Part shown: in pieces, positions 1 to 64,000 of the stretch
How the letters are laid out: every line of letters starts with the position of its first letter
Numbering within the stretch: the first letter of the stretch is position 1
Source: an uncultured bacterium
Lineage (GTDB): Bacteria; Fidelibacterota; Marinisomatia; Marinisomatales; JABMOV01
Length of the DNA stretch: 64,000 nucleotides
NCBI GenBank assembly: GCA_964654545.1
Contig: CAZZIU010000014.1
Coordinates: 899-64,898, forward strand
Reading direction: 5' to 3'
The notes under the pieces: generated by a model
Databases searched by the model: none
Told to the model about the DNA's origin: nothing
What the model saw: the letters and a program-made list of their open reading frames with translations, nothing else
Position numbers and translations under genes: made by a program

Positions 1-410
1 ATACGGGACTTGAGGTGGAGGCCCTGAACGGAGCACCCGGTGTAACCGCCGCCAGATTTGCTGGGGAACACGCTACTTTTGACGATAATATTAATAAATT
101 GCTCCATCAACTCAAGGATAAATCGAAGGAAGAAAGATCGGCACAATTCCGTTCCGTTATCAGTTATGTTGATAAAACCCGGGAACTCTGGGCGGAAGGG
201 TCCATAAAAGGTTTCATCCTCGAAAAACGAAAAGGTGCCGATGGGTTTGGATATGACCCCGTATTTTTTGTACCGGAAATGAATAAAACTTTTGCAGAAA
301 TGTCAGATAACGAAAAAAATTCAATCAGTCATCGTGCACGTGCCGTGCATGCCATAAAAAACAAGCTGGAATTTCTGGCCAATTCAGCCCAGCAAAGGAG
401 TATCGTATAG
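1..410 (+). CDS. rdgB: dITP/XTP (non-canonical purine NTP) pyrophosphatase, RdgB/HAM1 family; 5' end cut by the window edge
   Basis: C-terminal motifs GFGYDPVFFVPE...KNSISHRARA match the RdgB/HAM1 signature. The reading frame is open to position 1. Confidence 0.9.
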   Translation, partial: TGLEVEALNGAPGVTAARFAGEHATFDDNINKLLHQLKDKSKEERSAQFRSVISYVDKTRELWAEGSIKGFILEKRKGADGFGYDPVFFVPEMNKTFAEMSDNEKNSISHRARAVHAIKNKLEFLANSAQQRSIV

Positions 411-490
411 AGTCATAGCTAACATGTATTAATTCCGGCGGCAGTATTATCCACGTCACACAAGTTCAAACATTTTTTAAAAACACTCCC

Positions 491-3400
491 GTGAGTGTGA
501 GGGCAATCTGCGTCCTGTTCTTTTGTATTACAACCTATTCTCATTCTCAGTCCTATACCACTACCGAACCACTTCCTTTAAGCAACAAATACACCGTATT
601 TGGATTTCCCACAATGCCATTATCCATGGGTATGCTATCAGACACAGCAGTGGCGCCACATGGATGGCTAACGGCATCTTATGGGGATCGCGTAGTCGAG
701 ATTCACATAGATCGTGACTGGACCACCATCACCCTTACTGAATCCATTGATGGCAGGATAGTAAAAATGCCTTTTGTCGCTCCCATGGATTGGTATTTTT
801 CAAGTATGCTGGTGGTGAACCGTCAACTTTCATTTATTGCCAAAGTTAATGCGCTGATTAATCTATCCGAAGAAGACAAAACCACCGGTGGCGCCGGCAA
901 ATCAATTGAAGTTGTGGGGCTTAATCTGGGGGGTCTTGGCCGAGCATCGCTGCGGGTCAGAGGAAATGTAAATATTTCCGGTAAAATGGTCTTTCAGGAT
1001 CAGCAGCTTGTTGCATCAAGCGTTAAAGAGAATAACAACACGCACCTGGAATTCGATCAAAAACAGAATTTAAACATTGAAGGAAAAATTGGCGATCGTA
1101 TAACCGTTAAGATGGATCAGGATTCAGAACGGGATTTCGATTGGGAAAACAATATTCGCATCACCTATGATGGCCATGAGGACGATATTATACAGAAAGT
1201 TGAAGCCGGTAACATATCATTGTCACTTCCCGCTACACAATACGTGACTTTTTCAGGGTCGAATAAAGGGTTGTTTGGCTTAAAAGCAATTTCGAAACTG
1301 GGACCTTTGGATATAACAACCATCGCTTCCATAGAACAAACCAAAAAGGAGCAACAATCCTACAAAGGGAGCAACGAAAAAAAGACCACCGTGATAAAGG
1401 ATAATCAATATGTCAAAGATCAACACTTTATCATTCATGAGTGGTTCCGGAACGGGGTGAATTCTGATACGATTCCATACTACATAAATGACGATTTTAT
1501 CATTCCACCCTATTATCCCCTTAGCCAAGAAGGATACCATTATGTCGGGAACGTAAAAATTGTGGATTTTGAGCTATACAAAAGTTCCACGAGCAATGAC
1601 GCCTCCATTATCCCGGGTATTGCATACAGAGATGCCCTGGCGCAAGATCCTACCGGAACGGTCCAGCGAAATTTTATCAGGATGGAAAGAAATGTGGATT
1701 ATTATATTTCACCTGATTACGGCTATCTGCGATTAAATCAAAGTGCATACAATGTAGAATTAGGATGTACATTTTCGCTTGTTCTCAGGGATGGGTCAAA
1801 TAAGGAGCGCCTCATTACCATTGGTCACGGCATTACGGAAACAGATTCCGTACTGGCGCTAAAAATGATCAAGCCAATTTCTTCGTCATATGCGGACACC
1901 AAAACCTGGCCGCTGATGTTGAAAAACATTTACAATCTTGGGACCTCAAACATTATTCAGGAAGGGTTTGAGGTTCGAATTGTAAATACCAACAGTGCAA
2001 CGGTTACAGATAGGTTCAGAGATGGGAGATCGTTTCTGACACTATTTGGATTGGACAGGCAAGGTAAAAATGGGGAAGGAACACCTTCGGATGATCTCAT
2101 TGACCTGGATAATGCGAATATCATTAGCCTGGCAAACGGTGAGCTTGTATTGCCATTCTACCATCCGTTTGCAGTTGATACAGTTGAGGGTGGAAATCCG
2201 AATGAAGAGCTTCAGGATTTATTAGGTAATGGTGACATGTATTTTAATACCGCTCAATTGGCCAATGCGGATAATAATTTTGTCATTGAAGCCGATTACA
2301 CCAACCCTAGTTCAACCATTAGTCTTGGTTTTATGCTGGTGGAGGGCAGTGAAGAAATAAAAATCAATGGGGCAAAACAAAACAGAGGGATTGACTATCA
2401 AATTGACTATTTCACCGGGACAATAATACTGGAATCAGAATTAGCACAAGACCCCAATGCAGATATTCAAATCCTGTACGATAAACACGAATTGGTATCT
2501 TTTGATAAGAAGGTTATTGTAGGAACACGAGCTCAAATGGATATCAATGAAAATTCTTTTGTTGGGGCAACCGCACTGTATTTTAATCAATCTGTTATCG
2601 ATGAAAAAGTTGAAGTGGGGTATGAGCCTACGCGCAATTTTATTTGGGATGTAAATGGACGGTATGAAATTGGAATGGATGGTCTGACCCGCTGGCTTGA
2701 CAGGTTGCCGCTCATAGAGGCTAATCAAAGCAGTAAATTTTCTGTTGAAGGCGAGTTTGCCCAGGTTCTACCGAATCCCAATCCAATTAACAATAAAGCA
2801 ACCGGTGATCCAAATGGTGTTGCCTATATTGATGATTTTGAAGGAGCAAAACGCACCACCAATCCACCTATTTTGAGACGATACTGGAAGTATTCTTCTG
2901 CTCCGGTTGATGTATTGGCAGGAACAACCCTGAGGCAGGATTACCGATACAATATGTGGTGGTACAATCCCTATGACCAGGAATTAACAAAAAATATCTG
3001 GCCGAATCAGTCAACCTCTATTCAAGCAGGAAATGAAACAACAGATATATTGGTGCTTGCGCTGGAGAAAAAACCACACCAGTCCAATTTCCCAACTGAT
3101 TCATTGTGGGCCGGTATTACCACGTCATTCTACTCCGGTGATTATGATCAGACTAAAAGCAAATTTTTTGAAATATGGGTGAAAGGAACCAAGGGAAATC
3201 TTACCATCAATATTGGAAAAATAAGTGAAGATTCAGATGGGAATGGATTTTTAAACAACGAAGATAAAGCGGAGAGTTTACCCATAGGAAACGGGTTATT
3301 GGATGATGGAGAAGACACGGGTCTGGATGGGTGTTTCGATGAATACGAAGACGGTTGGGGAGGTTGTCTTTCCGACAGTACCTATGCTGACTATTACTCA

Positions 3401-6400
3401 GAATATTTAATTACAGGTAATCCCGGTCCCATAAATCCATTGGTGGCAGACAGTGACGATCCAAATGGAGATAACTGGTCGTACAGTGCTGGTAGCAGAG
3501 ACTACACAAGGATCAATGGGACGGAGGGAAATGGATCAGGAAGTCAGGTGCAGGAAGGTGGTCTCTATCCGGACACGGAGGATTTAGACCGATCAGGATT
3601 TTTGGATAATGAAAATGACTATTTCACTGCAACCCTGGATTTAATGGATACGACGTATCTTGCAGGAAGCACAGTGAAAGATGGCACACCCACGGGTTGG
3701 AAACTCTACAGAATACCTTTGTCCCACTTCCAAGGCCTGGATAAAATTACCTGGTCCGAAGCGAAAAATTTACGGCTTGTATGGTCCGGTATACAGGAAG
3801 ATGAAATAATAAATCGGGCCGCACTGCAAATCGCAAAAATTGAGTTAGTGGGCAACGAGTGGCTTGAGCTTGGTATATCGGATACATCCTCCAATATCTA
3901 TTCTTCTCATTACGAATGGCAGGATGCAGTATTTAATGGTGAAACCGGTTATGATACTCTCTATCACCGCACCAGAACGGATAGCATTTTTGCCGTCACT
4001 GTGGTAAACACAGAAGATAACGCCGATTACGAACCGCCCAGGGGTGTTCGAGGTGAGTACGATCCCATAAATCAATTGGAATCAAAAGAACAATCGCTTG
4101 TATTGAAATTTACCGAACTTCCATCAGGGTACAAGGCAGCAGCCCAGAAAACATTGTTGAATGTGTCTGGAGACAGAGCAAAAAGTTATTTGACCTATGA
4201 TTTTATGAAAATGTTTGTCTATGGAAATAGCGACTGGATTTCCTTTGATGACACGAAAGTGGATATTTTTCTTCAATTTGGATTTAAAAATAACTATTAT
4301 GAAATAATCCAACCTGTCTACGATCAGTGGGACGAGACGGAAAATCGAAATTCATTACTTGTTGATCTGAATTGGCTCACATCCTTAAAACAGAAAGATT
4401 CAACAAATATAAGCAAATTTCGAAATACAGATATTTTTATTGATTCAACCAACGTGAAACACTATTACTTTACCGACAGCAATGGAAACTTGACTGGCAA
4501 AAAAGTATCTATTTATGGGACACCGGCAATACAACGAAGTGATTATTTTAATGTGGGTGTAAGGAATCGCGCTGACGAACCAATCACAGGTGAAATTTGG
4601 TTGGATGAATTGCGGTTAAGCGGGGTGAAAAAGGAAAAGGGTGTCGCCATGCGGATGCAGTCAAAAGTGAATTTATCCGACATTGGCAATGCGACAATAA
4701 TCTATAGCCGTAAAGATGCAGATTTCCATGTGTTGCAGGAACGGTTAGGCTCCAACAACACAAAAGAGGATTTACGAATAAATACCTCAATTAATTTATC
4801 CAAATTTTTGCCGAAATCACTTGGGTTAAAAATTCCACTGACAACCAGTTATTCAAACTCTGTTAGCCTGCCTAAATATTTCCCCGGGTCGGATATTTAT
4901 ATCCCAACACAATCTGTACCAGATTCCATAAAAACACTGTCAGAATCGGTAACAATATCAACCAGTATTACAAAATCAAGTAAGTCTGATAATAAGATTA
5001 TCAAATACACACTGGATAACCTTAATGGCAGCTTTAGCGCGTCTAAACAATTTTTCTCTAATGATTTAATGGAAGAAAAAATTGACCAGAGTTATACCTG
5101 GAAAGGTGCCTACCATTTAAATTTTGGCAGAGATAACTATATTCGACCACTAAAATGGCTGGCCAACCTTCCACTTGTAGGAGATCGATTTGAAGAATTC
5201 CATTTGTACTATACACCATCGTCATGTAACACGAACGTCAATTTGACCGAGAAGATATCGTCGAAAAAACCAAGAAATGCAAATCCAACGCCACATAGCT
5301 ACGATATGGGATTGAACCGGGGCTTTGGACTTGATTATAAGTTGACCGAATCCATAGCGAGTCAGTACAAAAAAACACTCTCGAATGATTTAGATTATAT
5401 CTGGAGTCCATTAGGTTATAATTGGAATTTGAACGAATTTGACACGGGAATTCTTACCAATAGTACGGAAAGCTTGAGCACCAAGTACACGCCAGAAATT
5501 TTCAGTTGGTTAAAACCAAGTTTTAATCATACGGCCAATTACCGCTGGAATTACCCGCTTGGGAGCAGCAGTGGAGGAGCAAATATTGCAACACAGCTTC
5601 GCTTTAATACCAATGTTTCCCTGAGCCTGTCGTCCATTATGGATACTTTTTACAAGCCGGTTTCATCTGCCCCAAGGGGTCGGAGGCGACGGGGACAGTC
5701 TTTAGAAACCAATGAAACTAAAAAGAGCGCAGAAAAGTCTGATAATAAGATTCTAAAAACAGCGTATGCTTTTGTAAAAAAGATTGATCCAATTAGCTTA
5801 ACATTTACAGAATCATTAACTCGCAATGGAAACGGAGTACTTGGGAAAGTACCTACAGGATATAAATTTGGTTGGTTGCCGGATCATGGACTCTCCCATT
5901 CAGATCGTGTTGCATCCAACACCGGAAACTGGGACAATAGCCTTGATTTCGCTGTTCGATCCGGTCTGAGACCGATTCAAAATCTCAATGTATCTGTGAA
6001 TTATTCCCAAAACCTATCGCACGGTATTGGTGCAAGCGGAATTGACCAATGGAATATTACACGAGACTACGTGGGATATGGCGAGAACCTTTCTAAAGGA
6101 TTTCCTTTTAGTAGTTGGTCATTAAAAATTAATGGACTTGAAAAACTTCCCTATGTTAAAGATTATGTGAGATCATTGAGTTTCGAACATGCCTTTTCCG
6201 GGAAGGAAACGCGGGCCTGGCAATTCGATGATGACACAAGTACAGTTTCTGATCCATCTTTTTGGAACCTGGGTGAATTTATTGATAGCAACCAATCGGC
6301 AGAAAGATCAAGTAGGATTTCTTCAAATTTTACACCGTTAGCGGGATTAACATTTTCTTTTAAGAAAGGAATATCCCTTACTATGCGATACAACAAGTCC

Positions 6401-6781
6401 ACAACGCTTGAACAGCAAAACCAGGGACAAACGTTGCGCCTGGAATCTTCATTTAATGCAGGAGCGAACTATTCTCATCGAGGTGGTATCACTATACCGC
6501 TACCCATGATGGAAGATTTCCATATTAGCAATACAATGAACTTTAACTTTAATTATGAAAGCAATTCCAGGCAATCCAAAGGAAGAAGTGACATTACAGA
6601 GTCGTTTTCAAACCAGGATAAAAATTCAAGCTGGAAAGCGGGCTTAAGGGTTAGTTATTCGTTTACATCGCGAGTTAGCGGCGGACTTGTGTATGAATAT
6701 CGAGAGTCAAAAACCAGTCAATCCGGAAAGCGCATTGATCGTGATTTTGGATTTGATGTAAATATTGCAATATCAGGATGA
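491..6781 (+). CDS. sprA: T9SS translocon SprA/Sov-like giant outer-membrane beta-barrel protein
   Basis: 2096-aa ORF with a GTG start and a signal peptide (..TYSHS|Q). Composition is beta-rich (N/S/T/Y/F) throughout. The N-terminal block VEAGNISLSLP...GLFGLKA resembles the SprA N-terminal repeat as I recall it. Context supports the call: a glutaminyl-cyclase-like gene, PorV/PorQ-like barrels and CTD cargo lie directly downstream. Confidence 0.8.
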   Translation: MSVRAICVLFFCITTYSHSQSYTTTEPLPLSNKYTVFGFPTMPLSMGMLSDTAVAPHGWLTASYGDRVVEIHIDRDWTTITLTESIDGRIVKMPFVAPMDWYFSSMLVVNRQLSFIAKVNALINLSEEDKTTGGAGKSIEVVGLNLGGLGRASLRVRGNVNISGKMVFQDQQLVASSVKENNNTHLEFDQKQNLNIEGKIGDRITVKMDQDSERDFDWENNIRITYDGHEDDIIQKVEAGNISLSLPATQYVTFSGSNKGLFGLKAISKLGPLDITTIASIEQTKKEQQSYKGSNEKKTTVIKDNQYVKDQHFIIHEWFRNGVNSDTIPYYINDDFIIPPYYPLSQEGYHYVGNVKIVDFELYKSSTSNDASIIPGIAYRDALAQDPTGTVQRNFIRMERNVDYYISPDYGYLRLNQSAYNVELGCTFSLVLRDGSNKERLITIGHGITETDSVLALKMIKPISSSYADTKTWPLMLKNIYNLGTSNIIQEGFEVRIVNTNSATVTDRFRDGRSFLTLFGLDRQGKNGEGTPSDDLIDLDNANIISLANGELVLPFYHPFAVDTVEGGNPNEELQDLLGNGDMYFNTAQLANADNNFVIEADYTNPSSTISLGFMLVEGSEEIKINGAKQNRGIDYQIDYFTGTIILESELAQDPNADIQILYDKHELVSFDKKVIVGTRAQMDINENSFVGATALYFNQSVIDEKVEVGYEPTRNFIWDVNGRYEIGMDGLTRWLDRLPLIEANQSSKFSVEGEFAQVLPNPNPINNKATGDPNGVAYIDDFEGAKRTTNPPILRRYWKYSSAPVDVLAGTTLRQDYRYNMWWYNPYDQELTKNIWPNQSTSIQAGNETTDILVLALEKKPHQSNFPTDSLWAGITTSFYSGDYDQTKSKFFEIWVKGTKGNLTINIGKISEDSDGNGFLNNEDKAESLPIGNGLLDDGEDTGLDGCFDEYEDGWGGCLSDSTYADYYSEYLITGNPGPINPLVADSDDPNGDNWSYSAGSRDYTRINGTEGNGSGSQVQEGGLYPDTEDLDRSGFLDNENDYFTATLDLMDTTYLAGSTVKDGTPTGWKLYRIPLSHFQGLDKITWSEAKNLRLVWSGIQEDEIINRAALQIAKIELVGNEWLELGISDTSSNIYSSHYEWQDAVFNGETGYDTLYHRTRTDSIFAVTVVNTEDNADYEPPRGVRGEYDPINQLESKEQSLVLKFTELPSGYKAAAQKTLLNVSGDRAKSYLTYDFMKMFVYGNSDWISFDDTKVDIFLQFGFKNNYYEIIQPVYDQWDETENRNSLLVDLNWLTSLKQKDSTNISKFRNTDIFIDSTNVKHYYFTDSNGNLTGKKVSIYGTPAIQRSDYFNVGVRNRADEPITGEIWLDELRLSGVKKEKGVAMRMQSKVNLSDIGNATIIYSRKDADFHVLQERLGSNNTKEDLRINTSINLSKFLPKSLGLKIPLTTSYSNSVSLPKYFPGSDIYIPTQSVPDSIKTLSESVTISTSITKSSKSDNKIIKYTLDNLNGSFSASKQFFSNDLMEEKIDQSYTWKGAYHLNFGRDNYIRPLKWLANLPLVGDRFEEFHLYYTPSSCNTNVNLTEKISSKKPRNANPTPHSYDMGLNRGFGLDYKLTESIASQYKKTLSNDLDYIWSPLGYNWNLNEFDTGILTNSTESLSTKYTPEIFSWLKPSFNHTANYRWNYPLGSSSGGANIATQLRFNTNVSLSLSSIMDTFYKPVSSAPRGRRRRGQSLETNETKKSAEKSDNKILKTAYAFVKKIDPISLTFTESLTRNGNGVLGKVPTGYKFGWLPDHGLSHSDRVASNTGNWDNSLDFAVRSGLRPIQNLNVSVNYSQNLSHGIGASGIDQWNITRDYVGYGENLSKGFPFSSWSLKINGLEKLPYVKDYVRSLSFEHAFSGKETRAWQFDDDTSTVSDPSFWNLGEFIDSNQSAERSSRISSNFTPLAGLTFSFKKGISLTMRYNKSTTLEQQNQGQTLRLESSFNAGANYSHRGGITIPLPMMEDFHISNTMNFNFNYESNSRQSKGRSDITESFSNQDKNSSWKAGLRVSYSFTSRVSGGLVYEYRESKTSQSGKRIDRDFGFDVNIAISG

Positions 6782-7701
6782 TCACGGAAAAAATTATAGC
6801 AATATTTCTTGCAGTCGTTGTTTCCGCTTCCTGTCAGCAAGCGACCACATCATTTGATGCCCAACGAGCATACTCATTTCTTACAAAACAATGTGACTTT
6901 GGCCCACGGAATCCAGGATCCCCCGGATACGTTGCTTGTAAAGATTATTTGATAGATATGATGCAACAATTGGCTGACACGGTTATCACACAACCTTTCC
7001 AATATACGGATATGCGTGATCATAAAACACATGATTTGACCAATATCATCGCTCAATTTAATGTGGACCAACCCAACCACCTCCTCATTGGCGCGCACTG
7101 GGATACCCGTCCATGGGCTGATTGGGATCCCTATACTGATTTACGTGATCAACCTATTCTGGGTGCCAACGATGGCGCCAGCGGGGTAGCAGTATTATTG
7201 GAATTAGCGCACCAATTTCAGGTCAAATCACCGCCAATCAGCATAACACTCATTTTTTTGGATGGCGAAGACCTGGGTATCCCTGGCAACGTAAATTCCT
7301 ATGCGCAGGGATCCCAGTATTTTTCTAAACACCTACCAGTATCAGTTCCGGATCGCGCTATTATTCTGGATATGGTTGGGGATGCAAATCTGTCGCTGCC
7401 CATAGAACGGAATTCCTACCAGATAGCCCCCCAATTGGTTAAAGAATTATGGCAATTGGCCGAAGAATTGAAACTACCTGCTTTTAAATCCTTCATCGAC
7501 AAAACAATTTTTGATGATCATATACCATTGTGGGAATATGCCCGAATCCCGGCAATCGATATTATTGACTTTGATTACCCGTACGAAGGGGAAAACTATT
7601 GGCACACGCAGGATGATATTCCAGGGAATTGTTCTCCTGAGAGTCTGGACCAGGTTGGAACACTGCTGATAGAGTATATTTGGAGACAAAGCAATGATTG
7701 A
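6778..7701 (+). CDS. M28-family metallopeptidase-fold lipoprotein, glutaminyl-peptide cyclotransferase-like
   Basis: M28/QC metal-site blocks are present: GAHWDTRPWAD, GANDGASGVAVLLELA, FLDGEDLG, LDMVGD, DDHIPL, WHTQDD. Lipobox VSAS|C. ATGA overlap with the sprA stop. Confidence 0.75.
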   Translation: MITEKIIAIFLAVVVSASCQQATTSFDAQRAYSFLTKQCDFGPRNPGSPGYVACKDYLIDMMQQLADTVITQPFQYTDMRDHKTHDLTNIIAQFNVDQPNHLLIGAHWDTRPWADWDPYTDLRDQPILGANDGASGVAVLLELAHQFQVKSPPISITLIFLDGEDLGIPGNVNSYAQGSQYFSKHLPVSVPDRAIILDMVGDANLSLPIERNSYQIAPQLVKELWQLAEELKLPAFKSFIDKTIFDDHIPLWEYARIPAIDIIDFDYPYEGENYWHTQDDIPGNCSPESLDQVGTLLIEYIWRQSND

Positions 7702-8551
7702 TTGGTTAATGTTCACTCCCTATTTTTGTACCATGCGTCGTGTTGTGATACTCCTGTTTATTGCACTTCTTTTCTGGGGTTGCCCCGGCAATCAACCGGT
7801 CAATGTCAGTACCGAACCTTTGAGTGCACATTCATTTGTCTTTCTTCAGGATGATAATAAATTGGCCTTTTCTATCGTGGTAGAACCGAGTCTGAATGGC
7901 ACACAACTAAGTTCAGTCTGGGTGGATTGGTATGGAACCAATGCTGCAACCACTCCGGATACCATTGCCTTATACGACGACGGTTCTCATGGAGACATTA
8001 TTGGGGATGATCAGGTGTGGATGAGAAAAATTGTAAACGCACCTTCGATTGAGTTAACCAATTCCGTCTCAGTAAACGATAGTGGAAAAGTGTATGCCAT
8101 TTTTAATGCTCTCTTCGGAAGCCAGCTTTCGACAGTTTCCGACTCATTTCATTTAGGAAATTTAAAACCCTACCTGATCAGTGTTACGGCTCCCGATACG
8201 GTTACCAGACCGAATGCAGGCACATTACGTACTATCGAAATAAATTGTCAGGCCAATGACGGAAATGGGTTGTCCGATATTCGTTGGGTTGGATTCAGAT
8301 CTTACAGCGTTGCTCTGGATTCATTTTTATATGATGGGGGATATATTCTCCTTTACGATGATGGAAGCGATTCCGTTCTGTATCAACCGGATCTGACCAG
8401 CGGTGATGCAGTTGCGAACGATGGCATTTTTACGATTACAGCTCAAATACCATCTACCGCGAACACCGGTGCATTTGATTGGATTTTTGAAGCACAGGAT
8501 AAACACTATGAATACAGCGATACGCTGGTGCACAGGATAGTGGTGCAATGA
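7694..8551 (+). CDS. hypothetical lipoprotein with two Ig-like repeats (LYDDGS.GD...DG.F motif)
   Basis: The internal Met at 7733 gives a clean lipoprotein signal (MRRVVILLFIALLFWG|C). The motif is repeated as ALYDDGSHGDIIGDD and LLYDDGSDS..GDAVANDGIF. I recognise no family. Confidence 0.5.
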   Translation: MIDWLMFTPYFCTMRRVVILLFIALLFWGCPGNQPVNVSTEPLSAHSFVFLQDDNKLAFSIVVEPSLNGTQLSSVWVDWYGTNAATTPDTIALYDDGSHGDIIGDDQVWMRKIVNAPSIELTNSVSVNDSGKVYAIFNALFGSQLSTVSDSFHLGNLKPYLISVTAPDTVTRPNAGTLRTIEINCQANDGNGLSDIRWVGFRSYSVALDSFLYDGGYILLYDDGSDSVLYQPDLTSGDAVANDGIFTITAQIPSTANTGAFDWIFEAQDKHYEYSDTLVHRIVVQ

Positions 8552-10176
8552 AAAAACTGGTTATCATTATTACATTCATTGGTGGGTTGTTTTCTCAAAG
8601 CATGTATCCCACGCGCCATTATCTTAATGATCCCGCAGCTTACAGATCCTTTTCTGACGGGTTACTCAGCAATGTAATATCCGAAATCAAACTGCAGGGT
8701 GATTCTACTGTTTGGTTGGGAACCGGCAGGGGGTTAGCCCAAGTTGTGGATTCTTTAACCGTCATCACCATTGATACGTTAACGCTGGATACTGGGATGG
8801 TAGTGATGAATTATGGAATTTCGGCAATTGCTACAATGGGAAATCGTGTTGCATTTGGGGCAGCAACAAGCGACAATGATGTGTCGGTGGGTGCCGGGAT
8901 TTACACCACCGCGAATGCTAATGACTCCATAATTGTATGGCAGCGATTCTCCCAACCGGTGGATGCACAGGGTGATACTTCAGCCCCATTCGCGAGATGG
9001 TTTTTTAGGGCATTACCGGTTACCACAGATCACCAAAATGTTACCTACGATGCTTCCATATCTGGGAATTATTTATGGATCGCCAGTTGGGCAGGTGGAG
9101 TGCGACGATACGATATTGTTGGAAATGTTTGGGATCGCATACCCCTGCCTTTAGATGACACGAACGAACTAATCACGTGTGTCGATAGCGCATACACTGT
9201 AATTAATGGTAAACCCACTTTAAATAATTATAAGTTGAATCCACGGGATCCGTGGAATGGAAGACCACCAAAAAACACCAATCCCGATGCCTATGGCAAC
9301 CACAACCACAAAGGATTTTCTGTACTGGCCTATGGCGATACATTATGGGTGGGTACTGCAAATGGAATTAACCGCGGTATCATTGGGGTTGATGGCTGTA
9401 TTGATTGGATCCATTTTTATTATCCCGCTGACGATCTAACGGGTAATTTTGTCGTAGGACTGGCAAAGCAGGAATGGAACGGAGAGCGTAAAATTTGGGC
9501 GGCTTGTTTAACAGCCGATGACCTAAATGAAGAACGAGGCCTGGCCTGGACAAACAATGACGGTTTAACCTGGCACCGTACGCTTGTGGGAGAAAGAATC
9601 TACAATGTTACTGCACATGATTCAGTTGTACTTGCTTCTTCGGAAAAGGGGCTATGGAAATCGGAAGATGGTCAGACCTGGGCTCTATTCAAACCTGCAA
9701 AAGATGCCACACCATTGCAATCGGAAGAAATACTAAGCGATCAAGTCTACGCCGCTGCAATCGATGCGCGTCCTTACTATACCCAACCTGCCATTTGGAT
9801 AGGGACAGGAGACGGCTTAGCACGATCAGTCGATGTGGATGGGTCTGCCTGGAAAATATTCCGTGCTGAATACGATCCAAATTCCGTCTATGCCTATCCC
9901 AATCCGTTTTCCCCCACAGGACATAATATTATTGGTGGCGATGGGTACGTTCGATTTCATACGGATGTGACAACATCCTTTGTTATTGATATGAGCATTT
10001 ACAATTTTGCCATGGAACAGGTAATAAGTACAAAATTGGATCGTCGATTGGGAGAGGGAGCTCTCAAGTGGAATGGCAGGGATGCCAATGGTAGAATCGT
10101 CGACAATGGCACTTACTTCATCAGACTGAATTATGACAACAAGACAGAATGGCTCAAACTAATTGTAATCAAATGA
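8548..10176 (+). CDS. secreted beta-propeller protein (two-component-regulator-propeller-like blades) with a C-terminal FlgD-Ig-like sorting domain; PorZ-like candidate
   Basis: Signal peptide (..GGLFS|Q). Recurrent blades: VWLGTGRGLAQV, LWVGTANGINRG, IWIGTGDGLARS. C-terminus is YAYPNPFSP...WNGRDANGRIVDNGTYFIRL...LIVIK. ATGA overlap with the upstream gene. Confidence 0.65.
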   Translation: MKKLVIIITFIGGLFSQSMYPTRHYLNDPAAYRSFSDGLLSNVISEIKLQGDSTVWLGTGRGLAQVVDSLTVITIDTLTLDTGMVVMNYGISAIATMGNRVAFGAATSDNDVSVGAGIYTTANANDSIIVWQRFSQPVDAQGDTSAPFARWFFRALPVTTDHQNVTYDASISGNYLWIASWAGGVRRYDIVGNVWDRIPLPLDDTNELITCVDSAYTVINGKPTLNNYKLNPRDPWNGRPPKNTNPDAYGNHNHKGFSVLAYGDTLWVGTANGINRGIIGVDGCIDWIHFYYPADDLTGNFVVGLAKQEWNGERKIWAACLTADDLNEERGLAWTNNDGLTWHRTLVGERIYNVTAHDSVVLASSEKGLWKSEDGQTWALFKPAKDATPLQSEEILSDQVYAAAIDARPYYTQPAIWIGTGDGLARSVDVDGSAWKIFRAEYDPNSVYAYPNPFSPTGHNIIGGDGYVRFHTDVTTSFVIDMSIYNFAMEQVISTKLDRRLGEGALKWNGRDANGRIVDNGTYFIRLNYDNKTEWLKLIVIK

Positions 10177-11099
10177 AAAAGATACTATTTATCCTAACAT
10201 ATTTATCGTTGCTTAGTGCTGTGGATTATGCCGGTTATTCAGGTTCATTTTTACGCCTGGGGACAACAGCAAGATCGGTAGCCATGGGGTCGGCATTTAC
10301 AGCGGCTATTGATGATGCATTTGCAGCGTACCACAACCCGGCCGGGACAGCATTTATGGATTCACCGCGTGTGTCCGTCATTCACCATTCAATGCCACTG
10401 GATAGACGCTTGACCGCATCTGGATTTGCCATGAAATTGCCGCCGACGGCTGGTGTGAGTCTGGCATTTCTCCAAACCGCCACAACAAATATCGATGGTC
10501 GCACCCAGGCCGGACAGCAAACCGATATGCTGACCACCAGCGAAATGGCCGCCTATATCGGCTTTGCTCAACGCATAATGCCTTGGTTGTCGTTCGGTAT
10601 CAATATCAAAATCATGTACCAGTATTTACCACTAAATCAAGAAAAAATACGTGGGAATGGAACCGGTATTGATGTGGGAATTCTCGTTAAGCTGCCGAAA
10701 GAAAGGACACTGGGTTTCACCGTACAGGATTTGAACTCCGGTTATCATTGGGATACCAGTAAAATTCTTGAAAACGGAAGTGCTGATAATGTAAATAAAT
10801 TTCCAGTCATAACCCGTCTGGGTGCATCACTACCGGTAAAGATGTTGTTTGTTACGGCAGATGCAGGTGTGGTCACAGAAGGAAAAACCTACTTGGCGTC
10901 CACTTTTCGTTTTGGGGCTGAATTTCCATACAAAGAAAACTATTTCTTGCGGGCAGGATACGGTAATAACCGATTGGCAGTTGGTGTGGGGATGAAATAT
11001 CGCTTCAGAAATCCTGGAGATGCAGCCATTGACTACAGTGCTGCAGTGGATGCCAGCGGCGGACTTAATCACATTTTTACATTTGCGTTCAAATTATGA
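10173..11099 (+). CDS. PorV/PorQ-family outer-membrane beta-barrel protein
   Basis: I chose the internal ATG at 10173 (MKKILFIL..., ATGA overlap with the upstream stop). The N-terminal signature GSFLRLGTTARSVAMGSAF...AAYHNPAGTAF matches the PorV/PorQ pattern (FL.l..sAR..alGg ... NPA). The protein ends FTFAFKL. Confidence 0.65.
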   Translation: MKKILFILTYLSLLSAVDYAGYSGSFLRLGTTARSVAMGSAFTAAIDDAFAAYHNPAGTAFMDSPRVSVIHHSMPLDRRLTASGFAMKLPPTAGVSLAFLQTATTNIDGRTQAGQQTDMLTTSEMAAYIGFAQRIMPWLSFGINIKIMYQYLPLNQEKIRGNGTGIDVGILVKLPKERTLGFTVQDLNSGYHWDTSKILENGSADNVNKFPVITRLGASLPVKMLFVTADAGVVTEGKTYLASTFRFGAEFPYKENYFLRAGYGNNRLAVGVGMKYRFRNPGDAAIDYSAAVDASGGLNHIFTFAFKL

Positions 11100-11962
11100 A
11101 GCAATTGATCGGATTACAATTTTTTCTATGCACTGTGTTATTTGGGACAGGTGCAGGATTTTTATCCATTCCTGCAACGGCGGAGGCTATGGCCCGCGGT
11201 GATCACCCACTGGCATCATCATTTTCCGCACTAAATCCGGCAGGAAACAGGAAGGTAGCAGGACAACCACTCCTAAACATGAGCTATGGATCATGGTTAG
11301 CAGATGCAGAACAAATGACCATTACGTATGCTACCGATAGATTTGATGGCACAGTGGTCGTAAAAGGTCGCTATGTGGGATTGTCCGATTTGGAATTGAG
11401 AACGGAGACTCCAACCGATGATCCATTGGGATATTTCGAAAGTTTTGGCGCCAACGTTGAAATCCAGTATACGAGACGTCTACATAATCTGCAGCTGGGA
11501 TTGGGAATGAAAGCGACCCGCCTGCAATTGTACACCGCTGGTGCAAAGGGGTATGCGTTGGATGTAGGTGTTCTTTATACAGTCAACAAAACAGTTGATG
11601 TTGGTGTGACCATATTAAACATGGGTGGTTTTGAGAGCTGGGGATTACGCAATCCCAGTTTTCCTTTGCGTGTTATTGGCGGAATTGGTGCCAGTCTGGA
11701 GAGTTTGCCCATGCAACCATCATTCATGCTTTCTGCAGAAAATTCATCCCTCACCGATGGCATTATTCTGCGAGTTGGTGATGAATTAATCTGGAAACAA
11801 CTGGTGGTCAGGTCGAGCATGGGATGGTCCAAAGAAGTTTTTGTGCGATCCGCTGGGATTGGTATTCGTTTAGGCATGTATTCAATTAATTACGGTTTTC
11901 AAGTCGGTTCGCAGCACTTGGGAATTCCCCATCTCATCGATGTATCTGTTCTTCTTCCCTGA
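11096..11962 (+). CDS. PorV/PorQ-like outer-membrane beta-barrel protein (divergent paralog)
   Basis: GAGFLSIPATAEAMARGD...SALNPAGN N-terminal signature. Alternating beta-strand pattern. ATGA overlap with the upstream gene. Confidence 0.5.
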   Translation: MKQLIGLQFFLCTVLFGTGAGFLSIPATAEAMARGDHPLASSFSALNPAGNRKVAGQPLLNMSYGSWLADAEQMTITYATDRFDGTVVVKGRYVGLSDLELRTETPTDDPLGYFESFGANVEIQYTRRLHNLQLGLGMKATRLQLYTAGAKGYALDVGVLYTVNKTVDVGVTILNMGGFESWGLRNPSFPLRVIGGIGASLESLPMQPSFMLSAENSSLTDGIILRVGDELIWKQLVVRSSMGWSKEVFVRSAGIGIRLGMYSINYGFQVGSQHLGIPHLIDVSVLLP

Positions 11963-12786
11963 TGAAAAAAGTTAACTATTCGCTGGCATTAAATGTCATT
12001 TTATCCGTTCTGGTGATCGCGCTGGTAACAGTGTTACTGGTTATGCGCCATGAAGTCACCGAACCAGTCACCGGGCAAGAGGAGATGCCAACCGAAAGGC
12101 AACTATCAAAGGTGCCCAAACCAAAGGGTAGTATTGTTATAATTATTGATGATTTCGGCTATCGCAACGATGAGATTTCCGATGGATTCTTAGCCCTGGA
12201 TGTTCCCATAACCTGTGCCATTATTCCCGGACACAGAAACAGCGCCACATTTGCACAAAAAGCCATAAGTGCTGGCAAAGAGGTAATTATTCATATGCCC
12301 ATGGAATCCCATTCTGAAACACAGGGGGAGGATGAGTATATCTTGAAGACAGTCATGACCAGCACGGAATTGGAAAGTCGTATACGTCGTGCCTATAGCG
12401 AAATACCACAGGCAATTGGGATGAACAATCATCAGGGATCAAAAGCAACCGAAGACAGCCGTGTGATGCGTGTATTGGCATTAACCCTAAAAGATTTAGG
12501 AAAATTCTTTGTGGATAGCCGTACTACCGCCAAATCCATTGGAGAAAAGACCATGCAGCGCATCGGTGTAAAGACCCGACGCAGGAATGTGTTTCTGGAT
12601 AATGAATTTGATCCTGCTTTGATTCAGGAGCAGTTGGTTGAGCTGGTGGAAAAATCCGATAAATGGGGATTGGCTTTGGGTATTGGTCATGCCAAACAGG
12701 CCACTCTCAGTGTGCTTGAATCGGAAATACCAAGACTGCAAAAAGAAGGGTATTCTTTTACATTTGTCTCTGAAATAGTGGAGTAA
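11962..12786 (+). CDS. divergent polysaccharide deacetylase family protein (YibQ-like)
   Basis: N-terminal TM helix followed by the blocks IVIIIDDFGYRNDE, IIHMPME and MNNHQGSKATED, typical of the YibQ/divergent deacetylase family. TGATG overlap with the upstream gene. Confidence 0.8.
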   Translation: MKKVNYSLALNVILSVLVIALVTVLLVMRHEVTEPVTGQEEMPTERQLSKVPKPKGSIVIIIDDFGYRNDEISDGFLALDVPITCAIIPGHRNSATFAQKAISAGKEVIIHMPMESHSETQGEDEYILKTVMTSTELESRIRRAYSEIPQAIGMNNHQGSKATEDSRVMRVLALTLKDLGKFFVDSRTTAKSIGEKTMQRIGVKTRRRNVFLDNEFDPALIQEQLVELVEKSDKWGLALGIGHAKQATLSVLESEIPRLQKEGYSFTFVSEIVE

Positions 12787-12861
12787 GTCCGTTTAAACTC
12801 AACTATAATATTTTCGAATTATACATAATCGGTATTTTCTGAAGACCTTTTAAAAAACACA

Positions 12862-14589
12862 ATGGGCATGTATACACATATACGATCGATTATTTCAACC
12901 TGTTTTCTCGTAACCATTTCTTTTTGTTCAACGCAACGGGTTATGACGTATAACACATTGAATTATTCCGGCAGCAATACGGATAAAGATGCGGCATTCC
13001 GGATTGTAATCGAAAACGCAGAGCCGGATATGATAATCGCTGAGGAAATTGGAGATCAATCAGGATACACAAATTTTCTTTCACATGTACTGAACTACAC
13101 GACGAATAATCTATATGCAGGTGCACCCTTTACGGAACAAAGCGAAACCAATGTGGACATCGCCCTGTATTACAAGCCCACTATATTCTCTTTTGTTAGT
13201 ACGAGTAGAATTAATACAACAGATATCTGGGGGAGACGTGATGTAATCGAGTTTGTCATGCGTCATGATGCCTCAGGCGTTGAATTTCGAATATATGGTT
13301 GCCACCTGAAGGCTGGAACCAATTCTGATGACGAAAACGAGCGTACTGCCGAAGCCACCCAATTGCGCAATTATTTGAATTCATTGGATGGTGAGACGCC
13401 ATTCATTGTCGCCGGTGATTTGAATCTTTACGACAACGGGGAGGGGGCATTCCAGGTACTCATTGAGTCACAATCCGACAATGATGGGCGCTGTTTTGAC
13501 CCGGTCGATCGTATCGGAAATTGGCATAATAACGCGTCGTATGCCGATGTGCATACCCAATCCCCGCGAGGTGGAAATTACGGTGGAATGGATGATCGCT
13601 TCGACTGGTTGCTTGTTTCTGATGCAATTTTGAATGGAACCGATATACAATATCTGGAAAATTCATACACCCCCTTTGGAAATGATGGAAACCACTTTAA
13701 TCTTGCCATAAACGAAGGAACAAATACAGCGGTTTCGGCTGCAGTTGCCGATGCCCTCGTGGGCGCCTCAGATCACCTCCCTGTATTCCTGGAATTGGAA
13801 TTTGATGATTTGACACCATCTGAAGCAAAACTTGTCATAACAGAAATCATGCCCAATCCCAGTATGGTCAGTGATACGTACGGGGAATGGTTTGAAGTAT
13901 ATAATCAGGACTCAATTTCCCATAATCTGTTTCATTGGACGCTCAAGGATGCGGATACGGATTCTCATCGCATTGAGGATAATCTTATTATTGAACCGGG
14001 AAATTATATTGTACTGGGAAGAAATGCAGACAGCACACAAAATGGCGGACTGCAGGTTGATTATGTGATCCACAATTTTATTTTATCCAATACGGTGGAT
14101 GAGATCATTTTTTGGGACAGTTTGGGCTACCTGGTGGATGAAGTTGTCTATGACAACACTTTTCCGTTTGGTAACGGTGCTTCCATGTATGTTGCGGATA
14201 TGGAGCTGGACAACAATAATCCTGATAACTGGTATGTTTCCAGTACGCCCTATGGCGTTGGTGATTTTGGCACTCCAGGAAAAGCATGGGACGATACACT
14301 GGGAATTGTAACTGGTTCCATACCAGTATACTTTCATTTATCATCAGCCTACCCAAATCCATTTAATAATGGGGTACGATGGGAGATAGAATTACCTGTT
14401 TCGGCAGAAATGACAATTAAAATTCACAATCTTCTTGGTGAAGAGGTGACAACCATCTGGAGCGGGTATCTTCCTAGGGGGAAACAGAAATTCTCATGGA
14501 ATCCTGTAAATCAGGCTTCCGGCATCTATTTTATTACACTTCAGAGTGTAACGAACGTCCAAAATCTTAAACTGATATATTTAAAATAA
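12862..14589 (+). CDS. secreted EEP nuclease/phosphatase + lamin-tail domain + T9SS C-terminal sorting domain
   Basis: EEP blocks: MTYNTLNY, IIAEEIGD, VAGDLNLYD, DDRFDWLL, SDHLPVFLELEF. LTD block: VITEIMPNPS...GEWFEVYN...WTLKD. CTD: AYPNPFNNG...GIYFITLQS...LKLIYLK. Confidence 0.85.
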   Translation: MGMYTHIRSIISTCFLVTISFCSTQRVMTYNTLNYSGSNTDKDAAFRIVIENAEPDMIIAEEIGDQSGYTNFLSHVLNYTTNNLYAGAPFTEQSETNVDIALYYKPTIFSFVSTSRINTTDIWGRRDVIEFVMRHDASGVEFRIYGCHLKAGTNSDDENERTAEATQLRNYLNSLDGETPFIVAGDLNLYDNGEGAFQVLIESQSDNDGRCFDPVDRIGNWHNNASYADVHTQSPRGGNYGGMDDRFDWLLVSDAILNGTDIQYLENSYTPFGNDGNHFNLAINEGTNTAVSAAVADALVGASDHLPVFLELEFDDLTPSEAKLVITEIMPNPSMVSDTYGEWFEVYNQDSISHNLFHWTLKDADTDSHRIEDNLIIEPGNYIVLGRNADSTQNGGLQVDYVIHNFILSNTVDEIIFWDSLGYLVDEVVYDNTFPFGNGASMYVADMELDNNNPDNWYVSSTPYGVGDFGTPGKAWDDTLGIVTGSIPVYFHLSSAYPNPFNNGVRWEIELPVSAEMTIKIHNLLGEEVTTIWSGYLPRGKQKFSWNPVNQASGIYFITLQSVTNVQNLKLIYLK

Positions 14590-14768
14590 TCGGTTATAAT
14601 GTCATTATCGTTAATCGGATTATTGTTTCGTATTCTAATCCTGACTAATTTGAAATCCTGTTCCGTTCAAATTGTATGCACATAGGATTCACAACATTAT
14701 TCGTCGAAAAAATAAGCAATTTAACGGTCAAATATTTTAATACAAAGCAACACAAAAGGGAGATCATT

Positions 14769-17696
14769 ATGTCTAAAATGATACTCAGTTTATTGGTACT
14801 ATCTTTTTCTTTCGGCCAGGTCACAAATGTTGACTGGGAAACGCAGGTTTATCCCATATTTAGTGATGCCGGCTGTCACAGTTGTCATGGTGCTTCCGGT
14901 GGGTTTACCATTGGTGGAACAGCCACTGAAGCCTATTCTAATATTGTAAACCAAATGAGTTCATGCAATTCGTTGGATTATATTGAACCATTCGATACAA
15001 GTGCATCCCATTTATATCTAAAAATTACTGGCAATCAGGACTGTGGAGCCAGAATGCCCTATAACAACCAAACCTATTTTGATAGCCATACGGATCAACT
15101 TGAATTAATTCAAGTGTGGATTCAGGAAGGTGCCCTTCCGGCAGCAGAAACGACTGATGGTGGTGTCTTTATTAGTGAATATATCGAAGGGTCATCCAAT
15201 AACAAAGCGCTGGAAATATTTAACGCAACTGGTGCTGATTTGGATTTGAGTACTTTGGAAATAAAATTATCACGAAACGGTTTCGGTTGGGGAATGTACG
15301 ATGCGACGACGGCGGAACCAGGCTTTATATATCCATTATCCGGGACATTGCAATCGGGGGATGTGTATGTACTGGCAGCCGATGCAGCTGGAACAGAAAT
15401 ACTTGCAGCAGCGGATGTTGCTCTGGCCTATCCAAGTGTTTGCCATTTTAACGGGGATGATGCCATTGGTCTATTCGAAAATGGTGTTTTAATTGATATC
15501 ATTGGTGTAGAACTCGAAGACCCCGGTTCAGCCTGGGACGTAGCTGGTGAAGGTGCCGCAACGGGAGAACATACTTTGGTTAGAAAAGCTTCTGTGAATG
15601 TTGGCACAACCGATTGGTCGGCTTCCGCCGGTACAAATGCGGATGATTCGGAATGGATAGTTTATGCACAGGATACGTTTGAATATCTTGGTTTCCATGT
15701 CTGGTCTGGTGGGGGCGGAGAAAATCTTGCTCCAGTGGCAAACGCAGGGTCAGATCAAACCGTTGGTTACAGTGAAGAAATAACACTCGATGGATCCTCC
15801 AGTCTTGATCCTGATGGGACCATAGATAGTTACCTTTGGAATCAGGTGAGCGGTACTTCCGTGACACTGAATAATGCACCTACGAGTATTGCGACCTTTA
15901 CATCTCCAGGTAGCGATGCCACTCTGGTATTTACATTACAGGTTACGGATGATCAGGGCGCCACGGATACAGACACCGTTACTGTAAATGTTTTAAATAT
16001 TTCACCTTCAGCTGTATTCTTCAGTGAATACATTGAAGGTTCAAGCTACAATAAAGCTGTTGAAATTTTCAACGGTACAGAAGGAACAATCGACCTGGCA
16101 GATTACCAATTCTGGCAAATTTCCGGAGGTGGAGAATGGCCGGAATATACGATTGATTTGACCGGATCACTGGCAGCAGGTGAAACCTATGTTATTTGTC
16201 ATCCGGATGCTGATGCTGCCATGCTGGCGGTTGCAGATTTGGTTATTACTCTGTATCACAACGGTGATGATGCACAGGGAATTGCCCAAAATTTTGCCGG
16301 TACGTGGATACTCATTGATGCCATCGGGGAAAGCGGTGATGCCCCAACCGGAGGTTGGGATGTTGCCGGTGTATCTCAAGGTACAAAGGATCACACCTTA
16401 GTGCGTCAATCAACCGTCTTAACAGGAAATACGGATTGGTCATCTTCCGCCGGTACCAATGCTTCAGATTCTGAATGGATCGTATACGATGTGAACACAT
16501 TTGATTATTTGGGAACCCATAATCAGAATGCGGATGCGCCAGTGATAGTAAACCTTTCGGCGACGCCGGACTTTGTAACTTCTACGACGGAGTTGGAGGT
16601 GTCGGCCGATATCACGCCAGTCGTAGGTACAGTTACGTCCGCCTCCATCTGGTACGGGACGGATGGTTCTCTTTTGAACGAAGCGGTAATGTGGCTCGAA
16701 TCCGGAACCACATGGATGGGATTAATACCACCCCAATCAGGGAATTCAGTTCTTCAGTTCCAAGTTAGTGGGACTGATGACGCAGGCAACACGGGTGAAT
16801 CCACCACACTGTCCGTATTGGTAGCAAGTTCTACACCAACATCCATCGCAGATATCCAGGCTGATGTCGCTTCTTATGTGGATCAAATTGTGACATTACA
16901 GGGTATTGTAACCATCGGTGTTGGCGTATTGGATGAAGATGACACCAAGGCCTATATCCAGGATGCATCCGGACGAGGATTGAATATTTTTGATTTTGAT
17001 ATATTACCAAATATGGATCGTGGCGATGAACTCCAAATGGTTGGATACATCGATCAGTATTTCACGACGACGGAAATTGTCGATTTTGTATATCAACGAC
17101 TATCCACTGGAAATACGATTCCCGCGGTTCAAGAGGTCACGGTTACACAGGCAAATTCATCAAACTACGAAGGTACATTCATTCAAATTAACGGTGAAGT
17201 AACCAATTCAGTGGTTGTGGGTGGTGGACAAAAAATAACGATTTCCGATGGTGGAGATTCCACTTTTGTGATGATCTGGCCTTCAACCGGAATTGACGTA
17301 ACGCCACTTACTGTGGGATCTACATGGTCGCTTGCCGGTGTAGGCAGTCAGTATTCCGACGAATACCAGCTTTTGGTGGGTTATTCTGATGATATAGTGA
17401 ATCTGGGGATTGATGATGACCTCATTATCCCAACGCAGTTTGGATTGCACAACGCCTATCCCAACCCCTTTAACCCGGCCACCACTTTGACATGGACCCT
17501 GGATCATTCCGGAGAACATGAATTGGCTGTGTACAATATTCTTGGACAGCAGGTGTCAATGCTGAGCAAAGGGTATAAAAATGCCGGTTCATATACATCA
17601 GTCTGGCAGGCGGGAAGCCTCAGTTCAGGAGTGTATTTTGTTCAATTAACGGCTGAAAACAAAAAGGATATTCACAAAATCCTGCTGGTTAAATAA
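14769..17696 (+). CDS. T9SS cargo: PSCyt1-like CXXCH domain + LTD + PKD-like + LTD + NucH-type beta-barrel unit + CTD
   Basis: Start at the internal ATG 14769 (AAGGGAG 7 nt upstream; signal ..SFSFG|Q). GCHSCHG lies at 14874-14888. Two ExeM-type LTDs (VFISEYIEGSSNNKALEIFN and VFFSEYIEGSSYNKAVEIFN). PKD-like block PVANAGSDQTV..LDGSSS.DPDG. The unit IADIQ...VTLQGIVT...YIQDASGRGLNIF..GDELQMVGYIDQY. CTD AYPNPFNPATT...GVYFVQL...ILLVK. Confidence 0.8.
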   Translation: MSKMILSLLVLSFSFGQVTNVDWETQVYPIFSDAGCHSCHGASGGFTIGGTATEAYSNIVNQMSSCNSLDYIEPFDTSASHLYLKITGNQDCGARMPYNNQTYFDSHTDQLELIQVWIQEGALPAAETTDGGVFISEYIEGSSNNKALEIFNATGADLDLSTLEIKLSRNGFGWGMYDATTAEPGFIYPLSGTLQSGDVYVLAADAAGTEILAAADVALAYPSVCHFNGDDAIGLFENGVLIDIIGVELEDPGSAWDVAGEGAATGEHTLVRKASVNVGTTDWSASAGTNADDSEWIVYAQDTFEYLGFHVWSGGGGENLAPVANAGSDQTVGYSEEITLDGSSSLDPDGTIDSYLWNQVSGTSVTLNNAPTSIATFTSPGSDATLVFTLQVTDDQGATDTDTVTVNVLNISPSAVFFSEYIEGSSYNKAVEIFNGTEGTIDLADYQFWQISGGGEWPEYTIDLTGSLAAGETYVICHPDADAAMLAVADLVITLYHNGDDAQGIAQNFAGTWILIDAIGESGDAPTGGWDVAGVSQGTKDHTLVRQSTVLTGNTDWSSSAGTNASDSEWIVYDVNTFDYLGTHNQNADAPVIVNLSATPDFVTSTTELEVSADITPVVGTVTSASIWYGTDGSLLNEAVMWLESGTTWMGLIPPQSGNSVLQFQVSGTDDAGNTGESTTLSVLVASSTPTSIADIQADVASYVDQIVTLQGIVTIGVGVLDEDDTKAYIQDASGRGLNIFDFDILPNMDRGDELQMVGYIDQYFTTTEIVDFVYQRLSTGNTIPAVQEVTVTQANSSNYEGTFIQINGEVTNSVVVGGGQKITISDGGDSTFVMIWPSTGIDVTPLTVGSTWSLAGVGSQYSDEYQLLVGYSDDIVNLGIDDDLIIPTQFGLHNAYPNPFNPATTLTWTLDHSGEHELAVYNILGQQVSMLSKGYKNAGSYTSVWQAGSLSSGVYFVQLTAENKKDIHKILLVK
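15165..15698 (+). repeat. intragenic duplicated module, copy 1 (ExeM-type lamin-tail domain, ~178 aa)
   Basis: Copy 1 VFISEYIEGSSNNKALEIFN...GTTDWSASAGTNADDSEWIVYAQDTFEYLGFH aligns end to end with copy 2. Confidence 0.8.
16014..16520 (+). repeat. intragenic duplicated module, copy 2 (ExeM-type lamin-tail domain, ~169 aa)
   Basis: Copy 2 VFFSEYIEGSSYNKAVEIFN...GNTDWSSSAGTNASDSEWIVYDVNTFDYLGTH is a diverged duplicate of 15165-15698. Confidence 0.8.
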
Positions 17697-17699
17697 ACT

Positions 17700-19703
17700 A
17701 TGAAAAAAATAGCAAGGTATGTATTGATTTTCCTCCCCATTCTATTGGCCGGGGAGGTCGATCATCTCATTTTCTCCGATCTGATTCTTCAACCTAGTGA
17801 TGGTGAATATGTAACCATTACAAATCCCACAAGCGGCGCAATTGACATGAGTGATTACTATATCACAGATGGAGCCGATCCCGGAAACGGTAAATACTAT
17901 TATAATCTCCCTGCCGATTCCAATTATTGGAGCGGATCAAGTTCAGATTTTATAGCACGCTTTCCGTCGGGACTCATGCTGGACGCAGGTGAAACGATAT
18001 TTCTCTCACTGAGAGATGGGGCAAGATTCCAGAGCGAATATGGAAGTCTTCCTGATCTTTCCCTCGATGATGATTTATTAGATGCTGTTACGGGATCGCC
18101 ATCAAAAGGATCTGTTGTTGCAGCAAAGCTGAATAATGCAACTGAATCACTCGTTTTATTTTATTGGGATGGTACAATGCCTACAGTGCAGGATGTGGAT
18201 TATCTGGTATGGGGCGACAACACCTACGCCATAGATAAGTCGGGTATCAGCGGATATGTCAATGAGACACCCCTGGCATCACAGGACGTTTTGCCGGTAC
18301 ACGATGCATCAGAAAAACTAAGTAGAATTAGTGACGAAGGAATCGAGACAACATCAGGTGGAAATGGGATCACAGGGCATGATGAAACCAGTGAACCCTT
18401 TGGTTCGACCTGGACAATTGTAAGTATCACTTCATCAAAACCTGAATTGTCTAATCTGTCTATTGTTCCCGAAGTGCCCACAACTAGTGATCAACTAACA
18501 TTTACCATTGATGTTACCGATGATGACGGGATAGCCAGTGTTGAATTGGTTCGCACGTTTAATTCAATACCAACCGTTACCGAAATGAGCCTTGCTACTG
18601 CTCCACAATATTCGCTCACCATCGATTCACTGGGCGCAGTGGGGCAATTGAGTTATTACGTACGAGCAACCGATAATGTTGGCTTTAAAGATTCCACGAA
18701 TATTAATGCAATAAATATTGTGACACCTCCAGAACCGCCGGAAGATCTATCTATCAAGGATATTCTGGATAGTCTGTCTAATTATGTGGGAGAAACAGTG
18801 ACGATTGATGGGGTAATAGCTGTCCCGGGAGGATTGTTACGAACAACCTTCACTGAAGCCTTTTTGCAGGATAACTCTGAAAGAGGCCTTATTTTATATG
18901 CATCCACGTTGGATACAACCTCATTCAAGCGTGGGGATTCTGTATTGGTAACCGGCGAAGTGGATGAATATAATGGCAAACCGGAATTGATTTATTCTGA
19001 TGTAACAGTATTAAAATCAAATGCAAAAATACCAGTGATTGACTTGACAATTGAGCAATTTAATAGTTTGCAATACGATTACGCATTTGTAGAAATTTGG
19101 GGGAAAATCACCAGTAGGTCCGAACCAACCCCAACCAATACCGGAACAAACGTCTCCATCCAGGATGAGACCGGTGAAACAGCGACTGTACGTATCTGGA
19201 ATTCCACCCGTGTTCTTTACAATGAAACTGGTGATTCAATTCTCCACGTTGAGTTGGATACCTTGCTCCAGGTAGGCAAAGAAATTGTTGTCCGTGGGAT
19301 CGGAGGTCAATATTCCGGAATTGGTCAAATTCAACCGGCTTACGCGAGTGATATTTTTGAAAAACTCGAGGGGGTTGAAGGAGATTATTCCACATCTTTG
19401 ACAATTGCACCGTATCCATTTGTTCCCCAATTTGGTGAAGTAATACAATACACATACAGTTTTCCTGCCAATGCACGAATCAAGCTGCGATTATTTGATA
19501 CGGCAGGAAGGTTAATAAGTACGATATATGATGAGTATCGCACCATATCATTCTACAAAGAAGATGTTTGGAATGGGCGAGATGATCTTAATCAATTACT
19601 TCCACCCGGTGTTTATATAATGCATCTGGAAGTGACCGATACCCAAACCGGAAAATTAACCACGGACATGGCGCCGGTTGTGGTTGGAGCGTACAAGCCA
19701 TGA
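17700..19703 (+). CDS. secreted LTD + Ig-like + NucH-type beta-barrel unit protein with a FlgD-Ig-like C-terminal domain
   Basis: LTD: LIFSDLILQPSDGEYVTITNPT..IDMSDYYITDG. Barrel unit: IKDIL...GETVTIDGVIAV...FLQDNSERGLILYA..GDSVLVTGEVDEYNGKPEL. C-terminus: YPFVPQFGEVIQYTY...LRLFDTAGRL...WNGRDD..PPGVYIMHL. Confidence 0.7.
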   Translation: MKKIARYVLIFLPILLAGEVDHLIFSDLILQPSDGEYVTITNPTSGAIDMSDYYITDGADPGNGKYYYNLPADSNYWSGSSSDFIARFPSGLMLDAGETIFLSLRDGARFQSEYGSLPDLSLDDDLLDAVTGSPSKGSVVAAKLNNATESLVLFYWDGTMPTVQDVDYLVWGDNTYAIDKSGISGYVNETPLASQDVLPVHDASEKLSRISDEGIETTSGGNGITGHDETSEPFGSTWTIVSITSSKPELSNLSIVPEVPTTSDQLTFTIDVTDDDGIASVELVRTFNSIPTVTEMSLATAPQYSLTIDSLGAVGQLSYYVRATDNVGFKDSTNINAINIVTPPEPPEDLSIKDILDSLSNYVGETVTIDGVIAVPGGLLRTTFTEAFLQDNSERGLILYASTLDTTSFKRGDSVLVTGEVDEYNGKPELIYSDVTVLKSNAKIPVIDLTIEQFNSLQYDYAFVEIWGKITSRSEPTPTNTGTNVSIQDETGETATVRIWNSTRVLYNETGDSILHVELDTLLQVGKEIVVRGIGGQYSGIGQIQPAYASDIFEKLEGVEGDYSTSLTIAPYPFVPQFGEVIQYTYSFPANARIKLRLFDTAGRLISTIYDEYRTISFYKEDVWNGRDDLNQLLPPGVYIMHLEVTDTQTGKLTTDMAPVVVGAYKP

Positions 19704-20587
19704 GAAACAACATAATTCTTACACTGCTTGTATTTACTTCTATGATATATGCACAGGTGACATCGGATACCCAGTATCAAGGTGCACGTCAGTTAGCGTT
19801 AGCCGGAAGTGATATTGCCTGGGAGCAGGATGCCTTCGCCGTATTTCATAATCCGGCTGGAGCGGCCTGGCAAAACAATTTGCGGGTCGGACTAGGATAT
19901 GAACATCTCTTCGGACTTTCCTATTTGCCACATATCACCACGGCTGTATCGGTACCTGTCGGGAAATACGGGACTTCCAGTCTTTCTTTTGAGCAATTGG
20001 CTGTTTCCTATCAATCCAATGATTTATCAACAGAAAATTCCCTCGGAGTATCACAGTCATTTTTCCTCATGAAAGATCGCATGACCAGCCTGGCCGTGGG
20101 AATTTCATTCAATTATTATTCAGTAAACTATGGTAAATCGGCTGGTATCTCCGGGGATGGCTCTGATGGAATAAATTTAGGTTCTACAAGTACATACGGA
20201 TTGTCTTTGGGATTCCAGGGAAGCTTGCATGAAACGCATTGGGTAGGCGCCTGGGTAAAGAATATAAACTCACCTGGATTGGATAATGCGGATGTTGTGT
20301 CCTATCTACCCCGATCCATTGCTCTGGGATATTCCTATGCTCCCTATCATTTGGTAAGAACACATTTTTCCATGACCAAATCCGTCGGGAGAATTGGTCA
20401 GTATCATGCCGGGTTGGAGTATGAACTGACTCCTTATTTTACTGTTTTATCCGGTGTGCATAGTAACCCAAATAGATTTGGCGCTGGATTAAAACTTCAC
20501 GTGAAATCCATGAATATTTATTACGCAATATTGACCCATCCCGTATTGCCGCTGGCTCAACAATTCACTTTTGGAATGGCATTTTGA
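19700..20587 (+). CDS. PorV/PorQ-like outer-membrane beta-barrel protein
   Basis: Signal ..SMIYA|Q. GARQLALAGSDIAWEQDAFAVFHNPAGAAW signature. Ends FTFGMAF. ATGA overlap with the upstream cargo gene. Confidence 0.6.
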   Translation: MRNNIILTLLVFTSMIYAQVTSDTQYQGARQLALAGSDIAWEQDAFAVFHNPAGAAWQNNLRVGLGYEHLFGLSYLPHITTAVSVPVGKYGTSSLSFEQLAVSYQSNDLSTENSLGVSQSFFLMKDRMTSLAVGISFNYYSVNYGKSAGISGDGSDGINLGSTSTYGLSLGFQGSLHETHWVGAWVKNINSPGLDNADVVSYLPRSIALGYSYAPYHLVRTHFSMTKSVGRIGQYHAGLEYELTPYFTVLSGVHSNPNRFGAGLKLHVKSMNIYYAILTHPVLPLAQQFTFGMAF

Positions 20588-23037
20588 GGAATACCCTTCT
20601 ATTGCTTTTGTGTGGATTTTTAATTGCACAAACACCAAAAGTACCGTTGAATTCCACTACCTTGGAAGAATTGCAGGAATTACCTATTCCGGGCGATATT
20701 GCTGAAGCTGTATATGATTATGTGCTTTACCAGGGGCCGGTCACGAATATTTATTCTTTAGGTTCAATTCCTGGTGTGACGGCTGAATATCTTGAAATAT
20801 TAAAAACCCATGTGACCACATCGGAGAAAAAAGTAAAGGGCGTTAATCGGTTGATGGAATTTTCGCGAAGCGTGGAAAATTTTACAGGAACGGAAGGAGT
20901 AAACGAAGGATTGGTAGAAATGTGGTTAGATCGATTGGCAGAGCCCATGAATATCAATGATGCCACCTATGATGATTTAATTGCATTGCAAAATGTAAGT
21001 CCCGTTGATGCGGTTGCCGTACTCAAAAGGTTGGATGAAGGTGAATTGAGTTACCCGCGGGCACTTCGTACTGCATTGGGTTTATCCTATTACGGTTACC
21101 GCAATATGCGTGACTTTTTCGTCTATGGAAGTGATACAACCGCTAAATCCAATCATTTTTGGTACAATACCACATACAAAACAATCCCATCGACCAATTC
21201 ATTTGACAGTGAAGTATCGTCTGGCGATCCCCTTTCCTATCACCCCGCTGATGTACAACATAAAGTATTATTTTCTTATGGTGAGCACTGGAAATTTGGG
21301 ATGATTTATTATCGCGGAATGGGTGAAAGTACACTGTCAGAATCGGATCAAAACGGCCTTTTCCCTTCGATAAAAATATCAGCATCATTAAATGATGTTG
21401 ATGCTGGTGTGGTCAATTTTGATCGAATAATATTAGGTAGTTTCAGTGTCACAATGGGGCAGGGGGTCGTATTTGAAAGTACGGACTTTTTTGCTCCCCG
21501 GCGGTCAGGTTATGGTTGGAGCCGTCGTGTTGTTGGTGCATTTCCTGATGCTTCTAGATCACATGAGTATGCTTTAAACGGGGTTGCCACGCAAACAAGA
21601 ATTGGTCCGTTTCAGGCAATTGGATTCATATCTAAAACACCAAGAGATGCGATTATTAATCCGATTGATAAATCCATATCTACCTTGATATCTCTCTACC
21701 CTCGTATAGATGTTGGCTATTTTGGTGACCTGCCATTTCCAATGTTAAATACCGTGGAAGAAATGACCTATGGAACGCATATTCGCTATTTTCACCAGAG
21801 GGATTTGATTTTGGGATTTTCAGCGTATGAAAGTTTATATGATCGTGTGCTGGATCCCCAAATTCGAAAAACTATTATTCATCCGGACAATCAATGGAGA
21901 TACCTAACCTCTATTGGAAATACGGCTGATACTGAGATTGATGCAATGTATTTATCAGAAGGGTCATCTCCCCTGTGGGATAAAGCAAAATCCTTTCGGA
22001 GAGTGGTGGGTATGGACTTTACCAAAGTAATATCGAATATTGCATTCCAGGGTGAAATTGGTTTATTAGATAAAGATGGTGATATGACCACTTTTTCCAA
22101 GGATCCGCAAGCAAAAGTACTTAGCGGATATATGCAATTTGATAATTTAAATATTTTGGTATTGTACCGTGATTATGACCTTGGATTCGATAATCCTTAC
22201 CAACGTTCCTTTTCTAATTATCAGCGCTACAAAGGATCCATTTTTGAAGATACGTTTTATTTAACCGACCCTATTTATGGATTTTTATATACGGGCATAG
22301 CCCAACCACAGGCGGAAAGAGGTATATATTTTTCAAGCCGATACCAATTTCATCAGCAATTTGTAGTGACCACAGATTTTGATACCTGGACGCGAGTTGC
22401 AGATAACGCACGGTATTACCGGACGGTCATTAGACTTCAGTATAGACCAACCTTTAATTATAGAATTAATATTCGACAAAAATGGCAGGAAAGAGGAGCC
22501 TTTGACAGTTTCGATCCGTCCGCATTTTATTCCCGGGAAACAATTCTCCGATTTCAGATGCGATTATCCAATTATGACCAGCTGGAATTAATTTACGGTC
22601 GTTCCGCCGTCGATTTTACTGCCCGCAGAAGATTATCTGCTGATTACGAAAGTGGCGGTCAGAATCTGGCCTTAGTAGGCAATAAAAATTCGCTTGGGCA
22701 ATCTGTAGGATTTCGCGTAATACATCATTTCCAAAACAATTCAAGAATCTCTTTCCATACGCTGTTTTATCAAGGATTCGTCTGGAGTTTTGAAGAGACA
22801 GATTTTCGCGTATTCGATAGCCTATCCGATGCGGTCCGTTATTATGTTGCCTACAGTTCCCGCTTAGGACAAAACTGGATGCTGCGACTTAAATGGACCA
22901 ATGATATTCAATTGCCAATTACAAACTATTATTATGCCGATAGTGAAAGTGCTTCGATGTATGACCGTAGCCTACAAGACATTTATCCAATCACCCAAAA
23001 CTCTGATGTTCGGGTACAAATTGATTACACTTTTTAG
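20584..23037 (+). CDS. ComEA-like tandem helix-hairpin-helix N-terminal region fused to a large (~600 aa) predicted outer-membrane beta-barrel
   Basis: TTG start overlapping the upstream stop (TTGA). Signal ..GFLIA|Q. HhH-like modules: LNSTTLEELQELPIPGDIAEAVYDYVLYQGPV..LGSIPGVTAEYLEIL and MNINDATYDDLIALQNVSPVDAVAVLKRL. The remainder is rich in aromatics and alternating residues and ends VRVQIDYTF. Confidence 0.6.
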   Translation: MRNTLLLLLCGFLIAQTPKVPLNSTTLEELQELPIPGDIAEAVYDYVLYQGPVTNIYSLGSIPGVTAEYLEILKTHVTTSEKKVKGVNRLMEFSRSVENFTGTEGVNEGLVEMWLDRLAEPMNINDATYDDLIALQNVSPVDAVAVLKRLDEGELSYPRALRTALGLSYYGYRNMRDFFVYGSDTTAKSNHFWYNTTYKTIPSTNSFDSEVSSGDPLSYHPADVQHKVLFSYGEHWKFGMIYYRGMGESTLSESDQNGLFPSIKISASLNDVDAGVVNFDRIILGSFSVTMGQGVVFESTDFFAPRRSGYGWSRRVVGAFPDASRSHEYALNGVATQTRIGPFQAIGFISKTPRDAIINPIDKSISTLISLYPRIDVGYFGDLPFPMLNTVEEMTYGTHIRYFHQRDLILGFSAYESLYDRVLDPQIRKTIIHPDNQWRYLTSIGNTADTEIDAMYLSEGSSPLWDKAKSFRRVVGMDFTKVISNIAFQGEIGLLDKDGDMTTFSKDPQAKVLSGYMQFDNLNILVLYRDYDLGFDNPYQRSFSNYQRYKGSIFEDTFYLTDPIYGFLYTGIAQPQAERGIYFSSRYQFHQQFVVTTDFDTWTRVADNARYYRTVIRLQYRPTFNYRINIRQKWQERGAFDSFDPSAFYSRETILRFQMRLSNYDQLELIYGRSAVDFTARRRLSADYESGGQNLALVGNKNSLGQSVGFRVIHHFQNNSRISFHTLFYQGFVWSFEETDFRVFDSLSDAVRYYVAYSSRLGQNWMLRLKWTNDIQLPITNYYYADSESASMYDRSLQDIYPITQNSDVRVQIDYTF

Positions 23038-23044
23038 GATTAAC

Positions 23045-24388
23045 ATGAAATACACTTATATTTCAAATCTTTTATTACTAATTACGGGTGCATCCACCAT
23101 ATTTGCACAATCCTATTTCCCATTATACCCAAACGAATTAAGTGGTTATAGTGCTCAATTAATAGGCAGTGCCGGGACAGGTATTGCATCCAATCCAGGG
23201 GTTTCGTGTATCTGGGGAAATCCGGCCATGCTTGGCTCCATAAACGGCAGATTCAATTCAAGTTTTACTTTCGGAGTCCAAAGAAGTGAAGAGTTTCGAT
23301 CAGTAAATATGATCGACTCGTTTGATGATGTAGTTACAAAAAGTGCCTATGCCAGTAATCGCAATTTCTATACCCTAACTCATGGAGGAATGGTAACCTC
23401 ATTACCGTCAGTGTTCGATAAAATTAATGTTGGGATTGGAGTGATGCCCTATTGGGATTACCGCTACAATTATTCTGAAGAAGTTCGAGGAAATTTAAGT
23501 TCCGGTAATTACAACCGTGACCCTCTCGTAGGTTATCATACCATTGAGCGTTCCGGTAAAATCTACGCCACTGGAATTGGTACAGCGCTAAATATTGTAC
23601 CTGCATTGGATTTAGGTTTATCCGTTTCCTGGTTGCAATCATTCAACCTTATGAGTAGACAGGGTATTATATCATCTGATTCGAATATAGATGATGCATT
23701 AGCAGGTGAACCCTATTCTGTCGGCGGTGATATAACATTAAGCAAATCGGCTCTGTTGGTGAATGCAGGTGTTCTACTGCGATTATCGGAAATGGATCAC
23801 ATTGGTTTTATGTATCGTTCGGGAGTATCCCTTACACTGAATGGATTACCATGGTATCCATCCCTGGCACCGGAATCTCAGCTGCCAACCACGTACGTAA
23901 ATATGGATACAACCTTTGCCCATACGATCACAATGCCGCCAGAGATTGGAATCGGTGTTCAACACAAAGTAGGGCACAGTATTTATCCCACAACTATAAA
24001 TGTGGAAGTGCGTTATAGGGATTGGACGCTTTATGAATATGCTTTTAATCCCATGATTGATTCATTAAGCACCCTGGATTACCCATTTGAATCAACGTTT
24101 GATGTGCGTTCAAGCGTGGAATACCTTGTGAGAAATAGATATCCTGTGCGATTCGGATTTATTTACAAAGGTTCTCCTATGGGCTCAGATTTTGAAACCA
24201 CGACCATCACACTTGGAACGTCACACGTATTTGGTCCGATGACGCTGGACGTGGGTGGATGGTTTAATTACATGAGTTATATCTATGATGACATTTTTAT
24301 TGCAAGTGGTTATACGGGAGAACCTGCTAAAGAGACGGTCCAGGAATGGAACAGTCAATTGGTAATGACTTTAACTTATTCATTTTAA
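23045..24388 (+). CDS. FadL/TodX-like outer-membrane channel protein
   Basis: Internal ATG 23045 gives the signal MKYTYISNLLLLITGASTIFA|Q. SGYSAQLIGSAGTGIASNPGVSCIWGNPAML resembles the FadL N-terminal signature (SS.G.G.A....NPA). At 447 aa it is FadL-sized. Ends MTLTYSF. Confidence 0.6.
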   Translation: MKYTYISNLLLLITGASTIFAQSYFPLYPNELSGYSAQLIGSAGTGIASNPGVSCIWGNPAMLGSINGRFNSSFTFGVQRSEEFRSVNMIDSFDDVVTKSAYASNRNFYTLTHGGMVTSLPSVFDKINVGIGVMPYWDYRYNYSEEVRGNLSSGNYNRDPLVGYHTIERSGKIYATGIGTALNIVPALDLGLSVSWLQSFNLMSRQGIISSDSNIDDALAGEPYSVGGDITLSKSALLVNAGVLLRLSEMDHIGFMYRSGVSLTLNGLPWYPSLAPESQLPTTYVNMDTTFAHTITMPPEIGIGVQHKVGHSIYPTTINVEVRYRDWTLYEYAFNPMIDSLSTLDYPFESTFDVRSSVEYLVRNRYPVRFGFIYKGSPMGSDFETTTITLGTSHVFGPMTLDVGGWFNYMSYIYDDIFIASGYTGEPAKETVQEWNSQLVMTLTYSF

Positions 24389-26304
24389 TGAGAAGAATTC
24401 TTTCAGTCATTTTATCCTTTTCTGCGATTCTGATTGCAGGTGAAGGTGATATTTTGGAAGTAAATCTAATTTTCACCAACGAAATCCAGGGTTCCATTCA
24501 TCAGGTTCCGGCCCGGTTCATGAACCCGGAATATCCACCACTGTTAACCGGCGGCGCTGGTGCCTATACCTATGTGAACTCGGTTCGTGACGGCATTGAT
24601 AGTCCAGTTCTCCTGCTGGACGGCGGAGATTTTTTTCAAGGAACACCGTTAGGGACTCATGATGCAGGAAAATCGATCATCACATGGATGAATTGGATGC
24701 AATATGATGCATTGGTTCCCGGCGTGTTTGATTTTATTCTGGGTAGAGATGCACTGGCACACACTGCTTCCACTGCACACTTCCCATTTCTTGCCGCCAA
24801 TATCATTGAAAAGGAAACGGGAAAAAACCCGGACTTTGTAAAACCATATATCCTTAAAGAAATAGACGGTGTAACGTTTGGCATCATTGGTTTGGCTTCG
24901 CCAATGGTGAAAGATCAAATTGTTGCTGAGAAGTATGAAGGATTGATCTTTCAATCCCCACTGGAAGTTCTTGATAGATGGGTAAGCGAGGTGAAAACAC
25001 AGGGTGCAGATATTGTCATCCTACTGTCCAGCCTGGGATTACCCTATGAAAGGGAATCCGTATTTGATGAGTTTACCGATCAGATAGACACACAATCTTC
25101 TGAAATGCAAAATGAAACATTGGACGCAATCGTTTTGGCGCATTATGCAAAAGGTGTGGATATCATTGTGACCGGTGGAGTTTCCAAAGGATATGACACA
25201 CCTTGGATTGATCCTGAAACACATGTGCTGGTAGTGCAGAATTACGGCAACATTACTGGAATTGGTCATTTGATTTTACAGATCGACAGAAATGTAAAAA
25301 CTCTAACAGGATATCAATACCCGACCAAAAGAGGAATGATGATTAGCTTGCTGGAGGATGATGTTGCCGCCGACCCGGTGATAGCAGATTCAATCTCAAA
25401 CTGGGTTGAGAATTCAACACCTCCTCTCCACTTCTTAGATGATACTATAAAGGATGCTGTATTTATAGAACAGAACACAACATTATTCACAATGGATAAT
25501 TTTAACATTCCAGCAATAGGCACAGCCGATAGAATGGATATTATGACTTGGAATCTGGAATGGTTCCCGGCTGCGGGGGATACGACGATTGAGTATGTCA
25601 GTGAAGTCCTGCACGATCTAAATCTAGATATTGTTGCTCTTCAGGAAATAAAAAATATGGGGTGGTTTGGAAAATTGATGGAGCAAATTCCTGAATACGG
25701 GTACATTTTAACAAAACAATCCTCCTTTTTGAATCAAGCCATTATCTATCGAAAAGAAAATCTGGCTGTCCTCGATTATTATGAGCCATTTGCAATGGAT
25801 GATTATTTCTTTGCAGGACGACCACCCCTGCTGGTGAATTTTGCATATAATGACGGCTATACTGTAAAAGTCTTTACCGTAGTAAATCTCCACCTGAAGT
25901 GTTGCGGTGATGGTTTATATCGCAGGCAACGTTCTTTAGAGTGGCTGCACGATTATCTCTTGGAATATATGGCTGTAGGGCAGGATAGAATTGTGGTTTT
26001 AGGGGATTTGAATGACCAATTGGACGATGAGCCGGTATTTAATTCATTTTATCCGTTTCTTGATGATCCTGCAAATTTTTATTTTGTAACAGAATCCATT
26101 CATGATGATGCTTCACAGGCATCCTATCCCAGCTGGCCCAGTTTTCTTGATCACATTATAATTGGCAAAGGATTTTTCAATGATCACCAGCAAAGTGGAT
26201 CAATCCAGACGGTTCAGGTAGACGACTATGTAGGTAGTTGGGAATTATATGAGTCTACCATGTCCGACCATCTACCTGTTTTGTGGTCCTTTAAATTCAA
26301 ATAA
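24388..26304 (+). CDS. fusion protein: degenerate 5'-nucleotidase/metallophosphatase-like N-half + EEP nuclease/phosphatase C-half
   Basis: Internal ATG 24388 (TAATG overlap). The N-half aligns to UshA-type motifs, but the catalytic residues are replaced (TNEIQGS for TNDxHG, PGVFDF for GNHEFD, GGVSKG for GGHSH). GGDFFQGT is retained. The C-half EEP is intact: MTWNLEWF, ALQEIKN, VLGDLND, SDHLPVLWSF. Confidence 0.75.
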   Translation: MRRILSVILSFSAILIAGEGDILEVNLIFTNEIQGSIHQVPARFMNPEYPPLLTGGAGAYTYVNSVRDGIDSPVLLLDGGDFFQGTPLGTHDAGKSIITWMNWMQYDALVPGVFDFILGRDALAHTASTAHFPFLAANIIEKETGKNPDFVKPYILKEIDGVTFGIIGLASPMVKDQIVAEKYEGLIFQSPLEVLDRWVSEVKTQGADIVILLSSLGLPYERESVFDEFTDQIDTQSSEMQNETLDAIVLAHYAKGVDIIVTGGVSKGYDTPWIDPETHVLVVQNYGNITGIGHLILQIDRNVKTLTGYQYPTKRGMMISLLEDDVAADPVIADSISNWVENSTPPLHFLDDTIKDAVFIEQNTTLFTMDNFNIPAIGTADRMDIMTWNLEWFPAAGDTTIEYVSEVLHDLNLDIVALQEIKNMGWFGKLMEQIPEYGYILTKQSSFLNQAIIYRKENLAVLDYYEPFAMDDYFFAGRPPLLVNFAYNDGYTVKVFTVVNLHLKCCGDGLYRRQRSLEWLHDYLLEYMAVGQDRIVVLGDLNDQLDDEPVFNSFYPFLDDPANFYFVTESIHDDASQASYPSWPSFLDHIIIGKGFFNDHQQSGSIQTVQVDDYVGSWELYESTMSDHLPVLWSFKFK

Positions 26305-26308
26305 CATC

Positions 26309-27241
26309 ATGCTAAGAATACTTAGCTGGATATTGGCAATAGGTCTTATTCTGCTGATAGCCAGTTGTGCCAAACCCACTGAACCTCAGGACTTGCCAGA
26401 TGATAATGGAACGTCATCGCTTCCATATCCTTCATTACATATTGGAACGGATTCTACCTTTGAAATTGGTACCTGGAATTTGCTGAATTATCCCCACGCA
26501 TCCACATCAAACGTATATATCACTGATATATTAAAGTCGCTGGATGTGGATATGGTTTGTTTCCAGGAAATTAGTAATTCTTTGCAATTTGCCAACATGG
26601 TAAACCTGCTTAATGATATTGATTCGGTAAATACATGGGTTGGGCATGTGGGAAATTCTACCAATTATGACGGACAGGATTTGGCTGTGATTTATAAGGC
26701 CGATATAATTTCACAAATAGAATTCACGGATATTTTTACGAATGAAAGTGGGGCATTTCCTCGTTCTCCATTGAAAATTAAATTTACACTGAACGATGAG
26801 ACATTTATTGTCATTGATAATCATTTAAAAGCCTATGATTCTCAAGAGGATAGAGATAGAAGAAAGAATGCTTGCTCATTGCTGGATACATATATTGATT
26901 CGACCTATCCAAATGACAATGTGATTATCCTTGGTGACATGAACGATGAGGTTACGGATGGCTCTAGTGAGAATGTATTTTTAGCATTTATTGATTCGCC
27001 AGGTGACTATAAAATCGCTGATATGATCATAGCAAGGGGATCTTCACAAAATTGGTCCTACCCAACCTGGCCAAGCCATATTGATCATATTATTATTACC
27101 AATGAATTGTATGATGAGTTTAGCGGAAGCGGTGCAGCAATCAACACAATCCGGATTGATGATGCATTGGACGGTGGTTGGTATGAATATGAAACCAACA
27201 TTTCGGATCACAGACCGGTGGTTTGGTCATTTCCCTTGTAA
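26309..27241 (+). CDS. EEP-family nuclease/phosphatase lipoprotein
   Basis: Internal ATG 26309 gives the lipoprotein signal MLRILSWILAIGLILLIAS|C. EEP blocks: IGTWNLLNY, VCFQEISN, IILGDMNDE, SDHRPVVWSF. Confidence 0.8.
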   Translation: MLRILSWILAIGLILLIASCAKPTEPQDLPDDNGTSSLPYPSLHIGTDSTFEIGTWNLLNYPHASTSNVYITDILKSLDVDMVCFQEISNSLQFANMVNLLNDIDSVNTWVGHVGNSTNYDGQDLAVIYKADIISQIEFTDIFTNESGAFPRSPLKIKFTLNDETFIVIDNHLKAYDSQEDRDRRKNACSLLDTYIDSTYPNDNVIILGDMNDEVTDGSSENVFLAFIDSPGDYKIADMIIARGSSQNWSYPTWPSHIDHIIITNELYDEFSGSGAAINTIRIDDALDGGWYEYETNISDHRPVVWSFPL

Positions 27242-27464
27242 AATATTTCAATTATGTTTTAAATGCACTTCAAATAATTACCCCAAAGCAAGGAAAGATG
27301 AATCGGAATTGGGATACATGAAACCAACGAAAATTCGAGTAAAAAGATAGGAGAATTATTGACTGATTACATTACTTGAGGTAATTTGTCTGGTCTGTAA
27401 AAGGCACGAGGTAAGAAGACAAAATTGGGATGAGCGGAATCCCGTTTTTACTCTGATGGGATAG

Positions 27465-29579
27465 GTGATTTACAACAAATATAATATTCGTGCTATCTGT
27501 ACAATTCTAATTTGTATTTCATCCGTTCAGGCACAGTTTGCACCAGATGTATATGATCAATATACAAGTGTAAATCAATTGGGTCTGACCATAACAAATT
27601 ATGGTGTCCTAGGCAATGATTTAAGACGGATTAATGGTGAGATTTTACCATCATGTAAGTATAAGCAACACTCTGATGTTCTTCGAGAACAGGTTGAGCA
27701 TTTTTCATTTGCAGGAGTTTATATAGGTGGTATTGTAAACGGAGAGCGACGTGTAAGCACATCCATTATAGATGGTCAATTCGAATCCGGTACAGAAGGG
27801 TTTGAGTTTTTTCCTACTTCTGGAATCGATATACGTTCAACCATTTCCACTACTTCAGAGGATCCCATATCACAATATTTTGATACATCAGCAGTATCCC
27901 ATCAGGATATGATTATAAATTTTCGAGATTATGGACAGGTTATCCCCAATCATGAGCCATTAGGCATCGATGTTCACTTGGAATCCTATTCCTGGAATTT
28001 CAATTTTGCAGATGCATTTGATATTTTAAGCTATACAATTACTAATTCATCGCAGGATACGATTAGGGATATATATGCAGGAATATGGGTTGATGCGATT
28101 ATTGTCAATCCAAACTATACAGATATATACAACGGCGTAAGCAGACCGTTTTATTATCATCTTGACGGGTTTGATGAATCATCTGATGAATCTGGGTTTA
28201 ATCGTGATATTGCATATGTATATGATGCTGACGGGGATGATGGATGGTCGGAAACATACCTTGGAATAAAAAGGCTTGGCGGGAATGTTCCTGCAAAATA
28301 TCTCAATTCTCATTATGGCCAGTGGCTATGGAGTGGTTCATCATCAGAATACCCATCCTACATACAGGCACAAAACGATATAGAGCGCTATGAAATTATG
28401 ACATCCAGTGTACCAAAGGGATCAGTGGAAGCGCTCTACACTAGTGAAGGATATCCAAATCAACCTAATAGCTGGTTATTCCAGTTATCATCAGGACCAT
28501 TTGGAAGTTTACCTTTATCTCCCGATTCTACAAGTTGGGCATTACCACCAGGAGAGTCCTGTAATGTTGTATTTGCAGTCGTTGCCGCTCGCTGGAATGG
28601 TGGCGGAGATGACAGTCCCGAAAGAAGAGAAAATCTTTATATCAATTCTGATTGGGCACAACAAGCCTATGATGGGGAAGATAAAAACCGGAATAATATA
28701 TTGGATCCAAATGAAGATGTTAATGGAAATAATATACTGGACAGGTACATATTACCGGAACCTCCACCGAATCCTAATGTCCACGTTCAGGTTGGAGATA
28801 AATCCACAACAATCTATTGGTCTAATGAGGCTGAAAAATTTATCGATCCCATAAGTCAGAAAATTGACTTTGAAGGATATCGAATCTATGGCGCTCGAAA
28901 AACGGCTGGAGATGAATCAATAGAATTTACACTTTTAGGTGATTTTGATGTGTTTATTGACAGTATTCTAAATATTGGATATAACACAGGACTTGATGCT
29001 ATAGAAATTAGAGATGAGAATCAAAATCCCGATTCGGTTTTCATTGATGGACAGGTTTATCATTATAAATTTGAAAACACAGGAATCAATAATGGATGGT
29101 TAAGTTACTACTCGGTAACTGCCTATGATCGCGGTGATCCTGAAGCAAATCTGAAAAGTCTGGAAAGTTCAGTTTACTCAAACAGAGTATATGTCTATCC
29201 TGGTACTACGCCAGCGCACCCGGACTCGGTATGGAATCCAACTGTATACCCAAATCCTTATCGCGGCCAGGCAAAGTGGGATGGTTATGGGAATCGACAA
29301 CGAATGATCTGGTTTCGTCATCTCCCGAAACAAGCCGAAATTAGAATTTTCACACTCGCCGGTGATTTGGTGGACGTGATTCAGCATTCTGAAACATACC
29401 GGGGCGAAGATGTAGCAATCATTGATAGTAGAAAAAACCCCTTAATGAGCGGTGGCGAACATGCGTGGGACCTGATAACCAGATACGATCAGGCCATCGC
29501 TTCAGGGTTATACCTCTTCACGGTGGAAAACACCGAAACGCATGAAATAAAGGAAGGAAAATTCCTGATCATTAAATAA
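27465..29579 (+). CDS. hypothetical secreted protein with a Ca-binding-like DxDxNG repeat and a FlgD-Ig-like C-terminal domain
   Basis: GTG start. Signal ..ISSVQA|Q. DGEDKNRNNILDPNEDVNGNNILD lies at 28671-28742. C-terminus: VYPNPYRGQAKWDG...IRIFTLAGDLV...GLYLFTVEN...FLIIK. I recognise no catalytic motif. Confidence 0.5.
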   Translation: MIYNKYNIRAICTILICISSVQAQFAPDVYDQYTSVNQLGLTITNYGVLGNDLRRINGEILPSCKYKQHSDVLREQVEHFSFAGVYIGGIVNGERRVSTSIIDGQFESGTEGFEFFPTSGIDIRSTISTTSEDPISQYFDTSAVSHQDMIINFRDYGQVIPNHEPLGIDVHLESYSWNFNFADAFDILSYTITNSSQDTIRDIYAGIWVDAIIVNPNYTDIYNGVSRPFYYHLDGFDESSDESGFNRDIAYVYDADGDDGWSETYLGIKRLGGNVPAKYLNSHYGQWLWSGSSSEYPSYIQAQNDIERYEIMTSSVPKGSVEALYTSEGYPNQPNSWLFQLSSGPFGSLPLSPDSTSWALPPGESCNVVFAVVAARWNGGGDDSPERRENLYINSDWAQQAYDGEDKNRNNILDPNEDVNGNNILDRYILPEPPPNPNVHVQVGDKSTTIYWSNEAEKFIDPISQKIDFEGYRIYGARKTAGDESIEFTLLGDFDVFIDSILNIGYNTGLDAIEIRDENQNPDSVFIDGQVYHYKFENTGINNGWLSYYSVTAYDRGDPEANLKSLESSVYSNRVYVYPGTTPAHPDSVWNPTVYPNPYRGQAKWDGYGNRQRMIWFRHLPKQAEIRIFTLAGDLVDVIQHSETYRGEDVAIIDSRKNPLMSGGEHAWDLITRYDQAIASGLYLFTVENTETHEIKEGKFLIIK

Positions 29580-29596
29580 AGAAACAGGAGCATAGA

Positions 29597-32500
29597 ATGA
29601 AAATAAAAACGTTATTAATTCTTTTGGTTCTGGTCTCCGTATCCTTTGGACAGGTGCTTACAATTGGAGAAGCGCGGGCAATGGATGTGGGCGATACAGT
29701 TACCGTAGAAGGAATTGTCACGACTCCTAGCTGGTCAACCGGTTATACGAGTTATCAGATTCAAGATGAAACAGGCGGATTGAATCTGTTCTATTACAGT
29801 CAGTATGTGGCACTTTCCATGGGGGATTTGGTTCAGGTCACCGGATACATTGAGTTGTACAACGGCTTATTGGAAATTATTGCCCTTGACGCTGCATCAA
29901 TCTCTATCGTCAGTTCGGGGAATGCATTACCAGAATCGCAACCATTGACACTATCCGCCCTCCTGAGCGATCCCGAATCATTCGAGTCTGAACTGGTGAC
30001 AATATATAATGCATCTGTTACGGGTGGTACCTGGCCGGCAGAAGGAAGCAGTGCCACGCTTCAAATTTCAGACGATGGTGGAAGCAATCAAGTTGATTTA
30101 CGAATTGATAGTGATACGGATGTTGATGGAAGTACAGAACCGACATGGCCCATGGTGATTACAGGAGTTTTGAGCCAATACGATGGATCTGCTCCTTATG
30201 ATGAAGGTTACCAGATTATGCCCAGAGCGTTAACCGATATTGGTGATCCACCGGCTGGTGTGTCCACCATGGCTGAAGCACGCGCAGATTCTGGTGGAAC
30301 CCATACGGTAAGAGGCTTTGTGAACACTCCACCCTTTGCGTTCTCCAGAACCGATGTGGGATTTCAAGATGCTACAGGTGGATTAAATCTCTTTGTCTAT
30401 AGTCAATATATGTCTACCCTTGAAGTTGGTGATTATATTGAAGCAACCGGTACCGTTATGGATTATAATGGGAAACGTGAACTAAGCTGTGCTGATACCA
30501 CTGCAATCACCATCCTGTATAAAGGATCAACAGTACCACCTGCAATGACTATGACAATCTCAGAAATATTAGCGGATCCGGAGACAATAGAAGGCATGTT
30601 GGTAAAAGTATTAAATGCCACCTATTCTGGAACCTGGCCAACGGGTAGCGGTAGTTTCGATTTGATTGATCCAACCGATACAATGGCCGTATATATTGAC
30701 AGCGATCAACCAATTGCCGGAATGACTCCACCCACCGGTGCGTTCAATTTGACCGGATGGTTGGGTCAATATTATTCTCATCAGATCATGCCGCGCTATG
30801 AAACGGATGTGGAAACATTTGAAAATCAGGCACCTGTTATTGTAAATGTTAGTTATTCACCGTCACCGGTTTACGATGGGGATGATGTGACAATTACAGC
30901 TGAAATAACAGACGACGGAAATTTTACTGCCACATTAGTATATGATGCTGGAGCTGGCGCAGTTGAAGTTGGTATGACGTATGTATCCGGGGATATGTAC
31001 GAAGCTGTTGTGCCCGGTCAATCCGCTGGAACAACGGTGACCTATCACGTGTCTGTAGATGATGGTGATTTGGTTACTGTATCTGATGATTTATCTTATT
31101 TGGTATTATCCTCTGCAGGTGGAACAGTACCAATTTATGATATTCAATATTCGGAAACCGGACCATCTCCTTTGGATGGAAATGAAGTGACCATTTCGGG
31201 TATTGTGACGGCAGAATTCTGGGGTAGTTCAAGCAATCGGTATCTTTATGTTCAAGATTCAACAGCGGCCTGGTGTGGGATCTACGTGTTTGAATATAGT
31301 GGATGGGACAATTTTGATTTTAATTCATCCACAGGAATTGTCCATTCAGTGGCCGAGGGTGACAGTATTTCTCTTACTGGAACGGTCACAGAATACTACG
31401 GTGTTACGGAAATAACCGATGTTACTCAGGTTACGATTTACGGTGAAGGAACTGTTCCGGATCCCATTGTGGTTACACCTGGTCAGGTTAAAACCGATGG
31501 TACAGAACAGGAAGCCTACGAAGGTGTATTGGTAAAAGTTGAGAACGTGGTTATTGCTGAAGAAGCTAATAACTATGGTGAATGGTTAGTTACCGATGGC
31601 ACAGACACATTAAAAGTAGATGATACCTGGGATTACTACTATTGGGGAAGTATGGGTGATACGTTGGCAGAAATTGTCGGTGTAATGGACTATTCATATA
31701 GCGAAGCCAAACTCCAACCGCGTCTGGCCCGCGATGTTGTGGAATCGGGTAATCGTTCACGCATTCAGCGGATTCAACACGTCCTTTACAGTGATCTATT
31801 GAAAACTGGACGGTTGGGTTCTGATGGTACGATTGATCATTCATCTGACATGTCGTATATGAATATTAATCCAGGCGTGGACACTACCTTTGTACAAATC
31901 AAAGGTATTGTAACCATGCCATCCGAGCTGGGTTACGCAGGAGCTGGTGTGAAAGTGATATACCAGGATATTCATGGTGGACCATGGAGTGGTATTCTTT
32001 CCTATGATCCGGATTCAAGTGCTTTTCCAGTCCTTTGGGAGGGCGACACCGTAGAGGTAACCGGTTATATTTCTGAATATGTTACCGACCACGCAAACAT
32101 GACAGAACTATTTGCAACCGATGTACCCAATGTTGTTGGATTTGGTAGTGGAGAACACAGAACCGGTATCCCAGATCCGGAAGTAGTGGAAGCAGGAGAT
32201 TTACGTTGGCCTGAAACCGCTGAACAGTGGGGCAATGTGTTTGTCCAGTTAAACGACCTTACCGTCACCGATGTAAGAACGAGTAATACTAACGAAGGAA
32301 TGTTCTCAGTATCAGATGGTACTGGTGAAGTGTGGATAGATCATGATTCTTGGGTCTGGTTCGACTGGTGGGAGTTGTATGGTTCTCCAGCCGTTGGCAC
32401 TCAAATAGATTCCATCTATGGATGGGTTTATCACCATTTCCATACCTACAGTGATTCAGGTGTATCCACTTACAAAATCGTTCCACTTTACGAAGAGGAC

Positions 32501-32824
32501 ATCTATTTCACAGATGTATCAAACGACGATGTGAGTGTACTTCCTGATGAATATGCATTGCATCAAAACTATCCGAATCCTTTCAATCCTTCCACACAGA
32601 TACAATTTGATGTGGTATCGGACAGTAAGATAAAATTGGTAGTATATGATGTAATGGGCAGGTACGTTCGCACACTAGTGAATGACAATTTGCCCAGCGG
32701 CAAGTATACTGTCACATGGGATGGTAAAAACAACGCCAGACAATCGGTTAGCAGTGGAGTCTATTTTGTTCGTATGACAACAAAGGACTTTGTATCTGTT
32801 AAAAAAATGAGTCTGGTCAGGTAG
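29597..32824 (+). CDS. T9SS cargo built from four tandem bipartite NucH/ExeM-type beta-barrel units, one Ig-like domain and a CTD; no catalytic domain seen
   Basis: Signal ..VSVSFG|Q. The units span 29651-30244, 30245-30820, 31124-31744 and 31745-32509. Each has the pattern I..(I/A)...G..VT..G.VT...hQD..GG..hF....GD.h.h.G.h..Y.G..Eh, for example VPIYDIQYSETGPSPLDGNEVTISGIVTAEF..YVQDSTAAWCGIYVF..GDSISLTGTVTEYYGVTEI. CTD: YPNPFNPSTQIQF...GVYFVRM...MSLVR. Confidence 0.7.
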   Translation: MKIKTLLILLVLVSVSFGQVLTIGEARAMDVGDTVTVEGIVTTPSWSTGYTSYQIQDETGGLNLFYYSQYVALSMGDLVQVTGYIELYNGLLEIIALDAASISIVSSGNALPESQPLTLSALLSDPESFESELVTIYNASVTGGTWPAEGSSATLQISDDGGSNQVDLRIDSDTDVDGSTEPTWPMVITGVLSQYDGSAPYDEGYQIMPRALTDIGDPPAGVSTMAEARADSGGTHTVRGFVNTPPFAFSRTDVGFQDATGGLNLFVYSQYMSTLEVGDYIEATGTVMDYNGKRELSCADTTAITILYKGSTVPPAMTMTISEILADPETIEGMLVKVLNATYSGTWPTGSGSFDLIDPTDTMAVYIDSDQPIAGMTPPTGAFNLTGWLGQYYSHQIMPRYETDVETFENQAPVIVNVSYSPSPVYDGDDVTITAEITDDGNFTATLVYDAGAGAVEVGMTYVSGDMYEAVVPGQSAGTTVTYHVSVDDGDLVTVSDDLSYLVLSSAGGTVPIYDIQYSETGPSPLDGNEVTISGIVTAEFWGSSSNRYLYVQDSTAAWCGIYVFEYSGWDNFDFNSSTGIVHSVAEGDSISLTGTVTEYYGVTEITDVTQVTIYGEGTVPDPIVVTPGQVKTDGTEQEAYEGVLVKVENVVIAEEANNYGEWLVTDGTDTLKVDDTWDYYYWGSMGDTLAEIVGVMDYSYSEAKLQPRLARDVVESGNRSRIQRIQHVLYSDLLKTGRLGSDGTIDHSSDMSYMNINPGVDTTFVQIKGIVTMPSELGYAGAGVKVIYQDIHGGPWSGILSYDPDSSAFPVLWEGDTVEVTGYISEYVTDHANMTELFATDVPNVVGFGSGEHRTGIPDPEVVEAGDLRWPETAEQWGNVFVQLNDLTVTDVRTSNTNEGMFSVSDGTGEVWIDHDSWVWFDWWELYGSPAVGTQIDSIYGWVYHHFHTYSDSGVSTYKIVPLYEEDIYFTDVSNDDVSVLPDEYALHQNYPNPFNPSTQIQFDVVSDSKIKLVVYDVMGRYVRTLVNDNLPSGKYTVTWDGKNNARQSVSSGVYFVRMTTKDFVSVKKMSLVR

Positions 32825-32835
32825 TTGAAAACAAT

Positions 32836-32867
32836 GCAACGGGTGTTCTTTGATGAACACCCGTTGC
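32836..32867 (+). terminator. 13-bp perfect stem-loop at the operon boundary (candidate terminator, no U-tract)
   Basis: GCAACGGGTGTTC-tttgat-GAACACCCGTTGC begins 12 nt after the stop of the 29597-32824 gene. The following sequence (actcataag) lacks a T-run. Confidence 0.4.
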
Positions 32868-32885
32868 ACTCATAAGTCACACACA

Positions 32886-34676
32886 ATGAATCTAAAACCC
32901 ATGTATAAGTATATTCTTTTGGTTGTGTTATTGTGCATAGTATCCTGCTCTTTATGGGACTATAAAGACAATTCAGATCCCTTGGGCAACCAGTACCCGG
33001 AAACCTTTCTGACACTGGTTGCAGCGGATACCATCTATGTTGTAATTGAAGATATTCTTGAGGTTATAGATACATTAAATGGGACCACGACCTATGATAC
33101 AATTTGGAATTTCAGCATAGGCTCAGAACCAGCAGACACCATGATTGTTGTTGATACACTGGGTAACGCATTCACAACTATTACCACCAGTCAGCAGCCC
33201 TTGAGTTGGTGGGGCGAAGACCCGGACGGTAACGTGACAGGATATTATTACAAGTGGAATACCGATAATGAATGGAGTTGGACAACCAGCGAATCACAAT
33301 TATTCTACGTACCAATTCGAAAGGCGTTGGACGTATTTAGTTTTTCGGTGCGAGCGGTAGATGATGCGGCAAAGTGGGAGTACGACGAGCCAGTTAGCTC
33401 AGAGATAGATAATGAGTACTTTTCTGATGTGGGTGATAGTCTATATGTATATGATTCACATGATGTGGTATTATCCGAGGGGGACCACCCGGGAATTCAA
33501 ACATCCTGGGGAGCTGTTCTTAAAAAGGTGAAAGGAACAGAGATATACAAGCTGGTCCCAACTGATACTTCCGATGCCATAGATCCCACCCCGGCAACTC
33601 TGACATTTCCAATAAGAAATTCACATCCGGAGGTTGAATTTCGCTATGGTAGTAATCCAACTCGAGCTGATCATGGCAGTATTTCCTATACATTTCCCAC
33701 GCGTACTTTTATATGGGATGCATTTGATCTGGACGGGAGAGAGACAATTACCTATTTCTATTATGCTTTGGATGATACCTGCGATACCTGTTGGATAACA
33801 TTGGACGCTCAAGTCCAATCGTCTGTCACATTTCCAAATTCTTTTTCGGTTTTGACACCCGGTGAGCACACCTTTTATCTAAAAGCAAAAGATATTGCCG
33901 GCGCGGAAAGTCCAATGATCCAATTTCCTGATAGCACAAAAATTGACGAGTGTCAAACATGGATTGTTAAGTCGATAACCGGAAACACATTGCTTGTGGA
34001 CGATTTTCCATTGGATGTGGGCAACGATGCTCAACATTGGTATAGCAATGCCCTGGAATCCATATTAGGAACAGACCAATTTTCCATTTGGGAAATTGGT
34101 GATGCCTTACCTTACAGTTCAGTTGACGTTCTGGCAACGTTGTCCTATTTCGATAATATAATATGGTACACAGCATACACACAGAATGAAACCTATAATG
34201 ATGCCAGTGCAAGTATATTAAGCTTTGTGCAAAATGGTGGGAATTTCTTTATTAATGCTACTGAATTAAAGGACACTTCGTTTGTCTGGTTTCCAATCCA
34301 GTCTCGCAGTGTGATAAACCCGAACGGAAGATTTTTCCCCAATCGCATAATCGCTTCACAAGTTCCCGGATTAGATAGTCTGGTTACATCCTTTACGATC
34401 GGTGTGAGAGTAAAGAGTTTTATTCCGGATAGTTCACAATTTGCAACAATTAAAGATTTGTACCACCTATCTGAACCTATTTCGGGTGATGGTTGGACTG
34501 GAACTCCCAATGTTTGCAGTCTAGGTCAGTTGCCGGTTCCGCCAAACGGAATCTCTGGAAAGATAGTTTTATTTTCTATTCCGATGCACACGGGAGCAAA
34601 CCCTACAATGGAGGGTGGCGAAGGATCAGGCGCACACCTATTGGAATACCTGTTGACTCAGGAGTTCATTGAATGA
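32886..34676 (+). CDS. hypothetical surface/periplasmic lipoprotein
   Basis: Internal ATG 32886 gives MNLKPMYKYILLVVLLCIVS|C. It contains Ig-like segments (WWGEDPDGNVTGYYYKWN). ATGA overlap with the downstream TonB-dependent receptor gene. I recognise no family. Confidence 0.5.
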   Translation: MNLKPMYKYILLVVLLCIVSCSLWDYKDNSDPLGNQYPETFLTLVAADTIYVVIEDILEVIDTLNGTTTYDTIWNFSIGSEPADTMIVVDTLGNAFTTITTSQQPLSWWGEDPDGNVTGYYYKWNTDNEWSWTTSESQLFYVPIRKALDVFSFSVRAVDDAAKWEYDEPVSSEIDNEYFSDVGDSLYVYDSHDVVLSEGDHPGIQTSWGAVLKKVKGTEIYKLVPTDTSDAIDPTPATLTFPIRNSHPEVEFRYGSNPTRADHGSISYTFPTRTFIWDAFDLDGRETITYFYYALDDTCDTCWITLDAQVQSSVTFPNSFSVLTPGEHTFYLKAKDIAGAESPMIQFPDSTKIDECQTWIVKSITGNTLLVDDFPLDVGNDAQHWYSNALESILGTDQFSIWEIGDALPYSSVDVLATLSYFDNIIWYTAYTQNETYNDASASILSFVQNGGNFFINATELKDTSFVWFPIQSRSVINPNGRFFPNRIIASQVPGLDSLVTSFTIGVRVKSFIPDSSQFATIKDLYHLSEPISGDGWTGTPNVCSLGQLPVPPNGISGKIVLFSIPMHTGANPTMEGGEGSGAHLLEYLLTQEFIE

Positions 34677-37468
34677 AAATTAAAATCCTGATTCTATTTC
34701 TCCTTGTATACAAGATAATGGCACAGCAAAATGGTTTTATCACTGGGCAGGTGATAGACGGTGAAACAAATGAGCCATTGGTCGGTGTTAACGTATTTGT
34801 AAAAGGAACCTATTTCGGTGCGGCAACAGATATCGATGGATATTATTCTATAGCGAATGTTGCTCCGGGAAGTTATGATGTGGAAACATCCATAATTGGG
34901 TATAAGCTCGTACTGCAGACCGGAATTACTGTACTTCCAGGCGAACATGTACAACTGAATTTTACAATGGAAAAAACAGTACTTGCACTAGGTGAAGAAG
35001 TAGTGGTACTTGGGAAAAAACCATTGTTTGACGTAGATGAAACATCATCCGTATCTCGTATTTCAGCCGATGACATTCAAAACAAAGTAGTGTCCAGCGT
35101 AGAAGATATTTTATCTGAGCAAATTGGAGTGACGAAACAAGACAATGAAATCCATATCCGCGGTGGCAGGATTGATGAAAGCATGTTCATCGTGGATGGG
35201 ATGTCCGTAAAGGATCCGTTATCTGGATATTCTGGTAATTTGTTTATCAATGCAGAAGCAATTGAAGATTTAGAAATAGTAACCGGTGGCTATGATGCCG
35301 AATATGGTCAAGCCATGTCTGGTATTGTAAATATAAAATTGAAGGAAGGACGAGATAGATTTGAGGGTGCATTTAAATATGCCAGCGATAATTTCGGCAT
35401 AGGAAAGAACACATTTTCTGAATCTATTGATGATCGATTTGAATTTAACATTGGCGGTCCGGCTCTCATCTTTGAAAAACTTCCCCATTTCATTGGGATG
35501 GACATGCCCGGTAAATTTTCGTTTTTTATCAATGGATACGGAAAGATTTACGATAGCAATTTACCTGTAGCAAAAAAACTGTACCCACATCGAAACTGGA
35601 GCACAATACCAGGGTTGACTGAATCTCAAACAGATCGGTTACTGGCAAAATTGGCACCAAGGGAAAATAACGATTGGCATGTATTATATAAGTTAACCTG
35701 GGAATTGGATCAAAAACGGAAATTGGCCTTTTCTTATGACATTTCCATGAATATTAATCAGGGCTTTTTCATGCCTCGCGCCTTTTCATCCACGTATTAT
35801 CCTTATGCCTACCAAAAAATTCTTGATAACTACAATACAATAACCCGTGAGACCAGGCTGGGAAACGTGAACTGGGTCCATACCCTGAGCACCCAATCCT
35901 TCTATGAAATCACGGTAGGGCGGTTTATTACAATGGAGCATAGTGCTGTCCAGGATCTTCATTGGACAGAGTACGAAGAAAGACTCGATTTAAATCCTAT
36001 TAATTACACGTTAAAAGATGATGAAGGAAATACCCGTATTACCTACGGTGATGAATTTTATGATACTGGTATGTCACCGGAATGGTACGATACATTTAGT
36101 GACAATTGGCGTATGGATATTGATTGGGTGTATCAAACCCGGACACGCCATAAAATCAAGACCGGCTTAGATCACAATGTATCGGATATCCAGGTTTTGG
36201 ATATTGAAGAACCATGGACGGGGACAACAGGTTTTGGGGTAAACTATGACAGGTACAAGGTGCAAACATTATTTGGCGCACTTTATCTGCAGGATCGTAT
36301 TGTATTTGACGGGATGACACTGAATATTGGAATGCGATATGACTATTGGATGCCTGGTAAATATGTTGAGAATGCATTAAAAGATACAACCAGATCTTCG
36401 TCTACCGAAATCATCAATTGGACGGAGATGAAAGAAACATTCGATAAAGAAACATTTTCCTTCATGGGGTACAGAACCAAAGGTCGGATTAGTCCCAGAT
36501 TTGGAATTTCACATCCGGTAACCAATAACGATGTCCTCTATTTTTATTATGGACATTTTTCACAGCTACCCACTTTTCAGTACGTTTATTCAAAACTTAG
36601 CTCAGGTTCACAATCTACTTATCAGGTATTCGGGAATCCCAATTTGAATCCGAAGACAACTGTCCAGTATGAAATCGGGATAAAACACCGCTTCAGTGAA
36701 GATCAGGTTTTAGAGCTTAAAGCGTATTGGAAAGATATGTTTGATTATGAAACATCGCAGACTATTGTACCGTCCAATCCAAAATTTGCTCACTTGCGAT
36801 TTAACATGTATTTCAATGCAGACTATGCGCGGTCGCGGGGAATAGAATTCATACTCAAAAGCAGGGTCTTACCAAATTGGTTCCTGGATGCCAATATCAA
36901 TTATTCGATTGTGACTGGTAAAAGTTCATCACCCAACGACAATTTATTGGTACAGGCAGGAGAGATACGGGAGAAACCGTTGAATGAGAATTTTATGAGC
37001 TGGGATAGACCACTCCAGTTTTTCTCAAATATTAGTTACAACCACCCCAGTAACTGGGGGTTATCTCTTCGTTTGGAATACAATTCTGGCAGACGATATA
37101 CAGCATCAATCCCAGGGACAAAGGATTATCCGGATGGGTATATTACTGTTGATGGTGTCCAATACTTTATTGGTACAACAGACGATGATAGACCATATTA
37201 TTCCATTAGTAAAATTTCAGAGAAAACCATTGATTTAAAATTGTTTAAATCCTTTCAATTTGACAGGATAAGATTGAAAACATATTTGGAAGTCGAGAAT
37301 CTTCTCAATTATGAAATTCCTAGGAGAGTCAATCCATTTACCGGAGAGGGTTTTGGACCGGGTGAAATATTTTCTTACAGTTTATTGGACGATCCAAATC
37401 CCAATTATGATCCATCAAGAAATCGTCAACCAAGAACCACTACTTTCGGAATCCAGGTGTTGTTTTAA
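34673..37468 (+). CDS. TonB-dependent receptor with an N-terminal carboxypeptidase-regulatory-like domain
   Basis: Signal ..YKIMA|Q. CarbopepD_reg-like block: GFITGQVIDGETNEPLVGVNVFVKGTYFGAATDIDGYYSI..APGSY. Plug: VEDILSEQIGV...IHIRGGR..ESMFIVDGMSVKDP. Long barrel ending TTFGIQVLF. Confidence 0.85.
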   Translation: MKIKILILFLLVYKIMAQQNGFITGQVIDGETNEPLVGVNVFVKGTYFGAATDIDGYYSIANVAPGSYDVETSIIGYKLVLQTGITVLPGEHVQLNFTMEKTVLALGEEVVVLGKKPLFDVDETSSVSRISADDIQNKVVSSVEDILSEQIGVTKQDNEIHIRGGRIDESMFIVDGMSVKDPLSGYSGNLFINAEAIEDLEIVTGGYDAEYGQAMSGIVNIKLKEGRDRFEGAFKYASDNFGIGKNTFSESIDDRFEFNIGGPALIFEKLPHFIGMDMPGKFSFFINGYGKIYDSNLPVAKKLYPHRNWSTIPGLTESQTDRLLAKLAPRENNDWHVLYKLTWELDQKRKLAFSYDISMNINQGFFMPRAFSSTYYPYAYQKILDNYNTITRETRLGNVNWVHTLSTQSFYEITVGRFITMEHSAVQDLHWTEYEERLDLNPINYTLKDDEGNTRITYGDEFYDTGMSPEWYDTFSDNWRMDIDWVYQTRTRHKIKTGLDHNVSDIQVLDIEEPWTGTTGFGVNYDRYKVQTLFGALYLQDRIVFDGMTLNIGMRYDYWMPGKYVENALKDTTRSSSTEIINWTEMKETFDKETFSFMGYRTKGRISPRFGISHPVTNNDVLYFYYGHFSQLPTFQYVYSKLSSGSQSTYQVFGNPNLNPKTTVQYEIGIKHRFSEDQVLELKAYWKDMFDYETSQTIVPSNPKFAHLRFNMYFNADYARSRGIEFILKSRVLPNWFLDANINYSIVTGKSSSPNDNLLVQAGEIREKPLNENFMSWDRPLQFFSNISYNHPSNWGLSLRLEYNSGRRYTASIPGTKDYPDGYITVDGVQYFIGTTDDDRPYYSISKISEKTIDLKLFKSFQFDRIRLKTYLEVENLLNYEIPRRVNPFTGEGFGPGEIFSYSLLDDPNPNYDPSRNRQPRTTTFGIQVLF

Positions 37469-38466
37469 TGGCGTATAGAATCATAATTGCAACATTATTT
37501 CTATCACTAGGTTTGACACAAAATCTGTTTCCGGAACTAGGTGGACAACGGGTTGGGACCTCCATATTTACATTTTTAAAAATTGGAGTTAGTGCACGAG
37601 CATCGGGTATGAGCGACGCCGTCGTATCTTTGGATCAGGATGCCGGTTCAGTGTATTATAATCCGGGTACAATAGCACAATTTAATTCTACAGAATTTTC
37701 AGCATCGAGTATCCGTTGGCCAGCCGATATCAGATATGACTTCTGTAGTATTTCCAGCTCTATTTCCGGAAGGCATTATTTGGGTCTTAATGCTGGCATC
37801 TTGCATATGAAACCTATGCCGGAAACAACGGAATATTTGCCTGACGGAACCGGAAATTATTTTGTTTACCAGGATCATTTTATCGGTTTGACTTATGCAG
37901 CGCGGATGACGGACAGGTTTAGCTTCGGAGTAACAGCAAAGCGGGTTGAGGAAAATCTTGCCGGGAATAAGATGAGCACGGTATTGCTGGATATGGGAAC
38001 CTTCTATTGGACTGGTTTTCACACATTAAAATTTTCTGCGGCACTATCAAATTTTGGATCTCAAACGAAACCGAATGGCACTTTTGCCAAACGATATCTT
38101 GATAGATCTACTGGTGAGGAGACTGTAAATGAATCTGCTGAATTTACCGAATTTTCACCTCCAACAGTTTTTCGAGTTGGAAGTTCAATAGATTTACTGC
38201 ACGATGATCTGCAGGTGTTAACGGTAGCTCTCCAATTGAATCATCCGGTGGATAATTCAGAATCGGTTGTTATAGGGACGGAATATACGATACTAAAAAT
38301 GCTCAGCTTCCGTGCCGGTTACAGGTTTAATCGTGCGGAAGATTTATCAATGGGATTCGGATTATATCTGCCGATTGATACGATGACATTGCGGGCCGAT
38401 TATTCGTATTCAAATTTTAATTATCTGTCTGACCCTACTCGATTTAGTATAGGTTTATCCTTTTAA
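37468..38466 (+). CDS. PorV-like (PorV/PorQ family) outer-membrane beta-barrel protein; the best PorV candidate in the window
   Basis: GTSIFTFLKIGVSARASGMSDAVVSLDQDAGSVYYNPGTIA closely follows the PorV signature (FL.I..dARa.GMgD.gVa....NPA). Ends RFSIGLSF. TAATG overlap with the receptor gene. Confidence 0.65.
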   Translation: MAYRIIIATLFLSLGLTQNLFPELGGQRVGTSIFTFLKIGVSARASGMSDAVVSLDQDAGSVYYNPGTIAQFNSTEFSASSIRWPADIRYDFCSISSSISGRHYLGLNAGILHMKPMPETTEYLPDGTGNYFVYQDHFIGLTYAARMTDRFSFGVTAKRVEENLAGNKMSTVLLDMGTFYWTGFHTLKFSAALSNFGSQTKPNGTFAKRYLDRSTGEETVNESAEFTEFSPPTVFRVGSSIDLLHDDLQVLTVALQLNHPVDNSESVVIGTEYTILKMLSFRAGYRFNRAEDLSMGFGLYLPIDTMTLRADYSYSNFNYLSDPTRFSIGLSF

Positions 38467-39920
38467 TGCGAATTGATAAAATGGGAAAAAATCGAAAACT
38501 AGTATTGATTGCGTTTACGTTATTGGTGTATCTGGCCTGTGTGGAAAAATTTTCCCTGCCTGAAGACTTAAATACTACTGGAAATACGCTGGTAGGTGAT
38601 ACTACCTATTTACCGATACATCCAGTCTGGGATGCATCCTATGGTTTAATGTCTCCAGTTGACTTGTCCATAAGCAAAGAAGGATTTGTTGTAATTGCAG
38701 ACTCAGCTGCCCACAGTATATTGGTGTTCGACCAAAGTGGCTTGCCACAGGATGGGTTTGAGGATTTAACACAATTGACTCACAATAATGGAAATTTTAT
38801 AGCCCCTATTGATGTGGATACCGATACAAAAATGAATATTATGTATATTGATGAATCGGATCAGATTTATCGATGGAATCAGTATTGGAATATGGTTGGC
38901 ATTGATTCCATCGTTGTGGAAGCCACGTTTGTTGAGGCAAATTCAGGACAGACAATATCTGCTTCCTATGGAACACTGTTGTGGTTGGAATTGGTTAATA
39001 GTAGTTCATGGACAATGTCTGATATGATCTGGTCAGCTAATCCGGTATTATTGGATTCTCTGTTAAAACCACACACTTTTTACAACGATACCTCACTAAT
39101 AAATAAATCATTGGATATCCATTATGGGGATGAGAAATCAGTATTCACTGCCATTACAACAACCGATAACGATGAAAACCACCTCTTTGTGACTGATCTG
39201 GAAACCAATCGAGTCATAGAAATAGTATATGCATACAATGCCTATATCCGATTGGGGTCTGGTGAAAAAATATGGGCTCATCAGGGATTATTCCGTCGCA
39301 CGGTAGTCATACCTGGGTCAGGTGCAGGTACCGCCAGTGAACCACTTGGGATTGATATTGATTATGAAAATAATATTTACTATTCCCAACGGGGAGATGT
39401 TTTCTCAGTTCATAAAATTAAGCCAAACAACACAGGTGGGAATGTTAGCTATACATCTGCTTTCCAGCTGGATCAAGACGATATTATGGATATTGGTCGC
39501 TTTATCAATCCACTGGATGTGGCCGTGGATAATTCTCAAATGATATATGTTTCCAATACGGACCAAGCAGAGATACAGGTTTTTCATTCCGATGGTAGTT
39601 TTTTTAAAAAAGCTGGTGTGAAAAATGTTTATATCGATACAAGTTATTATGTTCAAAGTGGGTTGATTGATACAGTTATTATTGATACAACCCTGCTCAT
39701 TGACGGCAATCTTGTTGACACGACATTGACACTATTTGAGTATGACAGCGTACTGGTCGATACGACGTTCACCCGGGAGGTAAAAGGTATGTTGATTGAA
39801 CCAGCCGGTTTAACGGTAGATGATCGAGGAGTGCTTTACGTTTGTGATCCGCTTACATCCAGCATCTTCCGTTTCAAATTATCAAATACATTGGATGAAG
39901 ACATTCAACCGAAGCAATAA
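38466..39920 (+). CDS. NHL-repeat-like beta-propeller lipoprotein
   Basis: Lipobox LLVYLA|C. Recurrent NHL-like blades: PVDLSISKEGFVVIADSAAHSILVFDQSG, PLDVAVDNSQMIYVSNTDQAEIQVFHSDG, PAGLTVDDRGVLYVCDPLTSSIFRF. Confidence 0.6.
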   Translation: MRIDKMGKNRKLVLIAFTLLVYLACVEKFSLPEDLNTTGNTLVGDTTYLPIHPVWDASYGLMSPVDLSISKEGFVVIADSAAHSILVFDQSGLPQDGFEDLTQLTHNNGNFIAPIDVDTDTKMNIMYIDESDQIYRWNQYWNMVGIDSIVVEATFVEANSGQTISASYGTLLWLELVNSSSWTMSDMIWSANPVLLDSLLKPHTFYNDTSLINKSLDIHYGDEKSVFTAITTTDNDENHLFVTDLETNRVIEIVYAYNAYIRLGSGEKIWAHQGLFRRTVVIPGSGAGTASEPLGIDIDYENNIYYSQRGDVFSVHKIKPNNTGGNVSYTSAFQLDQDDIMDIGRFINPLDVAVDNSQMIYVSNTDQAEIQVFHSDGSFFKKAGVKNVYIDTSYYVQSGLIDTVIIDTTLLIDGNLVDTTLTLFEYDSVLVDTTFTREVKGMLIEPAGLTVDDRGVLYVCDPLTSSIFRFKLSNTLDEDIQPKQ

Positions 39921-39926
39921 CCTAAC

Positions 39927-40880
39927 ATGATTTTCCGGTATTTTATTCTAATTATTGCATGCTTCATGATATATGCTCAGGAAAATCCTAGCTACGTTCG
40001 TTATTTTCTAAGTGAAGAAGATTATATTCAAAATAAAATTCAAGTAAAACCGTCTGATGGCGTACCCTATCTGAAAGTTATCTACAACGACAGTGAATTG
40101 CCCATTTCTTTGTTGAAGTTGGATGCTCGCGGTAATGTCTGGGAGAAATCGATTCTTTCGTATTCCAGCGAAAAGAGTTTAGAATCCAAGTTTATATTTG
40201 ATGAGAAAGATCATCTGCAATTTATGTATATATATGCTGAAGATGAGCCATGGTCTGTGGCCTTTCGAAAACAGTTGTACGACAACAATCTAGCTCAATC
40301 CTTTTACGGGCAAACCTCAACATTTTCTTTTGCCAATGACGGCTCACTTCAACAGATAGACTTTGCAAGTGCAGATAACCAACGGTATGGTCGAATTTTA
40401 TTTACCTACGACCATTTGGGACTAATCAGGGAAGAAAGCTGGTGGGATATATCCAAAAGGAGGGTCATTAAAAAATATATTTATCAAATCGATATTCAGA
40501 CAAAAACAAAAAAATTATGGGAATACGGTAAATCAGGGGAAGAAATAAGCTATGTTGAACTGGAAATGGCACCCGAAGATCAATTGTATCCAAATCCACT
40601 TCCAAGAACGGGAAATATTCTTGATGAAAGTGACCTGGTTTTGCAGGAAATCATTCGATCCGGTATTATGCCACCCATTCCAGCGTACATTCCAAAATTG
40701 GAGCATGATTATATTTCATTGCAAAACGGTGAACGAATGGAGGTTGATGTGATTGAGGTGAATTCCTTTGATGTTGTGTTCAGACTAATCAATGATTCTT
40801 TACGTTATACCATGCCTTTATCCCGAGTTAAAGAGGTGAAGAATCAATGGGGTGATCAACTGTATCCGGTGTGGAAATAG
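39927..40880 (+). CDS. hypothetical secreted protein
   Basis: Signal ..CFMIYA|Q. No recognisable motifs. Coding is supported only by ORF length and operon position. Confidence 0.4.
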   Translation: MIFRYFILIIACFMIYAQENPSYVRYFLSEEDYIQNKIQVKPSDGVPYLKVIYNDSELPISLLKLDARGNVWEKSILSYSSEKSLESKFIFDEKDHLQFMYIYAEDEPWSVAFRKQLYDNNLAQSFYGQTSTFSFANDGSLQQIDFASADNQRYGRILFTYDHLGLIREESWWDISKRRVIKKYIYQIDIQTKTKKLWEYGKSGEEISYVELEMAPEDQLYPNPLPRTGNILDESDLVLQEIIRSGIMPPIPAYIPKLEHDYISLQNGERMEVDVIEVNSFDVVFRLINDSLRYTMPLSRVKEVKNQWGDQLYPVWK

Positions 40881-40951
40881 CCAGAAGAGTCATAGCATGC
40901 ATAGCATATCTAGCAGTAAATTGATCCCACAATTCAAAATCGGATTAAAGA

Positions 40952-41719
40952 ATGAATAAAAATATCATTTTAGGTTTAGTATTTTGTGGAATGCTCATGG
41001 CACAAGGGACAAGTTACCCACCGCCAACGACTTTGATTACAGCACCCACAGCGGGAACCCTGGTTCGAGGTAGTTTTTCTTTTGAAATGCGGGTACAAAA
41101 CCACGGTGGACTGGCCACTTCCTTAGCAGCAGGGATTACTGATCGCTTTCAATTTGGAGTGTCTTACGGCGCAAACAATTTTATTGGGGATGACAGCCTG
41201 GTATGGTATCCTCGACCAGAAGCAAGTCTCAAATACCGTATGATTGATGAAACAATGAGTTTACCCGGTGTATCACTGGGAATTAATACACAGGGTTTTG
41301 GACGGTATCATTCTGATAAAGATTTAAAACGGTACGATACAAAAGCCTACGGTCTTTATTTATCTGCCAGTAAAAATTGGAAATTTGTATTAGGCAATGT
41401 GGGTATTCATGGTGGAATGAATTATAATTTTACGGAAACTACCGACGGGGATAACGATCCAAACGTGTTTTTTGGCTTGGATATGGAAGTTAATCCTGAA
41501 CTGGCAATGTTGGTGGAATACAACAGTGCATTCAATGAAAATGACGAAGATTTACAATCCATGTCATTAAATACCAGCGGATATTTAAATGCAGCAATAC
41601 GATGGACATTTGTAAGTCACTTGCATATTGAAATTGATTTCAACAATCTACTGTTTAATGAAGATAATGTTGATTACTTTAACCGTGAAATTAAACTCAC
41701 GTACATCGAGTATTTTTAA
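40952..41719 (+). CDS. hypothetical small outer-membrane beta-barrel-like protein
   Basis: Signal ..GMLMA|Q. Alternating hydrophobic pattern. C-terminal LTYIEYF (aromatic terminus typical of outer-membrane proteins). Confidence 0.4.
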   Translation: MNKNIILGLVFCGMLMAQGTSYPPPTTLITAPTAGTLVRGSFSFEMRVQNHGGLATSLAAGITDRFQFGVSYGANNFIGDDSLVWYPRPEASLKYRMIDETMSLPGVSLGINTQGFGRYHSDKDLKRYDTKAYGLYLSASKNWKFVLGNVGIHGGMNYNFTETTDGDNDPNVFFGLDMEVNPELAMLVEYNSAFNENDEDLQSMSLNTSGYLNAAIRWTFVSHLHIEIDFNNLLFNEDNVDYFNREIKLTYIEYF

Positions 41720-41720
41720 T

Positions 41721-41727
41721 AAGGAGG
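41721..41727 (+). promoter_or_regulatory. Shine-Dalgarno site (AAGGAGG) for the 41732 gene
   Basis: AAGGAGG lies 4 nt upstream of the ATG at 41732. Confidence 0.6.
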
Positions 41728-41731
41728 TAGT

Positions 41732-42268
41732 ATGAATAATGGACGTTGGATAGGATTACTTCTGGTCTTCAGTTTAACCGTTGGGTTTGCACAATTAACA
41801 GTAGGGGATATGGCACCGGACTGGGCATTCCCTGATGCAGACGGAACGATGTTTACCATGGATAATTGGCCAGGGAAGATTCTACAAATTAATTATGTAG
41901 ATCCAGACGAATCGGAATTAAATGAACCGTTTAACGACGCAGTAAAGTATGCCATTGATAGTTTAAAAATTATTGAACGTGAAACATTCAAAGGGTTTGG
42001 AATTGTAGATTGTGCTGCAACATGGAAACCGGATTTCCTGATCAGAAAAATTGCTGGAGGTAAAGCGAAGAAGTTTGATACAACCATCTTATTTGACTAC
42101 GATGCTGTTCTCAGGAATGCATGGGGTTTAAAAGAAGATTCCTATAATATAATTATCGTCGATATGGATCGAGTTGTCCGGGCAGTTATCAAAGATAAAA
42201 TCCGGGATGAAGATATTCAGAAATACATCCAGTTAATCATTGATTTACAAAACAGCTCTACCATGTAA
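41732..42268 (+). CDS. YtfJ-family thioredoxin-fold-like periplasmic protein
   Basis: Signal ..TVGFA|Q. The C-terminal segment VLRNAWGLKEDSYNIIIVDMDRVVRAVIKDKIRDEDIQKYIQLI parallels E. coli YtfJ (ALDAWQLDEESSAVVVLDKDGRVQW..LTPEDVQQVMDLL) as I recall it. There is no CXXC. Confidence 0.5.
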   Translation: MNNGRWIGLLLVFSLTVGFAQLTVGDMAPDWAFPDADGTMFTMDNWPGKILQINYVDPDESELNEPFNDAVKYAIDSLKIIERETFKGFGIVDCAATWKPDFLIRKIAGGKAKKFDTTILFDYDAVLRNAWGLKEDSYNIIIVDMDRVVRAVIKDKIRDEDIQKYIQLIIDLQNSSTM

Positions 42269-42277
42269 GCGTGTTCA

Positions 42278-42811
42278 ATGACGAAATTAATCGAGAAACG
42301 ATTAAAATCGTCTAAAATCTATTCCGGACGGTTGCTCCACGTCTATAAAGATGATGTGGAGTTGCCTTCCGGACAAACAACCGATCGGGAATATATCAAA
42401 CATCCCGGTGCCGTGGTAATTATACCAATATTACCAAATGGTGAAATTCTATTGATTAAACAATTTCGGTATCCAATGGGGATGACGATGATTGAATTAC
42501 CGGCCGGAAAACTTGACCCAGGTGAGGATCACAGGCAATCTGCTGAGCGTGAACTGGAAGAAGAAACCGGTTACCGCGCTGCTACATTGATGGAGGTTAC
42601 GGAAATTCATCCCTGCATAGGATATAGCGATGAAAAAATGTGGTTGTATTATGCTGAGGGCCTTACAAAGACATCCACCAATCTTGATAATGACGAATTT
42701 ATTGACCTCCTGCCAGTTCCATTGAGTAAAGCCATCAATATGGTGTGGAACGGTGAGATTACTGATGTAAAAACCATCATCGGCGTTTTATGGGCAGATC
42801 GCCTTCGTTAG
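42278..42811 (+). CDS. NUDIX hydrolase, ADP-ribose pyrophosphatase-like
   Basis: Nudix box GKLDPGEDHRQSAERELEEETGY. The overall layout (..REYIKHPGAVVIIP..) is typical of NudF-type enzymes. Confidence 0.8.
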   Translation: MTKLIEKRLKSSKIYSGRLLHVYKDDVELPSGQTTDREYIKHPGAVVIIPILPNGEILLIKQFRYPMGMTMIELPAGKLDPGEDHRQSAERELEEETGYRAATLMEVTEIHPCIGYSDEKMWLYYAEGLTKTSTNLDNDEFIDLLPVPLSKAINMVWNGEITDVKTIIGVLWADRLR

Positions 42812-42877
42812 TTTGCATCCTAACGCATATTTGTAAATTCTTTAATTCAATCCACTCGGAAAAATGATTTTGTCCAG

Positions 42878-43825
42878 ATGTTGAACTCTCCGCAACACGA
42901 ATTAAAGCAATTAATAATTGATAAATCAAATGAACTTGGGTTTCAATTATGTGGCTTTACTGATATCGGGGCAATACCAGAACAACAAAAGAGATTTGAA
43001 GACTGGATAGGCAGTGGAAAACATGCCACAATGGGATGGCTGGAAAAACGAAAAAGTGAGCGTGGGAATGTGAAACAATATTTTCCTGATGCCAAATCAC
43101 TTATTTCGTTTGGATTAAATTATTACCATGGAAATTCAGAAGAGGTTATAAACCAGAATTATAAAATTAGCAATTACGCCTGGGGACATGATTATCATCA
43201 GATTATCAAAGATAGGCTGAAACTAATTGTACAACTTTTAATAGATACCGTTCCCGAGGCTAAATCAATAGTCTGTGTCGACACATCACCATTAATGGAA
43301 AAATACTGGGCCCAACGTGCCGGGCTAGGCTGGCAGGGGAAACATACCAATATTATAACACGAGATTTCGGTAGTTGGATTTTTCTTGGAGAAATACTAA
43401 CGAGCATTACATTTGAACCGGATGCTCCATTTGAAAATGATCTTTGTGGTTCCTGCACGGCCTGTTTGGATGCATGTCCTACCCAGGCTCTTTTACCATA
43501 CATACTCGATAGTAGAAAATGTATATCTTATCTTACAATTGAGCATCGTGGTGAAATCAATAGGCAGTTTGACGGGAGGTTGGATAATTGGATTTATGGA
43601 TGCGATGTTTGTCAGGATGTTTGTCCCTGGAACACCAAATTTTCCCACCAATCCAAGGAATCGGCATTTGCTCCCCGTCATTCACTAATATCACAATCTG
43701 CAAATGCATTACATTCTATGGATGAGGAAGCGTTTTCATTGTTGTTTAAAAACAGCCCAATCAAGCGAACAAAACTGGAAGGTTTGAAGCGAAATATAAG
43801 AAAAAACGGGTTGCTGGAAGATTGA
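42878..43825 (+). CDS. queG: epoxyqueuosine reductase
   Basis: Diagnostic cluster: CGSCTACLDACPTQAL, CISYLTIEH, CDVCQDVCPWN. Confidence 0.9.
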   Translation: MLNSPQHELKQLIIDKSNELGFQLCGFTDIGAIPEQQKRFEDWIGSGKHATMGWLEKRKSERGNVKQYFPDAKSLISFGLNYYHGNSEEVINQNYKISNYAWGHDYHQIIKDRLKLIVQLLIDTVPEAKSIVCVDTSPLMEKYWAQRAGLGWQGKHTNIITRDFGSWIFLGEILTSITFEPDAPFENDLCGSCTACLDACPTQALLPYILDSRKCISYLTIEHRGEINRQFDGRLDNWIYGCDVCQDVCPWNTKFSHQSKESAFAPRHSLISQSANALHSMDEEAFSLLFKNSPIKRTKLEGLKRNIRKNGLLED

Positions 43826-43877
43826 ATTATTTGCTGAATTTAAATCCGCATCCCGGTATATTTACAAACAAACGAAA

Positions 43878-43883
43878 AAGGAG
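43878..43883 (+). promoter_or_regulatory. Shine-Dalgarno site (AAGGAG) for elbB
   Basis: AAGGAG lies 5 nt upstream of the ATG at 43889. Confidence 0.6.
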
Positions 43884-43888
43884 ATAAT

Positions 43889-44551
43889 ATGCCAAAAGTT
43901 GGAATTGTGTTATCTGGGTCGGGGTATTTGGATGGTGCAGAAATCCAGGAATCAGTCATTACAATGTTGACCCTTGATCGAGCTGGTGCTGAGATGGTAT
44001 TTATGGCGCCGGATGTAGATCAATTGCATGTCGTAAATCATCAGACCGGAACAGAAATGGATGGGAAATCAAGAAATGTTTTGGTGGAAGCAGCACGCAT
44101 TACCAGAGGGAATGTTCACCGTATTGAAGAAGTCAATCCAGATGATCTGGATGCGTTAATTTTCCCCGGTGGATTTGGTGTTGCAAAAAATTTATGTGAC
44201 TATGCCATGGTTGGGGCAGACTGTACGGTGAATCCGGCAGTAGAACATATAGCAAAATCTATACATGAAGCGGGTAAACCTATCGGTGTTATTTGTATTG
44301 CTCCGGCTATGATGGCACGTATTTTAGGTGATAAAGGAATTAAAACTGATTTGACCATCGGTTACGATGAGGCCACTGCCACTGATATTAATACAATGGG
44401 TGGTAACCATATTGCTTGTCCGGTTCAAGAAATGGTGATTGACAAAGAACAGAAGGTAGTTTCAACACCAGCGTATATGGAAGCCCAGCGGATTAGTGAA
44501 GCTGCGGATGGGATAGAAAAGCTGGTTCATGAAGTGTTAGCGATGGTTTAA
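43889..44551 (+). CDS. elbB: isoprenoid biosynthesis glyoxalase ElbB (DJ-1/PfpI superfamily)
   Basis: Collinear with E. coli ElbB along its length: VGIVLSGSGYLDGAEIQESV, NVLVEAARITRG, LDALIFPGGFGVAKNL, GKPIGVICIAPAM, VSTPAYM. Confidence 0.85.
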   Translation: MPKVGIVLSGSGYLDGAEIQESVITMLTLDRAGAEMVFMAPDVDQLHVVNHQTGTEMDGKSRNVLVEAARITRGNVHRIEEVNPDDLDALIFPGGFGVAKNLCDYAMVGADCTVNPAVEHIAKSIHEAGKPIGVICIAPAMMARILGDKGIKTDLTIGYDEATATDINTMGGNHIACPVQEMVIDKEQKVVSTPAYMEAQRISEAADGIEKLVHEVLAMV

Positions 44552-45426
44552 TATTTCACTGAAATATCAGCAGATCCTAGTCCCACACTAATATCCAGAT
44601 TAATGACCGGTAAGCCCGGTCGCCAATTTTCTGATACCCATTCGTTTTCGCTTTCCTCTATTAAGCCATAGACAGCTACAGATGAAAGAAAAGTATCATT
44701 TACATAGAGTTTAATATTTGCTCGTTCCGGCAATATTAAATCTAAATCTCCTAATCCTACTTCAATATCAAAATCGGTATCTATTAGTTGATCTCCGCGA
44801 AAATCCACATTTGCTGAACCAAGCCCAACGTTCAAATCAATGGAACGGGCATGGATGTTTCCAAGTCCCATAATTGATAGATCTCCTAATCCACTTTCCA
44901 GCTTAAGATTTCTACATTCAATCGGATTAAATTTATTACTGATAATATTGACGTCACTAAACCCGCATTCAACATTTAGCTTCTCGATGCGCAGACCTGA
45001 AAGGTCAATTTCTGCGGTTCCAAAACCGAAATCAAGATCCAATACTGTCGGGATGGCGGTTGGCAAGGAAAAGTCCATGACATTTTTGCTGTCAAAATCT
45101 TTCAAATCCTTAATTCGATCAATATCGAAGTGATACGAAGAATCATTCGAACTGACATCGATGGTAAGGGCTGCACTATTCCCATGTTCCAAAAGATTAA
45201 CCTTGGGGGCTGTATAGATCGGATCATATTGGATTACACCGTCGATATCGTTGCGCGTTTTATTGGGGGAGAGGATCAGATCGCCGATCCCAAAATCAAT
45301 TTTTGCATCCAGTTGAATGGATCCTTTGGTTGAAAAGTGATAGTGATCTCGTATACTCTGTCGAGTAGAATCACTTCCAAACGCGATGGTACACAGTAGC
45401 AAGAAGAATAATTGGAAATTTTTCAT
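44548..45426 (-). CDS. toastrack-like (LiaF C-terminal / DUF2154-like) secreted beta-strand-repeat protein
   Basis: Internal ATG at 45426 gives MKNFQLFFLLLCTIAFG. Repeated segments GLGDLSIMGLG, VGLGSANVDFRGD, VGLGDLDLILP and VGLGSADISVKY are typical of toastrack-type repeats. It is the last gene of the ECF sigma operon. Confidence 0.5.
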   Translation of the reverse strand: MKNFQLFFLLLCTIAFGSDSTRQSIRDHYHFSTKGSIQLDAKIDFGIGDLILSPNKTRNDIDGVIQYDPIYTAPKVNLLEHGNSAALTIDVSSNDSSYHFDIDRIKDLKDFDSKNVMDFSLPTAIPTVLDLDFGFGTAEIDLSGLRIEKLNVECGFSDVNIISNKFNPIECRNLKLESGLGDLSIMGLGNIHARSIDLNVGLGSANVDFRGDQLIDTDFDIEVGLGDLDLILPERANIKLYVNDTFLSSVAVYGLIEESENEWVSENWRPGLPVINLDISVGLGSADISVKY

Positions 45427-45433
45427 ATCAACC

Positions 45434-46936
45434 TCAAAAGATAAATCCAAGTCGAACAGCAGTCTCCACCACATCCAGTCCGTCGATTGGTTTGGAAATT
45501 GTAAATCCCAATTCAAAATCATCTCCATCATGATCAGGATTGAGTGTCATTCCAATACCGGCGGATTTAATCATGTTGTCATAATGGTTGGAAACGTCTG
45601 ACAACGGGTAGTCGTTTTTGTCCCAGGCATGACCGATATCCATAAATGCATACACATGGAACCAGGTATCCAGAAAATCGGGCGTGAAATACATGGCCAG
45701 ATTGGTTTGAATCATCTGATTACCGGTTTGATATTTATACGGGTAAGCATTAACTGAGCCGATGCCTCCGACTCCAAACATGCGGTGTATTGGTAAATTT
45801 CCTTCTGATGTACCGATGATTGTTCTGTTACGTAAAACCAACCCCTCTGAAAACTCCCAATTCAATATGGCGAGAGCAAATATTCTTGTATTATCACCTA
45901 CAGGTTTTATTGTTAACCCCGAATCAAAATAACTGCTGATATTAATTAATCCAGCATATCCGGAATGGAATGGAGTAAAAGATTTTGACCGTGAAGCAAC
46001 AGTGGTCTCAATATATTCGGCTTTTCCGGGCACAATAGCCAAATTGGGCCGTAGAGATCGATTTTTTTCGAACAAGCTCCACATATCAATTACAGGTAAT
46101 GTATCCTGCTCTACGGATGCCCATAACATTTTCACTTTGATAAACGAAAGGTCCAAGCCTAATCCAAATGAAGCACCTTGTTCATCCCAGCGATCCATAA
46201 AATCCTGGCGCGCAAAGATAGCTGCAAAATTGTTTTCAGCTTCTCTCAACCGATAGCCATCATCGGTGCGGTGGTCTTTAAATGCATTTGCAAAAAGTAT
46301 AAGAAAATTATTGGTTCCAAAACCACGCTCAAAACCAATCCTGCCAACAAGATCCCCCGGTCCGAATCGATAGCCGAGATTGGTTGTAAGCTTAAAATGA
46401 GATTTACCGTTCCGATCCCATTTACTATTCATAAAATTGATTACTAATCCTTCATTTCGGTTGAGATACAATGCATTAAAATCGGGGAATATCCAATTAG
46501 CTCGTGCCCGTTCACTTCTACGATTAAGATTGAAATCCGTGTCTCCGTTCACGATTTCTTCCTGTTCATATTCACGGTAGACAAGACCCTCTTTCAGATT
46601 GGTTTCAATGACCGACCCGCTAATTTTTGCGCCGTCTTCTTTATAGACAGAGCCACCAATGGCAATAATTTTTCCTTCAATGATCGCAGTGGGATGTAAA
46701 AAAACATCTCCACCGACCAGAGTGATAGTTCCACGAACCGTACCGTCTACGGTAAGGTTTCCTCCGATGAGTCGAATTCTGTCATTTGAGATAGTATTCG
46801 CGTCAATCACATGGTCGCCAAACAAACGCAATTCCTGATTGGCTTGATTGTTGTTCAGCAGTGCATCATAGTTGTGCTCTACCGGTTCAGTAAACGCGGT
46901 ACTTATAGATAATAATAATAGGATAGTTTTTTTCAT
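45434..46936 (-). CDS. bactofilin-like (polymer-forming beta-helix) N-domain fused to an outer-membrane beta-barrel
   Basis: Signal peptide MKKTILLLLSISTAF. IRLIGGNLTVDGTVRGTITLVGGDVFLHPTAIIEGKIIAIGGSVYKEDGAKISGSV resembles the bactofilin/DUF583 repeat. The C-terminal ~330 aa are beta-rich and end AVRLGFIF. Confidence 0.5.
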   Translation of the reverse strand: MKKTILLLLSISTAFTEPVEHNYDALLNNNQANQELRLFGDHVIDANTISNDRIRLIGGNLTVDGTVRGTITLVGGDVFLHPTAIIEGKIIAIGGSVYKEDGAKISGSVIETNLKEGLVYREYEQEEIVNGDTDFNLNRRSERARANWIFPDFNALYLNRNEGLVINFMNSKWDRNGKSHFKLTTNLGYRFGPGDLVGRIGFERGFGTNNFLILFANAFKDHRTDDGYRLREAENNFAAIFARQDFMDRWDEQGASFGLGLDLSFIKVKMLWASVEQDTLPVIDMWSLFEKNRSLRPNLAIVPGKAEYIETTVASRSKSFTPFHSGYAGLINISSYFDSGLTIKPVGDNTRIFALAILNWEFSEGLVLRNRTIIGTSEGNLPIHRMFGVGGIGSVNAYPYKYQTGNQMIQTNLAMYFTPDFLDTWFHVYAFMDIGHAWDKNDYPLSDVSNHYDNMIKSAGIGMTLNPDHDGDDFELGFTISKPIDGLDVVETAVRLGFIF

Positions 46937-46938
46937 TT

Positions 46939-48174
46939 TCAGTCCTTTGAGATTGTTACAACACCAAAATGGCTTGAAATAGATACGTTATGCTGTCCTG
47001 ATCCCTGAACTCCATTGGCATGAAGAACCATACCTTCCAGCTGAATAACCAGGGGAATTTCTGAGTCCAACATTTCTGAATCTTCGATGCCATCAATAAC
47101 CACATTATATTGCGCTGAAAAATGCCTTGGTACAACCAGGTATACATCGCCAAAACTATTGGTAATATCAATGTCCTGGGATACAATATCTTGGGAAGAT
47201 TTATGTATAATAATATCTCCTGTATTGGTAATGGCGGTTATACGTCCACCAAGCTGTTCACCCTGGATGGATCCCATCATTGTTTTCAAATTAACATCAC
47301 CAATTATATTGTCAATTTCAATATCACCGGCATTGGTGAGAGCAACAACATTTCCTACAACACGACTAATTTCCAGATCACCACCGGCGGTCTCCATTTG
47401 GATATCAGAATTAACTTTATGAATTTCAATATCACCACCTTCCGTTTTCACAACAACCGAATTCCCATCTATATCAGATAGCCGTATTTCGCCACCTGAG
47501 GTATACGCCTCAACGTTTCCATGATTAATTTCAATTTCCAGATCACCACCTTTTGTTTCAACAAAGAGAACGCCTTCCGTATCACTGGTTTCAATATTTC
47601 CACCGGAAGTGACCAGATTGATGTTTCCAAGCGCATGCGCCAATTCAATATCGCCACCAGCAGTGTTTGCTGAAATTTTTCCTGCAATTCGTCGTAGCTT
47701 AATATTTCCACCACCGGTTTGGATATCCAATTCACCTGCAATGTTTTCACAGGAGATATCGCCGCCCTGATTCACAAATTGAATACTGGTACGTTTGGGC
47801 ACATGAATATCGTAACTGTAATCCACTTTTGACGACCATCGATTTGCCCCAACTATTTTTATCATTCCGTTGACATCGTCATAGTGTACACTGGCTCGGG
47901 ACAATTCATATTCCTTTTTGGCCCAGCGTTCCTTAGCTGATGATAGTTCAATTCTCTCAACAATTTGAACAGCATTGCCCGGTTCACCAATAATTTCAAT
48001 GTCACCTTGAACATTATGTGCTTTTAGAATGAGTAGCACATCCTTATCGGTTGTGAATTGGTAAACAGCTTCACCTGTGTATTGAGAATGACCATCCAGT
48101 CCAAAGGAATTAAATATTTCCTGACTGAATCCCAAGCTAATAAGGAGAAAGAAATTTGGGATTAGTACTCTCAT
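46939..48174 (-). CDS. DUF4097-type beta-strand-repeat protein (putative adhesin / toastrack family)
   Basis: Signal ..SLGFS|Q. More than 8 tandem ~19-aa repeats centred on GGDI/GGNI/GGEI (TGGGNIKL, AGGDIEL, SGGNIET, KGGDLEIE, SGGEIRL, EGGDIEI, AGGDLEI). Confidence 0.7.
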   Translation of the reverse strand: MRVLIPNFFLLISLGFSQEIFNSFGLDGHSQYTGEAVYQFTTDKDVLLILKAHNVQGDIEIIGEPGNAVQIVERIELSSAKERWAKKEYELSRASVHYDDVNGMIKIVGANRWSSKVDYSYDIHVPKRTSIQFVNQGGDISCENIAGELDIQTGGGNIKLRRIAGKISANTAGGDIELAHALGNINLVTSGGNIETSDTEGVLFVETKGGDLEIEINHGNVEAYTSGGEIRLSDIDGNSVVVKTEGGDIEIHKVNSDIQMETAGGDLEISRVVGNVVALTNAGDIEIDNIIGDVNLKTMMGSIQGEQLGGRITAITNTGDIIIHKSSQDIVSQDIDITNSFGDVYLVVPRHFSAQYNVVIDGIEDSEMLDSEIPLVIQLEGMVLHANGVQGSGQHNVSISSHFGVVTISKD

Positions 48175-49154
48175 TGAATAACCTCAATTTCCTCATCTTG
48201 GTTGGAATCTTTAAGCGCAGTTACTATGGCTTTTGCCTGATTTCGTATAAATACATTTTCATCCATCAATCCAACTACACGCAAGGTAGGGATCATTGTT
48301 TGGCTCGGATAGCGGGCTAGAATTCCAAGAGCTTCTTGTCTCACTGCCTCATTGCTATCTTCCAGTAATACTTTTTGGCAGGCTTCCAGCAATAATTTTG
48401 ATGGTTCATAGTCTTGTAATAGGCGAGCGGATTTCAACCGTACTCCTGGATTTTCATCCGACAACATTGATGAGATTAGCACCAGCATCGTTTCTTTATG
48501 TGGTTCTAATTCTTTTACCATTTGTACAGCCTTTAAACGATTTCCGGTATTTTCATCATTTAAGAGGAAATAATAGAGTAATTGTTGAACATTTTGATCG
48601 TCTAAACCACCTTTTACCTGCAGATCCTCATTGGTTTGAAAGGCAAATTCGATGGGTGAAGATTTATTGCCGGTCAAGCGCATTTTTGTATTTTCTAATT
48701 GTCCCTGCTTAATGACATCCTGCAGTCTGTTTTCAGAAATATCGGACCGGGAAACCGCTTTATCCGTTACGACCCAACGTCCTACAAAAAATGCAATCAA
48801 CACATAGAATACTACAGCCCAGGCAGGTTGTTTTACGTCAAAAAGTAAATTCAGGATTGAACCACCAAAAGATTTGATCCTCGATTTAAATGGTGACTGC
48901 TTTTTATCCAGGATCTGCTGTTCGATTCGTCCACGAAGCAGGTTTCGTTGTCCTTGAAGATATTCCTCCGTGGGGTGTAATTCACAAAGTGAACTTGCAA
49001 TCGACAATGATGATTGTAATTCAGCTGTGTAGTTTCTTAATTCACCGTTGGTTTCTAACAGTTGTTCAAATGCCCGAAATTCCCTTGAATCAAGGGCCTC
49101 CAGAACATACAAGGTTGCTTGTTCTTTAAGTGTAGTTGTTAGATTATGATTCAT
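48171..49154 (-). CDS. anti-sigma-factor-like single-pass membrane protein with C-terminal HEAT-like repeats
   Basis: Overlaps the sigma-factor gene by 11 nt. One TM helix (AWAVVFYVLIAFFVGRWVV). HEAT-like repeats: ENPGVRLKSARLLQDY, SNEAVRQEALGILARY, ENVFIRNQAKAIV. No zf-HC2 motif seen. Confidence 0.5.
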   Translation of the reverse strand: MNHNLTTTLKEQATLYVLEALDSREFRAFEQLLETNGELRNYTAELQSSLSIASSLCELHPTEEYLQGQRNLLRGRIEQQILDKKQSPFKSRIKSFGGSILNLLFDVKQPAWAVVFYVLIAFFVGRWVVTDKAVSRSDISENRLQDVIKQGQLENTKMRLTGNKSSPIEFAFQTNEDLQVKGGLDDQNVQQLLYYFLLNDENTGNRLKAVQMVKELEPHKETMLVLISSMLSDENPGVRLKSARLLQDYEPSKLLLEACQKVLLEDSNEAVRQEALGILARYPSQTMIPTLRVVGLMDENVFIRNQAKAIVTALKDSNQDEEIEVIQ

Positions 49155-49704
49155 AGCGGTATTCCTTTAGTGCGACGCGCAATTTTTCCATTGCACGAAA
49201 TAAATACTTTTTTACAGTTCCCTCTGAAACGCCCATTATTGCAGAGATGTCTTTTATTTTTAGTCGTTGCAGGTGCTTGAGAATGAAAACAGTACGTTGC
49301 TGTTTTGGTAAAATATTCAAACATTCTTTTATGGCGCTTCGAACCTCATCTCCCGGAATGTCATCGTCGTCTTCAGTTGCAATCCAATTGAGGGGGTCAT
49401 AATCATTTTCCGGCCCTGGATCGACAATATGCATTTTGGAGCGTTTCCGATGATAATTATAAGCCGTATTGACGGTAATGCGGTACAACCAGGTATAAAA
49501 TTCACTCCTGAATTCAAACTGATTGATGTATTTGAATGCTTTGAGAAAAACATCCTGATAGAGATCTTCCGCATCCTTTTCATTTTTTGTCATTTGGTAG
49601 GCTAAAATCATTATTCTTTCATCGTGCATGGCTACAAGTTTATGGAACGCGGTATGATCGCCGCTCTGGGCTTGAAGGATGAGCTGTCTAGTCGTATTAT
49701 CCAC
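49144..49704 (-). CDS. ECF (sigma-24 type) RNA polymerase sigma factor
   Basis: Region 2: DLYQDVFLKAFKYINQF...FYTWLYRITVNTAYNYHRK. Region 4 HTH: IKDISAIMGVSEGTVKKYLFRAMEKLR. Confidence 0.9.
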   Translation of the reverse strand: MDNTTRQLILQAQSGDHTAFHKLVAMHDERIMILAYQMTKNEKDAEDLYQDVFLKAFKYINQFEFRSEFYTWLYRITVNTAYNYHRKRSKMHIVDPGPENDYDPLNWIATEDDDDIPGDEVRSAIKECLNILPKQQRTVFILKHLQRLKIKDISAIMGVSEGTVKKYLFRAMEKLRVALKEYRYES

Positions 49705-49775
49705 GGCTTATCGTGAAATTCTGATGTATGACCTTTGATTAGTCATTAAGTTGTCATAAAGAATAAATTTACAGG

Positions 49776-49817
49776 AAAAAAGATTAGTGAAGGATGCCAT
49801 GTTGTATGGCATCCTTC
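49776..49817 (-). terminator. candidate intrinsic terminator downstream of mdh
   Basis: 12-bp perfect stem GAAGGATGCCAT / ATGGCATCCTTC (49789-49800 / 49806-49817) with a 5-nt loop. On the minus strand a T6 run follows, but after a 7-nt spacer, which is non-canonical. Confidence 0.5.
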
Positions 49818-49825
49818 TGATATAT

Positions 49826-50812
<987 letters not shown>

Positions 50813-50814
50813 TT

Positions 50815-50848
50815 AAAAAATACAAAACCCCACAATGTAGTGGGGTTT
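50815..50848 (-). terminator. intrinsic terminator downstream of rplU-rpmA
   Basis: On the minus strand, AAACCCCAC-tacatt-GTGGGGTTT is followed directly by TGTATTTTTT. It lies 26 nt after the rpmA stop. Confidence 0.7.
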
Positions 50849-50873
50849 AAAAAGATAATGGAATGAGGTGAAG

Positions 50874-51128
50874 TTATGCGGAAACGACGCTAACGATTTT
50901 CCGATCTCTTCCAATTTTTGAAAATTTCACAACACCATCTGTGGTGGCAAACAATGAATCATCGCCTGCACGTTTTACATTGGTGCCAGGATGAATTTTT
51001 GTACCACGTTGTTTTAGTATAATGCCACCAGCCAGTATAGATTGACCATCAGAGACCTTCACACCAAGCCGCTTCGCATTGGAGTCACGGCCATTTCGGG
51101 AACTTCCCTGACCTTTTTTATGTGCCAT
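50874..51128 (-). CDS. rpmA: 50S ribosomal protein L27
   Basis: [24 protein letters not shown]... is the canonical L27 N-terminus. Confidence 0.95.
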
Positions 51129-51130
51129 GG

Positions 51131-51496
51131 TTATTTGTCCTTTTTCGTTTCGGTTTTGGGTTTGGCAGGTGCTTTTTTGGTAGCTGCTTTTTTTATATTA
51201 TCTATTTCCAGTAATGTGAATCCTTGGCGATGACCATTTTTACGTTGATACCCTTTCCGTCTTTTCTTCTTGTAAATGAGTACTTTTCGGTCACGTCCGT
51301 GCTCAAGTATTGTTGCGGTTACGCTAACATTTTTTACAGTAGGATTTCCAATTGATATCTTTTTACCGTCATCAACCAATAATACCGTATCAAAAGATAA
51401 TTTTTTACCAACTTTCTCAATCTGAGTCGGTGCTTTGATCCTGCTACCCTTGGTAACAGAAAACTGTTTTCCACTAATTGTTACGATTGCTTGCAT
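51131..51496 (-). CDS. rplU: 50S ribosomal protein L21 (with a Lys-rich C-terminal tail)
   Basis: The internal ATG at 51496 gives [14 protein letters not shown]..., the canonical L21 start. The tail is [20 protein letters not shown]. Confidence 0.9.
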
Positions 51497-51522
51497 TTTC
51501 AACTCCAATAAAGCCAACAAAT

Positions 51523-53067
51523 TTAGGATGTTGATTGATGAGGATCAATATCAAGTTCTTCAGTTATATCAACATTGTCTTTAGCACGCACAAACCGGAA
51601 ATCATCCCTCGAAACTTCCGAGTTCGATTGAATTTTGATATGGACAAAATTCTGCCACATTAATCCTCGTAAAACTTTTTTCTTTTGGGATTTAAGATAG
51701 TCTGCATTATCGGGATGAAGGAGAAGTTTTAACCTTAGATTGCGGTGTTTTGATTTGTATCTTCGCAACCAATGGTCTACTCTGGTAACCAGGGTGTCTT
51801 TGGCAATGATATGCCCCGAACCATGACAAGTTGGGCATTCATCAGTCATTGAATCCAGTAAACTAAGTCGAATACGTTGCCGGGTCATCTCAAGCAACCC
51901 AAAATCAGAAATGGGTGATACCGCCACTTTTGCCCGGTCACGCTTCAACTCCTTGCGGATTTCATAATACACCTTGCGCTTGTTTTCCTCTTCACGCATA
52001 TCAATAAAATCGATTACAATCAGTCCGGAAAGATCTCGAAGACGTAACTGCCTGGCAATTTCACGAGCTGCTTCAAGATTAATTTTAAGTGAGTTATCCT
52101 CATGCAGTTTTTTACCAACAAATCGACCGCTGTTCACGTCGACAACCACCATCGCTTCTGTTTTTTCAATAATTAAGTATGCACCACTCTTTAACCAAAC
52201 CTTTGGTCGCATGAGCTTATCAATCTCCGCTTCAATTCCCATACTTTCAAACAGTGGGACTTTTAATCGGTATAATTCGAGTCGGCTGGCCATATTGGGA
52301 GAAACATCTTCCAGGTAGGCCTGGAGCTTCCGAAAAGTTTTTTTGGAATCAATGATAATGTTGCTCACATCCGAAGTGAGCAAATCACGTATTACACTGG
52401 TAGCAGTTTCCAGATCTTCATAGACCAGTGTTGGGGAATCTACTTTTTCGGCTTTTTTCTCTAATTGATTCCAATGCTCACGCAACATTTCATAGTCTTT
52501 TTGAATGTTTTCTTCGCTTTTTCCTTCAGCAACAGTCCTGACTATTAACCCAAATCCTTTATCTTTCAATTTGCTTGCCAATTTCCTAAGACGCCGACGT
52601 TCGTATTTATCCCATATTTTTTTAGATATTCCAATGTAGTTCCCACCAGGAACCAATACCAACAACCTGCCTGGAATCGCAATTTCAGTGGTTACGCGTG
52701 GACCCTTACTGGCAAATGGTTCTTTGATTACCTGAACATAAATATCTTGTCCGGTGTGAAGGTCAACATTGATGTTATCGTGACTATTTGATTTTCCGTT
52801 TGGAACATGATCATCGTCATATTCATCAATAATATAATCAGAATTATGAACCTCGGAAAATGGGAGGAAGGCATTAATATCAAATCCAATGTCTACAAAA
52901 GCCGCCTGCATACCAGGCAATACATTTTCAACTTTTCCTTTGTAGATATTTCCAACCATTCGTTGTTGATCTTGCTTTTCAACATAGACTTCAACTAGAC
53001 GGTCATCTTCAAGAATGGCGATTCGAGATTCGCCCATACTTTCATTTATATAAATTTCTTTTTTCAT
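51523..53067 (-). CDS. rng: ribonuclease G/E family endoribonuclease (Rne/Rng)
   Basis: The internal ATG at 53067 gives MKKEIYINES..RIAILEDDRLVEVYVE. S1 domain: GNIYKGKVENVLPGMQAAFVDIG. Catalytic core: VVDVNSG, IVIDFIDM. Zn-link CPTCHGSG. Confidence 0.85.
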   Translation of the reverse strand: MKKEIYINESMGESRIAILEDDRLVEVYVEKQDQQRMVGNIYKGKVENVLPGMQAAFVDIGFDINAFLPFSEVHNSDYIIDEYDDDHVPNGKSNSHDNINVDLHTGQDIYVQVIKEPFASKGPRVTTEIAIPGRLLVLVPGGNYIGISKKIWDKYERRRLRKLASKLKDKGFGLIVRTVAEGKSEENIQKDYEMLREHWNQLEKKAEKVDSPTLVYEDLETATSVIRDLLTSDVSNIIIDSKKTFRKLQAYLEDVSPNMASRLELYRLKVPLFESMGIEAEIDKLMRPKVWLKSGAYLIIEKTEAMVVVDVNSGRFVGKKLHEDNSLKINLEAAREIARQLRLRDLSGLIVIDFIDMREEENKRKVYYEIRKELKRDRAKVAVSPISDFGLLEMTRQRIRLSLLDSMTDECPTCHGSGHIIAKDTLVTRVDHWLRRYKSKHRNLRLKLLLHPDNADYLKSQKKKVLRGLMWQNFVHIKIQSNSEVSRDDFRFVRAKDNVDITEELDIDPHQSTS

Positions 53068-53112
53068 CGCTATCCCGCATGCGTTGTGCAATCCGAAATC
53101 ATTCGGTATCAC

Positions 53113-53446
53113 GTATTGTTAATAAATGGCGCGGTCTATTGTGTGTAGACGTGCGATTTTACTACTAGCAGGGATTGGATTAAGGTGGGGTAAAAAATGA
53201 AAACTTGATAATGCTCAATTGAGCGGCAAAAATTTTTGTAACGGTCCTTAATCGGCTCTCCGCTAATGCGGAAGATAATTGATCTCAGGCATCTCTCCAA
53301 GTACTAATTATATAGGGTTCTACACGCTTCAACGTCATTTTTCGTCTAACCTGGGGACTTGACCATCTAAAGAAAACGTCATAAAATTGGGTGTCGCGAT
53401 TTGACCATATTGCAACGACATAAAATAAGTGCTAAAAAGGAGTAAC
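53113..53446 (+). promoter_or_regulatory. long divergent intergenic region / candidate structured leader of metH (class unassigned)
   Basis: 372-nt non-coding gap between the divergent rng and metH genes. It contains the perfect 12-bp palindrome GCTCAATTGAGC (53213-53224) and the local hairpin CCGC-taat-GCGG. It ends in an intrinsic terminator just before the metH ATG. Confidence 0.4.
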
Positions 53447-53476
53447 TGCCGGTTTAGCGCCGGCATTTTTGTTTTT
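53447..53476 (+). terminator. intrinsic terminator/attenuator hairpin directly upstream of the metH start
   Basis: TGCCGG-tttagcg-CCGGCA is followed by TTTTTGTTTTT and ends 8 nt before the ATG at 53485. There is no comparable U-tract on the minus strand. Confidence 0.55.
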
Positions 53477-53484
53477 GGGAACCT

Positions 53485-56400
53485 ATGAACATATTTGAAC
53501 ATGAGTTAAATAAACGAATACTGGTATTGGACGGTGCCATGGGCACCATGATACAAGCCGCCAATTTATCTGAAAGCGATTACACTGGAGATTCATTAGC
53601 ACAACATCCAAAATCACTATATGGGAATCATGATTTGTTGTCTATCACCAGACCTGGTGTAATTACGGATATACACAGAGCGTATTTCAATGCAGGTTGC
53701 GATATTGTGGAAACAAACACATTTTCTGCAAACCGTATATCTCAGTCCGATTATGGAATGGAAAACTATTGTTATGAAATGAACCGTTCTTCAGCTACTC
53801 TTGCACGACTAGCTGCTGATGAATTCACCACCAAAGAAAACCCCAAGTTTGTTTGTGGTATCCTTGGGCCAACCAACCGAACGGCATCACTGTCTCCCCA
53901 AATAGAAAATCCAGCCTTTCGAAATGTATCCTTTGACGAATTGGTTTTTGCATACGATGAACAAATACGCGGATTGGTTGACGGAGGTGTAGACCTTCTA
54001 ATGGTGGAAACGATTTTTGATACATTGAATGCAAAGGCTGCACTGTTTGCCATTCAAGAATATTTTAACCATACGGGAAAATCCATTCCCGTGTTGGTAT
54101 CGGTGACAATTACGGATAAAAGCGGAAGGACATTATCTGGACAAACGCTGGAAGCGTTTTGGATATCTATCAAGCACGCGTCGATTACCTGTGTGGGTCT
54201 CAATTGTTCTTTTGGGGCTGATGACCTACGACCTCATTTGGAAGAATTATCAAGGATAGCCCATATGCCGATTAGTATACATCCCAATGCAGGGCTCCCA
54301 AACGAGTTGGGTGAATATGAGGAATCACCTGAATATATGGCTGAAATCATAGAATCTTTTGCAAAAAAAGGGCTGGTAAACATTGTGGGAGGGTGTTGTG
54401 GAACGACCCCGGATCATATTCGATCAATTGTAAAAGCGGTGAACGCCTATTCATCACGTATTATTCCTGATATAGAGCCACAATCCCAATTCAGCGGATT
54501 GGAAGCACTTACAATCAATAAAGATTCACTGTTTGCAAACGTTGGTGAGCGTACAAACATGTCCGGCTCAGCAAAATTCCGTCGATTAATTCGTGATGGA
54601 GACATGGAATCAGCCCTTAATGTAGCGCGGGATCAGATACATGGTGGCGCCCAGTTGATTGATATCAATGTGGACGATGGATTACTGGATGGACCTGCGA
54701 CCATTTCGACCGTTTTGCGCTGGATCGCCTCTGACCCTGAAATTAGTGCGGTCCCGATCATGCTTGATTCCTCAGATTGGAATGTACTGGAAGAAGGATT
54801 AAAGAATATACAGGGAAAACCGATTGTCAACTCGATCAGCCTGAAAGACGGTGAACCTGCATTTTTAGAAAAAGCAAAAAAAGCAAAACAATATGGTGCC
54901 GCCGTTTTGGTCATGGCATTTGATGAGAATGGTCAGGCTGAATCGGTGGAACGAAAAATTGAAATATGCAAAAGGGCACACCAAATATTAACAAAACAAA
55001 TTGGATTCAAAGAATGCGATATTGTATTTGATCCCAACATATTTGCCATCGCAACCGGTATGGACGAACACAATGCATTAGCGAAAAATTATATTGAAGC
55101 CTGTAAAGAAATTAAACAGTATTTCCCACAGGCATTAATCAGCGGAGGTTTGAGCAATCTGTCATTCTCATTTAGAGGGAATGATGCCATAAGAAAGGCA
55201 ATGCATGCCGTTTTTCTGTACCATGCTATCAAAGCGGGCATGGATATGGGAATAGTGAATGCCGGTCAACTTGCCATTTATGATGATATACCTGAATCAT
55301 TGAAAACGACGATTGAGAATGCAATTTTTAACCGATCTTCAGATGCCACGCAAAAACTAATAGAAGAAGCAGAATTGTTAAGGGGCAGGGGTAAAAAAAT
55401 CGAAAAAACTGAAGCATGGCGTGATTTAACCCTGGAAGACAGATTGGCTCATGCGCTGGTAAATGGAATTACAGCGTTTATAGATCAAGATATTGCCGAA
55501 GCCCTGGAACAATACGAAAATCCGGTGGACATTATTCAAGGGCCTTTAATGGATGGAATGAATACGGTGGGGAATCTGTTTGGTGACGGAAAGATGTTTT
55601 TACCGCAAGTAGTCAAAAGTGCACGGGTTATGAAGCAGGCGGTAGCAATATTGACACCGTTCATTGAAGCGCAGGCAGGCTCAGGGATGAGTACTGCGAA
55701 AGCAAAAGTGTTGCTGGCAACAGTGAAGGGTGACGTACATGATATAGGTAAAAACATTGTATCGGTGGTCCTGGGGTGTAACGGGTATGACATCGTTGAT
55801 ATGGGTGTTATGGTTCCCGCTCAGGAAATTATTGCGAAGGCCATAGAGGAAAATGTAGATATAATCGGATTAAGTGGACTCATTACACCATCATTGAAAG
55901 AAATGGTTGTAGTCGCACAGGAAATGGAACTCGCCGGGTTTGATATTCCACTTTTGATCGGTGGAGCAACAACATCTAAAAAACACACTGGAATTAAAAT
56001 ATTACCGGTCTATTCAGGACCGATCATTCATGTTAAAGATGCGTCTCAAAGTGTGCAGGTTATGAATCAACTGACCCAATCGAACTTGAGGAATCCATTT
56101 ATCGAAAACTCCACAAAAGACCTTAAACGTTATCAGGCAGACCATCGAAAAGTGGAGACAATACCTATTGAGGAAGCCAGAAATAATGCCATTTTAATTG
56201 ACTGGGAAAATTATGATCCACCTGCTCCAAAACATCCGGGCATTCAGGAATTCCCGAATATCCCACTTGATTCACTTATCCCTTACATTGATTGGGCTCC
56301 GTTTTTTCATGCATGGGAATTGAAAGGACGCTTTCCTGGCATTTTGAAACACCCCAACTATGGCAAACAGGCCACGGCACTGTATGAAGATGCACAAAAG

Positions 56401-57084
56401 GCACTCCAGCGAATTACCAGGTCAGATGAATGGATACCAAAAGCCGTAACGGGCATTTTCCCTGCGAACTCAAAAGACGATGATATTATTATCGGTAATC
56501 GAAACGTGCCATTTTTACGGCAACAAATTGCACGCGGGATGGATCAACGGAATGCATCTCTAAGCGATTTTATTGCCCCTGCTTCAACCGGCAAATCAGA
56601 TTGGATTGGTGCCTTTGTGGTGTCTGTGTTTAATAATAGTTCGCTTAAGAGTAATGATGATTATAATGACATTTTGATCCAGTCTTTGGCCGATAGACTG
56701 GCTGAAGCGGGTGCCGAATATTTGCATGAAAAAATCCGAAAAGAAATTTGGGGATACGCACCCGATGAATTCCTGGGAAACAAAGAATTAATTAAGGAGA
56801 AATACCGAGGTATTCGTCCGGCACCAGGGTATCCCGCCTGTCCAGACCACACAGGAAAGTTTCATATATTTGACCTATTACAGGCATCGGATAGAATGAG
56901 CGCTACCTTGACAGAATCTGGTGCAATGGATCCCCCAGCTTCTGTGGCTGGGTGGTATTTTTCCCATCCGGATGCAGCCTATTTTTCTATCAGTAAAATC
57001 GGTGAAGATCAGGCTACTGATTATGCAAAAAGGAATGGTTGGGATAACGATGAAAAGGAAAAATGGTTGGGGTCGCTACTGTAA
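53485..57084 (+). CDS. metH: cobalamin-dependent methionine synthase
   Basis: 1199 aa with all four modules: the Hcy-binding domain (GGCCGTTP), the pterin-binding domain, the B12-binding domain ([11 protein letters not shown], the DxHxxG motif) and a C-terminal AdoMet activation domain ([12 protein letters not shown]). Confidence 0.95.
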
Positions 57085-57190
57085 TATTTTAATTATGATT
57101 TGGGTCGCATCTGTATGTTCTTTACTTCCATTACACAAATCACAACCTTTAAACTTAGTACTTCGTCCAATTTCCATTAATTTCGCCCCC

Positions 57191-57979
57191 ATGGATAAGA
57201 TACTTAAAACGGTAATAGATGCGGCTTGGGATGCGGGAACGCTCATATTAAAATATTATAAATCCAGTTATGATATCCGAGATAAGGGCTACCATAACCC
57301 GGTAACAACAGCTGATCACGCCTCAGATGCACAATTAAAAAGATTCTTACGTGAAGCCTATCCTGAATATGGCTGGTTATCAGAAGAGACGGTTGATTCT
57401 CCGGAGCGACTTGATAAAGCACGAGTATGGGTGGTAGACCCACTGGATGGAACAAAAGAATTCATCGAAGGTGTTCCAAATTTTGTCGTGAGTATTGCTT
57501 TGGTAGAGAACGGTCAGCCCATTGTGGGTGTGTTGTTTAATCCTGTTACCCGGGAAACATTCTCTGCGGCTCAGGGGTTGGGAGCCTTTCTAAATGGGTC
57601 CCCAATTCATTGTACTGCAAAAGATAAAACGGAGGAAATGGTAATTTTAAATAGCCGCTCTGAAACACGCCGTGGTTTATGGGAAAACTATAGTAGTTCC
57701 TTTGCGCGCTTGGACGCTGTCGGGAGTGTGGCTTATAAATTGGGATTGACGGCGGCCGGTAAAGCGGACATATTTGCTTCACTACGACCAAAAAATGAAT
57801 GGGACATTTGTGCAGGTCATTGTATCTTGAATGAAGCGGGAGGAATTTTGGTTACATCTGAAGGAAAAGATCTTACTTACAATAATCAAAATACATTGTT
57901 TACACCCGGGCTTGTAGGTGGTGATCCGACGGCAGTTAAAAAAACATTATCCGTGATAGAAAGTAAATCACATGGCTGA
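57191..57979 (+). CDS. inositol monophosphatase family protein (CysQ/SuhB-like phosphatase)
   Basis: I chose the internal ATG at 57191 because the upstream part of the track ORF overlaps metH. Motifs: WLSEE, WVVDPLDGTKEF, EWDICAG. Confidence 0.75.
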   Translation: MDKILKTVIDAAWDAGTLILKYYKSSYDIRDKGYHNPVTTADHASDAQLKRFLREAYPEYGWLSEETVDSPERLDKARVWVVDPLDGTKEFIEGVPNFVVSIALVENGQPIVGVLFNPVTRETFSAAQGLGAFLNGSPIHCTAKDKTEEMVILNSRSETRRGLWENYSSSFARLDAVGSVAYKLGLTAAGKADIFASLRPKNEWDICAGHCILNEAGGILVTSEGKDLTYNNQNTLFTPGLVGGDPTAVKKTLSVIESKSHG

Positions 57980-58937
57980 TACGGCTATACCACAAGATAG
58001 TATTCGTTGTTTGTATAAGGGTTTTGTTCGTCTGGTAGATAGCATGGGTGGGGATGATGCCATCGTTCAAGCTGCCCGCGTCAGTTATGGAAAGGGGACG
58101 AAAAAAGTAACGCAAGACAGGGGCTTGATCCGTTATCTGATGCGTCACAGACATACAACGCCCTTTGAGATGGTAGAGTTTAAATTTCATTGTAAAATGC
58201 CCATATTTGTTGCTCGCCAATGGGTACGGCATCGTACTGCAAATATCAATGAGTACAGTTTACGCTATAGTGAAGCAAGAGACGATTTCTACATTCCCGA
58301 GAAGAAAGATATTCATTTCCAGAGTAAAGTAAACAAGCAAGGTCGGGATATAGAAGACGTCCCGGATGAATTAAAAGAAAAAGTTATTTATTATTTCGAA
58401 GAAATGAGCGCCAAAAGTTTTAAAATATATCAGGAATTGAACGAAGCAGGTATCGCCAGGGAATTGGCACGAGCCATCATACCGGTTAACATTTTTACGG
58501 AATGGTACTGGAAAAATGATCTTCACAATACGCTCCATTTCCTGCATTTGCGGATGGATTCACATGCCCAGTATGAAATTCGGGTTTATGCCAACGCTAT
58601 GGCAGAATTTGTGAATAAAATTGCACCAATAGCTTTTGAAGCATTCACCGATTATGTGGTTAATGGTATGCGGTTTACGGGCACGGAGCGATCCATTTTT
58701 ACACGCAATTTGCCCAATCGTATTATCGATGAGATCCGTGAAGATATTGTTTATAAAATTGTTGCGTCCTTGCATCAAAGCAAACCCAGAGGCGAAGCAG
58801 AATTATATCAATTGTATCAAACAAATGGTGGTAAGGATAGTCAATCCGATTTTGAATTAAAATGGAATTCCGGTGAGGTTGAACCGGGAAATGTCCGTGA
58901 GTTAAGAGAATTCAAGGACAAGCTCGGCTCACTTTGA
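57972..58937 (+). CDS. thyX: FAD-dependent thymidylate synthase
   Basis: ThyX signature: RHRHTTPFEMVEFKFHCKMPIFVARQWVRHRTANINEYSLRYS (RHR...S..RY). There is a ~90-aa C-terminal extension. 8-nt overlap with the upstream gene. Confidence 0.9.
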   Translation: MADTAIPQDSIRCLYKGFVRLVDSMGGDDAIVQAARVSYGKGTKKVTQDRGLIRYLMRHRHTTPFEMVEFKFHCKMPIFVARQWVRHRTANINEYSLRYSEARDDFYIPEKKDIHFQSKVNKQGRDIEDVPDELKEKVIYYFEEMSAKSFKIYQELNEAGIARELARAIIPVNIFTEWYWKNDLHNTLHFLHLRMDSHAQYEIRVYANAMAEFVNKIAPIAFEAFTDYVVNGMRFTGTERSIFTRNLPNRIIDEIREDIVYKIVASLHQSKPRGEAELYQLYQTNGGKDSQSDFELKWNSGEVEPGNVRELREFKDKLGSL

Positions 58938-59020
58938 TAGGGGTCTGATACTTATCGTATTTCTATAATTTCTATTTCCTGGTGGGAGATAGAAACGAAT
59001 TGTTGTTTAATTTGAATTGT

Positions 59021-59027
59021 AAGGAGG
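59021..59027 (+). promoter_or_regulatory. Shine-Dalgarno site (AAGGAGG) for radC
   Basis: AAGGAGG lies 5 nt upstream of the ATG at 59033. This supports the internal start over the GTG at 58982. Confidence 0.65.
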
Positions 59028-59032
59028 TTGAA

Positions 59033-59704
59033 ATGGCAAATAACTCTGGCCACCGCCAACGGTTACGGGATCGATTTTTAAAAAACGGTTTAGATGGCTT
59101 TCACGATTACGAAATCATCGAATTACTACTCACACTTGGTACGCCTAGAAAAGATTGCAAGGCTAGTGCGAAAACTGCAATCCGGCATTTTGGTAACCTG
59201 CGAAACGTATTGGAAGCTTCTCCCAATGAACTCCAACAAATTGAAGGAATCGGTCCTAACAATATTTTCGGTCTAAAAATCGCCCAATCTGTTGCCCGCC
59301 GATATTTAGCAGATCGTCTTAAAAAACGGGAATTTATTTCTTCGTCGGACGATGTGAAAAATTTTCTAATACATCATCTTAGAGACAGAAGCCGTGAAAT
59401 ATTTATGATAATATATCTCAATGGACGAAACCAGATTCTCGGACAGGAGGAACTGTTTGAAGGATCACTCAGTGCTTCTGCAGTCTATCCACGAGAAGTG
59501 GTAAAATCAGTTTTATACCATGATGCCGCCGCTGTTGTCCTGGTGCACAATCACCCAAGTGGCAACCCACGATCAAGCAAGGAAGATCGAACGATTACTG
59601 AAAAACTCCGAGTTGCACTAGCCAGTATTGATGTCAGCCTTCATGATCATTTGATTGTTGCAGGTGAGACAATCACATCATTTGCAGATGAAGGGTGGTT
59701 GTAA
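59033..59704 (+). CDS. radC: RadC-family (JAB/MPN domain, UPF0758) protein
   Basis: N-terminal HhH (GHRQRLRDRF..LLELLL-like, IEGIGPNN) and a JAMM motif (VLVHNHPSGNPRSSKEDRTIT). Confidence 0.85.
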   Translation: MANNSGHRQRLRDRFLKNGLDGFHDYEIIELLLTLGTPRKDCKASAKTAIRHFGNLRNVLEASPNELQQIEGIGPNNIFGLKIAQSVARRYLADRLKKREFISSSDDVKNFLIHHLRDRSREIFMIIYLNGRNQILGQEELFEGSLSASAVYPREVVKSVLYHDAAAVVLVHNHPSGNPRSSKEDRTITEKLRVALASIDVSLHDHLIVAGETITSFADEGWL

Positions 59705-59874
59705 TACACGGAAGGTAATATTGTTTATTGTGGGGAATTAAAACGAACCAGCTTCAAAATAAATTAATGCCAAAAAATCCCAAAACTTCTTCATAATTAA
59801 TACGGCAATCCTTGCTCCCATAGGATTAGGTAAATAAATTTGCACTTCAATTTTTAAATCCGCAGGAACGTATC

Positions 59875-61053
59875 ATGTCATCACCATTCACAGTGGGCCC
59901 CAAAGGAGATAAACCACGCTCCGATTTACGCGTGACTTTTTCTAAAAATTCCTCGCCCTTGAAGGTGTCGATTCAAAGCAAAGTAGAGTCATTGTACGGT
60001 GATAGTATAAAAGAGTCTGTTCTTCAAACCTGTGACGAATTGGAAGTTAGTACCGGATTGCTCGAGATTGATGATTACGGTGCATTGCCATTTGTCATTT
60101 CCGCCAGAGTGGAAGCAGCAATAAAAAAAGCATATCCAAATAATAAAAATGTTGCCCTCCCAGAATTAAAGTCCTTTTGCACGCATACATCATCGCGCTT
60201 CCGTTTTAGAAGGAGCCGATTGTATTTACCGGGAAATCAACCCAAACTCATGTTAAATGCCGGAATTCACAAACCGGATGGACTAATCCTTGATCTTGAG
60301 GATGCTGTTTCTCCGCTGGAAAAAGACGATACACAATATTTGGTCAGGAATGTTTTACGATCATTGGATTTTATGGGTGCGGAGAGGATGGTACGCATCA
60401 ATCAGGGAGAGCAGGGACTGCAGGATTTGGAATTTGTTATACCTCATAATGTGCATCTGATACTTATTCCAAAGGTAGAAAGCGCTGATCAGGTAAAGCA
60501 GGTGGACACTAAAATTCATGAAATTGCACAACGATGGGGACGGAAAGATCCCGTGTATCTCATGCCCATACTTGAAAGTGGTCGGGGTATTCTAAAAGCA
60601 CTCGAAATAGCTGAGGCATCAGAAAACACTGTGGCCCTGGCAATTGGGTTGGAAGATTACACAGCCGATATTGGCGTCCAAAGAACACTGGATGGCAGGG
60701 AATCTTTTTTTGCTCGCAGTATGCTCATTAATGCAGCGCGTGCTGCCGGAATACAGGCCATTGATACAGTATTTAGTGATGTAAGCGACGAGGAAGGATT
60801 AAGAACATCAGTACGAGAAGCAAAAATGCTGGGATTCGATGGGAAAGGCTGCATTCACCCGCGGCAAATAAAACCGATACATGAAGAATTTGCTCCGACA
60901 GATACTGAAGTGGAAAAAGCGCAAAAGATAGTGACCGCTTTTCAGGAGGCTGAAGCAAAAGGTTTGGGTGTGGTTGCCCTTGGTAACAAGATGATTGACC
61001 CACCGGTTGTGAAGCGTGCGCTCAGAATTTTAGATTTAAATAACAGTAAATGA
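59875..61053 (+). CDS. citE: citrate lyase acyl-carrier (CitD-like) N-domain fused to the citrate (pro-3S)-lyase beta subunit / citryl-CoA lyase (CitE)
   Basis: The first ~95 aa parallel CitD (RSDLRVTF around the prosthetic-group Ser; EIDDYGALPFVISARVEAAIKKA versus E. coli VDDKGALDCILRARLEA). The rest is collinear with CitE: RSRLYLPGNQPK, LILDLEDAV, AIGLEDY, GFDGKGCIHPRQI, ALGNKMIDPPVV. Confidence 0.8.
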   Translation: MSSPFTVGPKGDKPRSDLRVTFSKNSSPLKVSIQSKVESLYGDSIKESVLQTCDELEVSTGLLEIDDYGALPFVISARVEAAIKKAYPNNKNVALPELKSFCTHTSSRFRFRRSRLYLPGNQPKLMLNAGIHKPDGLILDLEDAVSPLEKDDTQYLVRNVLRSLDFMGAERMVRINQGEQGLQDLEFVIPHNVHLILIPKVESADQVKQVDTKIHEIAQRWGRKDPVYLMPILESGRGILKALEIAEASENTVALAIGLEDYTADIGVQRTLDGRESFFARSMLINAARAAGIQAIDTVFSDVSDEEGLRTSVREAKMLGFDGKGCIHPRQIKPIHEEFAPTDTEVEKAQKIVTAFQEAEAKGLGVVALGNKMIDPPVVKRALRILDLNNSK

Positions 61054-61105
61054 TTCAATTGATATATGAAACAATTGAGGGAATGAATGTCCATATGGGA
61101 ATCGT

Positions 61106-62662
61106 ATGATGAAAATGGTTAAAAATGCTGCCGGGCGATTCGTCCCGATAGAAATTAATGGCGCGTCGCAAACTGCTTTCCAGGGTGTAGGAAATTTCAT
61201 ACCGGATGGTAACAAGGCTGCCCCACCCATACGCAGCTGTGCTCTATATCCACTGGACGGGAATAAAATCGTCCCATCATTGAGAGAAGCGTTAATAAAA
61301 GCGGGACTCAAGGATGGGATGACTATTTCCAATCATCATCATTTCCGAAATGGTGATTTGATCATGAATCAGGTTTTTGATATTGCTGCTGAATTGGGTA
61401 TCAAAGGTTTGCGCTGGTTTCCGTCGGCTGCATTTCCCTGTCATGCACCTATAATTGAACACATTAAAAATGGTGTTATCGATTGGATCGAGGGCTCTTT
61501 AAATGGTCCTCTGGGAGATTTTGCATCAAAAGGTGGAATGCGTGGTACGGGAGTATTGCGCAGTCACGGTGGTAGGTGGCAAGCGATTCAGGATGGGGAA
61601 GTTCACATCGATATTGCAATACTCGCGGCACCCACGGCAGACAAATTTGGGAATGCGACGGGTGATCGCGGACCATCCGCTTGTGGACTTTTGGGTTTTG
61701 GTATGGCAGATTCACTCTACGCGGATAATGTAATAGTTGTAACTGATAATCTTGTGCCATTTCCATGTGTCCCGTGGCAAATTCTAGGACAAAATGTTGA
61801 TCACGTTGTGGTAATGGATAAAATCGGTGAGCCTGAGAAGATAGTTTCCGGTACGACCCAGCTAACCAAATCACCTGATCGTTTATTTATTGCGGAACAA
61901 ACGGCATCGTTTGTGAAGGCTGCTGGCATCATGAAGGACGGATTCAGTTTCCAGGCTGGCGCAGGGGGTACAGCTCTGGCGTTTGCAATCTTTCTCAAAG
62001 AGATGATGAAAAATGATGGAATAAAAGCCAGATTCATACGTGGCGGATCAACAAAATATCTGGTTGAAATGCTGGAAGAAGGTCTCACCGAATATATTCT
62101 GGATGGGCAAACATTTGACCTGGAAGGTGTGCGCTCCATGCGTGAAAATGTGGGACACGTGAATACATCACCTTTTACCAGCTATAACTGGCACGGGAAA
62201 GGCAACTTCGCATCCATGCTGGATGTGGTCGTCCTGGGTGCAACAGAAGTAGACGTTCATTTTAATGCCAACGTGGTTACCCACTCTGATGGTAAAATGT
62301 TGCATGGGATTGGGGGCTGGCAAAATTGCTTGTTCAGTAAATGCACCATTTTACCCATACCCGCTTTCCGCGATAGGATTCCGGTAATTGTTGATGAAGT
62401 CACAACCCTGGTAGGGCCGGGTGATTTGATCGACGTAATAATTACCGAACGTGGGATTGCCGTCAATCCACTGAGAAAAGATCTTATTGCTGCCACCAAA
62501 GACAGTGGCCTGAATATTCGACCAATCGAAGATATAAAAGCGGAAATTGATGATCTTATTGGAGGCACACCAGCAAAACCGAATCTAACGGAAGAAGTAA
62601 TTAGTGTGGTAAAATGGGTGGATGGCACACTACTGGATTCAATATATCGACTAAAGGAATAA
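61106..62662 (+). CDS. citF: citrate lyase alpha subunit (citrate CoA-transferase)
   Basis: Collinear with E. coli CitF as recalled: GLKDGMTISNHHHFRNGD, CHAPIIEHI, RSHGGR, IDIAILAAPTADKFGNATG, GIAVNP. Confidence 0.85.
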   Translation: MMKMVKNAAGRFVPIEINGASQTAFQGVGNFIPDGNKAAPPIRSCALYPLDGNKIVPSLREALIKAGLKDGMTISNHHHFRNGDLIMNQVFDIAAELGIKGLRWFPSAAFPCHAPIIEHIKNGVIDWIEGSLNGPLGDFASKGGMRGTGVLRSHGGRWQAIQDGEVHIDIAILAAPTADKFGNATGDRGPSACGLLGFGMADSLYADNVIVVTDNLVPFPCVPWQILGQNVDHVVVMDKIGEPEKIVSGTTQLTKSPDRLFIAEQTASFVKAAGIMKDGFSFQAGAGGTALAFAIFLKEMMKNDGIKARFIRGGSTKYLVEMLEEGLTEYILDGQTFDLEGVRSMRENVGHVNTSPFTSYNWHGKGNFASMLDVVVLGATEVDVHFNANVVTHSDGKMLHGIGGWQNCLFSKCTILPIPAFRDRIPVIVDEVTTLVGPGDLIDVIITERGIAVNPLRKDLIAATKDSGLNIRPIEDIKAEIDDLIGGTPAKPNLTEEVISVVKWVDGTLLDSIYRLKE

Positions 62663-62713
62663 GTAGTCTATTGTGTGAATTATGAATAGAAAAGAATTAT
62701 ATACGGAGATATC

Positions 62714-63247
62714 ATGCGTGATAAAGTTTTAAAAATTTGGCCGGAGATCGAGTGGATCAAGGATAATGAACTTAAGGAAAAAACGCTAAATGCTTGGATC
62801 TATGCGATTGAACAGAGTGTTTTGACTGCCGAAGATTTAGAAACAATTCCATTTTCTCTCCTCATCAAGAATTGTAATGTCTCGTTTATGAATCACAAAC
62901 GGACCTGCGTCCAATTGGCCGTGGATATTGCAAATCGAATGCAAACCAATTTCGGTGATGAAATTTCCATCAATATGGATATACTGATTTCTGGTGCAAT
63001 TTTGATTGATATCGGCAAATTATTGGAATATGAAATCAAAGACGGCAAGCTCACCACGAGTAATTATGGTAAAATTGTTCGGCACCCGTTTAGTGGCGTT
63101 GGAATCGCGGATCGATTTGATTTGCCTCCAGAGGTACAACACATTATTGGCACCCATTCCAAAGAAGGAGATTTGGGGATGCGAACGGTTGAGTCCATAA
63201 TTGTTCATCATGCCGATTTTGTCTCCTTTGAACCATTTAAAGCCTGA
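62714..63247 (+). CDS. HD-domain phosphohydrolase-like protein
   Basis: His/Asp residues are spaced as in HD domains: MNHKRTC..., LIDIGK, RHPFSG, GTHSKEGD, VHHADF. The specific function is unknown. Confidence 0.6.
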   Translation: MRDKVLKIWPEIEWIKDNELKEKTLNAWIYAIEQSVLTAEDLETIPFSLLIKNCNVSFMNHKRTCVQLAVDIANRMQTNFGDEISINMDILISGAILIDIGKLLEYEIKDGKLTTSNYGKIVRHPFSGVGIADRFDLPPEVQHIIGTHSKEGDLGMRTVESIIVHHADFVSFEPFKA

Positions 63248-63279
63248 GATTTTTCTTTTAACAAATAAGAGGGTACATC

Positions 63280-64000
63280 ATGCGCAATTTCTTAATCATT
63301 GGTTATATATTTTCAACAATTGTATTTGGACAAATTGATTTCGGTCGTCCTTCTGTAGCGGCAAGCGATGATCCATTGGCAATAGTAATTAATCCTGCGG
63401 GATTGGGTTTTACAGACCACAAAGAATCGATTTTTTACGGGCACTATGATGGTACTGAACTGACCCGCGATTTTGCATATTTCAATCAAAATGAACATTC
63501 CGGTTTTGGTTATCAATGGAATACTGTTTTAGGCAAAAATATTTGGTCAGCCAGTTACGGATTCAACCTGTCAACATCCCATACATTTGGATTCACCTAT
63601 TCCTTTTACAACGGCTTGTGGCGAGAAGGAATTCTCAATCTCGGTTGGATGTATCGGCCTGCGCAAATGATTTCAGTTGGCGCACACCTGACAAATGCCT
63701 GGTCAGGAACAGATGAGTTCAAAATACTCGATGCGGGATTGGCACTGCAAAATAAAACAGGACGTTTTGGCGCAGGTTATGAAACGTCCTTTGAATTTGA
63801 TGACAGCCAAAGCGATAATGGCGTTCAAACCGTTAATCGTGCCAGCATTTTCATCGAGCCAATTAAAGGAATTCGATTATCGGGTTATTCTGATCTGTCA
63901 GATCATTCAAATATTGGATTGGCGGTAAGCATCTTTTTAAGTGAATTTGGTGTTGAAACCCATGTGCAATCAGAAAATTCGAGTCCATCCACAATTGGAC
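63280..64000 (+). CDS. PorV/PorQ/FadL-like outer-membrane protein, 3' end cut by the window edge (absent from the ORF track)
   Basis: My translation from the ATG at 63280 is stop-free to position 64000. It gives MRNFLIIGYIFSTIVFG|QIDFGRPSVAASDDPLAIVINPAGLGF..., that is, a signal peptide plus the NPAGL signature shared with the other barrels here. Confidence 0.5.
   Translation, partial: MRNFLIIGYIFSTIVFGQIDFGRPSVAASDDPLAIVINPAGLGFTDHKESIFYGHYDGTELTRDFAYFNQNEHSGFGYQWNTVLGKNIWSASYGFNLSTSHTFGFTYSFYNGLWREGILNLGWMYRPAQMISVGAHLTNAWSGTDEFKILDAGLALQNKTGRFGAGYETSFEFDDSQSDNGVQTVNRASIFIEPIKGIRLSGYSDLSDHSNIGLAVSIFLSEFGVETHVQSENSSPSTIG

Follow-up and report, generated by a model that had tools for sequence, protein, structure and literature searches.

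A tightly packed seven-gene operon in a Marinimicrobia (Fidelibacterota) bacterium places a glutaminyl cyclase (QC) gene directly after sprA, the gene for the T9SS outer-membrane translocon. The remaining genes encode, in order, a two-Ig lipoprotein (g3), a beta-propeller protein with a sorting domain (g4), two small PorV-family barrels (g5 and g6) and a YibQ-type deacetylase. The same order and tight spacing were found in approximately 75 species-level genomes of the phylum, the cyclase retains its catalytic residues, and the exported proteins encoded around the operon are enriched for Gln at position +1. We favour, with moderate confidence, the interpretation that this is a conserved SprA operon in which the propeller protein and barrels form an assembly at or next to SprA, and in which the cyclase acts as a general stabiliser of envelope proteins that is co-expressed with the translocon.

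Results

Gene content and spacing of the operon

The window, which is the whole 64-kb stretch of DNA analysed, contains the seven plus-strand ORFs listed in Table 1. A check against the ORF tables placed all of them where the first-pass annotation had put them.

Table 1. Genes of the sprA operon, with window coordinates and the basis of each assignment. A slash within a peptide motif marks the cleavage site.
Gene	Product	Coordinates	Strand	Basis
1	sprA/sov, T9SS outer-membrane translocon, 2096 aa, GTG start	491..6781	+	TIGR04189, SprA_N, 6h3i/6h3j
2	Type II (animal/bacteroidal-type) glutaminyl cyclase-like M28 lipoprotein, 307 aa, lipobox VSAS/C	6778..7701	+	PDB matches, catalytic residues
3	Lipoprotein, two tandem Ig/FN3-like beta-sandwich domains, lipobox LFWG/C, start 7694 or 7733	7694..8551	+	AF2, Foldseek
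4	Secreted single beta-propeller (~35-440) with C-terminal Ig-like sorting domain (~446-542)	8548..10176	+	AF2 model, Foldseek
5	PorV/PorQ-family outer-membrane beta-barrel, copy 1, 308 aa counted from 10173	10173..11099	+	NF033709
6	PorV/PorQ-family outer-membrane beta-barrel, copy 2, 288 aa, divergent paralogue of copy 1	11096..11962	+	Family profile, hhalign
7	YibQ-type divergent polysaccharide deacetylase, N-terminal membrane anchor, 274 aa	11962..12786	+	PF04748

The claim of a tightly packed operon was borne out when the junctions were read from the sequence. Neighbouring genes overlap by 4 nt (ATGA) at 6778, 8548, 10173 and 11096, and by 1 nt (TGATG) at 11962. The 8-nt overlap originally reported at 7694 holds if gene 3 starts at ATG 7694, which has GGAG 8 nt upstream and gives an N-terminal 'MIDW...' extension common to the closest relatives. 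A start at ATG 7733, which yields the lipoprotein signal MRRVVILLFIALLFWG/C, replaces the overlap with a 31-nt gap. The genes are tightly packed with either start. The first ATG of gene 5 lies at 10149; ATG 10173 opens a canonical signal peptide, MKKILFILTYLSLLSA, and creates the ATGA overlap, and this start is supported by a median gap of -1 nt at the same junction in orthologues.

Of the remaining same-strand junctions in the window, approximately one third likewise overlap when counted from the ORF tables. Overlaps are common in this compact genome and a single one therefore says little; the longest overlap run in the window is formed by the six consecutive junctions of the sprA operon. Terminator-like sites were not enriched in the window (19 versus 13.3 ± 3.9 expected) and none fell at an operon junction. 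Promoter and terminator scans of the window gave nothing above shuffled expectation, and Rfam and tRNA scans found no RNA genes in it. Judged only from their spacing, the seven genes are probably co-transcribed.

Identification of SprA and of the accessory genes

The product of the first gene, already designated SprA in the first-pass annotation, passed the equivalog model TIGR04189 (679.8 bits, E 9.7e-204; cutoff 200). It also matched Pfam SprA_N (E 8e-32) and F. johnsoniae SprA (6h3i/6h3j; E 1.5e-51 to 6h3j_A). A signal peptide is visible, with predicted cleavage at SHS/QSY that leaves Gln at +1.

Gene 3 matched known models only through an 18-residue 'choice-of-anchor X' motif. A homologue search returned 37 relatives, and all those with a source name were from Marinimicrobia or Fidelibacterota. 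Its AF2 model (pLDDT 83.6) showed Foldseek matches only to generic FN3/Ig tandems. The YibQ-type assignment of gene 7 was upheld by a full-length PF04748 domain (215.4 bits; cutoff 27.5), and a hydrophobic helix is visible at the N-terminus of the protein. We considered YibQ as a counterpart of VimE, the A-LPS linking-sugar deacetylase, and rejected it because VimE is a CE4 enzyme that acts on a sugar precursor and belongs to a different family.

The propeller protein and the PorV-family barrels

The signal peptide of gene 4 is cleaved at LFS/QSM, with Gln at +1, and Gln at this site is at least 90% conserved. The AF2 model of the protein (pLDDT 77.7) contains one propeller and one Ig-like domain. 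Foldseek ranked PorZ (5m11) first at 1.5e-11 and BT4663-type sensors next at 4.5e-11, a statistical tie between PorZ and Bacteroides two-component sensor domains. PorZ was also the top PDB sequence match to the gene 4 family profile (E 0.0034), over the last blade and the sorting domain. The NCBIfam PorZ equivalog model NF052228 was failed, at 17.4 bits (cutoff 260) and in the sorting-domain region only. The earlier description of the protein as PorZ-like is thus accurate only as regards fold class and domain layout (regulator-type propeller, then sorting domain), and does not extend to PorZ itself, which has two propellers. Given the Foldseek tie and the sequence E-value of 0.0034, the relationship to PorZ is marginal.

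Family membership of the two barrels, which had been annotated as PorV/PorQ-like, was sustained; neither can be assigned as PorV or as PorQ. Gene 5 passed the PorV family model NF033709 (104 bits; cutoff 90) and gene 6 scored below the same cutoff (63 bits). Both failed the PorV/PorQ equivalog models NF033710 (cutoff 250) and NF033711 (cutoff 220), with 43 to 44 bits each. F. johnsoniae PorV (6h3i_F) was the sole PDB match to the gene 5 family profile (E 4e-8) and was matched by that of gene 6 (E 1.4e-8), and hhalign aligned gene 6 to gene 5 with 93% probability. Genes 3, 5 and 6 gave no PDB match when searched as single sequences, and PorV was reached only by the family profiles. The window contains four PorV-family genes, two of them outside the operon at 19700 and 37468. 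The best scorer is the outside gene at 37468-38466 (173 bits, above either operon copy), so the operon copies need not be functional PorV or PorQ. No genes for a PorU sortase or for PorK/L/M/N were found in the window.

Since Foldseek does not separate PorZ from ligand-sensing propellers, gene 4 could encode ordinary T9SS cargo, a surface ligand-binding propeller, and genes 5 and 6 general FadL/PorV-like porins. One gene 4 homologue is named 'ligand-binding sensor domain-containing protein' in its source, and the other PorV-family genes of the window come after unrelated secreted or outer-membrane proteins. We nevertheless consider this reading unlikely, because the best-conserved part of gene 4 is its sorting domain (61% identical among orthologues, compared to 51% for the propeller). 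The neighbouring cargo nuclease showed the opposite pattern, with 33% in the sorting domain and 55% in the body. The setting of gene 4 also argues against ordinary cargo: relatives turned up in 474 genomes of a collection with one genome per species, sprA adjoined gene 4 in all of the best 80 loci, and genes 4 and 5 overlap in 72% of genomes.

In the interpretation that we favour, SprA is the translocon pore, and an assembly of barrels with a tethered protein, made up of the propeller protein and the two small barrels, most likely sits at SprA or beside it. The model for such an assembly, by analogy, is provided by the PorQ-PorZ and PorV-PorU pairs of P. gingivalis, where a sorting domain that stays uncleaved docks in a PorV-type barrel. 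Contacts among the operon products are what we infer from this analogy.

Conservation of the operon in Marinimicrobia

Each locus scan covered the best 80 loci, either from Marinimicrobia or from close relatives of the T. forsythia cyclase. A check of gene order in related MAGs, suggested in the first-pass annotation, showed that the order is conserved: Ham1 followed by SprA-QC-g3-g4-g5-g6-YibQ was kept in essentially all of the best 80 species-level loci, at gene 4 identities of 45-72%. Median gaps in the approximately 75 species-level genomes were +3 nt (SprA to QC), +23 nt (QC to g3), -4 nt (g3 to g4), -1 nt (g4 to g5), -17 nt (g5 to g6) and +2 nt (g6 to YibQ). The flanks were looser, with +107 nt from Ham1 to SprA and +979 nt from YibQ to the next conserved gene. 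The adjacency of sprA and the cyclase gene, with its median gap of 3 nt, was seen in approximately 73 genomes.

Three loci of a streamlined lineage retained only SprA-QC-g4-g5-g6, contiguous, and had lost g3 and YibQ. Because this lineage does without them, we regard the gene 3 lipoprotein and YibQ as accessory.

All conservation evidence comes from one phylum, and inherited synteny could therefore explain part of it. In one alternative account, the cluster would be an inherited block of envelope genes whose products have no specific interaction, and its tight spacing would result from genome streamlining. The overlaps at about a third of the window's other same-strand junctions fit such a block, as does the frequent conservation in position of the flanking Ham1 and EEP nuclease genes. 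We find this account quite unlikely, since the flanks do vary (an Asparaginase_II insertion; roughly 1 kb of spacing downstream of YibQ), whereas the junctions inside the cluster remain within a few nt of 0 at protein identities of 45-50%. The streamlined lineage lost two genes yet kept the other five contiguous, and SprA and PorV are known to form a physical complex (PDB 6h3i).

The control set consisted of cyclases 52-100% identical to the Tannerella forsythia enzyme, most likely from Bacteroidota, and 43 of the 80 loci were at least 15 kb long. In none of these best 80 loci did sprA, or a counterpart of another gene of the operon, lie within 10 kb of the cyclase. The open-access literature gave no prior description of sprA together with a glutaminyl cyclase, nor of Marinimicrobia together with T9SS.

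The cyclase and the Gln rule

The M28 lipoprotein encoded by gene 2 had been annotated as cyclase-like, and a grouping with aminopeptidases had been named beforehand as the result that would speak against this. The protein grouped with the cyclases. Its best PDB relatives were all bacterial QCs, matched over the full length with E-values from 1e-47 to 1e-43 (6qro, 1.2e-47; 4fuu/7d1d, 7e-46 for 4fuu; 6qql, 9e-44; 7cje), and the nearest aminopeptidase, 6hc6, reached only E 3e-5. Residues D132-G133, E164-D165, D198 and H276 were invariant in 76 orthologues, and W275, just before the His, was kept in 71%. The single zinc site of these enzymes, Asp/Asp/His plus a catalytic Glu (PgAsp149, Glu182-Asp183, His299) with Gly after the first Asp, is present. 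So are the Asp-Gly, Glu-Asp and Trp-His hallmarks that separate bacteroidal cyclases from aminopeptidases (Taudte et al., PMC7948796). The lipobox Cys was kept in nearly all orthologues and predicts a lipid anchor. With its catalytic residues intact, gene 2 appears to encode an active, lipid-anchored type II glutaminyl cyclase.

The Q-rule states that Gln stands at +1 in most signal peptidase I substrates, with a Bacteroidetes mean of 71% and nearly all members above 48%. Within the 64-kb window, 14 of 21 type I signal peptides, about two thirds, expose Gln by inspection. With an unbiased heuristic, the first polar residue to follow the hydrophobic core was Gln in 13 of 27 cases. On these counts the window is in keeping with the rule. 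An automatic count of +1 Gln on orthologue N-termini was dropped, as it was confused by signal-peptide Asn and by a conserved GTQFLS motif in gene 6; the Gln evidence is that of the listed N-termini and the alignment.

The first-pass annotation had proposed that pyroglutamate formation is functionally coupled to T9SS export, and this proposal was not supported in that form. Gln at +1 is found on proteins that have no sorting domain, namely a TonB-dependent receptor (34673), outer-membrane barrels (37468 and 40952), a YtfJ-like protein (41732) and periplasmic proteins, and it is missing from some that have one (12862 and 17700). Because Gln is also exposed on proteins other than T9SS cargo, the cyclase probably serves the envelope in general. 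Most exported proteins of the bacterium, SprA and the propeller protein among them, would most likely be its substrates, with the N-terminal Gln that signal peptidase I leaves exposed converted to pyroglutamate. The enzyme would thus be a general envelope-protein stabiliser co-expressed with the translocon, rather than a step in T9SS export.

A dedicated T9SS accessory, with pyroglutamate formation mechanistically coupled to SprA export, for example to license or protect cargo or translocon assembly, is distinctly improbable on the same N-termini. P. gingivalis experiments also argue against pyroglutamate control of T9SS targeting (PMC5837995), and the cyclase gene of that organism lies in an unrelated operon. 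Such coupling would account for the 3-nt median spacing of sprA and the cyclase gene and for the persistence of the pair in the five-gene streamlined version. It would also fit the 'striking phylogenetic coincidence' of T9SS and high Q-values (Bochtler et al., PMC5837995) and the 86% of P. gingivalis T9SS parts and cargo that are Gln-positive (PMC10653852). Given that the sprA-cyclase linkage is real and conserved, a looser coupling may exist, via co-expression or assembly.

That the M28 protein is instead a periplasmic aminopeptidase is hardly credible: Pfam shows only Peptidase_M28 and NCBIfam gives weak aminopeptidase and DapE matches, but the cyclase E-values are about 40 orders of magnitude better than that of the best aminopeptidase, the motifs are the cyclase-specific Asp-Gly (not Asp-Asn or Asp-Asp), Glu-Asp and Trp-His, and the genome carries the substrate signature of a cyclase, Gln at +1.

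Discussion

The operon unites two features that had so far been seen only to co-occur in the same bacterial groups. T9SS and the Gln/pyroglutamate rule have each been reported as a Bacteroidetes trait. That they occur together had been noted, but data from P. gingivalis led to the rejection of a mechanistic link. A cyclase gene directly after sprA, kept across the sampled genomes of a sister phylum, provides a concrete and testable genomic link between them. The Bacteroidetes-level Gln bias of the 64-kb window extends the Gln rule to Marinimicrobia, which are among the most abundant bacterial groups of the deep ocean. The five genes of the streamlined lineage (SprA, cyclase, propeller with sorting domain, two small PorV-like barrels) are a candidate minimal outer-membrane T9SS module that could be taken up in structural studies. 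If the linkage reflects only co-regulation, annotation is still gained for five to seven formerly 'hypothetical' genes in the 474 genomes with a gene 4 relative.

A stronger proposal, which we regard as a long shot, is that in Marinimicrobia the cyclase is assembled with SprA or needed for its function, that the link between the Gln rule and T9SS is mechanistic and was lost or hidden in Porphyromonas, and that a one-propeller, two-barrel module replaces the PorU/V/Q/Z attachment complex.

Comparison with known systems

Like the SprA/Sov-PorV complex of F. johnsoniae and P. gingivalis (PDB 6h3i/6h3j), the operon encodes an SprA barrel of very large size, scoring above the equivalog cutoff, and cargo with C-terminal sorting domains is encoded nearby. 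The SprA described here is about 300 residues shorter than the 2403-aa F. johnsoniae protein. F. johnsoniae PorV, the only solved relative of the two barrels, is about 100 residues longer than they are.

Gene 4 resembles PorZ of the P. gingivalis PorU-PorV-PorQ-PorZ attachment complex in placing an Ig-like sorting domain after a regulator-type propeller, and 5m11 was the top match in both structure (statistically tied with sensor domains) and sequence profile. Gene 4 adjoins PorV/PorQ-family barrels, and its sorting domain shows the strong conservation that retention for docking would lead one to expect. However, P. gingivalis PorZ has two propellers and the gene 4 protein one, the PorU sortase has no counterpart in the operon or the window, and nothing pointed to an A-LPS-type anchor.

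E. coli YibQ (envC-yibQ operon, PF04748) has the same deacetylase domain and a membrane anchor facing the periplasm. In E. coli yibQ is linked to envC, whereas here it is linked to T9SS genes.

PgQC (PG2157) is another type II cyclase that carries a lipid anchor, an Asp/Asp/His zinc site and the Asp-Gly hallmark, although its PgPhe294, four residues before the Trp-His pair, has no aligned Phe in the enzyme described here. The PgQC gene heads an unrelated operon of three genes, the others encoding an Fe-S protein and HemG (PMC10653852), whereas the cyclase gene described here directly follows sprA. As under the Bacteroidetes Q-rule (PMC5837995, PMC10653852, PMC7948796), Gln is exposed across all envelope compartments; that rule was described as exclusive to Bacteroidetes, and the host here belongs to Marinimicrobia. 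In contrast to the best 80 loci of T. forsythia-type cyclases (most likely Bacteroidota), none of which has sprA or a PorV-family gene within 10 kb, a single operon here holds sprA, the cyclase gene and two PorV-family genes.

Operon structure and conservation

Seven consecutive ORFs were called on the + strand at 491-12786. Direct reading of the sequence placed ATGA overlaps at four of their junctions (6778, 8548, 10173 and 11096) and TGATG at 11962. The overlap-coupled cluster of the first-pass annotation was therefore confirmed, with one junction left to the choice of start codon: at 7694, genes 2 and 3 are joined by an 8-nt overlap or separated by a 31-nt gap. ATG 7694 is preceded by GGAG at a distance of 8 nt, and translation from ATG 7733 would begin with a canonical lipoprotein signal. 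The 13-codon 'MIDW...' extension before that signal (7694-7733) shows amino-acid conservation in the closest relatives of gene 3 (P0122-P0127) and is missing in more distant ones, so that the gene 3 start is ambiguous. Gene 5 could also start further upstream, at ATG 10149, but 10173 yields a normal signal peptide and agrees with orthologue spacing.

Counts from the ORF tables showed that about one third of the remaining same-strand junctions in the window overlap too. No other run in the window is as long as this one of six junctions, but with overlaps so frequent in a compact genome it is not in itself remarkable. A scan of the window for terminator-like sites found none at any operon junction and no enrichment.

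Features of the window, with window coordinates (single positions as listed)
Feature	Position	Strand	Remark
Gene 1, SprA-like	491-6781	+	
Gene 2, cyclase-like (QC)	6778-7701	+	
Gene 3	7694-8551	+	
Gene 4	8548-10176	+	
Gene 5	10173-11099	+	
Gene 6	11096-11962	+	
Gene 7, YibQ-type	11962-12786	+	
EEP nuclease with LTD	12862		
ExeM-like LTD protein	14676		
LTD plus OB-fold protein	17700		
PorV/PorQ-family barrel gene	19700-20587		outside operon; 35 bits
5'-nucleotidase/EEP fusion	24346		
MnuA-like lipoprotein nuclease	26249		
ExeM/NucH-like protein	29597		
PorV/PorQ-family barrel gene	37468-38466		outside operon; 173 bits, above both operon copies
Anti-sigma-like protein	48171-49154	-	
ECF-type sigma factor	49144-49704	-	
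Gln at +1, examples (N-termini, 491-48174)	14676, 19700, 20584, 22901, 27465, 29597, 34673, 37468, 39927, 40952, 41732, 46939(-)		

Gene 4 homologues were found in Marinimicrobia (SAR406, Fidelibacterota). When one genome per species was scanned, 474 genomes contained relatives, and the best 80 of these all belonged to this phylum or to MAGs of the same kind. Gene order proved conserved in related MAGs: Ham1, the gene before sprA, followed by SprA-QC-g3-g4-g5-g6-YibQ, appeared in practically all loci of sufficient length, and persisted at 45-72% gene 4 identity and about 50% SprA identity. Across ~75 genomes internal gaps had medians of -17 to +23 nt. The flank before sprA was looser (+107 nt), and that after YibQ measured about +1 kb, often with another gene inserted. 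Three loci of a streamlined lineage (L064, L066 and L079) lack gene 3 and YibQ and keep SprA-QC-g4-g5-g6 contiguous.

The control set comprised 80 metagenomic loci (43 of 15 kb or more), most likely from Bacteroidota, each with a cyclase closely related to that of T. forsythia (52-100% identity). Neither sprA nor any other operon gene lay within 10 kb of the cyclase in any of the 80.

In L064, a locus of this divergent and apparently streamlined lineage, the five-gene version lies at 2745-13375 and is directly followed by a short EEP nuclease, a TPR protein, NUDIX and QueG, so that the roughly 28-kb nuclease/TonB region of the window is absent there.

Gene assignments

Gene 1 scored 680 bits against TIGR04189 (cutoff 200) and matched F. 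johnsoniae SprA at E 1.5e-51, identifying it by sequence as SprA/Sov. Pfam places gene 2 only among M28 peptidases. Its solved relatives are bacterial type II glutaminyl cyclases (Tannerella, Porphyromonas, Bacteroides, Parabacteroides), matched over the full length at E 1e-47 to 1e-43, whereas the best aminopeptidase reached only 3e-5. These cyclases are distinguished from two-zinc aminopeptidases by Asp-Gly at the first zinc ligand, Glu-Asp and Trp-His (Taudte et al., PMC7948796). The counterparts in gene 2 are D132-G133, E164-D165 and W275-H276, and, apart from the Trp, these residues do not vary among 76 orthologues. Gene 2 encodes a glutaminyl cyclase-like lipoprotein, and the original annotations of genes 1 and 2 are borne out. 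The lipobox Cys is conserved, as in the inner-membrane-anchored PgQC.

Gene 3 encodes a lipoprotein with relatives detected only in Marinimicrobia, modelled (pLDDT 84) as two tandem Ig/FN3-like sandwiches, and gene 7 a membrane-anchored YibQ-type deacetylase (215 bits).

For gene 4 the model (pLDDT 78) shows one propeller and a C-terminal Ig-like domain, hence a predicted single-propeller protein that ends in a sorting domain. Foldseek ranked PorZ (5m11) first, tied with propellers of Bacteroides hybrid two-component sensors. PorZ was also the best PDB match of the family profile (E 0.0034), through the last blade and sorting domain. The gene 4 product scored 17 bits on the NCBIfam PorZ model, whose cutoff is 260, and does not qualify as a PorZ orthologue. 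Genes 5 and 6 encode paralogous PorV-family barrels (hhalign 93%), each with F. johnsoniae PorV as its only solved relative (E 4e-8 and 1.4e-8). Gene 5 passed the PorV/PorQ family model, and both genes fell nowhere near the cutoffs of the PorV and PorQ equivalog models. The PorZ/PorQ-like labels first given to these genes were too specific. Two more PorV-family genes occur in the window, one of them higher-scoring, and the operon barrels may therefore be specialised paralogues.

In the P. gingivalis attachment complex, the uncleaved sorting domains of PorZ and PorU sit in PorQ and PorV. Among gene 4 orthologues the sorting domain (9883-10176) is the best-conserved part (61%, versus 51% for the propeller), a pattern that fits a retained docking domain by analogy with PorZ/PorU. 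In a neighbouring cargo nuclease the sorting domain (14350-14589) is the least conserved part (33%, versus 55% for the catalytic domain). Comparing sorting-domain with body conservation might provide a simple sequence test of retained versus cleaved T9SS sorting domains.

Neighbouring loci

Secreted enzymes that degrade nucleic acids, several of them bearing T9SS sorting domains, are encoded in a row at 12862-32824, immediately after the sprA operon, in what looks like a locus for scavenging extracellular DNA. Its members include the genes tabulated above at 12862, 14676, 17700, 24346, 26249 and 29597. The same cluster contains, at 22901-24388, an outer-membrane protein of the FadL/TodX family with a weak BamG-like match; its translation probably starts at the MKYTY Met near 23045 and not at 22901. 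Both barrel genes outside the operon overlap the stop codon of the large gene upstream, which encodes an LTD/OB-fold protein with a sorting domain in the case of 19700 and a TonB-dependent receptor in that of 37468; the PorV/PorQ family looks expanded, and its genes often come with a partner. At 34673-40880, genes for a TonB-dependent receptor-like protein, a PorV-family barrel, an NHL-repeat lipoprotein and an uncharacterised secreted protein are joined by 1-nt overlaps and may form a second outer-membrane module. The - strand cluster at 44548-49704 carries the sigma and anti-sigma-like genes, a LiaG-like protein and two uncharacterised exported proteins.

N-terminal glutamine and proposed function

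Among all window ORFs of at least 150 aa, Gln directly followed the type I signal peptide in 14 of 21. When the first non-hydrophobic residue beyond the hydrophobic core was taken instead, as an unbiased rule, Gln came up in 13 of 27 cases and the next most frequent residue type in 4. SprA and gene 4 obey the rule, the gene 4 Gln being at least 90% conserved. Proteins without a sorting domain (the TonB-dependent receptor, outer-membrane barrels and a YtfJ-like protein) obey it too, and some sorting-domain proteins have no Gln at +1. This substrate pattern does not support the proposed functional coupling of pyroglutamate formation to T9SS export; the conserved sprA-cyclase linkage keeps a weaker form of coupling open.

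The most likely role of the operon is to provide the outer-membrane end of the T9SS. From the conserved, docking-like sorting domain of gene 4 we infer that one of the two barrels would tether this protein, and that a barrel would dock on SprA in the manner of PorV in 6h3i. The cyclase most likely modifies every Sec substrate that exposes Gln, SprA and gene 4 included, and would be a co-expressed envelope stabiliser rather than an export step.

Comparison with known systems

The original gene annotations were largely right, and all operon parts belong to known families or folds. What is new is how they are combined: sprA shares one operon, conserved among the sampled genomes of the phylum, with a type II cyclase, a single-propeller sorting-domain protein and two small PorV-like barrels. 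No prior description of this arrangement was found in the searchable literature. In P. gingivalis the cyclase gene is first in an unrelated operon (PMC10653852), whereas here it lies in the sprA operon. The lineage that carries the arrangement is non-Bacteroidetes and likewise obeys the Gln rule. Bacteroidetes have a mean Q-value of 71% in all compartments (PMC5837995), and the window resembles them, with Gln in all compartments and after about two thirds of type I signal peptides. The pattern has been called exclusive to Bacteroidetes (PMC10653852), with Ignavibacterium already an outlier (Q-value 77%); here it is seen in a Marinimicrobia window.

What the first reader, a model, noticed from the sequence alone, without database searches (positions are those of the whole stretch)
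12862..32824. Candidate T9SS-exported extracellular-DNA capture, degradation and uptake locus (a disaggregated ExeM/NucH toolkit)
**What the sequence shows.** Ten co-directional, mostly stop/start-overlapping genes carry these parts:
- three EEP nuclease/phosphatase domains (12862, the C-half of 24388, 26309)
- four lamin-tail domains (one in 12862, two in 14769, one in 17700)
- at least six ExeM/NucH-type beta-barrel units (14769, 17700, four in 29597)
- a ComEA-like HhH domain fused to an outer-membrane barrel (20584)
- a FadL-like channel (23045)
- a PorV/PorQ-like barrel (19700)
- a catalytically degenerate 5'-nucleotidase-like domain (24388)

Five of these proteins end in T9SS or FlgD-Ig-like sorting domains, and one is a lipoprotein.

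**Why it is unusual.** In characterised ExeM/NucH extracellular nucleases, the LTD, the barrel unit and the EEP domain sit in one polypeptide. Here the same parts are spread over separate surface proteins and combined with dedicated outer-membrane barrels. A TonB-dependent receptor operon follows directly.

**Hypothesis.** This looks like a nucleic-acid analogue of a polysaccharide utilisation locus: bind extracellular DNA at the surface, cut it, then import oligonucleotides or nucleotides. I do not know of such an arrangement having been described.
Basis: partly seen in the sequence, partly recalled or inferred. Interest (0 to 1): 0.85.

Follow-up and report, generated by a model that had tools for sequence, protein, structure and literature searches.

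The report
Two-module extracellular DNA uptake locus, Marinimicrobia
An uncultured marine bacterium (Marinimicrobia/SAR406) carries two adjacent gene modules that look built to catch, cut and import environmental DNA, and one of them centres on an undescribed outer-membrane barrel fused to a ComEA-type DNA-binding domain that is conserved across several uncultured phyla.

Summary
All listed domains are present at the stated coordinates: three EEP domains, four LTDs, exactly six OB units, HhH, FadL-like and PorV-like barrels, and a degenerate 5'-nucleotidase domain.

The locus is not one ten-gene unit. It has three parts:
- **An accessory nuclease gene** (12862).
- **Module A** (14769-27241): LTD/OB surface proteins, a PorV-like barrel, an HhH-fused barrel of about 24-26 strands, a FadL-like barrel, a pseudo-5'-nucleotidase-EEP fusion and an EEP lipoprotein. 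It is colinear in 56/56 to 73/73 Marinimicrobia loci. Its barrel core recurs in Krumholzibacteria, WOR-3 and Elusimicrobiota beside active 5'-nucleotidases or a PLD nuclease.
- **Module B** (27465-39920): an unknown protein, a 4xOB DUF5689 protein, a lipoprotein, a TonB-dependent transporter, PorV and NHL.

Module B mirrors the DdbC/DdbD logic of the Bacteroides ddbABCDEF DNA-utilisation locus (2025) and the Riemerella transformation genes. The "PUL for DNA" idea is therefore already published. Module A's HhH-barrel triad appears undescribed.

Function is inferred from domains, structure models and synteny only.

The parts
12862..14589 (+). Accessory secreted nuclease: signal peptide, EEP nuclease domain, lamin-tail domain, T9SS type A CTD
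   Evidence: Pfam hits to Exo_endo_phos, LTD and Por_Secre_tail; TIGR04183 scores 32.8 against a cutoff of 23. Catalytic residues are intact. The gene is present in only a few relatives. In L004 an Endonuclease_1+CTD gene sits at the same position.
14769..17696 (+). Module A surface protein: PSCyt1-like CxxCH domain, LTD, PKD, LTD, OB unit, T9SS CTD
   Evidence: Two LTDs (89.8 bits), K319L-like PKD, and a CTD scoring 49 bits. OB unit at aa 700-785. The N-terminus is 38% identical (E = 2e-25) to P0427, which carries PF07635. Colinear in 31/39 loci.
17700..19703 (+). Module A surface protein: LTD, Ig-like region, OB unit, atypical (PorU-C-terminus-like) CTD
   Evidence: LTD at 29.7 bits; ExeM_NucH positions 31-96; PorU C-terminus E = 8e-6. 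OB unit at aa 359-438. Colinear in 56/56 loci. Homologues lie upstream of the HhH-barrel in L005 (E = 4e-187), L089 and L006.
19700..20587 (+). PorV/PorP-like FadL-superfamily outer-membrane barrel; probable docking partner of the 17700 protein
   Evidence: PorV_fam E = 1.3e-8. The family profile hits only PorV in the PDB. Some homologues carry PorP_SprF or TraF_2. The AF2 model has pLDDT 87.8 and its best TM score is to PorV, 0.74. Colinear in 73/73 loci and in 5/6 cross-phylum loci. Its start overlaps the stop of 17700 by 4 nt.
20584..23037 (+). Signal peptide, two ComEA-type HhH units (aa ~18-176), then a beta-barrel of about 24-26 strands (aa 191-817); candidate DNA channel
   Evidence: HHH_3 matches 18/18 family members. 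The AF2 model has pLDDT 85.5 and pTM 0.81. Only generic large barrels match in the PDB, TM 0.25-0.33. The family spans 283 clusters at 50% identity and at least 326 species genomes. Lumen-class strand positions are net positive in 51/51 members, by a crude estimate.
23045..24388 (+). FadL/TodX-family outer-membrane barrel
   Evidence: Toluene_X at 36.8 bits against a cutoff of 29.7. Colinear in 72/73 loci. A homologue lies directly downstream of the HhH-barrel in 6/6 cross-phylum loci, E = 1e-10 to 8e-64.
24388..26304 (+). SPI signal, catalytically degenerate UshA-like 5'-nucleotidase N-domain fused to an intact EEP nuclease domain; probably periplasmic
   Evidence: NCBIfam hits to UshA, SoxB and CD73-like models; PDB alignments show the metal ligands are lost. 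EEP at 46.6 bits. Colinear in 65/66 loci. Other lineages carry an active ~545-aa 5'-nucleotidase at the same position.
26309..27241 (+). Lipoprotein EEP nuclease (DNase I-like clade)
   Evidence: Exo_endo_phos at 51.4 bits; MnuA E = 3e-11; ExeM_NucH E = 7e-10. Profile against the PDB: DNase gamma 3.6e-9, DNase I 2e-7, SMase C 0.02. The lipobox Cys and the catalytic residues are invariant. Colinear in 47/58 loci.
27426..27444 (.). Terminator-like hairpin in the 223-nt gap between module A and module B
   Evidence: Detected on both strands by the consensus scan. It coincides with the synteny break between the two modules. This is a consensus match only.
27465..29579 (+). Module B: 704-aa secreted protein of unknown fold with a PorZ-like C-terminus
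   Evidence: No Pfam hit even at E <= 5. PorZ C-terminus E = 1.2e-6. Colinear with the rest of module B in L091 (59%) and L092 (45%).
29597..32824 (+). Module B: four OB/DUF5689 units plus a T9SS CTD; candidate DNA-binding partner of the transporter (DdbD-like role)
   Evidence: DUF5689 E = 3.7e-16; tRNA_anti-codon E = 3.5e-15; ExeM_NucH 95 bits; CTD 38 bits. Four units. Homologues elsewhere are fused to nucleases.
32850..34676 (+). Module B: lipoprotein of unknown fold, translationally coupled to the transporter gene
   Evidence: Lipobox IVSC. No family hits. 4-nt overlap with 34673. Conserved in position in L091 (45%) and L092 (34%).
34673..37468 (+). Module B: TonB-dependent transporter with an N-terminal CarboxypepD_reg domain (DdbC-like architecture)
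   Evidence: CarbopepD_reg_2 and Plug; TonB-hemin 102.6 bits (below its cutoff of 316.85), the best of several sub-cutoff TonB-dependent receptor matches. 64% identical in L091 and 50% in L092, in the same order.
37468..38466 (+). Module B: PorV/PorQ-family barrel
   Evidence: NF033709 at 173 bits against a cutoff of 90. Conserved after the transporter in L091, L092, L044 and L059.
38466..39920 (+). Module B: NHL-repeat protein
   Evidence: NHL E = 5e-14. Conserved at the end of module B in L091 and L092.
491..6781 (+). Context: SprA, the T9SS translocon that would export the CTD-bearing proteins
   Evidence: SprA_N E = 8e-32.

Best explanation
The region is a two-module system for scavenging extracellular nucleic acid in a Marinimicrobia (SAR406) bacterium.

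**Shown here:**
- the domain identities;
- the barrel folds, from models;
- the loss of the 5'-nucleotidase metal-binding motifs;
- the conserved gene order.

**Inferred mechanism:**
1. CTD-bearing proteins are exported by the T9SS, whose translocon SprA is encoded 6 kb upstream, and displayed on the cell surface. The LTD/OB proteins (14769, 17700) and the 4xOB DUF5689 protein (29597) bind DNA. The EEP-LTD nuclease (12862) cuts it.
2. The 17700 protein keeps its atypical CTD and docks on the cognate PorV/PorP-like barrel encoded directly downstream (19700). This follows the model of PorZ on PorQ, or type B cargo on PorP/SprF.
3. Fragments cross the outer membrane through the barrel of about 24-26 strands (20584), which works with the two flanking FadL-family barrels. 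Its N-terminal tandem ComEA-type HhH units, presumed periplasmic, hold the incoming strand and bias movement inward.
4. In the periplasm the pseudo-5'-nucleotidase-EEP fusion (SPI signal) and the EEP lipoprotein degrade the DNA to nucleotides. In most other lineages an active UshA-type 5'-nucleotidase at the same position releases nucleosides and phosphate.
5. Module B is a second, TonB-energised route, analogous to Bacteroides DdbC/DdbD. It comprises the DUF5689 protein, a lipoprotein, a TonB-dependent transporter and a PorV-family barrel.

The main purpose is nutrient acquisition, with phosphate first.
For: - **Domain content**.
- **Module A gene order in Marinimicrobia.** It is colinear down to 38% anchor identity: LTD_OB 56/56, PorV-like 73/73, FadL-like 72/73, UshA-like/EEP 65/66, EEP lipoprotein 47/58.
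- **Cross-phylum core.** Homologues of the PorV-like barrel lie upstream in 5/6 loci and homologues of the FadL-like barrel lie downstream in 6/6. An active Metallophos+5_nucleotid_C gene follows in 5 loci, and a 193-aa PLDc_2 gene follows in the sixth. In the Elusimicrobiota locus an ABC importer comes next.
- **Enzyme swapping at fixed positions**.
- **HhH domain.** HHH_3 matches 18/18 family members.
- **Barrel models.** Both are confident. The small barrel is most like PorV.
- **EEP lipoprotein clade.** Its profile sits nearest DNase gamma and DNase I.
- **Barrel lumen.** Lumen-class positions are Arg-rich and net positive in 51/51 members, by a crude estimate.
- **OB/DUF5689 unit elsewhere.** It is fused to Endonuclease_1, SNase, metallo-beta-lactamase and YhcR-type 5'-nucleotidase domains.
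- **ExeM experiments.** The OB region and the EEP domain are essential for DNase activity (PMC6085458).
- **Module B order.** It is conserved in L091 and L092.
- **T9SS precedent.** Cognate PorV-like barrels anchor cargo that keeps its CTD (PMC10202324).
Against: - There are no experimental data for any of these proteins.
- The organism is uncultured.
- The topology of the HhH units, whether the barrel is open or plugged, and any contact among the three barrels are all unknown. Model coordinates could not be inspected and no multimer prediction was available.
- The barrel has no specific solved homologue (TM <= 0.33), so 'channel' is an inference.
- LTD function is unproven. It is dispensable for ExeM clearing zones.
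- In the window lineage the 5'-nucleotidase is dead, so the last catabolic step is missing locally.
- Homology of the transporter to DdbC was not tested.
- Module B is present next to module A in only about 6 of 44-52 loci.
- The lumen-charge estimate has no control set.
Confidence: 0.6

Rival explanations
1. The same machinery imports intact DNA for natural transformation (competence) rather than for food. Surface OB/LTD proteins capture DNA, the HhH-barrel or the TBDT carries it into the periplasm, and ComEC-type machinery encoded elsewhere takes it into the cytoplasm.
For: - ComEA-type HhH units are hallmark competence parts.
- JGI and NCBI name family members 'ComE-like' or 'ComEA family'.
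- The Riemerella DUF5689+TBDT pair is essential for natural transformation.
- The ddb authors regard the two functions as evolutionarily linked.
Against: - The HhH-barrel is nearly always followed by degradative enzymes: EEP nucleases, active 5'-nucleotidases, a PLD nuclease, and in one case an ABC importer. These would destroy transforming DNA.
- No comEC, dprA or pilus genes lie in the window or in the inspected flanks.
Confidence: 0.15
2. The region is a cluster of T9SS cargo, surface nucleases and DNA-binding adhesins, together with their dedicated PorV/PorP-like anchoring barrels. It serves to bind or remodel extracellular DNA on particles or biofilm matrix, or to release nucleotides outside the cell. 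No DNA passes through the HhH-barrel.
For: - Five proteins carry CTD-like ends, four PorV-family barrels lie within 30 kb, and SprA is adjacent.
- PorV-like barrels are known cargo anchors.
- T9SS-secreted nucleases that act on biofilm or NET DNA are known in Prevotella and Riemerella.
Against: - The barrel triad recurs in genomes labelled WOR-3 and Elusimicrobiota, phyla not known to carry T9SS (my recollection, not checked), and next to SPI-type enzymes that are probably periplasmic.
- An N-terminal HhH fused to an OM barrel is hard to explain as an anchor.
- The transporter in module B implies import.
Confidence: 0.15
3. The substrate is not DNA but another phosphoester polymer or lipid, such as RNA, phospholipid, sphingolipid or teichoic-acid-like material. 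On this reading the EEP domains act as phosphodiesterases or phospholipases and the FadL-like barrel imports hydrophobic products.
For: - The EEP superfamily includes sphingomyelinases and lipid phosphatases.
- FadL-family channels classically carry hydrophobic molecules.
- PLDc_2 can be a phospholipase.
Against: - The EEP profile is nearest DNase gamma and DNase I; SMase C scores only E = 0.02.
- NCBIfam best hits are the MnuA and ExeM/NucH nucleases.
- HhH, OB/DUF5689 and Endonuclease_1 are nucleic-acid parts.
- The 193-aa single-HKD size fits Nuc-type nucleases (my knowledge).
- RNA as a co-substrate is not excluded.
Confidence: 0.06

Closest known systems
ddbABCDEF DNA-utilisation locus of Bacteroides thetaiotaomicron (Sharan et al. 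2025, bioRxiv 10.1101/2025.03.18.642099), and the related Riemerella anatipestifer transformation genes RA0C_RS04915/RS04920 (PMC8459023)
   Same: - Both are PUL-like in logic: secreted or lipoprotein nucleases, a TonB-dependent transporter with a CarboxypepD_reg N-terminus, and a DUF5689 (OB-fold) DNA-binding partner.
- Proteins are sorted into compartments by SPI or SPII signal.
- Module B of the window has the same parts in a conserved order.
   Different: - Here the DUF5689 protein is a 4-unit T9SS-CTD protein, not an SPII lipoprotein.
- It is separated from the transporter by an unknown lipoprotein.
- Extra conserved members are present: a 704-aa unknown protein, a PorV-family barrel and an NHL protein.
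- The host phylum is Marinimicrobia, not Bacteroidota.
- Direct homology of the transporter to DdbC was not tested.
- Module A has no counterpart in ddb.
ExeM/NucH extracellular nucleases (Shewanella ExeM; NCBIfam NF033680/NF033681; PMC6085458)
   Same: The building blocks are the same: LTD, a YhcR-like OB region and an EEP nuclease domain. The window's OB units and EEP domains align to the matching parts of the ExeM_NucH model.
   Different: - No window protein reaches the family cutoffs (best 95 against 300 bits, and 121 against 1300).
- The parts are spread over at least five proteins.
- The sorting signals are T9SS CTDs or a lipobox, not GlyGly-CTERM.
ComEA (periplasmic DNA receptor of competent bacteria)
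   Same: Tandem HHH_3-type helix-hairpin-helix units are present. The proposed role is holding incoming DNA in the periplasm.
   Different: - ComEA is a small soluble or membrane-anchored protein. Here the HhH units are fused to a ~630-residue outer-membrane barrel.
- The ComEA family models are not met (17 bits against cutoffs of 53 and 152).
T9SS PorV/PorQ/PorP-SprF barrels with their cognate cargo (PorZ-PorQ, SprB-SprF)
   Same: - A FadL-superfamily barrel is encoded directly after a cargo gene with an atypical CTD.
- The model's best structural match is PorV (TM 0.74).
- Some homologues are annotated PorP/SprF.
   Different: - The sequence score is below the PorV_fam cutoff (34.9 against 90).
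- The same barrel family sits beside the HhH-barrel in genomes labelled WOR-3 and Elusimicrobiota, phyla not known to carry T9SS (my recollection, not checked).
Bacillus subtilis YhcR (wall-anchored OB + SNase + 5'-nucleotidase nuclease)
   Same: It combines an OB fold, a nuclease and a 5'-nucleotidase for extracellular nucleic-acid breakdown. Homologues of the window's OB unit are named YhcR-like by JGI.
   Different: YhcR is a single Gram-positive polypeptide with no outer-membrane transport component.

Membership tests
ExeM/NucH family extracellular endonuclease (NF033681 / NF033680) | One polypeptide scoring above the curated cutoff (300 / 1300 bits) | tested here: not met
   Best scores: 95.1 bits (29597), 38.3 (26309), 19.7 (12862); ExeM-GG 120.9 (14769).
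ExeM/NucH family extracellular endonuclease (NF033681 / NF033680) | LTD + OB region + EEP domain present | tested here: met
   All three domain types are present but on separate proteins. Only 12862 combines two of them (EEP and LTD).
ddb-type DNA-utilisation locus (DdbC-anchored) | TonB-dependent transporter homologous to DdbC / RA0C_RS04915 | not tested
   The architecture matches (CarboxypepD_reg + Plug). No DdbC sequence was available in the tools for direct comparison.
ddb-type DNA-utilisation locus (DdbC-anchored) | DUF5689 protein encoded beside the transporter | tested here: met
   PF18942 E = 3.7e-16 in 29597, one gene away from the transporter. The order is conserved in L091 and L092.
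ddb-type DNA-utilisation locus (DdbC-anchored) | Secreted or periplasmic nucleases in the locus | tested here: met
   Three EEP domains with intact catalytic residues. L091 has an EEP-CTD gene directly before module B.
ddb-type DNA-utilisation locus (DdbC-anchored) | Locus required for depletion of exogenous DNA | not testable with these tools
   This needs genetics or heterologous expression.
Polysaccharide utilisation locus (SusC/SusD pair) | SusC-type transporter (TIGR04056) with an adjacent SusD-like lipoprotein | tested here: not met
   TIGR04056 scores 68 bits against a cutoff of 368. The adjacent lipoprotein 32850 has no SusD or any other family hit.
T9SS type A cargo (TIGR04183 / PF18962) | C-terminal sorting domain above the cutoff (23 bits) | tested here: met
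   Met for 12862 (32.8), 14769 (49.0) and 29597 (38.0). Not met for 17700 (19.7). 27465 has only a PorZ-C-terminus-like match.
PorV/PorQ family (NF033709) | Sequence score above 90 bits | tested here: not met
   19700 scores 34.9 bits, although its fold is closest to PorV (TM 0.74). 37468 is a member (173 bits), as is 10149 (104 bits).
FadL/TodX family (PF03349) | Score above the gathering threshold of 29.7 bits | tested here: met
   23045 protein: 36.8 bits, covering profile positions 19-351 of 421.
ComEA (TIGR01259 / TIGR00426) | Family model cutoffs (152 / 53 bits) | tested here: not met
   17.5 and 17.0 bits. Only the HHH_3 domain is shared, in 18/18 family members.
UshA-type 5'-nucleotidase | Metallophosphoesterase motifs DxH, GD, GNH(E/D), H, GHxH, plus the 5_nucleotid_C domain | tested here: not met
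   The window protein has ExQ, GD, GVF, S and GGxS, and carries an EEP domain in place of 5_nucleotid_C. Syntenic ~545-aa forms in other lineages keep all the motifs.
DNase I-like EEP nucleases | Catalytic residues intact, and profile similarity closest to DNases rather than lipid or inositol phosphatases | tested here: met
   E87, H172, D210, N212, D259, D300 and H301 are invariant. PDB profile hits: DNase gamma 3.6e-9, DNase I 2e-7, TDP2 5e-5, SMase C 0.02. Enzyme activity is not testable here.

The most novel reading that the evidence does not exclude
The HhH-fused barrel of about 24-26 strands, together with its two flanking FadL-superfamily barrels, is a previously unrecognised outer-membrane DNA translocon that lacks a TonB plug. 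This would be a third route for DNA across the Gram-negative outer membrane, alongside the type IV pilus/PilQ route and the DdbCD-like TonB-dependent route. It is widespread in uncultured phyla (Marinimicrobia, Krumholzibacteria, WOR-3, Elusimicrobiota) and would make abundant deep-ocean SAR406 cells direct consumers of dissolved DNA.
Probability: 0.35. Interest if true: 0.85.

Novelty: new variant of a known kind. Interest (0 to 1): 0.72.

Why it matters
- **Ocean nutrient cycling.** Dissolved DNA is a major phosphorus, nitrogen and carbon pool in the ocean, yet few consumers and no outer-membrane uptake route are known outside Proteobacteria and Bacteroidota. Marinimicrobia (SAR406) are abundant in the dark ocean and in oxygen minimum zones.
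- **A marker and a testable candidate.** A conserved, easily recognised module gives a genomic marker for DNA foraging: an HhH-barrel flanked by a PorV-like and a FadL-like barrel, with a 5'-nucleotidase or nuclease alongside. It also gives a concrete candidate for a new type of DNA channel.
- **Reach of the ddb/Riemerella logic.** The tandem presence of this module and a ddb-like TonB module at one hotspot suggests that the DUF5689-plus-transporter logic, known so far from Bacteroides and Riemerella, extends across the FCB superphylum and has an alternative transporter solution.

Tried and rejected
- Single-sequence PDB searches with the 26309 protein, the 12862 EEP domain and the 24388 C-half EEP domain found nothing useful. 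Only a family profile of 26309 was informative.
- The 51-sequence alignment was too diverse for a locus scan, so a closer 18-sequence alignment was used.
- Model coordinates are not exposed. Pore radius, plug loops, HhH placement and electrostatics could not be measured, and only a crude strand-parity charge count was possible.
- The promoter scan found fewer sites than shuffled sequence and was uninformative.
- Pfam at E <= 5 gave nothing for 27465, 32850 or 39927.
- The sequence relation of the TBDT to DdbC could not be tested because no reference sequence was reachable.

**Readings rejected**
- An anti-phage defence reading: no PADLOC hits.
- 'A single conserved ten-gene unit': rejected by synteny.
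- Membership in ExeM/NucH, ComEA and PUL: rejected on curated cutoffs.

Full report
**1. Observation.**
Pfam and NCBIfam confirm the following.
- Three EEP domains, in 12862, the C-half of 24388, and 26309.
- Four LTDs. The one in 17700 is sub-threshold.
- A FadL/Toluene_X barrel above threshold.
- A borderline HHH_3 hit in 20584.
- A weak PorV/PorQ match in 19700.
- UshA/SoxB/CD73-like similarity in the N-half of 24388.
- T9SS type A CTDs above cutoff in 12862, 14769 and 29597, with only PorU- or PorZ-C-terminus-like ends in 17700 and 27465.

A jackhmmer search seeded with one unit finds exactly six OB units: four in 29597, one in 14769 and one in 17700. Alignment to solved 5'-nucleotidases shows that nearly all metal ligands of the UshA-like domain are replaced. 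The lipobox cysteine and the catalytic residues of the 26309 family are invariant.

**2. Organism and context.**
Homologues are named Candidatus Marinimicrobia/Neomarinimicrobiota. The T9SS translocon SprA lies at 491-6781. It is followed by an M28 peptidase, unknown proteins, two PorV-family barrels and a Polysacc_deac_2 gene. Downstream of 39920 come a 317-aa protein, a 255-aa OMP, YtfJ, NUDIX and QueG, then housekeeping genes.

**3. The locus is modular.**
Gene spacing gives two tight blocks, 14769-27241 and 27465-39920. They are separated by 223 nt that hold a terminator-like hairpin. I fetched 80 species-level loci through the HhH-barrel; at least 326 genomes carry a relative. I mapped all window proteins onto these loci by tblastn.

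| Module A gene | Colinear loci (of those with enough flank) |
|---|---|
| LTD_OB | 56/56 |
| PorV-like barrel | 73/73 |
| FadL-like barrel | 72/73 |
| UshA-like/EEP | 65/66 |
| EEP lipoprotein | 47/58 |
| 2xLTD protein | 31/39 |
| 27465 (module B) | 6/52 |
| 29597 (module B) | 6/44 |

Homologues of 29597 led to two loci where 27465-29597-32850-TBDT-PorV-NHL is colinear without module A.
- L091 has 40-64% identity.
- L092 has 30-50% identity and is a second copy in the same MAG as L003.

L091 has the same flanking backbone as the window. L002 and L004 have that backbone with module A only. One hotspot therefore holds A, B or A+B. The 12862 gene is accessory. In L004 its place is taken by an Endonuclease_1+CTD gene.

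**4. Module A, the novel part.**
- **HhH-barrel family.** The 20584 family has 283 clusters at 50% identity and full-length members down to ~27% identity. Every one of 18 tested members matches HHH_3, and no Pfam model covers the rest of the protein.
- **HhH-barrel model.** The AF2 model (pLDDT 85.5, pTM 0.81) has a helical N-terminus with two HhH units and a barrel of about 24-26 strands. Foldseek finds only generic large barrels (FrpB, ushers, MtrB, LptD) at TM 0.25-0.33.
- **Lumen charge.** A crude strand-parity count gives Arg-rich, net-positive lumen positions in 51/51 members.
- **The 19700 barrel.** Its model (pLDDT 87.8) is closest to PorV (TM 0.74). Some homologues carry PorP_SprF or TraF_2.
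- **EEP lipoprotein.** Its profile is nearest DNase gamma and DNase I, with sphingomyelinase far behind.
- **Two forms at the UshA-like position.** One is a ~545-aa enzyme with all metallophosphoesterase motifs. The other is a ~630-660-aa protein with degenerate motifs fused to EEP. The window lineage is the most degenerate.

**5. Cross-phylum conservation.**
Members from Krumholzibacteria, WOR-3, Elusimicrobiota and unnamed lineages keep the arrangement.
- A homologue of the PorV-like barrel lies directly upstream in 5/6 loci.
- A homologue of the FadL-like barrel lies directly downstream in 6/6 loci.
- LTD/OB or DUF5689 proteins lie upstream in several loci.
- Next comes an active 5'-nucleotidase in five loci, or a 193-aa PLDc_2 protein in WOR-3.
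- The Elusimicrobiota locus continues with ABC permeases and a solute-binding protein.

A fixed barrel triad beside interchangeable nucleic-acid enzymes is the strongest argument for function.

**6. Module B and the literature.**
DUF5689 led to two papers.
- In Riemerella, a CarboxypepD_reg TBDT and a DUF5689 protein are essential for natural transformation (PMC8459023).
- In B. thetaiotaomicron, ddbABCDEF comprises three nucleases, the TBDT DdbC, the DUF5689 protein DdbD and DdbE. It is required for DNA depletion, and its authors explicitly compare it to a PUL.

Module B has the same logic with extra members. I found no paper describing the HhH-barrel module.

**7. Mechanism.**
Shown here: domains, folds from models, motif loss and synteny. 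The inferred steps are:
1. T9SS display of the LTD/OB proteins and a nuclease.
2. Docking of the 17700 protein on the 19700 barrel, by analogy with PorZ-PorQ and type B cargo-PorP/SprF.
3. Passage of fragments through the 20584 barrel, with capture by its HhH units.
4. Periplasmic degradation by the SPI-type pseudo-nucleotidase-EEP fusion and the lipoprotein EEP.
5. Release of nucleosides and phosphate where the 5'-nucleotidase is active.

Module B offers a TonB-energised parallel route. I put 0.6 on this nutritional capture-cut-import reading.

**8. Rivals.**
- **Natural transformation (0.15).** It fits the ComEA-like units and the Riemerella precedent, but is weakened by the constant company of degradative enzymes.
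- **A secretion/anchoring cluster without import (0.15).** It fits the many PorV-like barrels, but is weakened by the triad's presence in genomes labelled WOR-3 and Elusimicrobiota, which I do not recall carrying T9SS (not checked), and by the HhH-barrel fusion.
- **A non-nucleic-acid substrate (0.06).** It is weakened by the DNase-like EEP profile, HhH, OB and Endonuclease_1.
- **Defence.** There are no PADLOC hits.

**9. Comparison and membership.**
- No window protein meets the ExeM/NucH, ComEA or SusC cutoffs.
- 23045 is a FadL-family member.
- 37468 and 10149 are PorV-family members.
- 19700 is PorV-like by fold only.
- Module B meets the domain-level features of a ddb-type locus, but homology to DdbC is untested.

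**10. Verdict.**
The feature is real and conserved. It is a new variant of the recently described DNA-utilisation loci, found in a different phylum. Its transporter module (HhH-barrel plus two FadL-family barrels) appears undescribed and could be a new kind of DNA channel. All functional claims remain inferences.

Noticed in passing
window 14826-15143 (CxxCH at 14874-14888): The N-terminus of the 14769 protein has a CHSCHG (CxxCH heme-attachment-like) motif. It is 38% identical (E = 2e-25) to the N-terminus of P0427, whose precomputed Pfam includes PSCyt1 (PF07635). Several LTD/DUF5689 proteins carry this domain. A cytochrome-c-like module on a T9SS-exported DNA-binding protein is unexplained.
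   Followed up: partly
window 6778-12786 and 39927-43825; L091, L002, L004: The same genomic backbone (M28 ... Polysacc_deac_2 on one side; 317-aa protein, 255-aa OMP, YtfJ, NUDIX and QueG on the other) holds module A only, module B only, or both. This behaves like an integration or exchange hotspot. L004 also has a phage-type integrase about 6 kb upstream of module A.
   Followed up: partly
window 24388-25500; loci L042, L044, L046, L050 and others: Two forms occur at the same syntenic position. One is an active-looking ~545-aa 5'-nucleotidase. The other is a ~630-660-aa pseudo-nucleotidase fused to EEP. Motif loss is stepwise, and the window, L003 and L007 have additionally lost DxH. This is a clear case of a retained pseudoenzyme domain.
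   Followed up: yes
window 10149-11099, 11096-11962, 19700-20587, 37468-38466: Four PorV/PorQ-family barrel paralogues lie within 30 kb, each next to CTD-bearing cargo genes. This suggests cargo-specific anchors in Marinimicrobia.
   Followed up: partly
window 22174-22218 (aa 531-545 of the 20584 protein): The most conserved stretch of the HhH-barrel family is a Tyr/Arg/Asn-rich loop motif, YD(L)xYDNPYxRxFSNY. It lies in a 46-residue loop between strands and was the pattern used to find 326 genomes. It may be a constriction or substrate-contact loop.
   Followed up: no
L090 8001-11756: This is a 1251-aa variant in which TPR repeats precede the HhH units and the barrel. It is followed by a FadL-like protein, a 5'-nucleotidase and two small LTD proteins.
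   Followed up: no
L088 5030-9717: In an Elusimicrobiota MAG the HhH-barrel/FadL-like/5'-nucleotidase trio is followed directly by two ABC permeases and an SBP_bac_1 binding protein. This may be the inner-membrane step for the released products.
   Followed up: no
L052, L067, L071: Contigs with Marinimicrobia-type module A are deposited under MAGs labelled Winogradskyella, Flavobacteriales and Lentisphaeria. Mis-binning or mislabelling is likely.
   Followed up: no
window 8548-10176 and 7694-8551: Upstream unknown proteins: a 542-aa protein with a FlgD_ig/PorZ-like C-terminus, and a 285-aa protein with a choice-of-anchor X motif. Both are conserved in L091 and L092. Their function is unknown.
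   Followed up: no
window 14676, 22901, 24346, 26249: The longest mechanical ORFs start upstream of the likely true starts. The signal peptides begin at 14769, 23045, 24388 and 26309, so automated annotation may over-extend these genes.
   Followed up: yes

What the first reader, a model, noticed from the sequence alone, without database searches (positions are those of the whole stretch)
20584..23037. ComEA-like helix-hairpin-helix modules fused to a ~600-aa outer-membrane beta-barrel
**What the sequence shows.** After a signal peptide, the first ~170 aa contain two modules with ComEA-type spacing:
- LNSTTLEELQELPIPGDIAEAVYDYVLYQGPV..LGSIPGVTAEYLEIL
- MNINDATYDDLIALQNVSPVDAVAVLKRL

Their G-h-G hairpins are partly degenerate (IPGD, IPGV, VSPV). 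The remaining ~620 aa look like a large barrel and end in the outer-membrane-protein-type terminus QIDYTF. The gene starts on TTG inside the stop of a PorV-like gene. It sits between LTD cargo genes and a FadL-like channel in the nuclease locus.

**Why it is interesting.** ComEA is a free periplasmic DNA receptor in known competence systems. A covalent HhH-barrel fusion would be a one-polypeptide candidate for a DNA or oligonucleotide-specific outer-membrane conduit or dock.
Basis: partly seen in the sequence, partly recalled or inferred. Interest (0 to 1): 0.8.

Follow-up and report, generated by a model that had tools for sequence, protein, structure and literature searches.

The report
HhH-domain outer-membrane barrel in DNA-scavenging operon
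This gene encodes an undescribed outer-membrane protein, two ComEA-like helix-hairpin-helix domains joined to a 24-stranded barrel, that sits in a nuclease/nucleotidase operon conserved across marine Marinimicrobia, which makes it a good but unproven candidate for taking up extracellular DNA fragments as food.

Summary

**What the ORF encodes.** ORF 20584-23037 (+, TTG start inside the upstream TGA) encodes five parts:
- an SPI signal peptide;
- two complete, mutually homologous ComEA-type HHH_3 domains (residues 17-82 and 118-182), joined by a conserved acidic linker;
- a barrel (residues 191-817) ending in an OMP beta-signal (VRVQIDYTF).

AlphaFold2 (pLDDT 88.7, pTM 0.85) and indel logic give a canonical 24-stranded outer-membrane barrel. 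Both termini are periplasmic, so the HhH domains hang at the periplasmic mouth. No Pfam, NCBIfam or PDB family matches the barrel.

**Distribution and context.** Relatives occur in 235 species genomes. Most are Marinimicrobia; others are Krumholzibacteria, an Elusimicrobiota MAG and Ca. Caldipriscus. The gene order LTD/OB protein, PorV-like barrel, this gene, FadL-like barrel, 5'-nucleotidase(-EEP nuclease) is kept in about 95-100% of loci, down to 25% identity.

**Caveat.** The lysines and GIG hairpins that ComEA needs to bind DNA are not conserved. One such position is a 96%-conserved Asp.

**Best reading (about 0.45).** It is an outer-membrane conduit or dock for DNA fragments in a PUL-like DNA-utilisation system. 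Rival readings are an export or assembly pore, or a structural hub.

It is a new variant of a known kind. Interest 0.65.

The parts
20584..20628 (+). TTG start (overlaps the upstream TGA by 4 nt) and SPI-type signal peptide, residues 1-15 (LRNTLLLLLCGFLIA|QT). The Cys is not conserved and there is no lipobox.
   Evidence: read from the sequence
20632..20829 (+). HhH domain 1 (residues 17-82), ComEA-type HHH_3 with two degenerate hairpins (IPGD, IPGV).
   Evidence: Pfam HHH_3 residues 18-77; PDB profile hits to EEPD1 and ComEA; helices at pLDDT 87-95
20830..20934 (+). Inter-domain linker (residues 83-117), helical and acidic. Its C-terminal part (EGxxExxxDxWxDxL) is conserved across the family.
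   Evidence: mean net charge -3.8
20935..21129 (+). HhH domain 2 (residues 118-182), homologous to domain 1 and the best-conserved part of the N-terminal region. Motifs are NVSPvDA and GLSYYGYRNMR. It is tethered to strand 1 by only 8 residues.
   Evidence: hhalign prob 98.5%, E 1.9e-15; conservation; pLDDT 93-97
21154..23034 (+). 24-stranded outer-membrane beta-barrel (residues 191-817). Periplasmic turns are 2-5 residues. Extracellular loops are long and partly highly conserved.
   Evidence: AF2 DSSP; amphipathic alternation in every strand; Foldseek finds only OM barrels; residues 252-261 are deleted in some homologues, so they form a loop hairpin and not a wall strand
21457..21573 (+). Loop L3 (residues 292-330), conserved and Arg/aromatic-rich (GQGvvFEStDFFaPRRSGYGWSRRVvG). 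Candidate in-folding constriction.
22177..22314 (+). Loop L7 (residues 532-577), conserved (DNPYQRSFSNYQRYKGsIFEDtFYL). Candidate in-folding constriction.
   Evidence: this was the peptide pattern used to find 235 genomes
23008..23037 (+). C-terminal beta-signal VRVQIDYTF plus the stop codon.
   Evidence: family consensus RxQxDYxF
17700..19703 (+). Conserved partner: LTD + OB-fold protein with SPI signal and a PorU-like, probably uncleaved, C-terminal domain. Putative surface DNA binder.
   Evidence: two genes upstream in 52/53 loci
19700..20587 (+). Conserved partner: PorV/PorQ-family (FadL-fold) barrel, 295 aa.
   Evidence: NCBIfam PorV_fam E 1.3e-8, below its cut-off; directly upstream in 66/69 loci and in distant relatives
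23045..24388 (+). Conserved partner: FadL/Toluene_X-type barrel. The likely true start is MKYTYISN at 23045, 7 nt after the target's stop.
   Evidence: Pfam Toluene_X E 2.1e-9; N-terminus; directly downstream in 69/69 loci
24388..26304 (+). Conserved partner: UshA-like 5'-nucleotidase/metallophosphatase fused to an EEP nuclease domain. It has an SPI signal, no T9SS CTD and no lipobox, so it is inferred to be periplasmic.
   Evidence: next gene in 61/62 loci
26309..27241 (+). EEP-family nuclease, lipoprotein (lipobox LIAS|C).
12862..17696 (+). Two T9SS cargo proteins: EEP nuclease+LTD+CTD (12862-14589) and LTD x2+PKD+ExeM-like+CTD (14676-17696).
   Evidence: the LTD-PKD-CTD gene is present in most loci
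29597..37468 (+). DUF5689+OB+ExeM/NucH-like T9SS cargo (29597-32824), an unknown lipoprotein-like ORF (32850-34676), and a CarboxypepD_reg+Plug TonB-dependent receptor (34673-37468). The pair resembles DdbD/DdbC. It is linked here but is not part of the invariant core.
   Evidence: PMC12478041, PMC8459023

Best explanation
The protein is the central outer-membrane component of a conserved extracellular-DNA scavenging operon, a PUL-like 'DNA-utilisation locus' of Marinimicrobia and some other phyla.

**Proposed mechanism.**
1. Surface proteins bind extracellular DNA. These are LTD/OB-fold and DUF5689 proteins exported by the T9SS, some probably held on the PorV-like and FadL-like barrels.
2. 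CTD-bearing EEP/ExeM-like nucleases cut the DNA.
3. The fragments or oligonucleotides cross the outer membrane through, or are docked at, the 24-stranded barrel. The barrel wall and its conserved loops are rich in invariant Arg/Lys/Tyr.
4. The two tethered HhH domains sit at the periplasmic mouth. They receive the incoming nucleic acid or hand it to the periplasmic 5'-nucleotidase-EEP nuclease.
5. Binding plus hydrolysis, rather than TonB or a pilus, makes uptake directional.

**Shown.**
- the domain architecture;
- the barrel fold and strand count;
- the signal peptide and beta-signal;
- family-wide conservation;
- the conserved operon and the enzyme families in it.

**Inferred.**
- periplasmic location of the HhH domains, from canonical OMP topology;
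- periplasmic location of the nucleotidase-nuclease, from SPI without CTD or lipobox;
- everything about DNA passage and binding.
For: **Architecture.**
- There are two homologous HHH_3 domains.
- The AF2 model has pLDDT 88.7 and pTM 0.85, with 24 long amphipathic strands, 2-5-residue turns on one side and long loops on the other.
- Foldseek finds only OM barrels. The best TM-scores are to the FimD and PapC usher chains and, equally by query-normalised score, to the MtrB chain of the Mtr complex.

**Barrel lining.**
- Lumen-facing positions carry about 29 K/R against about 19 D/E, with several nearly invariant: R529 100%, R613 97%, K264 95%, R586 90%.
- An Arg/Lys run lies on strands 14-18.
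- Conserved loops read PRRSGYGWSRR and YQRSFSNYQRYKG.

**Context.**
- In 80 Marinimicrobia loci the PorV-like gene is directly upstream in 66/69, the FadL-like gene directly downstream in 69/69, 5'NT-EEP next in 61/62, and LTD-OB two upstream in 52/53.
- The same order survives at about 25% identity in an Elusimicrobiota MAG and in a TPR-bearing variant.
- Genes overlap or abut by 1-7 nt, which suggests one operon.
- The neighbouring enzyme with an EEP nuclease domain has an SPI signal and no CTD. That implies oligo- or polynucleotide reaches the periplasm.

**Precedents.**
- The Bacteroides ddbABCDEF locus has the same logic: surface nucleases, an OM transporter and an SPI periplasmic nuclease (PMC12478041).
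- Riemerella transformation needs a DUF5689 protein, an OM barrel and an HhH protein (PMC8459023).
- ComEA acts as a periplasmic ratchet (PMC3879209).
- ComEA-type HhH domains are fused to nuclease domains elsewhere: to an EEP domain in EEPD1, the top PDB hit, and to a DNase I-like nuclease in Thioalkalivibrio (PMC4777378).
Against: - The DNA-contact signature of ComEA is missing. The K63-equivalent is Q/L (K in only 15%) in domain 1 and Asp in 96% in domain 2. The HhH2 lysine position is Glu (51%) or Tyr/Trp (98% aromatic, with Phe).
- GIG hairpins are mostly x-h-S/T. In ComEA, K63E and G60E abolish function.
- Domain 1 and the linker are net acidic.
- Nothing shows that the lumen is open. 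About 170 residues of conserved loops, or HhH-2 itself, could plug it.
- A separate DdbC-like TonB-dependent receptor with a DUF5689 partner lies in the same window and could be the real importer.
- In distant relatives the downstream enzyme is only a 5'-nucleotidase, so the substrate could be mononucleotides.
- Two remote homologues (Ca. Caldipriscus L081, and L085) have no nuclease context.
- There is no experimental evidence of any kind.
Confidence: 0.45

Rival explanations
1. Export or assembly pore. The barrel is a dedicated outer-membrane translocon or assembly factor, analogous to ushers, TpsB or Slam. It would move or anchor the operon's own proteins to the cell surface: the LTD-OB protein, the EEP lipoprotein or the nucleotidase. 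The degenerate HhH domains would serve as the periplasmic substrate-docking domain rather than as DNA binders.
For: - The best structural matches include the 24-strand ushers FimD and PapC.
- Periplasmic N-terminal docking domains are the rule for OM exporters.
- One relative (P0233) carries about 430 aa of TPR repeats in front of the HhH domains, with a weak TPR_Slam hit.
- The ComEA DNA-contact residues are lost.
- 8 of 60 members also hit the HhH-like T2SSK_1st domain, which is not known to bind DNA.
- The module is found in an Elusimicrobiota MAG, where a T9SS may be absent.
Against: - In the window the surface proteins carry T9SS C-terminal domains, and SprA is encoded 14 kb upstream, so a secretion route already exists.
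- No Usher, POTRA or DUF560 profile hit was found.
- TM-scores to ushers are low, 0.32-0.47.
- It is not explained why a nucleic-acid-binding fold would be retained in every member.
Confidence: 0.2
2. Structural hub. The barrel is neither channel nor exporter. It is the scaffold of a three-barrel surface complex (PorV-like + this protein + FadL-like) that positions T9SS-delivered DNA-binding proteins and nucleases. The HhH domains would tie the complex to a periplasmic partner, the nucleotidase-nuclease. The actual import would go through the DdbC-like TonB-dependent receptor or through porins.
For: - Three barrels are invariably adjacent.
- LTD-OB and ORF 27465-29579 have PorU-like and PorZ-like CTDs. 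PorU and PorZ are the T9SS proteins I recall staying bound to the FadL-fold barrels PorV and PorQ (for the hits; the rest is my knowledge of the P. gingivalis attachment complex, not checked here).
- A DdbC/DdbD-like pair is present in the window, and sits directly upstream of the core in L042, L044 and L060.
Against: - A 626-residue barrel with near-invariant charged lumen-facing residues and loops is more constrained than a scaffold needs to be.
- The TonB-dependent receptor is not consistently linked, whereas this barrel is.
Confidence: 0.15
3. Small-solute channel. The barrel is a specific porin for nucleotides, nucleosides or phosphate released by the surface nucleases. The HhH domains are vestigial or regulatory.
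For: - The lumen lining is Arg/Lys-rich, reminiscent of anion-selective channels.
- In distant relatives the downstream enzyme is a plain 5'-nucleotidase followed by an ABC importer.
Against: - 24 strands is far larger than known nucleoside or phosphate channels, which have 12-16 strands (my own knowledge).
- The HhH domains are under strong purifying selection. Domain 2 is the best-conserved part of the N-terminal region.
- In Marinimicrobia an EEP nuclease domain sits in the presumably periplasmic neighbour.
Confidence: 0.1

Closest known systems
ComEA (periplasmic DNA receptor of competence systems; Pfam HHH_3, TIGR00426/TIGR01259; PDB 8DSS, 8DFK, 2DUY)
   Same: It has the same atypical (HhH)2 fold family by profile. 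It is inferred to be periplasmic and is linked to DNA-processing genes.
   Different: - There are two tandem domains instead of one.
- They are covalently fused to an outer-membrane barrel rather than soluble or inner-membrane anchored.
- The GIG hairpins and DNA-contact lysines are not conserved.
- The curated ComEA models are far below threshold.
- The context is catabolic (nucleases, nucleotidase) rather than ComEC/DprA.
ddbABCDEF DNA-utilisation locus of Bacteroides thetaiotaomicron and the related Riemerella anatipestifer transformation genes (PMC12478041, PMC8459023)
   Same: - The logic is PUL-like: surface nucleases and DNA-binding proteins, an outer-membrane transporter, and an SPI periplasmic nuclease.
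- The window also contains a DUF5689 protein and a CarboxypepD_reg+Plug receptor, like DdbD/DdbC.
- Riemerella additionally needs an HhH protein.
   Different: - The invariant outer-membrane component here is not a TonB-dependent transporter. It is an HhH-barrel with no plug or TonB box, flanked by PorV-like and FadL-like barrels.
- Surface proteins are T9SS cargo (CTD) instead of lipoproteins.
- The HhH domains are part of the barrel polypeptide.
Chaperone-usher pore proteins FimD and PapC (24-stranded barrels)
   Same: The barrel is of similar size. These chains give the best, or joint best, TM-scores (TMq 0.32, TMt up to 0.47). They also have an N-terminal periplasmic domain in front of the barrel.
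   Different: - There is no sequence or profile relationship.
- There is no mid-barrel plug domain and there are no C-terminal domains.
- The TM-scores are low enough to indicate only a generic large-barrel resemblance.
ExeM/NucH extracellular nucleases (LTD + OB + EEP)
   Same: The operon's partner proteins carry the same domains, which points to extracellular DNA degradation.
   Different: This concerns the neighbours, not the target. Here the ExeM domains are split over several T9SS cargo proteins.
EEPD1 (human; two HhH domains + EEP nuclease; PDB 9YI2)
   Same: It is the best solved-structure match to the N-terminal region (E 2.3e-8). It also has tandem ComEA-type HhH domains functionally coupled to an EEP nuclease.
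   Different: In EEPD1 the HhH pair is fused to the nuclease itself. Here it is fused to a membrane barrel, and the EEP domains are on neighbouring genes.

Membership tests
ComEA / HHH_3 DNA-binding domain | Profile match to the (HhH)2 ComEA-type domain | tested here: met
   Target: Pfam HHH_3 E 6.9e-6, 26.5 bits against GA 27, marginally below. Family: 59/60 members hit, best E 5.6e-22, distant members 36-73 bits. PDB profile hits to ComEA 8dss and 8dfk and to EEPD1. The second domain is homologous to the first (hhalign 98.5%).
ComEA / HHH_3 DNA-binding domain | Reaches the curated ComEA family models (TIGR01259, TIGR00426) | tested here: not met
   17.5 bits against a cut-off of 152.35, and 17 bits against 53.1.
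ComEA / HHH_3 DNA-binding domain | G-h-G hairpins and the lysine pair that contacts DNA (V. cholerae G60, K62, K63; PMC3879209) | tested here: not met
   Equivalent positions are Q/L (K in 15%), E 51%, D 96% and Y/W/F 98%. Hairpins are mostly x-h-S/T.
ComEA / HHH_3 DNA-binding domain | Binds DNA without sequence specificity | not testable with these tools
   Needs EMSA or anisotropy with residues 17-190.
ComEA / HHH_3 DNA-binding domain | Free or inner-membrane-anchored periplasmic protein | tested here: not met
   The domains are covalently joined, through an 8-residue linker, to strand 1 of an outer-membrane barrel. Periplasmic location is inferred from topology.
BAM-dependent outer-membrane beta-barrel protein | N-terminal signal peptide and C-terminal beta-signal ending in an aromatic residue | tested here: met
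   The signal peptide is LLLLLCGFLIA|QT and the terminus is VRVQIDYTF. The family consensus is RxQxDYxF.
BAM-dependent outer-membrane beta-barrel protein | Closed antiparallel barrel with an even strand number, short periplasmic turns and long external loops | tested here: met
   AF2 gives pLDDT 88.7 and pTM 0.85. There are 24 strands once residues 252-261, deleted in several homologues, are read as a loop hairpin. Turns are 2-5 aa. Every strand is amphipathic. Foldseek finds only OM barrels. Coordinates could not be inspected, so closure is taken from the tool's summary and from parity.
TonB-dependent transporter | Plug domain, TonB box and 22-strand TonB_dep_Rec barrel | tested here: not met
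   No Plug or TonB_dep_Rec hit at E up to 10. There are 24 strands. TM-scores to TBDTs are 0.2-0.33.
Chaperone-usher pore | Usher profile, plug domain inserted in the barrel, C-terminal domains | tested here: not met
   No Usher Pfam hit. No mid-barrel domain appears in the DSSP. TM-scores are at most 0.47.
Bacteroidota-type DNA-utilisation locus (ddb) | Secreted or surface nucleases plus a periplasmic SPI nuclease in one locus | tested here: met
   There are EEP/ExeM-like proteins with T9SS CTDs, an EEP lipoprotein, and an SPI 5'NT-EEP.
Bacteroidota-type DNA-utilisation locus (ddb) | DdbC-type TonB-dependent transporter with a DUF5689 (DdbD) partner as the anchor of the locus | tested here: inconclusive
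   A DUF5689 protein (29597-32824) and a CarboxypepD_reg+Plug receptor (34673-37468) are in the window. They are adjacent to the core in only some loci. No direct sequence comparison with DdbC/DdbD was possible.
Bacteroidota-type DNA-utilisation locus (ddb) | Locus required for depletion of exogenous DNA | not testable with these tools
   Needs genetics or heterologous expression.

The most novel reading that the evidence does not exclude
The HhH-barrel is a new type of outer-membrane nucleic-acid translocon that is independent of TonB, pili and secretins. A single polypeptide combines a wide, Arg-lined 24-strand pore with its own tethered periplasmic ratchet or receiver: tandem divergent HhH domains that use aromatic and Arg residues instead of the ComEA lysines. 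With its obligate PorV-like and FadL-like partner barrels and T9SS-anchored LTD/OB proteins it would form a surface 'DNA utilisome'. That complex would let the abundant deep-ocean phylum Marinimicrobia (SAR406) and relatives in other phyla feed on dissolved DNA.
Probability: 0.3. Interest if true: 0.85.

Novelty: new variant of a known kind. Interest (0 to 1): 0.65.

Why it matters
- Dissolved and particulate extracellular DNA is a major phosphorus and nitrogen pool in the ocean. Marinimicrobia (SAR406) are among the most abundant uncultured deep-water bacteria.
- How DNA or oligonucleotides cross the outer membrane is known for only two routes: a secretin with a type IV pilus and ComEA, and, since 2021-2025, a TonB-dependent DdbC-type transporter in Bacteroidota.
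- A phylum-wide, tightly conserved operon built around a ComEA-like domain fused to an otherwise unclassified 24-strand barrel offers a concrete third candidate.
- It gives a defined set of six genes to express heterologously and a marker gene for DNA-foraging potential in metagenomes.
- It corrects current automatic annotations ('ComEA family DNA-binding protein', 'DNA uptake protein ComE-like'). These ignore three quarters of the protein and overstate membership in ComEA.

Tried and rejected

**First AF2 run.** The run with 20 close homologues was poor (pLDDT 62). It was replaced by a 95-sequence alignment.

**Genome scan with the wide alignment.** A2 had no stretch conserved enough to search with. 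A1 was used instead.

**Placement of the HhH domains relative to the barrel.**
- Model coordinates are not exposed to the sandbox.
- A reduced-alphabet DCA on 203 sequences (Neff 72) was dominated by indel artefacts. Only 27 of 64 strand-strand top pairs fell in adjacent strands, so it failed its positive control and was discarded.

**N-terminal region alone.** A search of the 5.8-billion-protein set with this region returned only fragments of the same family. It found no stand-alone tandem-HhH relatives.

**Partner proteins.** PDB sequence searches with the PorV-like, FadL-like and LTD-OB partners found nothing.

**Rejected ideas.**
- Lipoprotein: the Cys at residue 10 is not conserved and has no lipobox.
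- 25-strand barrel with an external N-terminus: rejected on parity and because residues 252-261 are deleted in homologues.
- Net charge of the HhH domains as an argument against DNA binding: by my own hand count from the alignments (no tool run), the aligned ComEA and EEPD1 HhH stretches are themselves slightly acidic overall, so only position-specific residues were used.

Full report
**1. The observation.**

The ORF at 20584-23037 (+) is real and 817 codons long. Its TTG start shares four bases (TTGA) with the stop of the upstream gene. Homologues align from the first residues (M-K/R-x), which favours this start. The public annotation of the identical protein (P0001, 811 aa) uses a TTG six codons downstream.

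The N-terminus is a type I signal peptide (LLLLLCGFLIA|QT). Its Cys is not conserved and is not in a lipobox.

**2. The HhH region.**

For this one sequence Pfam HHH_3 scores E 6.9e-6, 26.5 bits against a gathering score of 27. The curated ComEA NCBIfam models are only grazed (17.5 bits against a cut-off of 152; 17 against 53). At family level the signal is unambiguous:
- 59 of 60 diverse homologues hit HHH_3, best E 5.6e-22. Distant members score 36-73 bits.
- A family profile finds the HhH domains of human EEPD1 (9yi2, E 2.3e-8) and of ComEA from Geobacillus and Bacillus (8dss 1.5e-4; 8dfk 4e-4). It finds nothing for the C-terminal 630 residues.

A profile-profile comparison of residues 16-82 with 112-182 gives probability 98.5%, E 1.9e-15 over 62 columns.

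The N-terminal architecture is therefore:
- signal peptide;
- HHH_3 domain 1 (residues 17-82);
- a helical, acidic linker, conserved in its C-terminal part (residues 83-117);
- HHH_3 domain 2 (residues 118-182).

**3. The barrel.**

AlphaFold2 on 20 close homologues was mediocre (pLDDT 62). With 95 sequences reaching down to 21% identity it gave pLDDT 88.7 and pTM 0.85.

DSSP shows helices up to residue 176 and then only beta strands to residue 816. The raw strand count is 25. However:
- residues 252-261 appear as two 4-residue strands (a hairpin);
- they lie in an indel-rich stretch;
- that stretch is simply deleted in P0072, P0008, P0013 and P0014.

So residues 252-261 cannot be a wall strand. 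With them read as part of loop L2, the barrel has 24 strands (beta-1 at 191-199 to beta-24 at 804-816). Eleven turns of 2-5 residues lie on one side. On the other side are loops of up to 50 residues:
- L1 (200-222) and L2 (245-263), variable;
- L3 (292-330), L5 (420-469) and L7 (532-577), strongly conserved.

Every strand alternates hydrophobic and polar residues across the family. The protein ends in a classical beta-signal, VRVQIDYTF.

This is canonical OMP topology, so both termini should be periplasmic. HhH-2 is separated from beta-1 by only eight residues, which puts it at the periplasmic mouth of the barrel or possibly inside it.

Foldseek against the PDB returns 260 hits at E<=1e-3, and the listed top 50 are all outer-membrane barrels. 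None is specific. The best TM-scores go to the FimD and PapC usher chains and, equally by query-normalised score, to the MtrB chain of the Mtr complex (TMq 0.32; TMt 0.47 for a FimD translocation domain). TonB-dependent transporters score lower, and there is no Plug or TonB_dep_Rec hit. The barrel is an unclassified OMP family.

The predicted lumen-facing positions hold about 29 Lys/Arg against about 19 Asp/Glu. Some are nearly invariant (R529, R613, K264, R586, E393, E578, D600). A run of basic residues lies on strands 14-18. Loops L3 and L7 carry PRRSGYGWSRR and YQRSFSNYQRYKG.

**4. Distribution and context.**

About 283 clusters at 50% identity exist in a 1.8-billion-protein set, mostly 750-890 aa with the same architecture. 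A scan of one genome per species found relatives in 235 genomes. The best 80 are almost all Marinimicrobia (Neomarinimicrobiota, Fidelibacterota) MAGs. More distant members come from Krumholzibacteria, an Elusimicrobiota MAG and Ca. Caldipriscus. [quoted passage not shown]

Comparing all ORFs of the 80 loci with the window's proteins shows an almost invariant order on one strand:
- LTD/PKD T9SS cargo;
- LTD+OB protein (two genes upstream in 52/53 loci with enough flank);
- PorV-like barrel (directly upstream in 66/69);
- the HhH-barrel;
- FadL-like barrel (directly downstream in 69/69);
- 5'-nucleotidase-EEP nuclease (next in 61/62).

The same order survives at about 25% identity in the Elusimicrobiota contigs and in a variant with an extra N-terminal TPR region. 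In both the downstream enzyme is a plain 5'-nucleotidase, and in the Elusimicrobiota contig an ABC importer follows it. Two remote members lack the nuclease context.

In the window the genes overlap or abut by 1-7 nt. The real starts are FadL-like at 23045, 5'NT-EEP at 24388 and the EEP lipoprotein at 26309.

Localisation signals differ in an informative way:
- the nuclease and LTD/OB/DUF5689 proteins carry T9SS C-terminal domains, so they are surface or secreted;
- one EEP nuclease is a lipoprotein (LIAS|C);
- the 5'-nucleotidase-EEP fusion has an SPI signal, no CTD and no lipobox, so it is inferred to be periplasmic.

Further upstream is the T9SS translocon SprA (491-6781). Downstream are a DUF5689+OB T9SS cargo protein and a CarboxypepD_reg+Plug TonB-dependent receptor.

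**5. What is known.**

Two papers frame this locus.
- In Riemerella anatipestifer, natural transformation requires a DUF5689 protein, an adjacent CarboxypepD_reg outer-membrane barrel and an HhH-domain protein, besides ComEC, ComF and DprA (PMC8459023).
- In Bacteroides thetaiotaomicron, the ddbABCDEF 'DNA-utilisation locus' is needed to deplete exogenous DNA and has PUL-like logic. It encodes surface nucleases, the TonB-dependent transporter DdbC with its DUF5689 partner DdbD, and an SPI periplasmic nuclease (PMC12478041).

The window therefore contains a ddbCD-like pair. The invariant core across Marinimicrobia, however, is built around the HhH-barrel and not around the TonB receptor.

My searches of the held paper library turned up no paper describing an HhH-barrel fusion or this operon.

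**6. Does it work like ComEA?**

ComEA binds DNA through the HhH1 GIG hairpin and the lysine pair K62/K63. K63E and G60E abolish DNA binding and uptake (PMC3879209).

I mapped these positions through the HMMER and hhalign alignments onto 95 family members.

| ComEA position | Domain 1 | Domain 2 |
|---|---|---|
| K63-equivalent (HhH1) | Q/L (K in 15%) | Asp, 96% |
| Lysine after the HhH2 hairpin | Glu, 51% | Tyr/Trp/Phe, 98% aromatic |

The hairpins are mostly x-h-S/T instead of G-h-G. Domain 1 and the linker are net acidic.

Domain 2 keeps a G-L-S hairpin followed by a strongly conserved aromatic/basic motif (GLSYYGYRNMR). That motif could contact bases or phosphates in a non-canonical way.

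Fold homology is therefore shown. ComEA-like DNA binding is not, and membership in the ComEA family proper fails on tested features.

Two points keep a nucleic-acid role plausible:
- the operon context;
- ComEA-type HhH domains are fused to nuclease domains elsewhere, to an EEP domain in EEPD1 (the top PDB hit) and to a DNase I-like nuclease in Thioalkalivibrio (PMC4777378).

**7. Most likely mechanism and rivals.**

Best-supported model (confidence about 0.45):
- surface LTD/OB/DUF5689 proteins capture DNA;
- T9SS-delivered nucleases fragment it;
- fragments pass or dock at the Arg-lined 24-strand barrel;
- the tethered HhH domains at the periplasmic mouth receive them or couple them to the periplasmic nucleotidase-nuclease;
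- binding and hydrolysis provide directionality without TonB or a pilus.

An EEP nuclease domain in a presumably periplasmic protein means that oligomeric DNA must cross the outer membrane somewhere. This barrel is the only large pore always present in the operon.

Rivals:
- A usher-, Slam- or TpsB-like export or assembly pore for the operon's surface proteins (0.2). It is favoured by the usher-like size, the TPR-bearing variant and the loss of the DNA-contact residues. It is disfavoured by the T9SS signals on the cargo.
- A structural hub of a three-barrel complex, with import through the DdbC-like receptor (0.15).
- A nucleotide- or phosphate-specific channel with vestigial HhH domains (0.1).

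Which is right depends on data I could not obtain: the model coordinates (pore radius, position of HhH-2), DNA-binding assays and channel recordings.

**8. Verdict.**

The protein is a new, widely distributed OMP family whose N-terminal domains are ComEA-like in fold but not in DNA-contact residues. It is locked into a conserved DNA-scavenging operon. I file it as a new variant of a known kind (outer-membrane DNA-utilisation systems), with a component that has no described counterpart. Interest 0.65.

Noticed in passing
window 29597-37468: A DUF5689+OB-fold+ExeM/NucH-like T9SS cargo protein, an unknown ORF (32850-34676, N-terminus LLCIVSC looks like a lipobox) and a CarboxypepD_reg+Plug TonB-dependent receptor. 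The DUF5689 protein with a receptor nearby is the combination described for DdbD/DdbC in Bacteroides and RA0C_RS04920/04915 in Riemerella. In L042, L044 and L060 the receptor block sits directly upstream of the core operon instead.
   Followed up: partly
window 491-12786: A T9SS cluster upstream: SprA translocon (2096 aa), M28 peptidase, a CTD-ending protein (8548-10176), a UPF0164/PorV-like barrel (10149-11099), an unknown barrel-like ORF (11096-11962) and a divergent polysaccharide deacetylase. Several of these are syntenic with the nuclease operon in other Marinimicrobia loci.
   Followed up: partly
window 17700-19703 and 27465-29579: The C-terminal domains of the LTD-OB protein and of ORF 27465-29579 match the CTDs of PorU and PorZ best (NCBIfam E 8e-6 and 1e-6), not generic cargo CTDs. 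This hints that they stay bound to the PorV-like and FadL-like barrels of the operon, as I recall PorU and PorZ do on PorV and PorQ.
   Followed up: no
window 24388-26304: An unusual fusion of an UshA/SoxB-like metallophosphatase (5'-nucleotidase) N-terminal half with a C-terminal EEP nuclease domain, carrying an SPI signal. In distant relatives (L082, L086) the gene at this position is a plain Metallophos+5_nucleotid_C enzyme without the EEP domain. In many Marinimicrobia loci two 5NT-EEP-like ORFs follow each other.
   Followed up: partly
L086 10001-13756 (P0233, 1251 aa): A family member with about 430 extra N-terminal residues of TPR repeats (weak TPR_Slam hit) in front of the two HhH domains and the barrel. 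It is still flanked by PorV-like, FadL-like, 5'-nucleotidase and LTD genes.
   Followed up: partly
L082 6598-9717: In the Elusimicrobiota relative the core is followed by an ABC importer (two BPD_transp_1 permeases plus an SBP_bac_1 binding protein). This may be the inner-membrane step for the products.
   Followed up: no
window 40952-41719: A small OMP_b-brl-like protein (255 aa) is unusually well conserved (58-66% identity in the closer loci, 34-43% in the more distant ones) and stays linked downstream of the nuclease operon in many Marinimicrobia loci, together with ORFs 39927-40880, 42278-42811 and 42878-43825.
   Followed up: no
window 37468-39920: A second PorV/FadL-like barrel (37468-38466) directly follows the TonB-dependent receptor, and an NHL-repeat protein follows that. 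The trio travels together in L042 and L044.
   Followed up: no
window 44548-64000: The rest of the window is housekeeping or unrelated: DUF4097 and HEAT-repeat proteins on the minus strand, RNase E/G (51523-53112, -), B12-dependent methionine synthase MetH (53485-57084), and citrate lyase alpha subunit CitF (61106-62662).
   Followed up: no
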